From Paraspadella gotoi (Eukaryota > Animalia > Chaetognatha): a stretch of DNA of 64,000 nucleotides. Positions within the stretch are counted from its first letter, which is position 1, and each line of letters begins with the position of its first letter. A model generated the notes under the pieces. The model ran no database searches. It saw only the letters and a list, made by a program, of their open reading frames with translations, and had not been told where the DNA came from. The DNA is taken from the NCBI GenBank assembly GCA_051294375.1, contig CM119263.1, forward strand, positions 8,433,398 through 8,497,397, read 5' to 3'. Below are positions 1 to 64,000 of the stretch, one piece after another. The translations under genes were made by a program, and so were the position numbers.

Positions 1-1937
1 GAAAAGGGTGGACTGGGCGACGAGGCTAAAAACAGAGATTGATCGGTCAAATATTTGCTAGTCACGGTTAACGTGCGTCGTCGATGTATCTATTTGATCC
101 TCTTATTCCCTCACCAATCGAAGAACAACCAGACGATGAAGCGGAAGACAACCCTGCCACCTCCGCCACTGCCGCCACTGCGGCTGCCTCCGCCGAAGCC
201 GACGCTACCGCTTTACAGTCGGAAGATAACGCCGCGTCTTCAGACCGATGTCGCTGTTGCTGTTGCTGCTGCTTTGCAAGTTGTTGGTTGTGCGTCTGTA
301 ACTGAGTTCTCGCCATAAGCGGACCTCCACTCGATAAGCAGGAACCTTTAGACGGGCCGCTGCCTGACGCGGACAGATGGTGATGCTGATGGTAAAGCGG
401 TTGTTGTTGTTGCTGGCTATGATTATGGAGGTAGTTGAGAGGGAGTTCGGGAGAGGGCGATGAAGAAAAAGAGGAATACGAGGAGTGTGGCGAAAGAGAT
501 GGAGGTGGAGGAGTGGGAGTTCCGTCGCGAGAGACGCTCGTAGAGGAGGGACACGAAGACGAGGATCTGGAAGAAGGAAATAGTACAGAGTACAGACGAC
601 GCGGTTGAATGCAAATGCAATCGAAGATACCTGTTGTCGTTGGCTGGAATGGCGGTCTTGAAGACGGAGCCAGCGACTCTATGTTGCTGAATTTCGTAGC
701 CGGGACCGAGAGTCTGACCCGGCAACGTGTAGGGGCACGAGGTCATCGAGGCCGGCGAGCTGTTGGGCCGAGGGGGCGATGACGGGAGGGGGCGGTGGTC
801 TGGAAAGTAGAAGGCGAAGATTTGTTTACTTTTAAAACTTTGTTTCATCGAGGACTCCCTTATAAGATAAACCCACATTGATTCTTTTTATCTAAACGCG
901 GCGGTGCGTCTCCACTGCCGAGGTGGCGATGGCACTTTACTGGAGGTCGAAAGAAAAAAAAGGGCAATATTAGAATTAAAAATTACATGGTCAGGCGATG
1001 AGATTTCGATTATTAAGGTATGATTCTAAGAAACGGACTTACTTTCGTTGGGAGAAACATCATTAACATCTTCTTGAAATCTCTGAAAGTGAAATAGAGA
1101 CAAGTAAATATTAAATAAACTTGAGTAATTTCTAGTGCTTTAATTTGCGTAATTTTTTTCGCACCTCCGGTATGCCGTTGGAGTTTGGGGAAGAAGTGAC
1201 AATGGCGACGCTGCCTACCGATGGGCAATTGGAACTCGTTCCGCCCGTCGCGGTTCCAGAACCCAAGCGCGATGGCCCATTCTGTGGATAATTAATTAAT
1301 AATTATATCACAAAAAAATTCCCAGCTTAGTTGCTCATCACAAGGCACTGCGATTGACAAATTCATTACCCCTTGTAACTCTCTGTCCCTCTCTCCGCGA
1401 AACTGGTTGCTGTCTGTTTCGTTTCGAAAAGCAGCGTCGTCCGGGTCCTGGCCGTTTCTGAAAATCAAAAACCCCAAAAGAATAAAATCTCGCAAATTTA
1501 AAGTGTTTTAGAAAGTTTAAATGTCATCAAATGAAAAAAACCTGGGGATGAGATGCTTCTGGCCGATTCGATTGTTGAGGTTATTGACTGCATTGCCACC
1601 GCCTGTGCCGCCGTGAAGGTTACGATTCCTCTTTCCCCCGACTGAGCCGTGATGTCCGGTGGTGCGTGTGGGGACAGCGCCGAAACTCGAATGGGGAAGT
1701 TGATCGTGATGGCGCCTCAAGGTAGAAAAAAAAATATCAGGGATAGAAGAGAAGACGAGAAAACGCAAAAGTAAACTGGTTTAAGCCGTTAGTACTACTA
1801 AAAAAAAAAATTCACCTATTGCTGCTTCTAAAACCCAATGACTTCTCAAAACGCCAGCTCGGATTAATTTGGATCTGACTTCCGCAATTCCACCCAAACA
1901 TAACCGAGGGCTTTAAGTCCGATAACATTTCTCCCAT
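1..1937 (-). CDS. Uncharacterised multi-exon Ser/Pro/Gln-rich, probably disordered protein; 3' end lies outside the window
   Basis: A chain of GT-AG exons (about 1937-1816, 1715-1542, 1457-1370, 1281-1165, 1082-1043, 939-877, 799-631, 566-73, 25-1) has matching phases at every junction and joins ORF-track segments 1517-1768, 1292-1495, 423-878 and 68-316. No domain recognised; start codon uncertain. Confidence 0.65.
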
Positions 1938-2991
1938 CGGCCGCCTTTTTAACGAGTCGACATATAGATTTAGTACATTTATCATCTTGTAAAAATAAAG
2001 CTTTAATTTTATAAATACGAAGTCGACTCGCCAAAGAGGTAAGCCACCGGAGAGATTGAATCAATTATCCAACGTCATCGTCGAGTCGAAGATCATCGCG
2101 AGCGCGGATTAACGACAATAATGCGAGAAGCGATAAAATGAACAATAATTCCTTTTCCAGCTCTGTCGTTTGTAATTAAATTTTTCAAACTCTCCAACTC
2201 ATCGTGGCGTGTGCGCGGTTTATATTTCAGAAACCGTCCATCGTCGTTTCCCCCCTGTCCACGCTCCTATTGGATATCTAAATCTAAGAGTTGAAGAATT
2301 CGTCTAAACATATCCAAATACCAATTCCCCTCCAATTGGTATCACGGACGTTGGGAGTAATGAGCTTTTTTAAGGGCCTTCATTAGGTGGCGTTTTGATG
2401 GCGACAAAGTTGAATAGCTGTTCGCCTTATAGTTATACGCTACTATTCGCTTAATAGTCATAAGGAAATGACAACACAACAGTTTTCTTCTATTATTATT
2501 TTTTGTAGTTTCTTTGAAAATGAAACCATTTGGTAGTAAAAACGAAAATGACACTTGTTTAAAACGGACTGGTTTCGGCTACAATGATCGCCTTCCTTCC
2601 AAATAAAACTTTTTCGCGCTCATAGAGATATGTATTGGTTGTACAAATTTCATGAAGGCTCTGGCTAAAAATATGTTGGACCCAAATATTTGAAGAATCC
2701 TTGGAACATCTCTCATTTGTAACTTGTTTAATAAAACATTTTTTTATATTTTAATTAATCTTGATTATCTTTACGCATTAACTTATATTATACCCTTTTC
2801 CATTAATGCAGATCACATATTATTATAACAACCATGGTCGGGGTTTTAAAAGTTTTTATCCTTTTAAGTCGCTTTAATTAAGCCCGCTCTTTATAGCTTA
2901 ATTAGTGCTAATTAAATAGTGATGGTCATGGATTAAATTTAAAAATAAATGTAAAAAGTTATTCATATATAAAAATATATTTCATTATATA

Positions 2992-3705
2992 CAGAAGGCT
3001 TCATATTATAAAATGTGGTACCCCTTTTTTGTTACCAGAACACGTTCCGAGAAAACTATGGAATAGAATTTAATGAAATTTTGCATGCGGAGTACCAGTA
3101 GTGATACAAATGGAACTATCCAGGCGAATTTTTACCTTCCACCCCTAAGCTGAGATAAGGGTCCCTGAGGGGGCAGCTCCTGAGGGCAAAAAATGGACAA
3201 AAATTTTTTTCAAATTTTTAAATTTTTTTGTCTTGAACAGTTGTACAGACGTTTACTCTTCCACAAAAACGTATTAATTACCTCAAAAATATTCATTTAC
3301 CATAATTTTTAACTTCATTAACATCAGCAGTTAAAGTCAGATTTGGAATAATTTGGGAAAATTGGAAGTAAAACGATGAACCATGCATCTTCAACCATGC
3401 TTAATTATTGCAAATTTATCAATTTTAGTTCTAAAATGTTTTTTTCTTATGTTTAAAACGTCAATGCACCTGATGCTACTAAAAAATTTGAAAAATAAAA
3501 AAACAATTTTTAGCATTTTTTGGCCCCCCAGGGCCCTGTATCTCTTGTCAGGGGTTGAATATCAAAATTCAAATATCAAAATTCCATTTATATAGTCATT
3601 AGCACTCTAAATGTAAAATTTCATTAAATTCGATTGAGTAGTTTGGTTGGAACAGGTTCTGGTCACAAAAAAGGGGTACTACATTTTATAATATGAAGCC
3701 TTCTG
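2992..3705. mobile_element. Non-autonomous Tc1/mariner-type MITE
   Basis: Terminal inverted repeats CAGAAGGCTTCATATTATAAAATGTGGTACCCC / GGGGTACTACATTTTATAATATGAAGCCTTCTG continue as imperfect IRs for more than 200 bp. TA flanks both sides (2990-91, 3706-07). Confidence 0.9.
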
Positions 3706-3884
3706 TATTAGATTTAATTTTATTCTTTATAAAAAATATATTCTTTTATAATGTAATGGGGAATCTGGAAATAGAGGGAGAATGTATACAACACAAGGTT
3801 AAAATTTACTTTCTGCCCTAGTTTTCTAATTAGATATTTGACATCATTCTTATTAAGTAGTCAATTATTGAAAATTAAAATATT

Positions 3885-4136
3885 ATGGTAACAGCCGGGT
3901 TGCCTGTGATGCCCATTGGGATGGGGCATCTCAATGTTGGCTTTGGGGGCTTCCGACCCACAGTGACACATCCAGTCACTGGCGCGGTTACCCTAGGACG
4001 GTCTTGCTTTGCCAACGCAGAGGGAAGTCATTAGGACTGTGGATGGAACACAACGCCTGGGATGGTGTGTTCCCCCTCTGAGCCAAAGGTATTGGCTGAG
4101 CGATGATGGACGTGAGGCGGTGTGAATATACCGCCA
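3885..4136. repeat. GC-rich structured interspersed repeat, SINE- or retroelement-UTR-like
   Basis: GC island in AT-rich DNA with local hairpins (GGAACAC/GTGTTCC, GGCGGT/ACCGCC). It shares ordered motifs (TATGGYAAC, TGTGATRCCC, GGCATCTC, GGCTTTGG, GTCACTGG) with the reverse complement of 55151-55340. Confidence 0.4.
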
Positions 4137-4814
4137 CAATATCTAAAAAATTTGAACATAAAGGGGTGGAGGGGATAATTTGTTATGGGATTAAGGTTAT
4201 TTATGATTCGTTATTGTTGAATGTTGAGGGTTAAGACTACAAAGTAGAATTGTGTGTTCTGATAGAGATACATACCAGGGAAAGCTTTTTAAAGAATGGG
4301 GCGTCCTTATATATTAGATGTAAATTTGATTATCTTTTGATAATATTTTAAATTGAATACATTTATTTATTTTTTAATAATTTTAATATATATTCAAAAT
4401 AATTTTTATACATATTCAAAATAATTTTCGAGGTCATCAGTTGGAACCTATATCCTTCATCTTTCGGCTCTTTAATCCTAATATCCAGATACAGGCGAGC
4501 CATCACCAAAAAAAAAATTTTGAGGTGGGAACCGAGTAATTCACCAAACTTCTTTTTTAATTTTATTAAATTTTTTTAATAATGTTTTTTTTATTATTAT
4601 TATTACTATTTTTTTTTTATTTATTTATCAAAAATTAAGTATTTTTATTATTGGTTTAATATTCTTAGAATCTTTTTTATTTTATGTCTTACGTTGTTTT
4701 CAATAATTAGGAGAAGAGCCTGTTGACTCACTCAATCCTTATTTTTTGAAATAGATTATTAATTTAATAGAGATTATTATTTTATAATATTATAATATAT
4801 ATATATATGTAAAC

Positions 4815-5873
4815 TAAAGCCGAAACATGTACGTCCTTATGTACTAATAAAATCGTTGTTGCAAATAAACTCAAACTTATTTCTACTAATCCAAACACAA
4901 CGAAAAGAAAGGAAATTCGCTATGCCTAATATGTATATATTATAATTTTATAACGATATTATTTTATAATAGAAACGGCGTTTACAATTTTGAAATTATT
5001 TGAAATATTTGTGCTAAAGAAGAGTGTGAGAGACAGAGAGAGAGACAGAGAGGGTAAAATTTTCCAACACAGAGGTGAGATGGAATAGTGGTCAGAAATG
5101 AGGACAGGTTGAGTAAGTTGTGAAAAGGAAGTGAAACTGGATATATATATTATATAGAGAGAAAGGGTGAGTAAATAATACATTATGCAATGTACAACAG
5201 AGATCTTAAAATTTGAAAGAATAAATAGTAGTGATTTTAACAATTAACTAAGTAATAAATAATTGAAAAAGGAGAGAAAAATTAAATTGAAAGTTTGAAA
5301 AATTTACATTTATTGAGAGATTGCTAAGTGAATGAGAAAGTGAAATTCAAGAAATAATATAGAACTCAAATTGAGCTGGCCCTCTTTGTTCTGCAAAAGA
5401 AGGGCAGGGTCGATGGGGTCGGGTCATTAGCGCGTCACTGGTTGAGAGGAGAGTGTTACCGAACCGGTGAATGCCTCATTGGGGATTGAAACTTGCGGAA
5501 ACATCCCGAGGGCTGGTCTTATGTCTCTCTGGCCTGATACGCCTGACGACTGCCCTGTTCTCGCCTGTTGGCGGTGCGGGCGGTTGTCCGTTCTTGCCGC
5601 TTTCGCGACAGGAGTGGTGGACTTTTCTCCCTCCTCCTGTAGCCGTCGTTTTGGGCTACGCTCAGTCTACAGAGGGAGGGACTGAGTTTCTGCATTTTAG
5701 GGTGAGGCATTGCTTGCGCAAGGGTGTCCACCTATCTCGTTGAGTGGAGATAGGAGATGTGCGGACGTCGTAGTGATGGGTCTCTTTCTCTCTATCAAGT
5801 TTCACTTCCTTTTCACAACTTACTCAATCTGTCCCTAACTTCCTCCACTATTCAATCTCACCTCTGTGTTGGA
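4815..5873 (-). mobile_element. Penelope-like element remnant: ORF tail, pseudo-LTR and inverted partial pLTR
   Basis: 5360-5652 is homologous to 61775-62067, with a conserved minus-strand peptide KRRLQEEGE...SGQRDIR.ALG.FP. 5781-5873 is an inverted copy of 5061-5150. 4818-4870 matches the hammerhead 3' half and flank seen at 63147-63200. Confidence 0.6.
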
Positions 5874-6121
5874 ATATACACTATTTCTAGATAGATTATT
5901 AAAAATGAAATAAAATCTGAAAATTCTGAACAAATTCTAATTAACTGAAGCTGCTTTCCTAGGAATACAACTGTCCATATATGGATAATTAACAATATAT
6001 AAATTAAAATCATCACTTTTATCATAAACAGAAAAGATTAAATTATATTAGAACTGTCTTAAAACCACCGACAGGCATTTAGCTGATCAATGCTGTATTA
6101 AGGTGAGCCATCCTACAAAAA

Positions 6122-8512
6122 TTACCACTCATCACTGGTGAACGGTCGGGATCATACCGACAATGGTATGCCATACATTGGCATACAAGCTTGTTATAAT
6201 AATTTTTACTCACTTCATCTCGTCGGTGATGATGTTGAGGCAGCACTCACAACAAGCTTCGGTGGACGAGGCTTCCGAAAGCAACGATTCCAACGACTCC
6301 CAATGTCCAACCCTGGACGACTCTCGGGAATGGGGTCCAGAAAATGTAGAGGGAGCTTGAGACAAGGAGGAAGATTGGGGGTGAAGGGAAGTGGATGCGG
6401 ATCCCCGAGAGGGAGTCGAGAGAGCAGAAGTCGCACAAGGGGGGATCAATTCCAACATTCGATCGCCGCTAAATAAGTTGGGTGACGAGGAAGGGACATA
6501 ATACAGATTTATAAATACAAATACAAACGCCATTACTATTACTGTTTAGAGGAAAACCTTAGGTCCTCAGGCTCCTCATAACTTGAGAGGCAAGAGTCTG
6601 AGCTGAATTCTTTTTCTTCGTACTGCGAGGATCCGGCAAGATGAAGACTCGGACAAGAGAGACTGTCGCGAATCCGCGGATATAGGCACCTACGTACAGT
6701 AACAAGAATGAAATTTACGTAATTTACATTAGATATAATGCCACAAAAATACCAGAAGTCACGTTTATAAGTTAAATTTCTATATAACAAAGCAAAAGGA
6801 ACTTTAAACGCGTAAATTTTTTTGTTGATCGTACTAATTTCTCTTATCAAAGATATTACGTAGAGAATATTTTTTTAGAGGAACAACGACCCTCCACATT
6901 CCACAATATCATAGAACTTTCTAAAAAAATTTTATACAATTCATTCTAACCTGATCGAGGGGTTATTAAGATCGTTTTCTTGCAACTGACAGCCTTCAGC
7001 ATTTTTCGCTGGCGCGCCGTATTTGTGTCCTGAACTCGTCGGCGACTGCTGCGGCAGGGGCGTCGACGAGGCAAGCGAGTGCAGCCGCGATAAATGGGAC
7101 GACCTCTGATGCAAATCGGAAAAGTTTTTGACGATTTAACTAAAAAGATTGGCTCACTTGAGAGCCGCACGAGTTCCCTCATACCAGAGAAATTCTGCAG
7201 TACATACACACTACGTATTACACAGTACAAAATAATTGAAAACCCACGCGAGTTCACTACTTACCGGTGACCCTTGGGGCGAAAGTCGAGAATCCGAACT
7301 TGAGGGCGCAGGAGATGTCGATGATTCGAAGCGAGGCGCAGGAAATAAACCGTGGCGGGGAGTCGTCCAAACAGGCGGCGCAGTCGGGTGATATCTGTCT
7401 TCTTCGGGTGCAAGGTGATCTCACGTTAATCTTCGCCCTGTCGGCAACGACGTTATATCATAAACCATTATAGTTATATTTTACCAGAAAAGTTGATGTA
7501 ACCGATCATACGGTGAAGATGCTGTTGAAGAGCAACCGATTGCGAAAGCAGAGTCTGAAATATTTAAAATTCGGTACATACAATACGTATAATCGTATAT
7601 GTTATGCGCAAAAACAATTTGGTTATTATACAAAATCATAAAGTTCTACTTTGCACTCTCACATTGACTTGAGCAGGTTTGATAATTTGCGCCGCGGCGC
7701 GAGCGAGAATGAGCGGGTTTACTCCGGCCGCCCCCGTCGTCGTGGTCGGTGTTGCCGCCAAAGAAACAGACGACGCAACTCTTGCCGCTGCTGTGGCCAT
7801 AGACTGATCGCTCACCTGCGATCGACGCGTTTGTAGCAGGGTTGATGGGGCCACGCCATTTGTCGGGGCAAGGGGAAGCACCGGCGGGACTCCCACTACC
7901 GACAACTAAAAAAATACCAGGATTACGACTTATTTAGGTTTTCTACAGGATGTACAATTGAAAAAGATATCTCGGGCAACTACATACAATTTTATAAATC
8001 TTGCTGAGAGAGAACACTTTTTTTCTGCATAGTGAAAGCTTCCGTTCTGGCTATCAAAATTACAAAATTACTTGTTTCACAATTTTCATTTTTAGACTTA
8101 TTAGTTATTATTAATTTTGAAAAATAATAAATATTTTTTTGAAAAAACTATTTCCGAGCATATACCTGTTTGGTATGTTTTTGCTGCTTGTTACACCAAG
8201 AAAACGGGACTGGGTGAGATTGAATCTGTTGACCCTCAAAAGGAAACCCTCGAGATGTTGGAAGCTGGAGTGAAGTTTGCTGGTGAGTCGAGCTGAAATT
8301 GAATTTGTTTTAAATTCGTCGAAGAATCATAATACTTGAAAAGTTAAAGTATTTTATCATGTAATAAACCTTTTATGATTGGGTAGAGGATGATTATCGT
8401 GGAGAGACGGAGGGACAGAGCGGCTTTGCTTGGCCGAAGGTCCCTTAGACATCAGCGGGGAAACAGTTTGTGGGAGCGTAGGAGAGAGGAGCCCGGACGG
8501 CGTCAGGTTCAT
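6122..8512 (-). pseudogene. Uncharacterised low-complexity multi-exon gene, possibly pseudogenised
   Basis: Exons at about 8512-8370, 8292-8127, 7905-7669, 7554-7512, 7437-7265, 7105-6951, 6689-6543, 6468-6214 and 6134-6122 are phase-consistent. The best acceptor for the fifth exon leaves an in-frame TGA at 7421-7423, and upstream candidate exons (8550-8830) also contain stops. Confidence 0.45.
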
Positions 8513-9599
8513 AATAATCGGCAGAAGCCAACGAGAACGAGAGCCCACCGGTAAAAATGCCTGCCTTTCCTTTAGTAGATGGACGGACGTGCAAGCATCA
8601 ACAAGCCTTTGACGATGTCATGAGAACAGAACATATGCTACGGTTTTATCTTAATTCTAAACTTTGCTCCGGGCGAAAGCTGCGATGAATCATGTTTGCA
8701 TATTTCTCAATTTGGCACACAGGACACACCAACCCTCTCTTCGCCTTCTCGTCAACGCCGAGATTCAAAACGTGTTCGTCGATTCCGTGATCTTCCGGTT
8801 ATTTCTCCATATTTGCCACGAATAAGACGTCGCGGCGGGTGACGTTAAATTAGATTAACATTAAAATATCCACTAATTAGATAAAATTTTGAAAAACTTA
8901 ATTTTAAAATGCAGTTGGTTGTTTTATCCCAACGACTTGCGAGTTCGAGGCACAATATTGATCTGAAAGAAAATTTGGCCAGTTAATTCAATAGCAAATT
9001 TAATTACGGTAAGCCGTAAAGTAAGGTATTAGCTAATATTATTAAGTATAACAAATTTAAATTGTAACTATTAAGTACAGCGGCCGTGATGTCCGTCTGC
9101 TCGTTCTAAAATTAAGCTGACGCTGAATGTCGCCTCTCATTGCTCGCACGCTTCCTATCCCCTTCAGGACTCGAGGCGGACGGACGAATAGAGGAGAAAT
9201 CGAAAAGGAAAAATTTAAGAGAAAGAACGACGACGACAACGACGACGATGTCAGCCACGAGGTAGAGAACGACGACGACGACGACAACATCCACACCAGC
9301 ACGAGGCTGATCCCCCCCCCCAACACACACTTTAAGTATCTCTCTAACTCTGTCCTTGACTCAGCGAGGCGCATTAGGAAGAGGAAAACTCCGTCCTATC
9401 TCAATGTGAGCGGGAGTATCTTTCGAGCAATTGCTGAATAATTCATTTTTAAGACGACAATGAGAATTAGACTATAATTTCAGGAAATAATTTGAATACA
9501 AATCGTAGAAATCAAGTTCGATTGTGTTATTGTGAATGTTTTAAATAAAAAACCTTGAGGAATTTCACGAAATTTTGGTTGTAACAATTTCATATTAAG

Positions 9600-10040
9600 A
9601 TACGATTGGTTGCCACTTTTCGACAGCCTAATCCGATTGGACAGAGAAAGACGTCACTTGGTCAAGTTTTATTTCTGTTGGCTCGATTTTCGGTCGATGA
9701 CAAAGATATGACGTCAATGAATCTCATTCTCAAACCTATTGCGTTTTTACCTCGCGATTGGACAAATGCTTTTCTCCAATTATAATTCGCTCACACGTGA
9801 TATTTTTCGTTTCACGAAATTAAGTAAATACAGTTCAAAAAAAATTATTTTAATTGACTATTGCAGCAAAATATGACCTAAACATCATTTTAAGATATTT
9901 CGAATCCAATATTACAAAAACTTGCACAACCTACTTCAACAAAGTCTACGTCGTCGACTAGTAATATCAAACAACGTCACCAATCACTGAATCGACGAAT
10001 AGGAGGCGGAGACTTGAGGAAATGTCTCGTGACTACCAAT
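9600..10040. promoter_or_regulatory. Putative bidirectional promoter with CCAAT boxes, CRE/ATF site and E-box
   Basis: Clustered ATTGG/CCAAT (about 9605, 9636, 9757, 9776, 9906, 9980), perfect TGACGTCA at 9709-9716 and CACGTG at 9794-9799, lying between divergent gene models. Confidence 0.55.
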
Positions 10041-13000
10041 CTCCTCGCGACGTAAGTATAGATGTTTCTTTTGGTTTGGTCTCTGCTTGCCTCTCGCACT
10101 CTTTTTCTTTCTTTACTTTTTTCTCTCTCTCTCTCGGCTTCGTTGCTGGTTCGCAGCTCGGAGGAGACAATTATAGACAATTATCCCACGAAATTTTAAA
10201 ATTTCTAATTCTAAATCTTAACCTATTATTATTACCTATAGTTTCCTTTTATTTCTTAACAAAACAGGTCGCTTCGAATGTAAAATATTTTGAATTGCGG
10301 AAAGGAATCTCTTAATGTGAATTTTGGGTGGATCTTCATGTGGCAGAACGGTTCAACCTCGACGACTTTCTCCTGGACCTCCTCGGTACTGATTATATGC
10401 GCTTTGGACTTTGGAAACGCGTCTACAAAATCTTTGGCGCCATCCCGGGATTTACGGCTCTACCAGTACCAGATACTTCTTCTCCGTCCACTCCTTTAAT
10501 TTTATTGGGTATTCGTTTCAACGTAAACTCGTTGGGCCTTCATCATAAGATTCGACGAGAAGTGCTCGAGCACTTGGAGACATTCTCCATCCAGCTTTCA
10601 TCCCTCTGCGGACTGTTGGAGACAAAGTCCCGTGGTCAGTGCAGGACTTTCAATACACCCTCCAAGATTGAAACCTGCTTTATCTCACTCTGGGGTCCTT
10701 TGTCAAACAAACGTGATAATTTGGATGTAAAATAACTAGCGGTCGCAAAGTTAACATTTGTAGCAAATATTCCACCCTTTGTAGTTTTTTAATTTTAATA
10801 TTCCAGCTTTTTATCAGTTGTCGTCCTGTAGACGATCTTTTCCCAATTCGAAAATATCTTTCGTATTTATTGACATTTTATACTTTTTCTCTTTATCCAT
10901 GATTTTTTAACAATCTTGGTCCTTCTTGTCTAGCACTTGTCTACATCCCATTTTGAAAGCAATATTCAAATAGGTTAAAAATTAACCATCATTTCAAACT
11001 AATCCAGCACTTTTCTATTTTGAAAAGAATGTTTAAAAAATTTATCTAAAAAAATGTAATTTAAATACATTGTATTTTGTTGGTTATTCTTGTTTAGCAT
11101 TTGTCTACATCCCATTTAGAAAAGAATGTTCTAAAATTTGTCATAAAAATGTAATTTGTAAACATTGGATCTGTTCCGAATGTTGTGTACAGTTAGTAAT
11201 TTTGGCTTTTTTTAAAAATGCTTTTTTTGTGCAATCGGAATTATTAATTTCCCTCAAAAATTGCCTTATATTGCTAAACTGCTTCTCTTATGTAGCTGCT
11301 AATATTTTTCACAAAGTGATTACTTTTTTTTTTGCAGAAAAGCATATCAATTGAATCAATTGCAACCCTTGCGTCTGGTGATGATGAAACATTCGATGGA
11401 ATTCGATGCGAAAAAATTGGTTTGTCGTCTGATATGATTTTTAATCCCGAGGCGACGACCGAAAAGACTACGAATGAAACGGCGACGGCGGCGCAGACTA
11501 TGATCGTGGGCGAATCAGAAACAAAGACTGTGATACTAAAAGACGAGGATTGCTATGTCGCCCAAGACGAAACAGATGACGTCGTCCGCGACTTTGACAA
11601 AGCCGGTCAAGCCGTTGATGACGCTGACGACGCCGATAACTCTGATATCATCGCAAATAACAATGACCGCGACGCTAAAAAAGTCAACAGGGCAGCAGAT
11701 TTCTCCGTTGATGCCGACACCTCCTCCAATGACGCTTGCAACGCCGACACCCGTTGCCAACTCGACCAAGCAAATAGTCCCGTTGATGACCACGATAACT
11801 CCGTTAATGACGCCGCCGACGTACGGCTTTTCGACAACATCCAAGTTAACGGCCAAACAAAACCACCTAATGTCTATGACGCCATTCACCAAATTGCTTA
11901 CGCCGGACGGGATCACACCGTTAATGACGCCCGAAAAGAAAATGCCGTAGGAAACTTGAGAAAAGCTGTCGGTGATGCGAACTTGATTTCCATAGACAAA
12001 CCGATTGATGAGGTTAATCGCTCGAACCATAAGGCCGATGCCAATGACCCAACCGATGGCCCTGACGATGATTACGAAGATGTCATTGTTGTCGACGAGT
12101 CGTCCTCTTCAGCGCCATTCTTGGTCGACCAAGACGAAGCAAGTTCTCCGTCGACCATATCCGTCGATGCCTGCGAGACCTACGTCGACGAGGGCGATGG
12201 GATATTTGATCGGTTGTCGCCGCCCATCGCTTCGTCGCGAATCGGGGAGGACGATTGTGACGAGAAAATTCGAGAAAAGATGTCGCCGGAAAAAGTGAAC
12301 GGCGGGGAGACGACGCCGGAGGAATCGGCGACGTTGGAATCCCGCGGGGAAGTACTTACGCTCGCCGAAGCGGCGCTCACTTATTCGAGGGTAAAGAACC
12401 GAAACAAGATGGCGTCGGGGACGGAAATTAACTCGTCTAGTCGGAATGTGACTTTAACGAACGATACGGGAACCGAGACGATGTTGAACGACAACGGGGA
12501 AACTATTCTCAGAAACACGATGGAAAAGGAAGTTCCCTTTGTTCCCTTTGTGGCGGAGACGACGACGATGACGCTGACGCTGCGGGGAACGACGGCCACG
12601 ACGTTGGCAGTTGAATCCGACGACGATGAGGCGGCTGCATTGACCGTTGCGTCCTTGGCAAGGAGCGAGGCAAGAATTTATTTTAACCAATCGTTTTTAG
12701 CATTATTCTAATATCTATTGTCGAAAATCTTTTTCTTCGCGTTAAATTGGAATTAGAAAAAAAATGTTTTCGACTTTAGTTTCAAGTCTTCATCAGTACT
12801 TGTGAAATTACAAATTTTTTGCTGTACAAGAAATGAGAGAGAGAAAGAGAGAAACAGGGGGGGGGGTTACCAACAAAGAATTGAGAAGAATACGATAAAG
12901 AAAGTATCTAAAAAGTGAAAAAAATTCCAACTTTTTTCTAAAGCATTATTCTATTTATAATTAAAGATTGTTATTCTTCTGTTGTCATATTTGATTTGTT

Positions 13001-16000
13001 TTTATATCTAATAAAAACCGAAATTCAGGCCAACGACGAAAGCGCACCTTCATTGGGAGCCGACCCCGCTGCCGTCTGCGCATTGAAAAACCCTTCTCCC
13101 ACCGAAGCTCAAATGTCACCCCACCCGGCACCAGATTGCATTCTCACGGCTGCAATGGTCGCCGCTGACATCGGATGCGATTTCGAGTCGACGCCGACCT
13201 CCCCAATTCCAGAAGATCCTGGTGCCGCTTTGTGCGGTGTCGCCGTTCCCGACGCGCCCGTGGCGTCACCTTCCTTGGAATCGACGAGTTTCGGCAGAGT
13301 TGATCGTGTAATCGCGAATCCGGCGCCGACGACGACATCCAGCATTTCCTCGTTAACGCCGCTGTCGTCCACTCCCTCGTCAAACGTGTTCCGCGTCGTC
13401 CGTACGGATCAGGGATTCCTACGCGTTGTGTCGCCGGCTAACGCTGGGAATCTCTCCCTTGACGGCGGAGTTCTTATGGGCGCGAGGTATCGAATCTTGG
13501 TTCCTTCGACCATCGACTCCGGGGAGCAAACACAAATATCGAATGTTACTATGCCGACACAGTCTCAATCTACGCGGCCATCTTCTCGGCAGCCACGCCG
13601 GCTTCAACCTCCCAGTGCCGGAACTAAGGGTAATTCATTAGGTAAATAAAAATAGAGAAGTGGATTTACCTAAAAAATTCATGAGGAAGTATAACTTTAA
13701 AAAAGTTTCTTTGTACAATGTAGGAACGAAAAAATCCGCTCCGAAATCTTTCAACAACTCCGCGTCGTCTTCGTCACCGTCCGCACGAAGTAAAAGAGAA
13801 GCGACGCCCGAATCCACGAAAGTGGACTCGAGCTCCAAGGTCGGAACTACGGAGAACTTGATCAAAGACAAAGTAAGAATTTTAAGTAATTTACCGCATC
13901 TTACTTATTATGCTTATATGTCAGCTTGGTATTAAAAGAAAGTTGCAATGTTGTAAAGTGAGATTTCGGGATTTAATAATTTCGGGGAATTCTGTCTCCA
14001 GACAAAGCGGAACCTTGAACGCGACCGAGTTGCAAACTGGATGCTCATTGATCACGAATACAGCATCAGACCGCATTTCGCCGGTGCGTTTCTGCAAATG
14101 CTTCTATACCATCGCTAGAGAAAATTATCTATTTATAACCTAAGCTGATTTGATATATGAAATTGGTACAACCAATATATATTTTATTTAGCCCAAATAG
14201 TTATTAGGTGATATATTTTTTAAAAACTCGCTTATGGTATTATGATATTAAGTTCAGCAATTCATTTCTAAAGAATTTTTTGTTGTATAGCAGCCTTTTT
14301 TTCACCTGAGAAGATAAATTACAACCGTCCGTTATATTTTCAGATAAAAGCGGAACAACGTTACCAGACGATCGATCGGATTCTCAAGAACCATCAGAGC
14401 CTCTTTCCATGACGTCTTTTTCGTCGGCTACTCCAGCCACGGAGAATCTAGAAGATCAATTGGCACGAATCGCGCGCGAGGCAGAGTCGCAGCAAATTCC
14501 CGAATCCTCGCAATACCCTATTACTGAGCGGCATGAACCGACTCCCCCGCAACAACAACGTCCTCAAGATACCCCGCCGCAGAATCCCGTGGCGTCAGCT
14601 GCCTCTGTGCCTGGCGTTGAACTGGCTCCTATGCCGGAGTCTCGCAAAGAATTACCGTTGCTTAAGGTTAGTGAACGTGATAACATGACAACGAAGGAAG
14701 CCGTTAATGGCTAATTTTAATTTTAATTGTGCCGGTAATTTTACATTTTCTTGTAGGGAAAAAAAATGATCGATCGGGACAAACTTCCTAGTTGGACTCT
14801 AATCGACCACGAATACAGCGTGAGGCCTGATTTCGAGGGTAAGTATAAATGTATGTAGTCGCCCAGTCCACAAATTAAACTCTTTACATAACCAGAAAAA
14901 ATATCGCGAATCCTCCGACTATGAAAGTTGCAAAATTACTTGTTTCGTTATCTTTATTTTTTTTTTAGATTTAAAATAACTATTTATGATTTCATTTATT
15001 TGTTAAAATATTTTTGTATTAAATATTTTAATATACTATCATCGCAGCAAAGAATGACTATCATCGCAGCAATGAATATGACTATCATCGCAGCAATGAA
15101 TATGACTATCATCGCAGCAATGAATATGACTATCATCGCAGCAATGAATATGACTATCATCGCAGCAATATTTGGTTATCATCGCTTCAATCAATTACTA
15201 TTGCATCAATAATTTTTTATCGCATCAATCATTTGGTATTTTTTTTAAATTTTTTCATTAATTTTCTTTGATAGTAACGTCTGGCGAGATCACTATACTT
15301 TTAAGATTATTGTTTATTATTTAATAATAAAATCTGCTATTGCAATTTGATTCCGCTTTAAGGGGACTGCATAGTCTACTTTCGTGATGAGGAGAAGCAA
15401 GGATGCGCGCGAACGAGAGGCGTTGCTGATGAGTGTCCCTCGCAGATCGGAGAAAAGATTAAGATTAAGGGGAAGAAGAGGCTGGTGAGTTGGATGACAA
15501 ATGAGAATGTAGAGAAGACTCCTGTAGTAAATTGGAAATTTTATTCTTCAAAGATTTTTATTAAATAAAGTTAATGGCTGCCTCTTGGCAGCCTTAATTT
15601 CTCACTGCCCTGCTTGTTTTGTTAGAACGTCTACGCGTCGCGCGGCCGGCCTCGAAAATCCGCTCAACTCTTCGGCGACGATGAAAGCGACGATGACGCC
15701 GACGCCGTCGACGGAACGCCCGACGTCGAGGATGAGGATGAAGCCGACGAAGAAAAGGAAAAGAGGGAAGGGGAAGAAATGCCCGTCGGCGTTAAAAAGG
15801 AGAGGGAGGAAAGGTCGGCGAGGGAGTACGACAAGTTCACCACCTGGTTCACCAAATTCGCCGAGAAGAACGGAGCGAAAAGGCGGAGGTTTGATACCTG
15901 AGATTATTAAGGCTCTGGTCGGATTTCCTTCATTTCAATTATTTTCAGACATTCATTCTGGAAATCCTTTATTTCAGAGCTCAAGTCCCAGACGGGAGTC

Positions 16001-19000
16001 GTTTGGAGACCCTGAACAAGGACGTGGAGTTTCTAACTCGAGGACGAAGCCGAACGGCCCCGAGGATGAACAACCTTAATCCAATCCTGTCGAGGAGGCT
16101 CGCCGGTAATGATCTTGCGGTTTGGGTCTTATTGTGTAGGACATAAACTCTCGTTGTAGTCCGTCGCTCTTAATTTCCTTTTGTAAAAGTGTTTACAAAT
16201 ATAAACAAATCAAATCGATTCATAAAAACAGGCCAATGAAATAAAACTTACATAAATAATTTTAAGGGTCCGTAACGAAGGACGACCGCGTCGACGCTCC
16301 TACAAAACAATACAAAAAGCCGCAAAGTATGCAGTATGCACTATACACTGACATGATACGAACGAACATTGTTCGGTTATAATGCAGTAATGAATAAATA
16401 CTGTCTTTATAGGTCCTGCTCACGACTCGTCCCGTCCGGCTATGACCGTAATGGACCTATCAGACATCAAACCAATCTCTTCCGAAGGTGATAACAATAA
16501 TACCAAATCGAAAATATCAAGTATTACTATAAGCGATGTCTTTTGTACTGGTATGACCGAGCGTTTTTTTCTTTCATTTTCGTAGATCCAAACGAATCGG
16601 CTAACAAAAGAACTCCACCGCGATCGGGGGTAATTTATGAGACAAAGGGGGTGCAAGCAGAGATATATATTTTACATTATTTATGTTAACTCAGTATTAA
16701 CTTAATATTTGGAGACTTGTAGGTGGATTTATAATTTGAAATCTGAGAGTACTAGTTTCACCTATAATTTTAGACTGCATCTTTTTTGTCGCCATCCTCA
16801 ATGGAGAAAACGCCTGATGATCCTACGTCTGATCTGAGTAGCCTTTTACCTCTCCCGCAAGGTGAGCTATTTTGGATTTTCGTAATATTAGTCAATTTAC
16901 GATGTAACTTAGCCCAAGTTAGTCTTTATGCAATCTTCAAATTTTTTTATCCGTAGGTGGACTCTCGGACATCGAAAATATGTTCATTAACTCGGTCCTC
17001 GAAAACATCGGCGGTGGTGAAACTGACAACGAGACCATGTCCCCCGTCAAACCGGTTAAGGGCCTCGCCACCGTTACTGGAGCCACCACCCCTCCTGTCT
17101 CTGTCAACGAATGTGACAGCCACTGCGCCGTGACTTCGGTCGAAACCTCGGCAGGTAATCGTCTATCGAGATAGTATGGCAACTGCCCTTGTAGGTTGGG
17201 CATTTCACCTTTTGGCGTTTGGGGCTTTGGACCATCAGTGGCGCCACCTCCAACTGGCGCTGTTTTACTTGTACCAACACTGATTGCTAACGAGGAAGTC
17301 GTTAGGTCTGTAGATATAGCTCACTGTTGTGATGGTGGGTTTTCCCATTAGGATTGGCTGAATGCAGCAAAAGGTGAGGCGGTGTGGTTAGATGACCACA
17401 ATAGCATAAACGACGAACCAAAGAGCAATAGTTTCAAACGTGAAAAAAATGTCTTTTCTTTAGCTATGTTTATTTTCTTTATTTCCGACGCTCAAGCCGA
17501 AAATGTCGTCGTGGAAAAACTTCCTAAGGAGGCGCAGATTGAGAGCTTCGCCGGAAATCGCGATGCGCCGTCGAGATCGACGTCTCAGGGTCCGTACTAA
17601 ATTCCGTTGTATTATTCTGATATCCCCTTTTTTTGTTTATGTTGACAATCTGTTCTCTTTTTGTAGATCCTCTTCATGATCCTTTGAAGCTCGCCGCCGA
17701 CTCTGACTTCAAATCCGGCGCCGAGCATCAAAGCGCTCCTTTCAAAGATGTCGGAAATTTTGGGGAGAACGTTTCTGGTGAGACGGAAGAGTCTTCAGGG
17801 GGTTTCTTTCAAGTTGTGCAAGTAGCTTTGAAATGATTCGGTTAACCGGTTGACTGAATGGGAAATTGGGAATGATAGTGAACGCTCATGATTCCGACGC
17901 GCGTTTCTAGGAAACCGCGAAGCGATCGAGGCGGCGATGCGGATTCTTTCTGAGGCGATGCTCAACGACCCCATGATGACGCAGAACCTCAGCGAGCTAC
18001 TGACCGAAGAAAATTTCGCCGAATTTTCCGCCATGGTGAGTCTACGCGAGGTTATCTTGGAAAGTTCGAAAAGTATGGAATTGATTATGGAAATAGAATT
18101 GTGTATGTGCACTGAGAGCGCGTTTCTTTCGGTAGGCAAATCCGAACGATATTTATCAAGAGACGCATCCTCCTGTTGGGGCTAACTTCGAGGACCCTTC
18201 GACTAGGTGAGTTTTTTTTCTTTATCAGTTTATTAGTAAGTAAGTAAATGGAACGAATTCATTCCGACCAGGGCGACGGATACCACCGCGATTCCGCCGG
18301 AGGCGAAAACGGAGTCGGCAACTGCGCCAGCGACCTCCTCCGTCGCTTCCAAGTTCGGAGGTATGCTTTGTAAATAAACCTTAAAAGACGTAAGTTTTCG
18401 TAAGATATTTATGGTCTTAACCTTTATTAAAGGATTATTCGCCGCTTCCCCTCAAAAATTTAAAGATGGCTTGACCCGCCTTCTGGAAAGGTTGGTCAAC
18501 TTTGAAATATAGATTAAAAATGCGTAACGCCTTCTCAAATTCGTCTTCTCCCCCGCCTTTTTTTCTTTTCTCAATCTGTCCTCTCAAGTCCACTCAAGAA
18601 AGACGATCGGCGAAAAGATCTTTTCTCTTTGAACATCGACGACTCTGGCGGAACCATCGACGCCGTCGGCGGCACTGCGACGTTGGCATCTTCTTCGGGG
18701 CTGGAGTTATTTCCCGAAGCGGTCCTTAATGAGGACTTGCCTTCCTTCAACGTTAACAGTCCCGTTCGGCCAGGCGCGTCGTCCGTCACCTCAACTCCGA
18801 TTCACCCACTTTCCGCCGCATCCCTCGTGCCCGGTCTTCCACCCGCTCTCGCCTCCACCGCCTCACTCGCTTCCGCTCCCTTTCCTCCCGCTCATTGGTC
18901 GTCCCAGCTGCAGCAAATCACGCCGCCGCCGCAAAAACTGCCGTCGCCGCCAAATCCCCAGCCGTTGGCCTCCACTCCGTTGCCCCCGACGCTGACTACT

Positions 19001-22000
19001 GTAAACGTGTTTTATAATGACCTGCCCGCCATCGTCCTCGACGGAGTCCCGATGATAAGGCTCGCCGACATTCATCATCAGGCATGCGATGGCGATTTTT
19101 AATATTCTATGCTATTACAATAATGACAACGGTCGAATTGCCTGTGACATCACCGAGGGGCTGACGTCGGGGCTGCAGAGTGCGGTCCCTCATTGGACGC
19201 CTCCTGTAACTGGCATGTTCAAACCGGTCCTGTATGGCGACTACTTATTTAGAAGAAGAGCCATAAATAAAAAGTACATTTTACGCATTCAAAGTATAGC
19301 AGTTTAAAAGCAGTATCCTGTTTCGAAATGAGGTGATTTATAATGACCAGCAATTAAGACGAGGCTAAAAGCGGACAGTATCGTAGTGATGCGTCTGAGG
19401 CGGCTTCACGTTGTATCGCCACAGTAGACAATTTTTACACTGCAGATGTTGTGCGATCCTTAATCGTCAATATTCGTCTCTTAGGTTTTACGCGACAAAA
19501 ACACCAGCGCTCTTCGTCGCAAAGTTCAATCAATGGGTCTAAAATTTTCGGAGATCAGTGAACGACAGCGCGACCTCCTCATTCGCTACGATCCCTTTTC
19601 TGGTTTGTCGAGCTCTCGTTTGTGTGTCGGTTACATTTCGATTGGTTTAAAAAAACGTTTTTCAATTAATTTAGACCAACGATCAAATTCGTGCGTCGTC
19701 GTCACCCCCGATGTGGCTCACTCCGTTATCGATTCTTACGTCAACCCCAAAAAGTACCGCGCCACTTTGGCTAACGCCGGATACGCTACGCCGCGCGCCA
19801 TTGGGTCCGCGCCTCGTAATGTCGATGGCGCGACGCCAAGACTCGGTGATGGCGCAGTACCGGAAGCTGCGCGTCTCTCGTCAAGATTGGAGTACTTGGA
19901 GGCCGACGACGCTTATGGAGGTAGTCGGGAAGGGCGTTAGATAACACGTGAAGTGTTGCTACAAAATTTTATTATTGTAAATAATAAATTCAAAATAAAT
20001 TAAGAACGCAATTTCTTTTTTTTTCTTTTTTAAATTAGGCTTCAGCCCCGTGACGCACTTTAAGCCGAAGAAAAAAAGCAACAAGAAGAAAAAGAAGAAA
20101 TCGTCCAAATCTCGGATCGAAGCGCCGAGAAGGCGCGACGCCTTCTACCGCTCCCTCCCAATTTCGGTTAGTCTCATGTAAACTCTGCGCAGTTTTGTTA
20201 TTTCAAATCTTGCTTCGACAACGAAAACTTATGAAACTCCAGACGACGCCGAGGACCTCGTCGGGTGCTGCTCCGGTGTCCTCTCAAAATGAGCATCACT
20301 CCTCAGCTCAGAATTGGGGCGACGCCGCTGACGAACCGTTGGCTTCAGACGAAAAACCTTCACCCAACGATTTTCAGGTTTTGGAGTGTGGAACGTAATC
20401 ACTAATACATTTTCAATAAAACTATTTCAACGTTATATTTTTATTTGTTATTCTCACCATTCAGGCTCGCAACGAGGAGCTTCGTTTGAAACGTCTGAAG
20501 ATGGCGTCGGAGGCGTCACGAAATCAATCGCCTGCGGCCCGCGCGCTCACCTTTGAGGGAGAAGCGGTAGGCGACTTGTTTGATATTGATATTGTAATAA
20601 AAAGGAGATATTAAATAATCAATAGGCCAGAATTTTACTGAAGATGGTCTTTAACGAAGCGATATATTGTTTCATACAAGGAACAATTACAATTACTCCT
20701 TAAGTTTCATCCTATTTCCTTGTCCAGAACTCGACCCCGTCAACTCCTTTTGACGTTAGTCTGCCCTCCCGTCCCCCCGACGTCGGTGGATTGTCGACTC
20801 GAGTTGCGAGGATCAGCGGCACCAGCGGATCTGAAGTCACGCCCGCCAACGATTCCAAGTCTTTGGCGGATCTTATGGCCCGAGCTGAGCACGCTGCTCT
20901 TGGACAGAGACAGGTTCGAAGTTAAAAAAAAAAGCATTTATTTATTTTGTTTTTTGGCCAAAGAGCTAAAATTATTCCTTTTGCAGAATCGCGGGTTGCT
21001 GATGCGGAAAATTCTTCGGGAGCAAAGAAAGAAGAGAAAGAAGAAGGCCGACAAAAAGAACAAAACCAAACGACAAGACGAAAAAAGCGACTCTGTCAAC
21101 AACGAATATGACGATGACGCGAGCGAAGCGGAGTCCGTCACTTCTAAAATTTCTTCGCTGAGTAACAGGTCGGAGGAGATTGGGTTTTCCAAGGCTTCAT
21201 ATTCTACTTTAATGAGAACTTTTTATGTACATGTTTAACGTAACCGATTACAAAAAAAATTGATTATGTATGTTATTATGAATGTAGGAGTGGGACTCGG
21301 GTTATAAATTATATATATATATATATATATGTAATTATCTTGTAAGAGTGATGGAGGCCTTAAACCACCAAAGCCTGTCCAAAGTCAGGGGCAAGATAGC
21401 TTATTTATTAAATGAATGGATAATTTTTATATTGGTTGTACCAATTTCATATTATTTGTTACTTGCATCTTCAGTGATAGTGCTCGCGCTGCCTTTCTAG
21501 TTTACCTGAGATTTATTACAATAGCTAAATAACTAAATACAAATAGAAATATAATTTATCTTTATTATTATAATTATTGTTTATTGAATACAACTATTCA
21601 ACACTTAATACATTGAGCAAGGACTTCAGAGATATGGGACTCTAACATGAGAGTACTTCCCTTGAACCAAACCGACCATTGATTTCACCTTTGAATATTG
21701 TAAAGAATTTATGAGTTATAAAAAGGTCCGCCAGGATAGAGATAAACTCTCAATCATTAATGACATAATCATTCTATCAAACCATCACAAAACCATCCAT
21801 GAGTCAACCAAACTACTAAACAATATAGAAGAGTAATGTAAAATCCAAAAATATGCTTAAAAATATTACAGTACAAAAATCAATTGGACTTAAAATGATT
21901 TACCACTAAATGCAAATGAGATTGATGAAATCTCAATCTCATCTTGTATTATTCTAAGAATCCATCTCTTACATTAATACTATGACCACCTGAAACTAAA

Positions 22001-25000
22001 GGTGTCTTTCCTTTTCTCTGGGTCGTATAAAAATATTGACGCAGAAAAAAAAACTATATAGATGTTACTGTAACAGGCCGTAACGGTGCTTCCGGTTTAT
22101 TCCAGTGGAAATTCAGTGAGGAAGGGAAGGGGGAAATGCCGAAGCCTTAGATATTTTAGACATTTGTATAAAAAAAAAAAGTTTGAAATTATGTGCATCG
22201 CTGATCTTTTTCATCCATAATAAATCAAATCAAATCAATCCAGATCCTCTTCATCTTCTGTCCATCGTCGTCGTCGGAGAGGGTTGACCGACCGTGACGC
22301 CACTCCGGAGGCGGTATTGGCGCCGCCGCTTCCTCACTCGACCACCTCTTTCCCCATCTCCTCCCCAGTCCCTGCTTCTGCTTCTCACCCAGTCACTGAC
22401 TCTACTCCTGAAGGCCTCCCCGTCCCAGTTCCCGATTCTCTTCCCGCTATTCCAAAATCCAACGTCAAACCTACTACCTTCTCCGATGACCACAAGCTTC
22501 AAGTCACCCCTCACGTGAGACTTGAGTGCATAAGCGGAGAAGTGGAGGCTTTTTACCGGCGGAGCAAGAGGCCCGTCAAGCAGAAAGTAAGGAATTATCC
22601 TATACTTCTATTTTGCATAGCGCTGTTACCAACTTGTTTAAAATCCAACATTCATTCTTTCTTTCCTCTCGAATTCAATTGTTGTTCGAATAGTTGACGG
22701 TTTGCATGTTTGCCTTGTGTTTCGGTTTTATCGCATATTTGACTCGAAATATTTTTTTTGGTAGTTAACCATAATTTATTTAATGATTAACTAATTTTTC
22801 CGTCCGCCATTTTTATAGGCTCACGACGACGACGAAGGTTACGCGGTTATGGGCATTAGAAAGTCGACTTCGACGGAGGCAACGCCAACATCGAAAGCAG
22901 CGGAGACGAAGACGAAAGACACTTTGACGTCACCGAAGACGTCGGCGATAGCTACGATGACGATGTCACCAAAGGAGATTGAAGATCCTCCATCCATCTT
23001 AAAAAAGGAGACGAGTAAGTCGGGCAACTGTAGAAAAAGGGTTAGGATAAATGGGTGTTGAAAGAAGAATCTCGCGGACGTATGTAAGTACCCTCCTATA
23101 TGAGTTAACGTTTGTGAATAAAATATGGGGCCCTTTTTTTTTTTCCAATTATATTACGTAGTTGATTAAGATTTATAAGGGCCATGTTTTATCGCTCGTG
23201 TTTGACAAAGTTTTTTTCAATTTTACAGAGCTCCAGCGTTCTCAGTCCGCCGCACGTTCTCCCTCCTCAGCCCCGAGGCCTACCCTCTCCTGTTTTGACT
23301 GTTCCGCCTCTTTTTGTCGCCCCTCCGAAGTAGTCCTCCACCAAATGTCGACCCACTCCACCTTCCGTCCCTTCGTGTGTCTCTTCTGTGGCAAGTCCGC
23401 ATCCAAACGTGACCGAGTACGAAAACATTTGCGGCTGCACCATGACTTCGATGAGGAAGAAAGTGGAAAGGGTTACAGCGTGGAAAATCTCATGCAGGTG
23501 GCCAAAATAAAGGAGGGAAAAAAATAAAGAATTATATAAGAGAACCGAGAATTTAAATAAGTGATTTTTCTCGTAGTTGAAGCGAAAGTTGAAAGAACTG
23601 GGCGGCGCCGAATCGGAAGCAAACCGAAAGTTAAAGTTTGGCGATGAATCGGCTCCCCGCGCTGTCACGCCGGAGTCGACGGCGACGCCTTTGACTAGTC
23701 CCGGTTCCGAATCAACGCTTCATGCCTCTGAGGATGAACCACCCTCTCCAACTCGGACGGTTGCTTCTTCGTCGAGGTTAGTCTGTTTTTTAAGAGATTG
23801 ATATTAAGATAAAGAAATCCTCAATAACTCTTTTATAATCTCTTACTTCAGACGGAAAAAACAAAAGATTCAAGTGATGTACCAGTGTCGAATTTGCAAG
23901 AAGTTAACACAAGGCCGATCTGCTTGCACGAAGCACTGTCTGTTTAAACACGGCATCCCTAAGAAGGCAGTAGATTGCTACATCGGGGTTAAGCAGGTTA
24001 GAATGAACTTCTTTTAATTTAATGTTCTTTTCTTCCTAACGCGAATTCTTTTATATATATATATTAATAAAAAAAATTGTTTAGGTCAAAGTCACCTATG
24101 AACCTGTCCCCAGCTACAAACGCTTGAACCGCGAGAGAGAAGAACGTTCCTCTGTCGCCTCGTCTAAATCTTCGGCTTCATCCAAATCCCCCGCTTCGTC
24201 GAAATACGCTTCTCCAAAATCAACCGCCGCAGCATCCTCCTCCTATTCGACTGCTAAATCTCTCACATCGCGCCCCACATGGAAAGTTTTTCCTCCTGAA
24301 CCGTCGATTGATGCTCCGAAAGTAACGGCTAACGTCGAACGAATGCCTCTCGAATGCGAAGTCAAAACGGAAGTAAAAACCGAACCGATGTCGCCCTCTC
24401 AGACAACGATTGAAGAACCGCAGGAAATACGATCCGTGCCGGAAACTGCGTCGACGGGACCGGAAGCGGTAGCTGGCGAAATGTCGGCGAACAGTTTTAA
24501 CCACTACGATGCGGAAAAAACCACGAAGGAAGCAATGGAAGAAGGCGACGGTGTGCTCGATGATGGAGGCTCCGATCTTTCTCTTACTCGATCTGTGACT
24601 CCCTCTCTCGTTGAATCGACGACGTCTACGAATAAGAAATTGGCAGAAACAATGGCCAAAGTCGGTGCTAATCCTTTGTCGCCGATTCGCATATCCCGAC
24701 GTCGTTCTTCCGTTGCAGATTATCCAGAAAAAACTGCGTCTCTAGGCCCGACTTTAATATCGCCGACCCCCAAACCATCTAAATATAAAGGGTGGGTATA
24801 CGTGACGGAGTGGGTTCCCGCCGCGCAGTTGGTAGAGGAGGAAGAAAGAAAAGGGAAGAGGGATCGGGGAAAGAGAGGGAAGGAAGCGAATGTGAACAAG
24901 AAAAGCGACGAGCGATTGGGACAAGGGACTGCTAGCGAAGAAGCCTACAGAGGCTTAGAAATAGATGAGCGCCCAGAATTGAATAGCAAACTGGAAACAA

Positions 25001-28000
25001 ATGAAGAAGAAGTCGAAGAGTTGGTTAGAGAAGCGATCTTAGAAGTTGACAAAAGATCAAGCGAAGAACCAGTAAGCGAATTGCAGGGCGTCGTGGCAGG
25101 AGATGAGGAGGAAGAAGAACCACCAGGAGTAAGCCTGAAAGCAATATTGAGCGACGTTGGCGAAGTATCGGGTGGAAAAACTGACCGAGAATCGTTTCGA
25201 GTGTCCGGAAAGAAAGGGTTACGTCACGACGATTCGTTTCTCCTCGTGAAAGTCGATGTTAATTCGCGAGTTTACATCGCAGATTCTGATATCGATGAGA
25301 ACTTATCTCCCTCCGAAGGAGACCAGGGTAAACGGCTTAAGGCTAGGTTTTCTTCTAATGACAAAAAAGATTTAACGGTAGACAATTCAACAAAAGTCAA
25401 TGCCTCCTCTATTGCTCTTAATGAAATAAACGACCAATTAAAAGAGCAACGCGAGAAGGAAGATTCGTCCGTCGCCGCGACGATTGCGGAAAAAGATAAA
25501 AATTCTATAAATAGAATTACATCCATCGATCCGGACATTTTACAAGAAAACTTGAAACTTTCATTCGGCGAGAAACATCGATCTCAACGTAAAGGGGCCA
25601 AATCGGTTGAAATGCAACGCATTTCTGCTGACGAAGAAAACAAAGAAGGCGACGACGGCATCTTATCGCAGACAACAATCGCTGACGCCTTATATCGCTC
25701 GAAGGAGGCCGGTTTTAACTCCTTCGCCGCTGCGCCTTCTCCTATATCTGAAGCCGTTGCGTCTCCCACTCCTAGCGTCGCGTCGCCATCTCTTTCTTTG
25801 TCCGAGACAGAGCGAGGCCGCCCCATGAGCACGCCGTCCTCTCGTCGCTCCTCGCGCGCCAACACGCCGTCCTCGTCGCGCCACCGACGCCGCCAACGTG
25901 GCGGCGTTGTTTCGGCCGCCAACTCTCGCTCCGCCACCCCTGAATCTCGTCGCCATCGCGCCACACTTCCAGACCAGTCGGCCTTCCTCCCTTTATCGGC
26001 CCTTCCTCGTCCCCTTTTCGATCCCCGACCCGCCGTGTCGAAATTTCCCGGCTCCTCCCTCCACCATCGTCGCCATCGTCCTTCCGCCGTCCTATCCGCC
26101 GAGCAACTCATGCGAGTAAACGCCATGCGAGCCCCACTGCCGACGCCGCTCGATGCGCGTGCCAGTCGGCGAGCGGCGACCGTGGGCGCCTCTTCGCCGA
26201 TCGCGCGTGCCAACGAGAGCGCGGCGATGGATACCGCGGACGAACGCGACGACGTCGAATCCAACGAGGCACGCGCATCATCGAAGGAGGGAGAAAGGCG
26301 GGATTCGGGTCCAGTCTCGTCGCTCTCCTCGTCTCTTCGACGTCGCCTCGCGCGTCCCCCCGACCGAAAAGCGGGGGCGAAAACGAGTAGGGCGCGGGGC
26401 GAGGAGAGCGAGGTCGTAGAGAGAAGGAGACGCGAGGAATCCAGAGAGCGAAACGAGTCGGGCCAAACAGGACAAAAACGAGTCGATGGGGAGGGACACG
26501 CTCCGAAAGGAGCCGAAGGAGGAGGAGGAGGAAACACGAAGAAGAACGAGGAGGAAGAGGAGGAGCAAGATGAAGAGGAGGAGCGCGTTGAGAGTCGCCG
26601 AAAGGGAGCGAAGCGTCGTCGGGAAGAGTCGGACCAATCAGAGACCGAGGAAACGGGTGGAGAATCAATCCGAGATCAAGACGACCTAAAGGACGACGTC
26701 GAACCGGAAACGACGACAACAACGACGACGCGTGCGGACGGAGAAGGAAAAAGAGAAAGAGCGTCCCGTTCGAAAAAGGGTTTCGTCGACGCGGACGACG
26801 ACGACAACGACGACGATCGGAACTCGTCCCTTCGTGTGTCGGTCGCTCGAAGAAGAAAGCGACGGCGACTCGATGCTTCCAGTCTTCCTTCGGCATCGGA
26901 GAACGATGACAGAGACTCCTCTCGCGAACGAAAAATACCTCGGAGAAAAACCGGATTCCGTCATTCAAACTCGGTCGACGACGAAGTAGAAGACGCCTCG
27001 ACTCTCCATCACCATATTGCGCCAGTTGAAGCTAAAGACTGTGACAGCGACGCTTGTCGCCGTTCTCAAGGTAACAAAAAAACGTCGTCCGCTCCTGTAG
27101 TAGAATTATTGCGGCTTCCGGTCTCGGTCTTGCATATGCCAACCGTTAAGATCCTAGCACCGCGAATCCTTTCAGATGAAGATGACGATCTCGATGTTGA
27201 AGAAGACGTCAAGCTCTCGGGAAGCGAGCTAAATCTTAATTCCTTACATCAACGACAACAACAACGCAGCTCGCAACCTGCGACCGAAGTAAAATCTGAA
27301 AAGGCGTATCGGACGGAAAACATCGTCTCGGCGGACAGGAAAAAATCTATATCCTCGCGAGACAAGGTCGAAGACAAGAACGAAGAATCGCGAGACAAAG
27401 TACAACGACCGCGCCTCTCTATCGACGCCGCCTCTGAGTCATCGTCCTCCCTCGAATACTCGTCCTCCTCCCCCCCTCGACGCCCCGCCACGAGAACGAC
27501 GCCGTCTTTCCCCCCTCCTCCTCATCGTGGCGCCGCCGGCGTTGTTACTCGGCGTTCTCTCTCCTCGTCTTCCTCCTCGGTGCCACGCAGGCGCGGCTTC
27601 GCCGCCGCCGCCGCCGCCGACATGCGAGCCTACAGCGACGAACGACGATCGCGACGACCGAGGAAATCTTCGTCGGGATCGTCCTCGATTGCGAAGCCGA
27701 CGTGGATGACGACGATGACGAGCGACGACGAACACGAAGACGATAAACTCGTCGTCGGTTCGGTTGCGTCGTCGTCCTCATCGTCCTCCTTTAGGCCGAA
27801 AGCGTTTGACACGGAAAGCGAAATGGCGGAGGAAGCGAGTCGTGCAGAAAGCGAGACTATGCCCGACACGAAATCTTGCACGAACGTTAAGGCCGTTGCG
27901 GAGACGGAGAATAGAGAGGGCGATGATGCGACAACTCCCGAACCGACGACCTCTAATTCAGCACCGCTTCCGTCGCTCGTTTCAACGCCACAATCTCCTC

Positions 28001-31000
28001 TGGCCGCCGATCCCCCGCCGCCGTCCCCACCGACAACTATGGGTATTTCGCCGCCCGGCATTCAGGTCAAGAAGCCCGCTGTTGGGTCCATTGGCGGCGG
28101 CGCCACGAAAAAGAAGCTTTCTCTTTCCGACGTGGTGGCGTCCTTATCGGTGAAGGCGGCGTCGGCAACAAAGGAAGTATCCGAGGCTGTGTCACCGAAC
28201 TCAGAGACGGAGCCCCCGCGTCGGAGGACAATGGAGTGCGGAAGGAGGCGGTTTTTCAAGCCTCCGGCTGCTGCTGCCGCTGCCGAGACCGACAAGCGCC
28301 TCTCTCCGCCCATTACCGATGTCCTTTCCTCCCTACCCCCTCGGCCTCCAGCGCATCTCCTCTCAGTTCCTCCTCTCCTTCTAAATGCCAACTCTTCCGA
28401 TCCGCCTTCCGCGTCTTACCCCACTTCCTTGTCCGCGCTTCACGCTTCGCTCCCAGCTGCTTCCCCACCGCCCCTCTCTACCTCCCCCTCACCCGCCAAA
28501 CGGGCCCGCGGGTTCGCGCCGCTGGACGAACTGCGGATCCGGCACCGCGCCAACCCCAAGACTCAGATCGCCGCTGAACCTTACGCGCCGCCTCAGATCG
28601 GTGTCCTTTCCATCTCTCTTCTAAAAATGTCGTCACAGGCGGCCTGCGTCACTTGCGCTGCTTGCCGAAAACTGTTCACCGTGACGGGGTTTGTTGGACA
28701 CGCCCACCATCGGCTTCACATGAGCGACGATCCTCCGCCTCCCGTCGATCTCAACACCAGGTTCGTCAAGGACTTGAGCGTGAAATCGCTCGTTGCCGCT
28801 CCGTTTTTATTTACAGTTTAATAGGAAACCTACGTATTTATTAAGGTTGATTTTTCTTTTGCCATTGTTGTTAATTTAAATTCTCACTAGTTATTAAATT
28901 ATTTAAAATTTTTTTAAAGTTCAAAAAAAGAAATTTGGCGAAAATCCATTTTTCTTCTCAGGCTTTTGGAATTTCATCCTCCACCGGAAGCTGTTGGACA
29001 TCCAACTTCCAAAGCTGCCGCGACCCTCATTGCTGACATTTGGTCATCAATATTACGAAAGCACAACCGTAAGATCGAGGTCGTGACTGCGACGACGACG
29101 ACCCCTCCGTCAAAAGCGGCGCCAACATCTGCAGCCAGTTTCGGAGAGAGTGTCGCCGCCGCTGACGAAGCCGAAATAAGAGACGATTCGGATGCACGGG
29201 TCAAGGAGAACGTGGGAATCCAGGTGCAATATAACGAGAAATAAAATTTGAAGCCAGTTTAATTGAGGTTTTAACGTTTTCTTTTTGCCTTAGGCCTGCT
29301 TCCCCAACATGGAATTTGAGGATTCTTCATCCGACAGCGATTCGGAAACTCGGCGTGATGCCGTATTTTCCCCGACACAGCAGCATCAGGAACTGCAACA
29401 ACCGCAAATGCAACTTCGGATGCAGCAGCGGTTACTGAGCGTTGCTGCCAGTCGACAGTTGCAGCATAATCATAACATCGAAGTCATTAAAATTTCCGAA
29501 CGATACGAAGAAGGGGAAGGTGAGATATGGAAGTTTATAGATTATTTTACGTCCTAACCCTGTCTGAACTTTTTTCTAAACACGTGCTACTTTTTATAAT
29601 GTCTTTATTTTTTTCGGTTTTTCTTGGACCTTTTCAACGTCTTCTCCCCCCCCCCTCCTTTCCACAGACGATCTCGACGAGGATTTGGACGACGAGGAGG
29701 TGGACGTTTATCAGTCCGAGCGACGTCGTCGGATGATGCCAGAAAATGAAAAAAACCGGCCTCTGAGCGAAGTCAGCGATTTGGACATCATCCGCGTCGA
29801 TGCTCTCGGAAAAGAGGTTAAAAATGTTTTTTAGGATTTTCTTTCAATGATCAAGAAATGCTCCATTTTTCATTTTTTCCTTTTTTTCCCCCTTTTCTCT
29901 TCAGGACGATTCACACGCTCAGTGGAGCGACGATGAGGAACTTCTCAGTCCATCTTCTTCCTCGTCCGCCCCATTTTCCTATTGGGGCGACGACGCCGGC
30001 GGGCGCGGAGTTTTCTCCGTTCAACCCTCGACCCCGGAGCAGCCGTCTCGCCTCGCCAATGCTACACCGGCGAGAAGAACCAACTGCGGCGTTTGTCAGG
30101 GTGAGAAATTTGCTAGAGGCTTTGTAGTAATTCAAAATATTTGAAAACTGTTTCTTTCCGTCTCAGGGTGCAAGGTGCCCAACAACTGCGGAACTTGCGC
30201 CCCTTGTCGGAACAAAAATCTCAAGAAAAAATGCGTGCAGCGTCGATGTTTGGCGCTGCTCACTGATCCAAGAGGAAGGGTGAGTCTATATTTTTTTTTC
30301 ATTTGTTCTCTTTTGTATGAATATTATTAATTCCTTTTCCAAGAAATATTTGAATAATATTGATTGATATTTGATATTTTGCGTATATATTTTATTGTTA
30401 TTTGTTCTTGTGCTTAATAAATCGTAATAAAGAAGAAAAAAAATTTCAGGCAATACACGTCGAAGACTCCCCGTCTTCCGATATCAAGATCCTAGAAATA
30501 CAACTCGTTCTTCCCGAAGACGGTGATCCAGATACCGCTCCCACCGCTGCCGATTTTACCCCCGCTTCACGTGCTACAATCTCACCCAACGCCACTCTCG
30601 CCGACTCTTCCCCGCGCTACTACCCTCCTATGCAGCAGCAGCAGCAACAACAACAAAAGCAGCAACCTCAGACGCAGTTCTCGCAAAGGGCAACCCCCGT
30701 CGTCGCACAACGTTACGTTACTGGAGTAGCCGGTGAGGACTTGGGAAGGAACCGTGAGGGAATAAGTTTTTTAACGTTTGTTTATGATAATTACATAATT
30801 ACAATAATATATACATGTATTTTCATTATGGAGAAAAACAGGTGCATTTAAGTTAAATTTTAACCAAAAAAATTTTTTTCCCAAATATTTCTACTTATAT
30901 TCATAAGTCATCATCAGTGGATTAATAGAAAAATTGATATTGTAAACACTAAACAGGGCAAAAGAGAGAGAGAGAGAAATATATATAGATATAGAGAGAG

Positions 31001-32400
31001 AGATAACATAAATGACCATGAACATTGAACAACAACGATAATTCAAATATGTTGCGCCGCAGTGACTACCTTATCACGTGTATTTCTCGTGACGTGGCAG
31101 TACATGATTACAATAACTTTCTTAATCTTAGCCGGTGTATTTATGACACGCACTCCATCGGAATTTCGTTTTATATATATTTTTTATAGTTTTAGGATTT
31201 CCTAAAGGCAGCGCTAGCAGTCCCTTAGATTTGTGGTTTTTTCCTGTCTTAACAAATGAGCAACCAACTATATACAAGTTATGAGCATTTTTAACGCAAG
31301 TGAGACAGACCGACCGAAAAGTGACTTATCGAGTTTCTCCGCGAGTACTCGCGGCGCAACTAAAAAGAAAAAAGGTCATGAGTCACAGAGATTGTTCCCC
31401 GTTTACTCGATCCTTTTTTCTATTTATCCACTGATGATGACTTTTGAAATTAAGTCGAAATATTTGGGGGTAAAAAAGGTTTTTGTTAACTGAGCCTGTT
31501 ATTCTCCATAATGAAAATACGTTTATATTATTAAATTTATGCAGTTAAAACATATATAATTACAATTTTTAGTGGCGACTGCGCCGAAGAAGCTGCGACG
31601 CGTTCTTAACTGCGGAAATTGCGCGCCTTGTCTGACCTTAGAAAATTGCGGTAAATGCGCCACCTGCATGACGCCGGAGTGGAAGCAAAAGTGCGAGCGC
31701 CGTCGGTGAGATTTGTGGGAGATGTCCTTTCTGACTTTCTTTCCAACATTGCTGCATATGACTTATTTCTATTATCTCAGGTGCGTCCTGCTGCCTCCGC
31801 GGGACTGGGGTCAAAAGTCGATCGACAAGCGAAGAAAATGGGAGGAAGAGGAGGACGAGGAGCGAAAGAAGGAGGAAGAAGTGACGGTGAAAGAGGAAGA
31901 ATGGGTGGAGGAGTCGAGAAAGAGAAAGAGAGAACTCTCGTCGCCAGAGAGAGAAGGGAGACCAGTAAAGATACGAGTGAGAAAAGTAGAGGACGAGAAG
32001 GAAGTCCTAGAGGGGCAGGAGGAATTAGAAAAAGATAAGTCGGAGGAGAAAAGCGAAGCCACGTCGACCGAGGAAGAAGTCGATGATTATCGTCGGCCAA
32101 ACCAGACGGAGAAACAACGACCGGGCCTTCTCACGCGGAGTCAAAAAGTGGATATACAGGTCGGTTAATTGATTCTTTCCGGAAAGATACTTTGAAATTA
32201 TGGCTAGCCAATTAGTCAATTAATCAACTTATCCGTGATTACGTTTCTAGGTGGTCGAGTTGTCCAAACTCCACGATCTCCGTCGGTCAGAGATGATGCA
32301 GTCGGCCTGGCGGAAGTTGCGGCGCCGAACTAACGACGACGACGACGGATTCGGCGTCGTTATTCGTCGGATGACGGAAGCGAGTGGCGGTGTATCGTGA
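10022..32400 (+). CDS. Giant (about 4,500 aa by hand estimate, 44 exons) Ski/Sno-domain, C2H2 and CXXC zinc-finger nuclear protein
   Basis: All 43 junctions traced in phase from ATG 10022 to TGA 32398-32400. Ski/Sno/Dac-like domain LPAIVLDGVPMIRLADIHHQ|VLRD...SCVVVTPDVAHSVIDSY (about 19000-19745). C2H2 fingers at 23290-23445 and 23880-23950. Ski SAND-like module AACVTCAACRKLFTVTGFVGHAH (about 28640-28710). CXXC fingers at 30084-30250 and 31611-31785. AT-hook RGRPRK at 15641. One exon is 4.7 kb (24086-28760). Confidence 0.8.
10268..10735 (+). mobile_element. Degraded reverse-transcriptase fragment, DIRS/Ngaro-like, in intron 1 of the Ski-domain gene
   Basis: Translation NLDDFLL...SSPSTPLILLGIRFN...QLSSLCGLL resembles the DIRS-type RT pattern YLDDFL...PST.L.FLG...LQSL.G.L. 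There is an upstream in-frame stop at 10313. Confidence 0.55.
10923..11170. repeat. Diverged local direct duplication
   Basis: TTCTTGTYTAGCAYTTGTCTACATCCCATTT and AAAAGAATGTT...AAAAATGTAATTT...ACATTG each occur twice. Confidence 0.7.
12764..12799 (-). ncRNA. Degenerate minimal hammerhead ribozyme core
   Basis: Minus strand reads CTGATGA-A-GACTT-gaaacta-AAGTC-GAAA; the cleavage triplet is lost. Confidence 0.5.
15035..15168. repeat. 24-bp intronic minisatellite, about 5.5 copies
   Basis: Unit ACTATCATCGCAGCAATGAATATG in tandem without spacers. Confidence 0.95.
21355..21451. repeat. Interspersed repeat fragment
   Basis: Near-identical reverse-complement copy at 44117-44212 and a partial copy at about 14155. 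Confidence 0.8.
21590..21960 (+). mobile_element. Highly degraded non-LTR (LINE) RT remnant
   Basis: Stop-riddled frames give IEQGLQRYGTLT (QG motif-like) and SIINDIIILSN...KLLNNIEE*C (YADD region-like). Confidence 0.3.
31190..31364 (-). mobile_element. DINE-1/Helentron-like non-autonomous element
   Basis: Reverse-complement homolog of 46031-46250, with TTTAGTTGCG terminus, palindrome CGAGTACTCG and GTCY tetranucleotide repeats. Confidence 0.6.
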
Positions 32401-33219
32401 CTTATCTTTTCTTGACTCTCGTCTCTCGCCAAGGACATGGAGTGGGACAAAAACGGTCACGGAATCGCTATGACTGAGACGACTGAGACTAAATTCCTCT
32501 CTCCCCTCCCCTAATTCTTTTTGAAGCTTAACTTAACGCACGATTTCTTTGTTTTCAATTTAACCTGTATACTATTTCGTCCTATGAATATGATAAAAGA
32601 TTGCCACATAACTGTTGATTATTCTATGATAAATTATTCGTTATTATTTCTTGATTGTCGTTTTTTGTTTTTTCGTTTCGTAGTCGGAACTTAGTCACTC
32701 AAGAGAAAGAATTTAGTGTCTTTTGTCCGATTGACTATTTTCAATTGTTTACTTTTAAAAAGGAGAAAAATTAGTGTTTTTAAATCATTTGTTGTAAACG
32801 CGCCCCTCCCCCCAAGAGTGTTTATTAAGTCGACGTCGCCCAAAATGTTAAAAATGTCCGTTATAATATCTCGAACGCATAGCAAACAAAGAAGAAAGAC
32901 ATATATATATTATATATATATTATATATATATCAACATTCTTAACGAGATAGCCAGTAATTCTTGCGTTTCGCTGATTACTTCATTCTGTTTAATTAAAT
33001 TCAAAGGATTTATTAAAATTATACTGTTTAGGTAATAAGACTCAAAGAAATGCTTATAGAAATATACGATGCTCTGTCATAGGTTGAAGCCCTACTATAG
33101 CAAAGCCCCGAAATACAATATGGCAATCCTTAAAATTTACGCGTTTTATTGAAGGCATGTAGAAGCTGAAATATACGTAGGTCTGAGTAGGGAGGTTAGA
33201 CGTGTTCCAGAACAAAAAA

Positions 33220-33600
33220 GCAACGTGGCCTTATCCTTATTGCCACATATTTTAGCCAATCAGAGCGCCCAAAGCGATTTTGAGAATTGCATTACCACCT
33301 TTATTATTCCTTTCTCCTCAAATAGATTGTTTTTATAATTGCTTCTTGATTATTTTTTTGGGGAAAAAGCTAATCCTTAAAACGCGTTTATCATTAGCAA
33401 ATAGTTTTGTAAAAGTTATATTCTCAATTTTGCTTAATAAATGGCAAAAAAGATTTTCTGTTAACTAAATTGGTCTACTCACCTCAACGATTTCTAAATC
33501 GGGTTTAGATTCCTAATAGGAGTTCCCCTCGTCCAATCAGCGATCTTGTTTTGAGAAATGAGGAATCGTATGGACCAATGACAGACCGCATCGTGGCGTG
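33220..33600 (+). promoter_or_regulatory. PDIA4 proximal promoter with NF-Y boxes and UPR-like cores
   Basis: AGCCAATCAG (CCAAT at 33256), GTCCAATCAG (33533), GACCAATGAC (33575), ATTGG (33469), ACGTGGC at 33223 and CGTGGC at 33592. No exact ERSE spacing. Confidence 0.5.
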
Positions 33601-33905
33601 CTGTCCAGCTGAGGCTCGAACTACAAAACCGGTGTTGTACCGTTCGTTTTCACCAGTGTATTTAATAATTATTTTAGTATTAAATATTCAGAATACGTTT
33701 TGTTATAAGACTCCTATATTATGCATGATTTTAGCCATAGTTCGCGTCGCTTTAGTTTTTCTTCTCCGATTCAAAATCATCTTAGTTAATTCATTTGCAT
33801 CTGATCTACTGTCTGTCAAAATTTTATTCCCCAGTTAATTTAACGATTAATTTTGATATTAAGTAAACTTAGAAGAACATATTTTAACTCGATAAAACCA
33901 AAAAA

Positions 33906-36900
33906 ATGGAGTGGAAGTCATTGCTTCTTTTATCCTTATTTCTTGCGTCGACGGCGACCATTTTGGCCGAAAACGACGCCGGTTCCGACGCCGAGGCAGA
34001 CTCCATTGATTCCCCGGCGACGGACGACGACGCCGACGAATCGGAAGTGGAGGGGACGGAAGGCGACCCAGACGTTGAGAACGAAGTAGTCGTCCTCACT
34101 AAGAAGAATTTCGACGACTTCATCAAAGTGAGAACGAGATGATAATTATGATATAGTTTCGAGGTTTTGATTTTACCGAGGGGCGACCCTTAAGTTGATA
34201 TTTTTGTTTGTATCGTTATAGAGATTTTTTTTTGTTCAATCTTCAATTTTTCTTCTTTTTCGCCAGAACGAAGCTTTTACTATCGTGGAATTTTACGCAC
34301 CTTGGTAAGAATTTGCTTTATCATTAAACCTATTTCCTTGAGACATTCGAAAGAAACCTCCATTTCGCTCTTCCGCTGCCAGGTGCGGTCATTGCCAGCG
34401 TCTTGCGCCTGAATGGGAGTCGGCGGCGGCGACATTGAAATCGGCCCCAGTTCCGGTCAAATTGGCCAAACTGGACGCAACCGACGAGCCTGATCTCGCT
34501 GGAAAATACGGAGTCAGTGGTTACCCTACTCTCAAGGTTAGAGATAGAGGTCGATGATTTCTCGAGTGGCGTTTTTGTCGCTCTGTTTTGGCGTTTTCCT
34601 GCCTGAGGTTGACGATGTTCTTACGTCGCGTATCAACCTGACGCCATCCTTCAGGTTTTCCGTAACGGCGAGGAAGATTCTGAAGCGGGGGACGTTCCTC
34701 GAACCGCCGACGAAATCGTCGCCTTCGTCAGGGAAAAATCCGATCCGAACTACAAGCCGCCGCCGTCTGCGGGTGAGTGCCTCGATCCTCCTTTAATGAC
34801 GGATGACGCGGTTTCGGTGGAGCGTGTGACGATTGACCAATGACCATCGTTATTACCGCTTTCCAGTGATCGATTTGACGGATTCCGGTTTTCACGATTT
34901 TATTCTCGAAAACGAACTTTCATTGGTTGAATTCTTTGCACCCTGGTGAGTAAAGCTAACCGTACCTTTTTGAATTCATTTGTCTCAGTCCAAATTAAAA
35001 TTGAGAATAAATGTAAATAAATCGTATCATTCAGTTCATGTATAATTTCTAGTATTTGGATACAAAAACTACCTTTGAAAGTAATTAAACGACAATCTAA
35101 AACAAAATAAAATATTTTATAGATATTTTGATAGATACGTACTCGCCGAGAAAATTAAACATTACTGTTCCGAAAAATTGAAGATCTAATTAATTTTTTT
35201 CTTAGCGTATTTTTAAAATTAATCTCCATTTATCTTGCAGAATTGGTTTTTCATTTTAATTTTCCGTTTTTTTGTTTGTTTGTTTGTTTGTTTGTTTTTT
35301 TTTTTTTTTTTTTTTTGTTTTTTTTTTTGTTAAGCCATCAAAACTAATACAAGTCATTCACTTTATTCTGTCTCGGTTGGAAAGTAAAAAAAATCCGACT
35401 TTTGTACATCACGTAAAGCCCATGTCATAGCCGGCGCCTTAGATTCTCACAACAAAGTTGTAATAACCAGAACTTTAATGCGAACATGTTTTTCTATATC
35501 AACCGTAAATCGCTTTTACAATATATTGTAGAGGTGTTTAAAAACAACAGTTCAAAGGTTCTCTTCTTTCTGTCGGGAGTTTATCGAGGTCATGTTTTTT
35601 TACAAAAAGAAGATTTAAGCGATGTGTACTAAAAAGGGAGAAGCTCGAAGATCTTATTTGTCCGTGGTTTTTCAAGGTAAAAACTGTACATCGTCTATTC
35701 TCGAAATGACTACATGTCAATCCGCCGAATCACTTCTTACTCGTCCGCACGCAATCCACGTCACGTGAACGTAACTCGTGGCTGAGGGTAAATTCGTTTT
35801 CGCCCATATCGTAACTCCTTCCCTGGACGGTCCAAAGTTTCCGGCGGAAAAGGGAATGGCCCCGCTAAACGCGCCCGCTGCGTTGACGTTTACCTTAAGA
35901 GATGTTATAAAAATTAACGATACAAGGTGAAACACGACAATCCGCCGCAAGAAAAAAAGTCGTATGCAAACCTGCAGTTTTTTTAAATTTTTTTTTCAGT
36001 AATAAAACCAAAGTTAATTATAACCAAATTTCATATTGATTGGTTATAATTTGACTTGGCAATGAGCGGAGAAAAGTTGCCTTAAAAATCGTTTTTCATT
36101 TTAAAACTTTAAAATTTTTTTTTAAATCTATTTGTTTTATTTTTGAAATATTTTTTAAATAACTTTTATCTAAAAAGGTATCATTATTAATATCTTCTGA
36201 AAGCTCTTGGAAATTTGAAAAGAATGATATATTAAAAATACCAGTTTTAATTTAATCAAGATAATCAAAATTAAAAAAATGAATTTTTAAAATATTATAT
36301 TTTTTTAAATATTTGACCTATTTACACTATAATGATAGAACCAATTATTATCTATATATTGTATTATTCCTTTCTTTTCGTTGAGTTTAGAGATTTAAAA
36401 AAAGTTTGAAATTTTTGTTTTATCATCAATTTTATTTATATACGGACATGTTTCGACTCTTTTGGTTGCGAGTCTTCATCAGCGTTGACAGTTTTGAAAT
36501 AAGTTTACAAAATTGTGCAAAAGGAGTGAAAGAGAGAGAGAAAGAGAGAGACAAATAGAGAGAGGGCAAAAAGTTTCCAACACAGTGGTTAAAAGGTGAG
36601 GACAATTAGGTAAACTTATTTTAAAACTGTCAACGCTGATGAAGACTCGCAACCAAAAGAGTCGAAACATGTCTGTATATAAATAAATTAGTTGATGAAA
36701 CAAAAATTTTAAACTTTTTCTAAATCTATCTATATATTATATAGGTACTATAAAAAATTAAAATGGCTAATAATAATTTAATAATTATTCCAAACATGCT
36801 TTTTGATAATTTGAATTTAATAGTTATCTTAGTTTTGTTTACTTTTATTGATTTAAAGCTGGATTAACTAATTTTTAAATTATAGTATTTTTAATTAGGC

Positions 36901-39900
36901 CATACTCTTCATATTTTCAAGAGCTTTCAGAAGATATTAATATTATTATTTTTTTAAAAAACATTCAAAAAGTTGGACAAAAAGATTAAGAAAAAAGATT
37001 TGTTTTAAAATGAAAAACGATTTCTAAGACAACTGTGTGTCACACAAAATCCAGTCTAATATATTTTTTTTATCTTATTTTTTTATCATTTATGCTTTCA
37101 ACTTTGCTTTTAACCTTTTTAGCATCTTACAAGATGATAACATGATATTTCCAAAATGTCTTCGTAAAAAGAAAGGCGTGTCTGTAGCCGGGACTAATAT
37201 AACTACAGTCTTTGGCTAGACTTGACTGAAAAGGATACCTATATATAATATACATTAAAGCATAGTAAAAAGTTTAAATTTAACTTAAATTAAAATTCTA
37301 ATGAACATTAATGTATTTAAAAAATTTATTATAATTTTTTGCAATTAACGCATTCGGCTATATTTATATATTGTACTAACCCTATAATGTTAAAATTTCA
37401 AAATGGTTTTTTATCAGATTTGACAGATTTGGATTCGTCATAAAAAGTTGATAAAAATAAATATAAATATAGTTTTTTTAATTTTTAACCTACTTAATAA
37501 AGGAATTTTTAAAAATGTGTTATATTTTCTTTTATGAACTTTTGATGAGGAATCCAAATTTGCCATCAAAATTAAGAAAAGTCCTTTTTGAAATTTTAGG
37601 ATTTCTTAGCACTATATATAAATATAACCTAATACGAAAATAAAAAAATATAAAATTAATTTTTTAAATAAATTAATGTTCACAGGTGGTACGTTGTTCA
37701 TAATTGACAATTAGAATTTTCATACGTGACTTTCACTACGCTCTAATATACATATATAGATTATATATAGTATATATAATATATATATCTAAAGAAACGA
37801 TAAAATATTTAGTCACGGATATTTGAATGATAAATGATCATCCGCTCACTTGTATCTTGGGTGGGCTGACGAAGGTTTCTTCAAAGATGACGTCTCTCGA
37901 CACGCTGCGGGCCGAAGTGAGATCGCCAGGTCGGAACTTGATCAAACCCATTTGACAGATGTGCTCAGTCGAGTAGTAAGGTGTTCCTATTTTTTGTTTA
38001 TTAAATTATATTCGTTAACTGATTAAGATAGAACGAAATCTTATAAAAGCACGTTTTGATTTTTATTGTACCTCCGATTTCCCTTACGAGATTGAAGAAA
38101 GCTATTAACGCAACGATGTAAGAGTTCATTGTCCTGTTTTTCGTCTTCTGTGGCAAAATTTTTTAACAAATTTTTAATAAATATTTCACAAAAATTTGAG
38201 AAAATATCATACGATGTCGCAAGTTGAGATTTACTTAAGGAAAACATCCACAATTAAACGAATTAGGAAATTGTTTGCTTTTTGAAAAAATTCAAACGTT
38301 CCCGCTAAATTTTCGATCGAAACAGAGTGCAACGTCGGGAGCATTGTCAGAAATACCTGACTTATAAGTTTGAGAAATTCGTGTCGAGGCGGAGACGCTT
38401 TTACGGCCCCGGCGCGAAAAAAATCGTTAACTTGAAAATCAAAATAAGATGAAAAAAAGACCTTTGCACTCGCCTCAGGGAAATCCGTTAGCCTTTTTTT
38501 GGGGTGAAATGATTTAATTTTATTGAATAATTGAAAATTATTTATCAATTATAACTGATTAAAATTGTTTTAATGTCTGTCGAATTTCAACAAATTCCCT
38601 CGCTTTTCAAATGGGTTTCCTGATAAACCTCATTTGCATATTGTCAGATATTCGCTCCTCCTACGACGTTCTTTTATAATCCACCTTTGTCTCCCGCGTC
38701 TTCCTTTTTCCTGTTCCCGCTTTTGTCTCAGTTTAAGAGCTTAATTTCTCTTTTTCGTTCCCTGAAATTTTTAATTATTTTTTTAAATAATTACTATTTG
38801 TATTCAATTAAATTTGATCATACGTAAAACAAGAACAAACCTCAGTTCATGACTTTATTCAACGTTAAAAACATGGAAAAAAAAAGTTCAAAGTTATCAG
38901 AAGTTAAAATCTCTGATTAAAACTTGGCATACTGTGTGCTAGATCTGGCATAATTTCAAACCCTTTAGCCAGTAAAATGATCTGGCATATAGCATACAAT
39001 TAGGAATTTGAAAAAAAGTTTAAGGTTTTCCAAACTACAGCATTGAAAAAAGTATGAAAACTTTTCATCTGGCAATACAAATCTATCTAAGTTGCTATTT
39101 GCTTAATTTATTATTTTTTTCCTTGATAACAATCATGTTCATTGCCATTACAATTGTTTCAGACCTGGAAAGGATTGCAAGCAAACATACATTAAAGCCA
39201 AAGAATATTTGGTTAATACCGATTTCCCCCCAGGATGCTTGTGTAATGCTTGTACTAGTATGTTGAAGCAACTTATCAAGTGCAAGACACTATGGTGTTG
39301 GTTGGTTGGTCAGTCGGTCCGTTTGTCGGTTTAAAATTTAACGCAGTGCAATACCTTTGTGTTTTATTTTACTTCACCAGCAATATGGTTTATCGCTTAG
39401 GAAATTCACCAAAAGTATAATTTTTTACGTCTTTTTTGTTCTTATTTTTATAATAATCATTATTCTTTACTATCATAAAAGTTTTGTATTAAATTAGCTA
39501 AAAGATAATTTGGCATAATATTTAGCATAATAAGAAAAAAATATGGACATTTTTAGCATAATTTAGGGCGCCATCGAGCACATTTAATTTATGTGGAGTT
39601 TAATCAGAGGTTAAAATCATGTCCAGATTTTGTTATCATCACCAATAACAAATACTAAGATACAGATAACAATACCCAATAGAACAAAAATATGTACGAG
39701 ATATTACATAAAAAATCGGTAAATTTTTAGAAAAAGTTGACAAAAAGTGCATATAAATACGCCATATTTTCAAGGAAGGTTCTTGTTCATCTCCTCAATT
39801 TGATCTTTGAACCTTTTCTGTACCGCAGGTCGCTTGGTCTTGAAGGTCGGAGTCAGCATTTCGTTTTCAACGGACCAGAGTTCAGACGAAATAAAAATGT

Positions 39901-42900
39901 CCTTAACCTATAAACCACAAAAAAGTTATTAAGATTATCTGTCGAATCAAACTCATTAAAATTACAAAAAAATGTAATTGAATTTGACCTGCTCGAAGGA
40001 TTTCAACCCTTGATGTTTTCCTAAGCTGGTAATACCATCGAGAATATCTCTCTTTAGTTGAGGTTCGGAGCACATTTCGTCTAAACCTGGTGTGCAAACG
40101 CTTAATTTTATGTCTATTTCAAAGCTGGAGACGCTGATAAGTAAAATTCAGAATCAAATTCAGATTTCTCACTTCTTTCGGGCAATCCTTTGCTTTTAGC
40201 CCAGACGACTACTTCCAACTCTTCAGGAACCACGATAGCGACTGCTGCTGATTTTAGGCTGCTGCCGGAAACAAAGATTTGCGCAACCAGTGGATGGCGT
40301 GAGTAAACGTTCTCAACTTTTTCGGGAGCTACATACTCCCCCTGGGACAGTTTGAAGAAGTGCTTTTTCCGGTCGATGATTTTTAGCGTCCCTTAATCGA
40401 TAATAGATGGTTTTAAATGCAAGAGGTTGAGGTAACTATTTTTGTTTTTTGGGGGGAAGAACATGATTGCTTGCATTCACTGTTTCCTTATTATTATTAC
40501 CTCTCTCCGTAAACATTCCAATGTCCCCTGTGTGCAGCCAACCGTCCTCATCGATTGCCTCTTTTGTTTTTTCGTCATCCTTCAAGTATCCCTTGAAAAC
40601 ATTCGGGCCTTTAATGCAGACCTCTCCCTTTCCATCTTTGGCAAAGTATTCCATTTCGGGAACGTCCACTACTTTCATGAAGTTGGCTAAAATCAAAATA
40701 AAAAATTAAATTAAAAAAGTAATATTTGACTAAAGATGAAGACATAGAAAAATGCTGTACGACGCTTACATGGAATGGGCGGGCCGACTTCTTCCTCAGA
40801 AATTTCGCCTGGAAGCTGACAACTGCAGCCTCCAGCGCATTCGGTTTGACCATATCCCTCAATTACGATGGCTCCAAGCGCACAGCGAGCAAAGCGCATG
40901 ACAGTCGGCGAGAGGGGAGCAGATGCAGATATTACAAACTTAACGTTACCTCCTTAAAGATGATATTGACCATGTTCATATCAGTACCAAGTTAATGTTA
41001 TGAATTTTAATATCACTGAATAACTATTAAATTACCGAATCCATTGTGGATCTTTTTGAAAACTAATTTATCCCAAAAAGAATCTTTGACGAATTCGCAT
41101 TTGCCTAGTTGTTCTTGTTTCTTTTTCAAGGCGTGGTTAAAGAGAAACTTCTTGATCACAGAAGTACTTGCCTATCGATGGCATAATTTTATTATTTAAC
41201 GAATAACGGAATGATAATACTTTCGTGATCTAACCTGCGAAGTAACCGCGTCGCATATTTTGTTGAGTAATCTGGGTACCGCGGGAAAGATGGTAGGATG
41301 CAAGGCTTGCATGTCGTCTTTTAAAGCTTTAATATCACCGCTAAAGTAACCGATGGAGGCTCCAACCATCACCATCGTATGTTCCAGTACCTTAATGTAG
41401 ATTTGAGATAATATTTCAAAATAATTATGTCATTCGTCATCTTACCTGTCCAAAAACGTGCGCCAATGGTAGGTAAGAAATTATAATGTCAGTGTGGTCC
41501 ATTTGCAGTATTCCTAAGACTTTCATGGCACTGCCAATACTCGAACAAATATTTCCGTGGGAGAGCATAGCCCCCTTGGGGCTGCCGGTCGTTCCACTTG
41601 TGAAACAGATGAGTGCGATGTCTTCGCTGGTTGGCGGAATGACTTGACGGAGGTTTTTCTGCGAAATAAGCTTTCTGTCGAGACTTATTACAGCACAAAC
41701 ATGAAGGTTCCAAATTGTCTCACCCTTCCTATTTTGACAACATCTTCAAAGGTCAAGAGATCAACCCCAGATCCCTCGGCGAATGTGGCCAAATCTCGGT
41801 CTATGCCATTTATCACGATTATTGTTTTCAAGGTAGGGATCTCTGACACTCGAGACAAAATGCCCTTGGCCTGTGAATAAATAATATAGCCTCAACCTGT
41901 GCATAACAATATCGAGGAAAATTAGCGGTAGAAACCTTTGCTGAGTCTTCACAAATGACCAGGGTTATATCCGCCTTGTCGATGATGTAGGTACAAGCAT
42001 CGGGTCCCAGGGTGTCGTAGAGAGGTACCAAAGTCATGGAGTACATGAAACAGGCCTGTGAAGTAGATTGAAACTATTTCATTTTTGCCCGCTTTTAGAG
42101 GGTGCACGTTAAAAACTCACGTGCATGCATATAGAATAGCTGGGCGTGTTGATCGAGTATATGCCGACGCGACAATCAGGACCAGGTTCCGATCCCATGG
42201 ACAGCAACCCACTACCAAATGCTAGCATCTTCTCATGAGCCTCCTCGTAGGACATCCACCTGTAACCTTCTTGGGGCGAGGGTCGCCAACCAAAGCAGTT
42301 GCCTTTTGGTTTAATCCGTAGTCCGCGTTGAAATCCTTCGTATATGGTTGACACCTCGCCTAATGAAAAAAAAATAGTTAGCTATGTCACGTTAAAATTT
42401 TCGTTACTTCATGAGTTTGAATATAATATATTGTGGCAGCAATAATAATAATATATAATAATATAAATTTTTAAAGTTACCCAGAACTTTAGAAATGAGG
42501 TTGCCGTTTTCTATAGACAGAGCTTGATATATTTTTGATCCGTCCTCCTGCCAACGAATTATTTCAAGAGAAACAGGATTTGAATCAAAGGAATTAAATC
42601 TTCGTTCTATACTCAGTTACTCACATCTTTAAAGCTTCTGGAGATCGGTATGTCCGTGCGAAGTCTGATAATTTGTGGAATCTTCATCTTGTTTGAGGTA
42701 CTTTTTTAGGTTTTATATTAAAAAAAAGTTTGAAATTTATTTCTACAACGAATTTGTTTTTATTAGAAAACGTACATGTTTCGGTTTTTAATTCAAGCCT
42801 TCATCAGCGTCATTGTTTTATAATGGTTTGACGCTTCCCTGAATGTACAACTTTGATTAGGGTTCGAGGGGCTTGTATTTTACGTACATGGTGACAATTT

Positions 42901-45900
42901 TACAAGCGCCGGTAAAAATACGCTGTCATTTGCAACCCAGTAGTTATTTTATTGATTTTGAAAATTAGTTGAGTAGAAAATATTAAAATCATTTTCAAAT
43001 CCATCTTCCAGTTATCATTGCTGAGGCATATCAAAATCGATTCTGATAATATTTGCATATATAAATAGTTTAGGTTTTTATTTTTAAATTCATATTTAAC
43101 ATTGAAAAAATGACAGCGTTTTTTTTACCGGCGCTTTGTAAAATTGTCACCATGTATTGTTAATTTTTTTTTATTGCCGTCAAAAATAAAACTGTAATTT
43201 ACAGATGTATGTTTTGAATGTTTAATTTCATATTTGAGGTTTATTACAATTTGTCCAAATTATAATTTGTTACAAAATATTCAAAATAAGGAAAATAATT
43301 CGTCTTAAAATAATTTATGAAACTATTTGAAAGAAACAAAGCATATAAAAAATTCATTAAAAAAAAACCCCATGAAACTTATATGTAAGCAAATTCTGCC
43401 AATTAATTTAGTCATAAGAAAGGTTTGTAACATTGTAGAATGCATGTCAATGTAGGCCGCGTCGCTCCTTTCCGAACAGGCCATTCAGAAAACCGGTTTA
43501 GAAAAGAGAGCGAATTCTTCATCAGGTAGTCCACGCCGAGATTAAAGGTTCGATTACATGCAATCAGGGAAAGCATCAAAAAATATTTAGTTTCTCCGAG
43601 TTTTTTACCGTTCCATGGCTACTTGGGTTTCCAATTTTGCAAATTTAAATCTGAATGTACGAATAGCTAGCTTATTAATTTAACGAAGTTTCACCAACTA
43701 AAAAACAAGTCTTCCTCTAATTGTCGATTTTGTGGTCGTTTCAACCGAGCAGATTTTCCTGTTTTGTTCTAATTTCAAAACAGAGAGAGAGGGAACATAT
43801 TTTTTAAGCTTTTGCGAGAGAGCACGAAAGCGCCAGCATATGTAGAGGGGCCCGAAAGAACCGGTCGGAGATGAATAACTGGTTACATGACTTATCACAG
43901 TTTATCCCATAGAACGTTCTTTGTCATTCTCTTTGGATTTAACTTATTTTTAGTTCTGTTGAACATTGGACATAGCGTGTAAAAATCCTATATATGTTAT
44001 AATTTTATAACTTTTTTTACAGATTTGGATTCTTCATAAAAAGTTAATGAAATAATTTTTTTTTTAAAGTTTTTTTTATCAAGTTAAAGATCATAAAAAC
44101 CTATATTTTAAGCTATATATGAAATTAGTATAACCAATATAAAATTTTTCATTCATTTAATAAATAAGCTATCTTGCCCCTGACTTAGGACAGGCTTTGG
44201 TGGTTTAAGGCCATATATTATTATATATATTATTATTATATATATTATTATATTTTAAGCCACTTTTAACAAGGAATTCAAATCTGCAAACAAAATTAAG
44301 AAAAGCCTATTTTGAAATTTAGTATTTTATAAGGATAATACTATAGATAAAGCCTACTGCAAAAATTAGAAACATAAATTTTTTTTTATGAATTAGTCTT
44401 TACTGGTGGTACATAATTGACTTTTATAATTTTTATAAATAACTTTCACTACGCTCTTTAGGAGAAGTTTTAATAACAGCTGCAGTTGTCACAAAATATT
44501 ACGTATAAAAATGTTTTCTAACATTTTATCGTTATCTACATTAAATATCATTTTAAAAATAAAAGTTATGACATAATTGAAATAAAAATTAACTTAGTCA
44601 ATGCAATAGTTCTCATTCGATGTGTTTTGTTTAAAATAATTCTATACGCAAACTCGTTAGGTGTGGTCACTGCAAACAGTTGAAGCCCCAGTATGAAGCG
44701 GCCGCGAAAAAGCTAAAAACCAACGACCCGCCCATTCCACTGGCTATCGTCGATGCCACGGTAACGTTGGCCTACACATTACACTCCGTACAGTTTAAAT
44801 CTCGGCAGACAGGATATATGTTCTATGAGAAGTTGGTCCATATATTCTGTACTTGTGTAATTTCGTGATCTCCTCGGGATGTGATTGCGTGAAAAGAAAG
44901 AATGCCCGTTCCTTGTTATTTAAGATAGCAATTTTTCACAAAGCGGTCCCCCGACTTGCCCCCCTCACAGAAAGCGACGGAGATCGCCAAGGAGTTCGAC
45001 GTCACCGGTTACCCGACTCTCTTCGTCTTCAGGAAGGGAAAGAAGTCTGAATACAAGGGCGGCAGGGATGAGCAGGGCATCGTTGAGTACATGAAAAGAC
45101 AAGTAAGTTAGTCATTTGAGTAATTAAGGAGACCATTTTTTATTTAAATCCCTCATTTGACAACTCAGACGGGTCTCCCTTCGGTTGAGCAGTCATCGGC
45201 GAGGGCGATCCGTGACGCAATGGACTCCCAGCGACCGACGCTGGTCGGCTTTTTCCGTGATGATCAGGACCCCTTATTTCAGACCTACATTCAGGTACGA
45301 TGATTATGACTGCGATGCGCAACGAAGTAGTTATCTAAATTGTGCGAAACCTTTGTCTTTTGTTTATACTTTTTATCTTTGACGTCTGATGTCTTTTAAT
45401 ACCTTTGTGGTTCTCTGGAAAAAACAAAGTTGCAAAGATTTATAAAAATTATGGCAAAATTGAACATTTTGAGACAGAGACTTTCGAGTCGGTTATTTGT
45501 TTTTCGCTTGTCACTTCGCAAACAAGTTTGGGGCAAACAACTTCCTATGATAATTAAGCGGTAATTCTTTCCTACTTCCAATTTGTGATCTTAACAGATC
45601 ATAACAAATCATAGCTTAACAAATCATGCAAAAAAATTTTTAGTATTTATAAATCAATTTATCTATAAATCATTATCAGTAGCTGCGCCAATACCCACTT
45701 GCATAATTTGGTCAACCCCCCCTAACCACCCCTAATCTTAACCACCTTTAACCCTAACCTTAACCACCTTTAATACTCACCACCCTTAATTAGCAAAAAT
45801 TTGTGACTTGTTTCCGAAAAATAGGCTGCTAACGATCTCCGCGACGAATGGAAAATGTTCCACAGCTTTTCATCCTCCGTCGCTTCTTCGTTGGACGCCG

Positions 45901-47787
45901 TTGTCAGCTCGGTCGCTCTTTTTCATCCAGGTGGGCCGTTCCGTCGCTTCCTTTACTTAGCTATTATTGAAAGATATATTTAGTTGCTATTATTGAAAGA
46001 TATATTTAGTTGCTATTATTGAAAGATATATTTAGTTGCGCCACGAGTACTCGCGGAGCAACTCAATAAGTCACTTTTCGGTCGGTCCGATGGTCCGTCG
46101 GTATGTCTGTCCATCGGTCTGTCCCATTTACATTGAAAATGCAGCAATTTGCTTTGAGTTGGTTGCTCATTTGTTTAGACAGAAAAAAACCTCAAATCTA
46201 AGCTAAGGGACTGCTAGCGCCGCCTTCAGGAATTCCTAAAACTAAAAAATAAAAGACGTGTCATGTCATATCAAAAAGAAATATACGTAAAAATAAAGTC
46301 ACTACGGCGCAACACATTGGAATTAGCGTTCTTGTTTTTATCTTATCTTAATTTTTTTGTTCCTCAAATTCACGCAGAACATCTTCGTTCCAAATACGAG
46401 CCAAAAATGTTCGCCTTCACTACCGGCGACTCCGAAGCCTTTAAAAAGTTCGCCGCGAATCACGAGAGGCCCCTCGTCGGTCACCTCGACTCACAGTCCA
46501 ATTCTAGAGCCTACAGGGAAGTCGAGGTAAGACTTTTCATTTTACAGTCTCTCTTAATTAAATTGTCATCTAATAATAATTGTAGTTTTTTAGTTTCCCT
46601 GACATTTTTTAGTATTTTCTCTCTTTTCCTTAGAATCTCTGCATCGTCTTTTACGACGTCGACTTCTCCCACGAGCATCGGACGGCCACTCAATTCTGGC
46701 GCCAAAAAGTCCTCAAAGTCGCCGACAAGCATCGAGACGTCGTTTTCGCCGTCGCTGACGAAAACTTTGACATGTTCGAGGTGCCGACATTTGTGTTGAT
46801 TCAATTCTGTTTGTTTGAGAACTGCTGCTTTCTTTCAATAGCTTCACTTCATTTAAACATGATTTATGAGTCATGTGTAAAGACATTAATTCGCTTTGAC
46901 TAACATTATGTAAATATTAAAATGAATTGGAAACAACTTTACAGAAAATGGGATTCGAAGAGACTGGCGAAGATATCAACGTCGGCTGCTTGAAGAAAAA
47001 GCAGATCAAATATCCAATGCCGATGGACGACGGCTTCGACGAGGAAACCCTCGAACAGTTCGTCAAGGACTTCAAGCTGGGCATGGTCTGGTTTTTTTTT
47101 TTTTTGGTTTTTTTTAGATTTCCATCTTTGTTTTTCTTACTTCTTATTCATCTACTTCTCTTGTGCCGTGTTTTCTTTCAAGACGGCGCCCAAGTACAAA
47201 TCGGAGAAGCCACCCAAGAAAAATTCGGGTCCCGTTAAAGTAGTGGTCGCCAATACCTTTGAAGAAATCGTCAAAGACAAGACCAAGGACGTCTTGATTG
47301 AATTTTACGCCCCTTGGTGCGGTCATTGCAAGGTAACCGCCGTTGAATAATGAAATATGAGCGTGGACAATGTCGACCGCGTTCTTTTTTCTCCGTCGCA
47401 GAGTCTCGTTCCAGTCTACAAAGAACTCGGAGAGAAGGTGAAAAAGGTGTCCTCCGACGTGGTCATTGCCAAAATGGACGCAACTGCCAACGATGCTATG
47501 CCGGGTTTCGAAGTAGAGGGATTCCCTACCATCTACTTTGTACCCAAGAATGCCAAGGAGAAGGTAAATAGTAAAAATATTCAGGTTGGTTTTATATTTT
47601 TTGTTTCAAAAACTAATTTAAGTTTATATACTTCGTTTTCAGTCCCTTTTATATTAAATAACAATGTACTATGCTGAAATCTTCTTCCTTCCAGCCGATT
47701 TCTTACTCCGGCGACCGAAGCCTCAGCGATTTGGAAAAGTTCGTCCGCGAGCATTCGACCGTCAAAGCCATTAAGGACGAACTCTGA
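33906..47787 (+). CDS. PDIA4: Protein disulfide-isomerase A4 (ERp72), 15 exons
   Basis: Signal peptide, acidic N-terminus, three thioredoxin domains (EFYAPW|CGHC, EFFAPW|[14 protein letters not shown]), b/b' region (FYDVDFS...QFWRQKVL) and C-terminal KDEL. All junctions in phase; intron 5 spans 34946-44660. Confidence 0.95.
35717..38129 (-). CDS. Small secreted H-type-lectin-like protein (about 123 aa), nested antisense in PDIA4 intron 5
   Basis: Exons 38129-38072, 37986-37850 and 35893-35717 splice in phase: [33 protein letters not shown]...[17 protein letters not shown]|VNVN...GVTIWAKT...[10 protein letters not shown]. This matches the H-type lectin pattern F...F..PP.V...W(I/L)A. Confidence 0.7.
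36442..36485 (-). ncRNA. Minimal type I hammerhead ribozyme, Penelope-like-element type
   Basis: ACG-CTGATGA-A-GACTC-gcaaccaaaa-GAGTC-GAAA-CATG-TC-CGT: intact core, 5-bp stem II, palindromic stem III loop, GUC triplet and 3-bp stem I. Confidence 0.8.
36633..36676 (+). ncRNA. Minimal type I hammerhead ribozyme, inverted partner of 36442-36485
   Basis: ACG-CTGATGA-A-GACTC...GAGTC-GAAA-CATG-TC-TGT; stem I contains a G-U pair. Confidence 0.75.
37340..37745. repeat. AT-rich non-autonomous DNA element family
   Basis: Shared terminus ACTTTCAMTACGCTCT and internal GATTTGGATTC. Related copies at about 43975-44458, 60797-61230 (reverse), 63220-63652 and partially about 53200-53290. Confidence 0.65.
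39770..42687 (-). CDS. Long-chain fatty acyl-CoA synthetase (ACSL1/5/6-like), 13 exons, nested antisense in PDIA4 intron 5
   Basis: Motifs [27 protein letters not shown] (AMP-binding), [47 protein letters not shown] and LTPTFKTKR. All junctions in phase. Confidence 0.93.
42770..42810 (-). ncRNA. Minimal hammerhead ribozyme just upstream of the ACSL start
   Basis: ACG-CTGATGA-A-GGCTT...AAACC-GAAA-CATG-TA-CGT; GUA triplet, one stem II mismatch. Confidence 0.65.
42887..43154. mobile_element. MITE with TA target duplication
   Basis: TIRs CATGGTGACAATTTTACAAGCGCCGGTAAAAA...CGCTGTCATTT and their reverse complement; TA on both flanks. Confidence 0.9.
45961..46038. repeat. Three exact 26-bp tandem copies at a mobile-element junction
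   Basis: CTATTATTGAAAGATATATTTAGTTG x3; the last 8 nt equal the element terminus. Confidence 0.95.
46031..46250 (+). mobile_element. DINE-1/Helentron-like non-autonomous element
   Basis: TTTAGTTGCG start, GTCGGTCC/GTCTGTCC repeats, homolog of 31190-31364. Confidence 0.6.
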
Positions 47788-48090
47788 ATCCCCGTCCGGG
47801 GGAGTGGGAGGTCCGTTTTTCTCATTCGCCTCCCGCAGTCACCGCTCTTCCATCCCCCCCCCCCGCCTTTTTTTCAATCGAATTGACGAAGTCAGTTTGA
47901 TCCGTCGCCGCGATTCGAAAAATCTCTCTCCACTTGTTTTTTTTTCGCCGGATCTTGTTTCACGAGTTTATCTGGATTACGTTTTAGCTACGTTCTAGGT
48001 TCTTCTTTGTATAAACTCGCGTTTTTCGCTTGCTAGGAATTATTATAAAACGACAAATGCACCGATTTTTTTTTTATCGCACTTGTAATT

Positions 48091-48096
48091 AATAAA
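48091..48096 (+). terminator. Probable PDIA4 polyadenylation signal
   Basis: First AATAAA after the PDIA4 stop, followed by GT/T-rich sequence. Confidence 0.55.
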
Positions 48097-48289
48097 ATCA
48101 TCTCCTTCAAACGGCCTTTGGTGATTGAACCGATTAACTTACAAGACCGTTTCCAGTTTGAGAGTTTTAGTTTTAACAGCCGTTTACAAATTTTTACTTC
48201 TAGACATTTACATCAAAAATATCATTTATTTTGTAGATGAAACAATAAATTGTTTTTCCATTAATTGAATAACTGAATAACAAATAAAC

Positions 48290-50645
48290 ATGAATCCCAT
48301 CGCTCACTGTCGGAACTCGGACTCTGACGGAGAACTGGTGAAATATAGAAGAAAACGAAAACGGGTTAAAAGTTATTCACTCTTCATTTCGGCGCTTTCC
48401 TCGTCTTCTTTGCAAAAGCATCGAGTATTTCAATTTCAATTGATCTTAACAAGTAGGTGTCTGAATAGAAGTATTCTTATAATTTTGATTAAATACCACT
48501 CATCTTTTTTCTCTTAGTTTTAATCGTCATTTCCGCCAATCTTCTTTTCGCCGTGCACGGCGCTGCCGACGCCGCTGCCGACGCCACTTCCGATGCCGCG
48601 TCGTCGCTCGACGCCGAAATTTCTTCCCTCAAATCGAAAATGAAAAACTTGACGAAAAAGTCGAAAGAGGATGAGGAGAACAGACGGATAAAGTGTAGCG
48701 TCTGTCGGAAACTCGTCGACAAGTTTATGGAGGGACTTGAGAAGTGAGATCCCGAAAGAGTTGGAATGTATTGTTGGTGAATTTCACGTCTTTCTTTCTT
48801 TCTCTTTCTTTTTCTTTCTTTCTCTCTTTCTTTCTTTTTTTCTTTCTTTCTCTCTTTCGTTCTTTTTTTCTTTCTCTCTTTCTTTCTCTCTTTCTTTCTT
48901 TTTTTCTTTTTCTTTTTTTCTCTTTCTCTTTCTTCCTCTTTCTTTCTCTTACTTTCTTTTTTTCTTTCTTTATCTTTTTTTACTCTCTCTTTTCTTTCTC
49001 GCTCTCTCTCTCTTTTTCAGGACAAAGAAAAGTGGTTACGGCGGCGGAAACACTGCGTGGGAAGAACAGAGTTTGGGTCGAAATACCTTTGCTTTCTCAG
49101 AGACCAGATTCGTCGAGGTATTTTTCCGTGATAAAATATTGACTCTACTGTACCTGATAAGTTTGAAATAAGAATTTTTTTCTCTCGTCAGATTATGGAA
49201 AAAGTTTGCGAAAATGTCTCCGGCGAACGAGAGACTTTCTACTGCGGAAATCTTGTGGAAGAGCACGAGGACACGATTGAGGAATGGTAAGTGGGAAAGG
49301 CAAAAATCCATCAACTTAATTAAGTATCGGTCTTACATTCTTTAAGGTTTCAAGCAAAAAAAATTCACGAACTAGAAAACCTCCTCTGCATCGAGGTATG
49401 ACTTTTCCGTTCGAGATCCTTTTTCCGATGAACCTTCCGAAAATACATAGCCATTGCCCAAACGCCCATTTCAGACGTTGGCCTTTTGTTGTCCCTATAA
49501 TACTTACGGTCCCGACTGCACGGCTTGTCCCAACGTTTCGGCCGCAGTTTATTGCAATGGGCAAGGGGAGTGCGGGGGCAACGGGACGCGAAGTGGAACC
49601 GGGGAATGCAGCTGCACCTCGCCTTACAACGGTGAGCGTCGTTGTGTCGATTGGTTACGCTCTTCGGTTTCAGTATTTTGAAACAAGTTTTGTAAAGTTA
49701 ATAGATTATGGAAATGGAAACGTTATTTTTTTTTAATATATATTTTTAGGTAGTTTGTGTCGAGAATGCAATTTTGACCATTTCGTGGACCACAGTCTCA
49801 GTAACGACTCGCACGTTGTCTGTACCATGTAAGCCAGGGCCCAGGACTGTATTCGAATATCAAATGATTTTTTTCGAATGTCTCCCAACGTGGAATTAAA
49901 CGTTTGCAGATGCAACGAAACGTGTGGCAGCGAGGGTTGCGTCGGACCCAATGGTACTCAATGCAACAACTGCGCCAATGGTTTTGTCATGAGTCAGTTC
50001 GAAGACGGCCGTCCCAATGGTGAGCGGATTACAACTAACCTCTCATCTATATCATTTCCTTTTATTCAACAGTTATATACATATTACATAATCTCTTTCC
50101 CGAACTTAATTCTCATCACATATTTTCGGCCTTTTAATAAAAGTTTTATGTCGCATTCTTCTCTCAATCAGAATGCCTCGATGTTGACGAATGTCTCGAT
50201 GCTTCCGCCTGCGATGAAAGGACCGAGTATTGCGTCAACACAGTCGGCGACAAGGATTGCATCAAGTGCGATGAAGTGTGTCATCCACGAAAAGGCTGCG
50301 CCGGATGTCAGTCGCCTACATATTTTAACATTTTCGTCCGGAATTTTTATGCGACTCATTAATTTCTTATCAGATGGCCCTGGCAACTGCACGGCCTGTC
50401 GACGAGGCGCCGATTGGGACGCGGATCGAAGAAACTGCGTCGTCGTCGACTGGAAAGCCTACGACGACGACCTCGCCAGAAACGACGACGACAGAACGGA
50501 CGACGATGAAGATGGAGGCCAAAAATCCGACGACGGCGGCGACGACGAAGAGAACGACGACGACGACAGCGAGAAAGACTTTGACGATTCTGACGAAGGA
50601 GATGAAAAAGATGTTAGCGACGATAACGAAAAGGATGAACTTTAG
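48290..50645 (+). CDS. CRELD2: CRELD-family protein (cysteine-rich with EGF-like domains), soluble CRELD2-like form, about 11 exons
   Basis: CSVC motif, hallmark GGGNTAWEE, SETRFVEIMEKVC, CCP..TYGPDC, EGF/furin-like repeats (C.DVDEC), acidic tail and terminal KDEL. N-terminal exons uncertain. Confidence 0.88.
48788..49020 (+). repeat. About 230-nt almost pure polypyrimidine (TTTC/TC)n tract in a CRELD intron
   Basis: Seen directly; ends at the AG acceptor 49019-49020. Confidence 0.95.
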
Positions 50646-51613
50646 AGCGTATCCATTTTTTAAAAGTTCACTTTTGGCTTCTCTCCCACCTTCCACACAT
50701 GACCATCGTTACTTTACCATGTAACTATTTCGTCTTGCAAGATTCTCGTGCACTCGCTAAAGTTATATTTTTTGTTTGTTTCTGTGATAGAGGGGTCGTT
50801 TTTGACATTGTATCATTTTAGTCTCTTCATCAAAAACGCAATAAATTCGATTAAATACATTTTTGCAGTATGATTTCTTGTAACTATGTTGACTGATTAG
50901 TGTAAAATATTTTTATACATACATACATTTAAATGAATTAAATTTTACAAATAAAGCGACAATTATTCCTCAGAGATAACGCTTAGATAGGAAGTACATG
51001 AAACTTCAGTCACTAAGATTAATTGGCAAGAAAAAAGATTCCTAATAATATTTAAACTTTTTTTTTTTACTGCGAAAGAAAAATAACGAACTTTCAACTC
51101 CAGTATCAGGAACGAATGATTATTTCTCTCCCCCGTTTGAAATCAACAGATAAGGTACGTCACCCTAAATATCTGACGAAATCACTATCACCATAATCAT
51201 TAAAAGATTTTTACCGATAAAATCAGTTGCAATAAATCAACATCAATCACAAAAAACATCTTGCATCAATTCTATCGCGAACAAGAGTATAAAATATTAG
51301 CAGTTTATACAGTTTACGCAGACAAGATCATCGCGTCTCATCAGGTAGTTGTACTTAAGATGACGGCACAGATGAGAAGTTGGTTGTGTTTCATGGCCAT
51401 AACTCAAGCTTTTAGGAATAACTCAAGCTTTTAGGAATTTACAATTTAGCCTTATATTTTTCTTTCTCACATCCCTTTTCGGCCTTTGCCTTCGTCATTC
51501 AATTAGTACTAATTCTCCGCCTTGAATCATGTGGTTACTGTGATAAAAAAAAAACCATTTCTTACTTTTGCCAAAAACGGAAACTAAGGAGTAAAAAACG
51601 GACAAATACGAAA

Positions 51614-52629
51614 ATGGAAAATTCAACTAACTTCGGTCCGGCGGAAAAAAGTCAATGGTTGCGTAGGCCACTTAGCAATTGGGAAAAAGACATAATATTA
51701 CCTTCAACTTTCCGTAAGTTCCAATAAACGTCGTCGTCGTCGACGTTCCAAATTAAAGATCGCCTATATATTATTTGTATTTGTCATTGTATGAAATTGA
51801 AAATCTAGATATGGCTACTCATCGAATTGTGAATTGCTTGAATTTTGTTTTTGAATTTTGATTTTTTCCCCTTTTTCTTTCGTTTTCTCGTGTTTTCTCT
51901 TGTTTCTCTCTCGACTTACTTCTCGAATATTGTGTCCGTTTGTCCATCTGTCCATCTGTCCTTTTATACTTCTAAGCTAATTTTATTTTTTATATATTAA
52001 GCCAAGTTGTTATTTATAAAACTTAGTTTTTCTGTATCAAATGAAAAATTGCAAGATTACTTGTTTTACTAAATTAGACTTTAAATTTTTATATTAAAAT
52101 TTTAAATAAATGTAAGAATTTAATAAATTTGATATTGTGATTAGACTTTCTTTCGTTGTGTTTGGGTTATTTGAAATTAAAGACGAAATCTTTTACATCA
52201 ACGATTTTTATTTTTAAAGGTGCATACAAGTTTCGGCTTTTCATTCAAGCCTTCATGAGTGCTTTGATGCACTGATGAAGCGAAAGCCGAAACTTGTATG
52301 CACCTTTAAAAATAAAAATCGTTAATGTAAAAGATTTCGTCTTTAATTTCAAATAAATTTGATAAATTTGATTTTTTGTTTTAGTATCGACATTTGTTCA
52401 TGGGTCTAGATTTTTGCCATGTGAATGCCACGATCCTTATGCTTTTAAGATTATTAATATACGTGAAAAAAACTCGGTATGAAATAGGTCATTGTTTCAA
52501 TTTGCCTTACACCCTTACCTAAAAAGAAATAAGCGGCGGCCCCGCTCGCGCAACGATCAATTCCGTCTTTAATGTCGAGACGAAAATCGGTTACGAAATC
52601 GATTTGGAGAACTTTAGGAAAGCGCTAAG
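51614..52629 (+). CDS. Duplicate first-exon pair (1a/2a) of the condensation-domain acyltransferase gene
   Basis: Exons 51614-51713 and 52527-52629 encode MENSTNFGPAEKSQWLRRPLSNWEKDIILP...ATINSVFNVETKIGYEIDLENFRKAL. They are paralogous to 53562-53664 and 53817-53916 and end in the same phase 2. Confidence 0.7.
52167..52356. repeat. Near-perfect fold-back hairpin made of two inverted hammerhead-bearing repeats
   Basis: Arms of about 90 bp. Plus copy GCA-CTGATGA...GAAA-CTTG-TA-TGC (52269-52301) has a stem II deletion; minus copy (52222-52262) has CTCATGA and intact GGCTT/AAGCC. Confidence 0.85.
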
Positions 52630-53561
52630 GTTTGTTATAGTTGTTCTTAGTTTGGTCTATAGTCGCTTCATCACATACATACATCAATTAGGTTAAACGT
52701 TTTATAAGTTCTTTTAATAAAGTCATTGCATTAGATTTATAAATGTAATATACGAATATACGTAATTTTATGCCTAGTTGTGCGTTTCGCCTTTGACCCA
52801 ATGTGATTGGCTAAATGGAGTGAATATCTATGTGTAACTTTATGTAAATTTATGATGTTGCATGGAAAATCACTTCGCTAATCTCTTATTAACACTCTAA
52901 CAAGTTATTCGATACCCTATACTGTCATTGTACATTTTTCCGCATATCGAATTTTTATGTGATTTTCTCTCGGTTAATCTATTTTATGCATTTCGTCCAC
53001 TTTCAACTACATTCATTTTGGGTAGTTTTTAAGCGTAATGAAAATTCTAAATTAAATAAAAAGTAAGGAATTAGCAAAATTGTACTTTTTTTATTTTGGA
53101 ATTAACACCGTGAGCTCTATTCATAAATTATATAATACTTATTCGTTCAAATTTTAAGTTTGAAAATACGTTTAAGTTTTTAAATTTTTCTTATACTTTT
53201 TTTAAAATATTTTTTAAGTATTTTTAAAAAATGACTTTTTTTAATCAGCTTTTGATGAGAAATTTAAATCGGCCATCAAAATTTTTAAAAAATGAACGTT
53301 CATTGCGAAAGAATATGAGTTACTCTCAAGGCTCTCAATTCATGGTACAAAAGGGCATTGGTGAATGGTGAATGGTGAATGGTGATGCAGTATGCGAACG
53401 CGGGAGCTGGTATATGCTAGCGTAAGTCTGTAATGCTCTTATGTTCACGATGTCTCTAGCCAAGGGATGAAAACCGGTTTTCCTTTCGTTAATTTTAAGC
53501 CCTGTTGCCTGTAGTTGTAAAGGCTGTTGTCGTATTATTGACTTAGAAAAAAAAGACAAAA

Positions 53562-56500
53562 ATGTCTGAACCAAGATTCGGTCCGGCGGAAAAAAGACTC
53601 TGGTTAGAGAGGCCACTTAGCAATTGGGAAAAAGAGTTCATTCTTCCGTTGGCTTCTTATTTTAGTAAGTCTTTAAAATTAATTCTTGAACTAAGCAATT
53701 ATACTTCTACGATTACATCTTCGAATTATCTATCCGAATGCGGCTCCCCCCCCACTCCCGAATAAAATGAAGCGGTCGNNNNNNNNNNCCCCCCCCCACT
53801 CCCGAATAAAATGAAGCGGTCGGTGGACCTCCTCGCAACACCATCAACTCTGTCTTCCATCTTAAGACAAATACCCATTATGAAATCGACTTAGACAAAT
53901 TTCGTGAAGCTCTCAGGTTTGACATAAGAATCTTCCTTGCAGAAACCAGAGGTAATCAACCATGCCAGGTCATCGAACAAATGTGAGAAGAATAAACACA
54001 TAGACTGAAGCATCTTTAGGATTTTTAATGACACAAACTCCAACCTCCCTAGTCATAAGTGAACCTGGACAATGCCCGCTACATTACGTTTAATACGGCT
54101 TTTCTTTTGTTTTTGGTATTCTAAAATATCATTAATAACTTACTGAGTTAAAATGTTAATGTTGTTGGTAATATACACTCCACGTTTAAAAGTTCATTCC
54201 TCGTTTACAATATATACTAATGAATGTTTCCGTCTTCCGCAGAGCGACTATCTACAAGCAGCCTCACCTACGGGCCAGGGTCGACCTCGACTCGACCCCG
54301 ATTCGTTGGCTCCCGGCAGAGGATTTCGAGGGCGTCTTCTCCTTCGTGGATCGGAGGAGTGGAGAGGATGGGAGTGATCAGAGTGGTGGAGTGGCAGAGA
54401 TTTGGGATTTGGTCGAAGAAGAGGGGAACCGACCTTGGAACTACGATTCTATGAAACCGCTCTTCCGGTGAGCGACTTGATGTAGACGAGGGAAAACGGC
54501 GTCGGCTCATTAAAAACAAAAATATAAAACATTCCGAAAAAAATTAAGAACCAAAGCGTAAACTGGCTTTGATAACTTTCAAGAAAAAAAACTATTTTAT
54601 GACATTTTATGGAAAAAAATTCAAAATTTAAAACAAAGTTAATAATAGAGCCTGAATCTGCTTACAGATTCAGGCTCTATTATTAACTTTGTCGGTCCGT
54701 CGGTCCACACCCCCATCTTGTCGGTTGGTCACTTAAATCATGTCAGAACTTCGAATTATGATAAATTATGTAAAAATATTGATGTTCGGCCGTCCGTCCC
54801 CCTTAGCTTTGAACGCCAATTCCTCATGATTGTATGGGGCGATTGACTTGAAATTGTTTATGTGCCTAGGAAATATGTTTGATTAAACTGGAAATCAAGT
54901 TTCGATGGAATCGTCCGAGTGGATATGAGTTTAAATTAGTCAATTTATTTATCAATTAATTATTCAATCAAACAATCAATTATGTCGATCAATTAATCGT
55001 TATCTGCGTTATTGTCGTCGTCGTTGCCATCATCGTCGTCGCTGCTTTTGTCGTGGTCAGTGACGAAAAGAACAAAATGTTTGAGCCAACAATGTCGGAT
55101 CAAATTAATTAATCGACTAATTAAATAACTTGAATTAATTAATTACTGCTAATGGACGTGGTGTGGCGAATCCTATTGGCTTGGACAGCTAAGTACTCAT
55201 TCACCAACGCTGGTTAATGTGTGATGGTGTCGGCCTAAACACACCAGTGACACGTGGTGGTCCAAAGCCCTGAGTGCCAGCTGTCGGGAGATGCCTCACA
55301 CCCCGGGTATCACACATGTCCCCCCGTTGCCATAGTGGGCAGATTTGGGCAAACTTGTGAAACAAAAAAAACTAGTTGATTGGCTTTTTGTTGTTGTTGT
55401 TGCTGTTTTATTTCTCTCTCCATCCACTGTTGTTACTACCAATAAATTGATTTACAAGTAATAATCTTTAAATTTACAAAACCTGGTATTCTTGGTCCTG
55501 AATTTTTTCAATAAAACTGAAAGCAATAAAATTCTTACCTTACTTCTTTCTTGCTTTCGCTTTTAAACTGGTCCTAAAATTTGTTTCCAAGGAGAACGAG
55601 GAGTAGAGACCGTAAACGTCCTTGGATAAGCAGGATCTTGTGGACTAACATACACCGATTAATTTTTAGAAATCAAAAATGTAACCGTGATTTAAATAAT
55701 CTTTTAACTTAATTGTAGTCAGCAGTTTTCTTGCAAAAATTAATTTAAAAAAATATCTCCTGCCACTACACAACGTAGAACATTTTTTTTACGTTTAAGT
55801 AGATTTAAGCTGGTAAGGAACCCTGTCTCCCAATCCTGTGCCGCCTTTGGCTTTGCCAAGGTTGACTCCTAGGCCCGAATCTGGTTTTTTTCCATTTTCA
55901 GTTGGCAAAGGGTGAAGGGCATTCAAGAACTTCAAGGTTTTATCAAAAATTAATCGACGCATTGTAGGTTCTTGATGGTCATGAACGAATTGAGGGGGAA
56001 AAAGAAAAACACTACAGAAATAAAAGGGATGAAAAGGGTGAAGGTTCGGAGAAAGGTTTAAAACTAAAGAAAAAAAAATGACCAGGTTGCAGTGTTTTGT
56101 TATTCATCTATTCTTATCTATTACGCGTTAAAATCGTTAAAAATTACGAAATCGATTTATCGGTTTAAATGATGCTCGAAACAAAAAGGACCAATCGAAA
56201 ATATTTATATCTAAATTATATTTTTAGGGATCTTTACTCGTTTCGTTATTGTATTCATTTATAAATACTTAACAAAATTTAAGGGTATGAACGAACCGGT
56301 TTTTAATTAAATTTTCTTCGTAGTGATTCAAATCATTCTTTATGCTATAAAAGGAACAGCGTTGCTGATAACTCACTTTCGATGATTCATTCCATCTCCT
56401 TTTTTTTTCTTTAACTCGTTATCTTTTTTGTATTTTTTTTTTCGATAATGAAGACAAACCCCTTGATTTTAGTAGTTGGCTTTGGAGTCTTTGCTGCTCT

Positions 56501-59500
56501 AGCAGAGGGGAAATGTAAGTAATCTAATTTTTAAAAAAAATATTTTATTTTGTTATTCGATTCTCCATATTAATTATTATCGCCTTGATTTCAGGGCCGA
56601 AATACTGCTCTAACGAACCCGGCGTGGAGTTCCGAGGATATCCCGCCGCTTCCTCTCACTCGGAAAATCCTGAGGGATGCGCGGATTGGTGCATGGACGT
56701 CGACAAATGCGACGCCTTCTACTGGTTGTAAGTTTTTTCGCAATTTAGTTATAAGGTTACACAATTTGCGGAAGACAACCTCTCTTCAAATATTTAAATA
56801 TTAAATATTTCTTGATTTTAGATTTTAAGCAAAATAATAAAAAATAATAATGAAGAAATATATAATGAAATGAATAAAATCATATATATACATATTTATA
56901 TGTACATGAATTTCAATGGGAGTGAAATGAAAAGAGTTGTTATAACTATTAACTGACTAAATATGATTGATATTTGATCATTTCATTAGTTAGAAAATTC
57001 CCTGACGTTTTTATATTTCTGTATAACAAATTGAGAATAATTAAAATCATGACAACTGGTGCGCTTGCCTTCCAGCAGCTTTTTTTGTAATTTTTTTTTT
57101 TTTTTTATCTTATTTGATAGTTTAATTTCGCAGACCACCCCGACCGCGACCCCGACCATGGCCTTATCCATTTCCCGACCCGTTCCTCAAAAACGGTCCG
57201 TGTCGGATGCAGGAGCGCATCTCCAATGTTGTCACCAGTGGCAAACAGAGTTACAGATCGGGACGATGCTTCCATTGCGACACCAACTATAGGCTCGAGT
57301 ACAGAGACAACAACCTGCCCATGAGCACTTATCCCGCTGGCAGGCGTTGGAATAACTCAAAAAAGGTGTCAAATGAAAGACAATTAGAAAAGCAAGAAGA
57401 AAGAGCAATACTCGATGAGATATACATATATATTTATTATACAATATATTGTACATAGTTAAATTAATGAATAAGAATTGATTAGATGTGGCTGGTTTTA
57501 TTCAACAAAAATTATGATGTGATTTTTTTGGGATGGAAATCCAAGGCCGACTTGCTTGAGACCCCTAACCTTTCCCCTGTGACACTTTCAAGGATTGCAT
57601 GCTCGCCTGCTTCGAGACAGAAAACTGCGGCGCCTACACCTATCGGAACTTTGGCTCACAAAAGTGTTTCCTGAAGACGGAAAGGGCTACAATTCGCAAC
57701 GACATTATCCGAATGGACAAGCCTCATGTGAGTTGTCTAGGGACACGTATCTATAATAAAAATAAAAATAAACCACCAATTCTATCTTTTTAACCGAATC
57801 TTTTGTTTCCATCAACTCTGTCTTTCCTCCCATTTATTTTCCATCCCATCTGATTCCAGTGGAGCGGGGCGTGTCGCCATATGTGCGACGTCGAGTGGAA
57901 CGTCGTCTACCAAAGAGGGTCATACAATAAGGCATTCGGCTGTCCTGATCTGAAGACTTGCGAGATCGAATGTCGCAATGACACACGGTTAGAGTTATTT
58001 TAGTACGAGTCGACAAATATTGGGAAATATTTGATAAATATCTTTTCTCTCCAACAGCTGCAAAGTTTTCGTCTTTTCTCGCTCCCTAAAAAAGTGTTGG
58101 AAAAAAGCGGGAAAATTGCACCGAATCGCGAGGGGGCAAAACGCTTACAAAAGTCAAGAGCGGTACAAGTGGGTCAGCGGTACTTGCCGCAAGTGAACAG
58201 GGTATCCATCCAGCAAGATCAACGAAAAAAAAAAATGTATATTTTGGTTTCATTTTTTATTTGTAATTGGGGTGTTGCTATTGCCGTTTCATGTGAATAA
58301 AAAAAAATAGTGCTACTTTTTTTTTTTACTATTTTTAGTTTATATAATTATATTCAGTTTGAAGAGACAGTAACTATTGTTATGTGCTAGTGACAGAACC
58401 ATTCAATATAAGCAGTCCCTGAGCTTCGGATCAGGCTGTAACACCGTGTTACAGACGGGTTAAGCGCCCCGTCCCTCTTAACTGCTAGGCGGCCACCGGG
58501 CTAAAATCCCGGACCTTTGAGTTGGGAAGCGAATGACTTGCCTCCGGCACCAAAGGCCGCTGATGAACGGTTGGTGGATTTTAGTCCACCAATAGTTCAT
58601 ATAAATTATAGCTCATTTCTGATTTTAGAATCTTGTTGAACTTCAAAATTTCGTCTTATTCTAACACATGTGATATTTAATTTACATTTTTGTCAAATAA
58701 AAGAAATAAAAATTTCTTTTCCCTAATTCGTCTTTTCTTTTGTCCTTAAAATATAGCGAATCATAATGAAAAATAAATAATAATATTACATGTCCATATC
58801 ACGTATTCTCCAAAAAATACGAACATTATCATAGAGAATTTTTAAAATTCATGTTTTCCTTGTGCTTAAACCTTTGAAGTTTTTCCTAATCTTTTTTGCG
58901 AAAGGGATGCGCAATGCGCATTGCACACTGCGCAGTCATTGAAGTGAAAATCTTAACTTCTTTAGGTGCGTTTTGGTAAAGGTCAGCAACGGTTTCGTCG
59001 TGATGAACATCTATCATCACTCAGTCGCCGACAGCATTTCTGGTTTGTAGGAATGAATTCTAATTGGCACGGTCGAGCAATAGAAATAGATTAGATTCGA
59101 TTTCAGGAATGCATATGATGGATGACCTGATGGAATTTTATGACACTCTGGAAAGCGGGAAGGAGCTAGTAGTCGTTCCTTTGGAAGTTAGGTAAAGTAT
59201 TACATAACTAAACTATTTCGCTCTCAGTTATTAATCGTAAATGGAAACAGAGGGTCAGCAGAGGAGGAGACATTCCTCGATGGACACCAATCAACCATAC
59301 AAGCCATAGTGGACGCCAAAGTGGAAAGATCAAAGATGGCCGACGATTACGTTCCCTTTGATGTTGACGAATGCCACCGTAACGATTCTTTGAAGTTGCC
59401 GCTAACAAAAACGATTTTTCACGAAGGGAACGAAAATCATCTTAAGGAGATGAGAAAAAGATGCAAAGAGGAGAAGGTTGGTACCATATGAAAAAAAATA

Positions 59501-60008
59501 TATCTTTTTGAATTCAGAAGTTAAAAAACCACTATGTTGGCAATTCGTTTTAGGTGACTATAGGATGTCTTGCCGTTGCGGCACACAATTTTGCCGTTTG
59601 CGTCTTGCAGGCGTTGGAAGACAAAAAAGCGGGAAAAACCTTTGGCGGAATAAAAGATCACTATACAGGTTTAATCACTAGCCAAAAAGTGATAATAACG
59701 TAGCAATGAGTAAATACGAATGATTAGGCTGGGTGAGACTCGCTTCTATTTTTAATAGAGGTACCCGTCAACATGAGGCCAAGATTAAGTCCTCCGCTCG
59801 GTCCGTTGTGTGGTTTTTACGTTTCCGAGGTAAGGACAACTGTTTAGTTAGGTGGTTATGAAATTTGTGTTATAAAAGCAACTGAATCTCAAAGGTGTAC
59901 GCGAGAACCAACATCGACTTATCGACTCGTTTATGGGATCTCGCGAAAGACGTTAAAAAGCAAATGGATACTCAATTCGACGAAAAACACCATCTATTAT
60001 TTCTGCAG
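53562..60008 (+). CDS. Condensation-domain / CoA-dependent acyltransferase (alcohol acetyltransferase/PapA5-like); 3' exons not found in the window
   Basis: Exons 53562-53664, 53817-53916, 54243-54467, 58966-59042, 59107-59191, 59251-59476, 59554-59668, 59759-59829 and 59895-60008 are in phase. Motifs RPLSNWE, QPHLRAR, PLFR|C, catalytic-type HHSVAD (59015-59032), RCKEEKVTIG, VPVNMRPRL and LWDLAK. Confidence 0.82.
53779..53788. other. Scaffold gap with overlapping duplicated flanks
   Basis: Ten N; CCCCCCCCACTCCCGAATAAAATGAAGCGGTCG occurs on both sides, consistent with an unmerged contig overlap. Confidence 0.9.
54633..54692. repeat. Perfect 28-bp-stem hairpin with a 4-nt loop
   Basis: ACAAAGTTAATAATAGAGCCTGAATCTG-ctta-CAGATTCAGGCTCTATTATTAACTTTGT. 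Confidence 0.95.
56346..56378 (+). promoter_or_regulatory. TATA box plus initiator of the PAN/Apple gene
   Basis: TATAAAAG at 56346-56353 and TCACTT with the A at 56375 (29 nt spacing), 73 nt before the ATG. Confidence 0.7.
56448..58196 (+). CDS. Secreted protein with three PAN/Apple-like domains, nested on the same strand in acyltransferase intron 3
   Basis: Signal peptide MKTNPLILVVGFGVFAALAEG; six in-phase exons; three C-x3-C-x5-C-x-(A/V)(F/Y) modules (CADWCMDVDKCDAFYW, CMLACFETENCGAYTY...CFLK, CEIECRNDTRCKVFVF...CWKK), each closed by an SG.C motif; AATAAA at 58296. Confidence 0.85.
58358..58591 (-). mobile_element. tRNA-derived (Gly-CCC-like) SINE-like repeat
   Basis: 72-nt tRNA-like segment at 58560-58489 with A-box TGGTGCCGGAGG, CCC in the anticodon loop and T-stem CCGGG/CCCGG; B-box degenerate. 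Confidence 0.65.
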
Positions 60009-60016
60009 GTTTGAAT

Positions 60017-60210
60017 TTGAAGAGACAGTAATTCTTGTTATATGTTAGTGACAGAACCGAGCACCATGTTACAGGCGGGTTAAGCGCCCCGTCCCTCTTA
60101 ACTGGTAGGCGGCCACCTGGCTGAAAGCCTGGATCTTTGGGTTGGGAGGCGAATGACTTGCCTCCTGCACCAATGGCCGCTGATGAACAGTTGGTGGATT
60201 TTAGTCCACC
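60017..60210 (-). mobile_element. Second copy of the tRNA-derived SINE-like repeat
   Basis: 60180-60109 has a perfect acceptor stem GCGGCCA/TGGCCGC and CTCCCAA loop. Truncated inverted copies at about 60392-60600 form a hairpin. Confidence 0.65.
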
Positions 60211-60464
60211 ATACATCCCCCCTCCACTAGGGAGAAGTTTGTTGCGTCTCTTCAGTGAATTGTTGGTGGAAAGTTCATCACGAAGTGAGGCATGTTGCCT
60301 GATGTGTTGTTGGTGGAAAGTGCATTGCTATTTTGAGGCATGACGCTGTGTTTGTGGTTGCTGTTGTGTTCGGAAGTCGAGCTCACCAATGAAGAAACAG
60401 TAATAAATGTTATAAGTAAGTGACAAAACCATTCAATATAAGCAGTCCCTGAGCTTTGGATCAG

Positions 60465-61368
60465 GCTGTAACACTGTTTTACAGGCGGGTTAAGAGGGAT
60501 GGGGCGCTTAACCCGCCTGTAACACGGTGATTCGAAGCTCAGGGACTCTTTATATTGAATTTTTGTCTATAACTCATAACAATTAATACTGTTTCTTCAG
60601 TAAAATAATATTTTTTTATTTATTTTGTTAAGCTCTAACAGAATCCATTAAAACAATTAAATTACACTTTTTTTATTATTTATAGTAATACTTCTTATAC
60701 TTCTAATGCTTCTATATTATTAAATATACTTAAAATCTAAAAATTTTTGACAAATTTATCTCTGGGAACGTTAACTTTGTTCCGCCTTACTGGACAGTAG
60801 AGCGTATTGAAAGTTACATATGAAAATTTTGAAAGTCAATTATGAATAACGTACGTAAATATTAATTTGTATGAAATATAAATTTTATATTCTTTAATTT
60901 TCGCAGTATTATATATAAAATAGATTTTTCTTAATTTTGACGGCAGGTTTGAATTCCTCATTAAAAGTTAATATAAATATAAACCATTTTTAAGAAATCT
61001 TCCATTAAGAAGGTTAAAAATAAAAAAAACTATATTTATTAGATATAAATATCAGTTTCACTGATTTTTTACTCACTTAAAAAAATGATTTTTAAAAAAG
61101 TTATTTTTATTTTTTCATAACGAATCCAAATCTGTAAAAAAATCTTACAAAACACTATTTTTAAATTTTAACATATATACATAGGGTTAGTACTGTTTCT
61201 AAATATTACCTACTGCGTAAATTGCAAAATTTATAATTAAATTGTTAGGAATTGTTTATTGTTTGCCAATACAACGATTTTTATTGCTCATAGTACATGT
61301 TTCGACTCTGTTGATTCGAGTCTTCATCAGCTTTGAAAAACATTATCAAAAATGCTCTACACATTAAG

Positions 61369-61448
<80 letters not shown>

Positions 61449-62844
61449 GAGAGATTGAGGGAGAGTTTCCAACAAAGGGCTGAGTAAAGGACAGTGGCCA
61501 GATGAGAGGACAGGTGAAGGTAAGAACAGAGAAGAAGATAATTTTGAAATGGTGAAAGTGAAAGAGAGAGAGAGAGGAGAGAGAGAAGAGAGAGAGAGAG
61601 AGAGAAATAATTACATTTGACAATGTACAACAAGGATAAATTTAGAAAAACTAGAATAAGCTGAGATTTTGAATTAACAAAAGTTAAATAAGTAATAATG
61701 ATGAAAAATGAAATGGAGGAATAGGTGGTGAGGATAGATAAGTTATAGTTAAGTGAAATATATAAGAGAAGAAAGAGCTCAAAATGAGCTGGCCCCCCCC
61801 CGGGTAGACAAAGGTGGGACGCTGACGATATGATCGGGTCATTGGCTTGTCATAGATTGAGATGATATTCTTGTAGAGTGGGATATCATGGGGTCAGGTA
61901 AAGACCCGGCTGGGAAAATACCAAGTGCCACTCTAATATCTCTTTGGCCTGATAAGCCTGCCGAAGGCCCTCCTCTCACCTGACGGTGAGGTGGGCGGTT
62001 GCCTGTTCTTGCCTGTTTTGGTGCAGGAGATACAGACTCCTCTCCCTCCTCCTGTAGCCGTCGTTTTAGAGAGAAAATAATACAATTAAATTGTTTTATA
62101 TGTGTGCATTAGTTACAATGTTTTCATTCCTCACTTTTAGAATTTTAATTAAAATTGAATTTAGAATTTTTACTACGCTTTACTGGACAAGATAACATAG
62201 CAGGAGTTTAGCAGGACCCTGCAAACTTCCAATCAAGACTCTCACAGTCTAGTTTATTCTCTCCTGGAGTACCTGGTTTCACTATCAATAAAGTGGTATA
62301 ATATTTCAAAAAAAATTGTATAAAAGGACTACTTCCTTCAATATTAGATCGTAGATATTAGAAGTACATACTAGTAGAAAATAAAAAAAATAGTTTATCT
62401 AGTATTTTAAAGAGTCTGTATCTCCTGCACCAAAACAGGCAAGAACAGGCAACCGCCCACCTCACCGTCAGGTGAGAGGAGGGCCTTCGGCAGGCTTATC
62501 AGGCCAAAGAGATATTAGAGTGGCACTTGGTATTTTCCCAGCCGGGTCTTTACCTGACCCCATGATATCCCACTCTACAAGAATATCATCTCAATCTATG
62601 ACAAGCCAATGACCCGATCATATCGTCAGCGTCCCACCTTTGTCTACCCGGGGGGGGCCAGCTCATTTTGAGCTCTTTCTTCTCTTATATATTTCACTTA
62701 ACTATTAACTTATCTATCCCTCACCACCTATTCCTCCATTTCATTTTTCATCATTATTACTTATTTAACTTTTGTTAATTCAAAATCTCAGCTTATTTCT
62801 AAGTTTTTCTAAATTTATCCTTGTTGTACATTGTCAAATGTAAT

Positions 62845-62896
<52 letters not shown>

Positions 62897-63007
62897 ACTT
62901 TTCACCATTTCAAAATTATCTTCTTCTCTGTTCTTACCTTCACCTGTCCTTCATCTGGCCACTGTCCTTTACTCAGCCCTTTGTTGGAAACTCTCCCTCA
63001 ATCTCTC

Positions 63008-63063
<56 letters not shown>

Positions 63064-63986
63064 TCTCCTCTCTCTCTCTCTAACTTAATGTGTAGAGCAT
63101 TTTTGATAATGTTTTTCAAAGCTGATGAAGACTCGAATCAACAGAGTCGAAACATGTACTATGACAATAAAAATCGTTTGTATTGGCAAACAATAAACAA
63201 TTCCTAACAATTTAATTATAAATTTTGCAATTTACGCAGTAGGTAATATTTAGAAACAGTACTAACCCTATGTATATATGTTAAAATTTAAAAATAGTGT
63301 TTTGTAAGATTTTTTTACAGATTTGGATTCGTTATGAAAAAATAAAAATAACTTTTTTAAAAATCATTTTTTTAAGTGAGTAAAAAATCAGTGAAACTGA
63401 TATTTATATCTAATAAATATAGTTTTTTTTATTTTTAACCTTCTTAATGGAAGATTTCTTAAAAATGGTTTATATTTATATTAACTTTTAATGAGGAATT
63501 CAAACCTGCCGTCAAAATTAAGAAAAATCTATTTTATATATAATACTGCGAAAATTAAAGAATATAAAATTTATATTTCAACATTAATAATATTACGTAC
63601 GTTATTCATAATTGCTTTCAAAATTTTCATATGTAACTTTCAATACGCTCTACTGTCCAGTAAGGCGGAACAAAGTTAACGTTCCCAGAGATAAATTTGT
63701 CAAAAATTTTTAGATTTTAAGTATATTTAATAATATAGAAGCATTAGAAGTATAAGAAGTATTACTATAAATAATAAAAAAAGTGTAATTTAATTGTTTT
63801 AATGGATTCTGTTAGAGCTTAACAAAATAAATAAAAAAATATTATTTTACTGAAGAAACAGTATTAATTGTTATGAGTTATAGACAAAAATTCAATATAA
63901 AGAGTCCCTGAGCTTCGAATCACCGTGTTAACAGGCGGGTTAAGCGCCCCATCCCTCTTAACCCGCCTGTAAAACAGTGTTACAGC
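60465..63986. repeat. Large inverted duplication: arms 60465-62039 and 62412-63986, 372-bp spacer
   Basis: Arms are near-identical reverse complements, differing mainly in (GA)n length and small indels. Confidence 0.92.
61250..62067 (-). mobile_element. Penelope-like element 3' end with hammerhead core (61291-61333); mirror copy 62412-63200 with core 63119-63161
   Basis: AG-CTGATGA-A-GACTC-gaatcaaca-GAGTC-GAAA-CATG-TA-CT, a (CT)n tract, and an ORF tail homologous to 5360-5652. Confidence 0.7.
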
Positions 63987-64000
63987 ATACTCTCTCTCTG

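What the first reader, a model, noticed from the sequence alone, without database searches (positions are those of the whole stretch)
10022..32400. Giant Ski-family protein with an unfamiliar chromatin-scaffold architecture
Seen: one phase-consistent 44-exon model carries, in order, two DHEY motifs, an AT-hook, a Ski/Sno/Dac-like domain, three C2H2 fingers, a Ski SAND-like C2H2 module and two CXXC fingers. Known: canonical Ski/SnoN/SKOR proteins are much smaller SMAD co-repressors with no CXXC or classical C2H2 fingers. Inference: this may be a lineage-specific fusion linking SMAD-type co-repression to direct DNA/CpG reading. I do not recall such an architecture but cannot search for it.
Basis: partly seen in the sequence, partly recalled or inferred. 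Interest (0 to 1): 0.8.

Follow-up and report, generated by a model that had tools for sequence, protein, structure and literature searches.

The report
Giant Ski-derived scaffold with CXXC fingers
An expressed animal gene encodes a predicted 4,400-residue protein in which one clear and one likely, worn-down relative of the two signature domains of the Ski repressors lie far apart among zinc fingers of the kind that read unmethylated DNA, so it likely acts as a DNA-reading chromatin scaffold rather than as a classical Ski signal repressor.

Summary
The architecture is largely real. One 11,092-nt spliced RNA contig matches the gene with no mismatch where shown (9865-19921); its remaining length lands exactly on a splice donor at 27070 if the model's later exons, including the 1,075-nt intron, are spliced. 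So two DHEY motifs, the AT-hook, the Dachshund-homology-like (DHD) domain and three C2H2 fingers likely share one ORF, with the Ski-type zinc SAND core (Pfam pass) 520 codons further in the same frame. The joints to the two CXXC fingers were not seen directly. The DHD-like match is weak (13 bits, 0 of 2,000 shuffles, 18% identity). The Ski family test fails on spacing (2,281 aa against 111-182), the Smad4-binding tryptophan loop and the co-repressor groove. Both CXXC fingers are TET3-type; only the second keeps the KQ CpG-reading pair. Best reading: an HCF-1-docking, multivalent DNA-binding scaffold, not a SMAD4 co-repressor. No homologue was found, but searches were weak, and a non-canonical invertebrate DHD+SAND family exists in the ESM Atlas. 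The scan had not noted this elsewhere.

The parts
9865..10051 (+). First exon of the RNA contig (5' leader; holds ATG 10022 of a 25-codon upstream ORF)
   Evidence: table 8 (record 1-187), joint 10051>10268
10268..12669 (+). Exon 2: about 1.17 kb more leader, then the start of the long ORF (ATG 11434), acidic low-complexity N-terminus; GC donor at 12670
   Evidence: piece 10268-12667, joint to 13027-13029
11434..32400 (+). Long ORF over 43 coding exons, 4,439 aa, 77% disorder-promoting residues
14002..14083 (+). 82-nt exon with HCF-1-binding-motif-like DHEY no. 1 (14050-14061)
   Evidence: RNA joints on both sides; motif fits E/DHxY (PMC2814863)
14757..14838 (+). Duplicate 82-nt exon with DHEY no. 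2 (14805-14816)
   Evidence: 51 of 82 nt and 14 of 27 aa identical to the first; codon positions 19/20/11 of 27 identical; RNA joints
15638..15661 (+). AT-hook-like RGRP motif
   Evidence: Pfam AT_hook 16.3 bits, just under the cut-off 17.4
19016..19742 (+). Diverged Dachshund-homology (Ski/Sno/Dac)-like domain over three exons (to 19081, 19485-19602, from 19675; GC-AG first intron)
   Evidence: splicing fits contig offsets; own HMM from 25 Ski/SKOR DHDs: model positions 11-93 of 96, 13 bits isolated, 0 of 2,000 and 0 of 300 shuffles
21169..22243 (+). 1,075-nt intron, the main candidate gene boundary; likely spliced
23291..23443 (+). Two C2H2 zinc fingers
   Evidence: Pfam zf-C2H2 E 8.8e-5, 23.2 bits; pattern
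23886..23951 (+). Third C2H2-pattern finger
   Evidence: C-x2-C-x12-H-x4-H pattern; no Pfam hit
24085..28760 (+). 4.7-kb exon, mostly low-complexity spacer, ending in the SAND-like core
   Evidence: 1,578-codon open frame
27071..27175 (+). Likely optional in-frame 105-nt intron inside the large exon; the RNA contig is computed to end at its donor
   Evidence: end maps to 27070; 6 of 4,676 positions have a donor this good; acceptor weak and not shown
28624..28719 (+). Ski-type zinc SAND-like core (C-x2-C-x11-H-x-H); possible C-terminal helix in the next exon (from 28962)
   Evidence: Pfam c-SKI_SMAD_bind pass; top PDB hit Ski 1MR1, E 0.062; own HMM 18.9 bits, 0 of 300 shuffles
30085..30249 (+). 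CXXC finger 1, type-3 spacing, split by an intron, no Gln in the DNA-reading loop
31611..31784 (+). CXXC finger 2, type-3 spacing, KQ pair kept
   Evidence: Pfam pass; top PDB hits TET3-type CXXC, E 6.7e-5, ungapped
32251..32400 (+). Predicted last coding exon and stop; AATAAA-type signals about 600 nt downstream

Best explanation
This expressed gene encodes a predicted 4,439-residue, likely mostly disordered nuclear scaffold, likely derived from a Ski-type DHD+SAND ancestor, that likely binds DNA through several small modules and likely docks the co-regulator HCF-1, rather than blocking SMAD4 as Ski does. Shown: spliced RNA for the 5' part, the order of motifs, the Ski-type zinc core and two TET3-type CXXC fingers. 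Inferred: (1) the AT-hook, the basic DHD-like winged helix, three C2H2 fingers and the zinc SAND core give multivalent DNA or linker contact; (2) CXXC finger 2, with its KQ pair, restricts binding to unmethylated C/CpG while finger 1 adds affinity only; (3) the duplicated DHEY exons bind the HCF-1 Kelch domain and so bring in HCF-associated histone-modifying complexes; (4) if the animal is an arrow worm, where methylation marks transposons and not genes, the protein would partition onto unmethylated, gene-containing chromatin and away from transposons.
For: One contig joins the exons with 0 other letters in the 8 pieces shown; 14 of 14 offsets fit and the end falls on a donor at 27070; 78% of sampled words of 22200-30300 are in the same run against 78.5-80% expected if all exons are transcribed, 70% if the RNA stopped at 28760 and 49% for the one contig alone. 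DHD profile hits one place in 4,439 aa, nearly full length, and scores best in the RNA-supported splice form (13.2 bits against 1.6 with the middle exon skipped). SAND zinc ligands keep Ski spacing. Both Ski-like modules are in Ski order. Smad4 loop and groove are lost (PMC11222659, PMC2944819). The DHD helix-2 region has charge +3 against -3 to 0 in 17 of 17 distinct Ski-type segments; a basic surface there marks the DNA-binding DACH domain (PMC2944819). CXXC2 aligns without gaps to TET3 CXXC with KQ at the HQ position (PMC3685328). DHEY fits E/DHxY; 0.13 expected by chance, 2 seen, in duplicated exons under purifying selection.
Against: No binding or localisation was tested. The DHD match is far below database significance (13 bits; hhalign probability 6%, E 0.006; 9 of 26 near-invariant columns kept, CLPQ motif lost) and Pfam finds nothing on the single exons. 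Nothing beyond 20000 was laid on RNA; my parse was wrong at 6 places in the laid part, so exact agreement at 27070 could hide compensating errors. AT-hook and C2H2 hits are under Pfam cut-offs. The one distinct SKOR-type helix-2 segment is also slightly basic (+1). A four-letter motif is weak evidence for HCF-1 binding. No orthologue was found, so conservation of any module across species is untested. The organism's group comes from an unchecked AI note.
Confidence: 0.5

Rival explanations
1. It is a much enlarged Ski/SnoN/SKOR orthologue that still represses TGF-beta/BMP targets through SMADs, with added fingers that tether it to DNA.
For: Both Ski-like modules, in Ski order; best Pfam and PDB matches of the zinc core are Ski. 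SKOR-type sequences among the fetched loci also lack the HWGF loop, and a Ski mutant unable to bind Smad4 still represses through Smad2/3 (PMC11222659).
Against: Spacing 2,281 aa against 111-182 in 30 of 30 canonical sequences; 3 of 16 groove residues kept; the family-wide tryptophan after the zinc site is missing; no C-terminal coiled coil in a crude scan.
Confidence: 0.15
2. It is this lineage's member of an older, unstudied invertebrate family of long DHD+SAND proteins; the layout, perhaps including the fingers, is shared with other animals and is not a new fusion. This is compatible with the scaffold mechanism and bears on novelty.
For: ESM Atlas cluster of 52 proteins, representative 937 aa, Mollusca commonest, PF25867 'DHD' in 98% and c-SKI_SMAD_bind in 75%, with a diverged SAND (TM 0.69); a further arthropod-rich cluster of 104 with the SAND-like family alone. 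My homologue searches did not even recover canonical Ski.
Against: The cluster line lists no C2H2 or CXXC family; no relative was found by three word-indexed searches or one HMMER scan of 1.84 billion proteins; PF25867 could not be tested and that it means Dachshund homology is my reading of its name.
Confidence: 0.35
3. The model joins two genes or two transcript ends: a break at the 1,075-nt intron (operon-like read-through), or CXXC exons that belong to a separate or alternative 3' end.
For: The exon before the long intron runs on to a stop at 21238. Arrow worms have operons and trans-splicing (PMC12460157), if the group is right. The donor at 27071 is phase 1 and could also join the phase-1 exons at 29668, 30167 or 31573, skipping the SAND core; this genome has loci with alternative 3' cassettes by earlier notes.
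Against: With the intron retained the contig end falls at 25995 on no feature, spliced it falls on a donor. No in-frame Met for 124 codons after 22244, and the first Met after 31573 lies inside CXXC2. Word share fits transcription through 30300.
Confidence: 0.12
4. The DHD-like match is a chance or a more distant winged-helix relative, and the protein is an unrelated zinc-finger/CXXC scaffold that carries only a small SAND-like zinc knuckle.
Against: The DHD hit is collinear over 83 positions with one inserted residue, unmatched by 2,300 shuffles, depends on the RNA-supported splicing, and occurs in the protein that independently passes the Ski SAND cut-off.
Confidence: 0.15

Closest known systems
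Ski / SnoN / SKOR (Fussel, CORL) SMAD co-repressors
   Same: DHD-like domain N-terminal to a zinc SAND-like module with the same C-x2-C-x11-H-x-H spacing; Pfam c-SKI_SMAD_bind pass.
   Different: 4,439 aa against 684-728 (PMC5992185); modules 2,281 aa apart against 111-182; CLPQ, groove and W274 loop lost; no coiled coil found; added DHEY exons, AT-hook, three C2H2 and two CXXC fingers.
Uncharacterised invertebrate PF25867 (DHD) + PF08782 proteins (ESM Atlas cluster, 52 members, Mollusca commonest)
   Same: Long proteins with a non-canonical DHD-named domain and a diverged Ski-type SAND.
   Different: Representative 937 aa; no C2H2 or CXXC family listed; sequences not available here, so kinship untested.
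Type-3 CXXC proteins (TET1, TET3, IDAX/CXXC4, CXXC5)
   Same: Short-linker eight-cysteine spacing without KFGG; best PDB matches of both fingers.
   Different: Two fingers at the C-terminal end of a Ski-like scaffold, no dioxygenase domain seen; KQ in finger 2 where type 3 has HQ, no Gln in finger 1.
MLL1/KMT2A-type scaffolds (recalled, not tested)
   Same: Very large protein combining AT-hook, CXXC and an HCF-1-binding motif.
   Different: No PHD, FYR or SET domain in Pfam scans of 28 open frames; CXXC is type 3, not type 1.

Membership tests
Ski/SnoN/SKOR | Dachshund homology domain (Pfam PF02437) | tested here: inconclusive
   No Pfam hit on single-exon pieces. Own HMM (25 distinct DHDs from 73 loci; 6 of 6 checked were Pfam-positive): 13 bits, 0 of 2,000 segment shuffles, 0 of 300 whole-protein shuffles, 18% mean identity.
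Ski/SnoN/SKOR | SAND-like zinc module (PF08782) with C2H2 ligands | tested here: met
   28.3 bits, cut-off 25, model positions 22-51 of 94 only; ligand spacing as in 1MR1.
Ski/SnoN/SKOR | DHD and SAND adjacent in one N-terminal block | tested here: not met
   2,281 aa against 111-182 in 30 of 30 loci that held both motifs, out of 73.
Ski/SnoN | Smad4-binding loop with W274 | tested here: not met
   No counterpart of the HWGF loop or of the following family-wide Trp; W274E abolishes Smad4 binding (PMC11222659, passages). Placing W274 in HWGF is my numbering from 1MR1 plus recall.
Ski/SnoN | Conserved 16-residue protein-binding groove of the DHD | tested here: not met
   3 of 16 identical in the HMM alignment to a named Ski; residue list from PMC2944819, mapped by motif spacing.
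Ski/SnoN | C-terminal coiled coil | tested here: not met
   Crude heptad scan: 1 window in the whole protein, inside the SAND core, none at the C-terminus; low-power test.
Ski/SnoN/SKOR | Binds SMADs and represses TGF-beta/BMP targets | not testable with these tools
   needs binding and reporter assays
PF25867 DHD + SAND invertebrate proteins | PF25867 domain | not testable with these tools
   family not in the held Pfam library; Atlas gives no sequences
Type-3 zf-CXXC | Eight cysteines with short linker, no KFGG | tested here: met
   both fingers C-x2-C-x2-C-x5-C-x2-C-x2-C-x8-C-x4-C; ungapped to TET3 CXXC; definition PMC3685328
DNA-reading zf-CXXC | KQ/RQ/HQ pair before cysteine 7 | tested here: inconclusive
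   met in finger 2 (KQ), not met in finger 1 (KK); binding untested
HCF-1-binding-motif proteins | E/D-H-x-Y tetrapeptide | tested here: met
   2 copies, 0.13 expected; consensus PMC2814863
HCF-1-binding-motif proteins | Binding to the HCF-1 Kelch domain | not testable with these tools
   no HCF-1 sequence in session; needs a binding assay
Classical C2H2 fingers | C-x2-C-x12-H-x3/4-H | tested here: met
   3 matches; Pfam 23.2 bits for the pair, under the cut-off 25.2; none for the third

The most novel reading that the evidence does not exclude
In a lineage whose TET enzymes have lost their CXXC finger and whose methylation marks only transposons, a Ski-type co-repressor was rebuilt into a giant reader that carries TET-type CXXC fingers and HCF-1 docks, and marks unmethylated gene territory for chromatin regulators in trans: a Ski protein that left SMAD signalling to become a methylation-sensing scaffold.
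Probability: 0.15. Interest if true: 0.8.

Novelty: new variant of a known kind. Interest (0 to 1): 0.55.

Why it matters
Ski-family DHD and SAND modules are described as DNA-binding folds turned into protein-binding ones (PMC2944819). A protein that separates them by over 2,000 residues, drops the SMAD4 and co-repressor surfaces and adds CXXC and C2H2 fingers would show the family used as a direct DNA reader, and gives a concrete, testable candidate for how an animal with transposon-only methylation tells genes from transposons. It also points at an unstudied invertebrate DHD+SAND family.

Tried and rejected
Homologue searches found nothing: word-indexed searches with the SAND stretch (149 candidates, 189-2,000 aa), the large exon (2,838 candidates, 2,763-5,000 aa) and the C2H2 pair (4 candidates), and phmmer of the SAND stretch over 1.84 billion representatives (0 at E 0.001); none recovered canonical Ski, so these blanks are weak. 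No genome is held. The Atlas does not hold the window's sequence. Single-sequence AlphaFold of the SAND stretch failed (pLDDT 40), so no fold search was run; folding with a Ski alignment was dropped as circular, and the alignment made was out of register and not used. PDB searches with DHD exon pieces gave only unrelated chance hits. Runs X2 and X3 laid only on simple repeats; no listed holder is on record as RNA, X1 is judged RNA from its spliced contig. Ski-only against SKOR-only profiles do not sort the protein (DHD 5.6 against 8.6 bits, SAND 24.5 against 19.6). Promoter-motif counts did not tell the 1,075-nt intron from the real promoter. Paper searches without result: cxxc+ski+sand domain+sponge; two of c-SKI_SMAD_bind, zf-CXXC, Ski_Sno; four of Ski family, SKOR, dachshund, domain architecture, spiralia; four of SMAD4-binding domain, Dachshund homology, zinc finger, mollusc, uncharacterized; 3 supplement files of PMC12460157 held as text had no Ski terms (tables not held as text may bear on this). 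An InterPro architecture search could not be run.


Full report
Is the gene model real? The window is animal DNA with short AT-rich introns. A splice-site and codon parse trained on clear exons gave a stop-free path of 41-43 exons from ATG 10022 to the stop at 32400. One public run, X1, holds 78% of sampled words of 22200-30300. Laid on 9600-20000 it gave one contig of 11,092 nt, depth 106, starting at 9865, with no other letters in the 8 pieces shown. Of 30 joints 15 were shown: 14 are introns of this contig and 1 is a short spurious match. The other 9 introns in the stretch follow from record offsets; 14 of 14 anchors fit a 44-exon model, in which I chose one acceptor (17497) to fit. This supports two GC-AG introns (12670, 19082) and the 118-nt middle exon of the DHD-like region.

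Does one message cross the 1,075-nt intron? The contig has 4,872 nt left after 19920, while only 733 nt of exons plus the 1,075-nt gap lie before 22244, so it must run past the gap. With the ten exons of the earlier parse (1,886 nt, fixed before the RNA was seen) its end maps to 27070, the last base before a GT donor; 6 of 4,676 positions in that exon have a donor this good, 204 have any GT. With the intron retained the end falls at 25995 on no feature. A contig stopping at a donor suggests a branch: an optional in-frame intron 27071-27175, or another acceptor. So residues 1-3246 (DHEY x2, AT-hook, DHD-like, three C2H2) likely share one ORF; I put this at about 90%. The SAND core lies 520 codons on in the same open frame. 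The CXXC joints are predicted: the word share (0.78) fits transcription through 30300 (0.785-0.80 expected) and not an end at 28760 (0.70), and the exon with CXXC2 has no Met before the finger. A SAND-skipping form from the phase-1 donor at 27071 is possible.

Domains. c-SKI_SMAD_bind passes its cut-off on 30 of 94 model positions; the top PDB hit is Ski 1MR1 (E 0.062); the four zinc ligands keep Ski spacing. To test the DHD, which is split over three exons, I fetched 73 metagenome loci with a Ski zinc-site pattern, kept 25 distinct DHDs and 38 distinct SAND stretches (the rest were cut by introns, duplicates or chance matches; 6 of 6 checked hit both Pfam families) and built profiles. The DHD profile hits one place in the protein, residues 1480-1563, model positions 11-93 of 96 with one inserted residue: E 0.002 for the whole protein, 0 of 300 local shuffles; 13.1 bits isolated, best of 2,000 shuffles 7.7; 13.2 bits in the RNA splice form against 1.6 with the middle exon skipped; hhalign probability only 6%, score 19.6 against at most 15.0 in 40 shuffles. 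This is a likely but unproven remote DHD. Both CXXC fingers have the short type-3 spacing and match TET3 best; finger 2 has KQ where TET3 has HQ and type 1 has KQ/RQ, finger 1 lacks the Gln (PMC3685328, passages). The DHEY motifs sit in two duplicated 82-nt exons with 19, 20 and 11 of 27 identities at codon positions 1, 2 and 3 and fit the HCF-1-binding motif E/DHxY (PMC2814863, one passage).

What it is not. [quoted passage not shown] Here the spacing is 2,281 aa against 111-182 in 30 of 30 loci; 9 of 26 near-invariant DHD columns and 6 of 11 SAND columns are kept; 3 of 16 groove residues are identical; the loop with W274, needed for Smad4 binding (PMC11222659, passages), is absent. SKOR-type sequences lack that loop too, so a SMAD link by another surface is not excluded. 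The helix-2 region is basic (+3) where 17 of 17 distinct Ski-type segments are neutral or acidic and the one SKOR-type segment is +1; a basic surface there marks the DNA-binding DACH domain (PMC2944819).

Mechanism (inferred). A long disordered chain (77% disorder-promoting residues) carries DNA-contacting modules and two HCF-1-type docks. CXXC2 would limit binding to unmethylated C/CpG; HCF-1 would bring histone-modifying complexes (known HCF-1 role, PMC2814863 abstract start; details recalled). An earlier unchecked note places this genome among arrow worms; I did not test that. In the arrow worm P. gotoi genes are unmethylated, transposons methylated, all three TETs lack CXXC, and operons and trans-splicing occur (PMC12460157, section 9 and passages). 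The window shows no CpG depletion (o/e 1.3), which fits but is not specific. In such a genome the protein would track non-transposon chromatin.

Novelty. No homologue and no paper was found (23, 61, 62, 75; 50), but the sequence searches were too weak to find Ski itself and no architecture search could be run. An Atlas search with a named Ski SAND domain found a cluster of 52 long hypothetical proteins (Mollusca commonest) with PF25867 'DHD' and a diverged c-SKI SAND, and an arthropod-rich SAND-only cluster; the DHD search returned only Ski, Dach-like and SKIDA1/EPOP-type clusters. None lists C2H2 or CXXC. So separated or diverged DHD+SAND proteins are not unique, and the CXXC/C2H2/DHEY additions are the part not seen elsewhere. 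The scan's own index had no like finding. Papers and 53 other than those cited were seen as search listings only; the MLL comparison and the retroelement label are recalled.

Verdict: a real, expressed, unusual Ski-derived architecture; a new variant of a known kind; function inferred, one species, no orthologue. Interest 0.55.

Noticed in passing
window 10316-10735: A 139-codon open frame (112 aa from ATG 10397) inside the 1,353-nt transcribed leader; its LDDFL and following text resemble a decayed DIRS/Ngaro-type reverse transcriptase (recalled; no Pfam hit). The leader holds upstream ORFs of 25, 53 and 112 codons.
   Followed up: partly
window 9440-9900: Likely bidirectional promoter with four CCAAT boxes and three CRE-like half sites, shared with an unidentified, low-complexity, multi-exon gene on the minus strand (about 68-9400; no Pfam hit on 6 pieces).
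   Followed up: partly
window 12670 and 19082: Two GC-AG introns in one gene, both supported by the RNA contig.
   Followed up: yes
window 15015-15310: Intronic 27-nt tandem repeat and flank with very high, mixed contig depth in X1 (2,600-4,000 against about 106), so a multi-copy transcribed repeat family.
   Followed up: no
window 33900-47790 and 39770-41900: A protein disulphide isomerase gene (signal peptide, thioredoxin domain, KDEL end) appears to be split by an 11-kb gap that holds an AMP-binding (long-chain acyl-CoA synthetase-like) gene on the opposite strand.
   Followed up: partly
window 48490-50645: A CRELD-like EGF protein gene follows the PDI gene about 700 nt downstream on the same strand; both are ER-folding genes (name recalled; EGF_CA E 0.002), an operon-like pairing.
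   Followed up: no
window 56500-58200: Exons with PAN/apple domains.
   Followed up: no
window 3860-4130, 5400-5830, 61840-62110, 62400-62610: GC-rich non-coding blocks, the last three similar to each other by their translations; likely small mobile elements.
   Followed up: no
ESM Atlas, rows 2 and 6: Unstudied clusters with a Ski-type SAND outside canonical Ski: PF25867+PF08782 (52 members, Mollusca commonest) and PF08782 alone (104 members, Arthropoda commonest).
   Followed up: no
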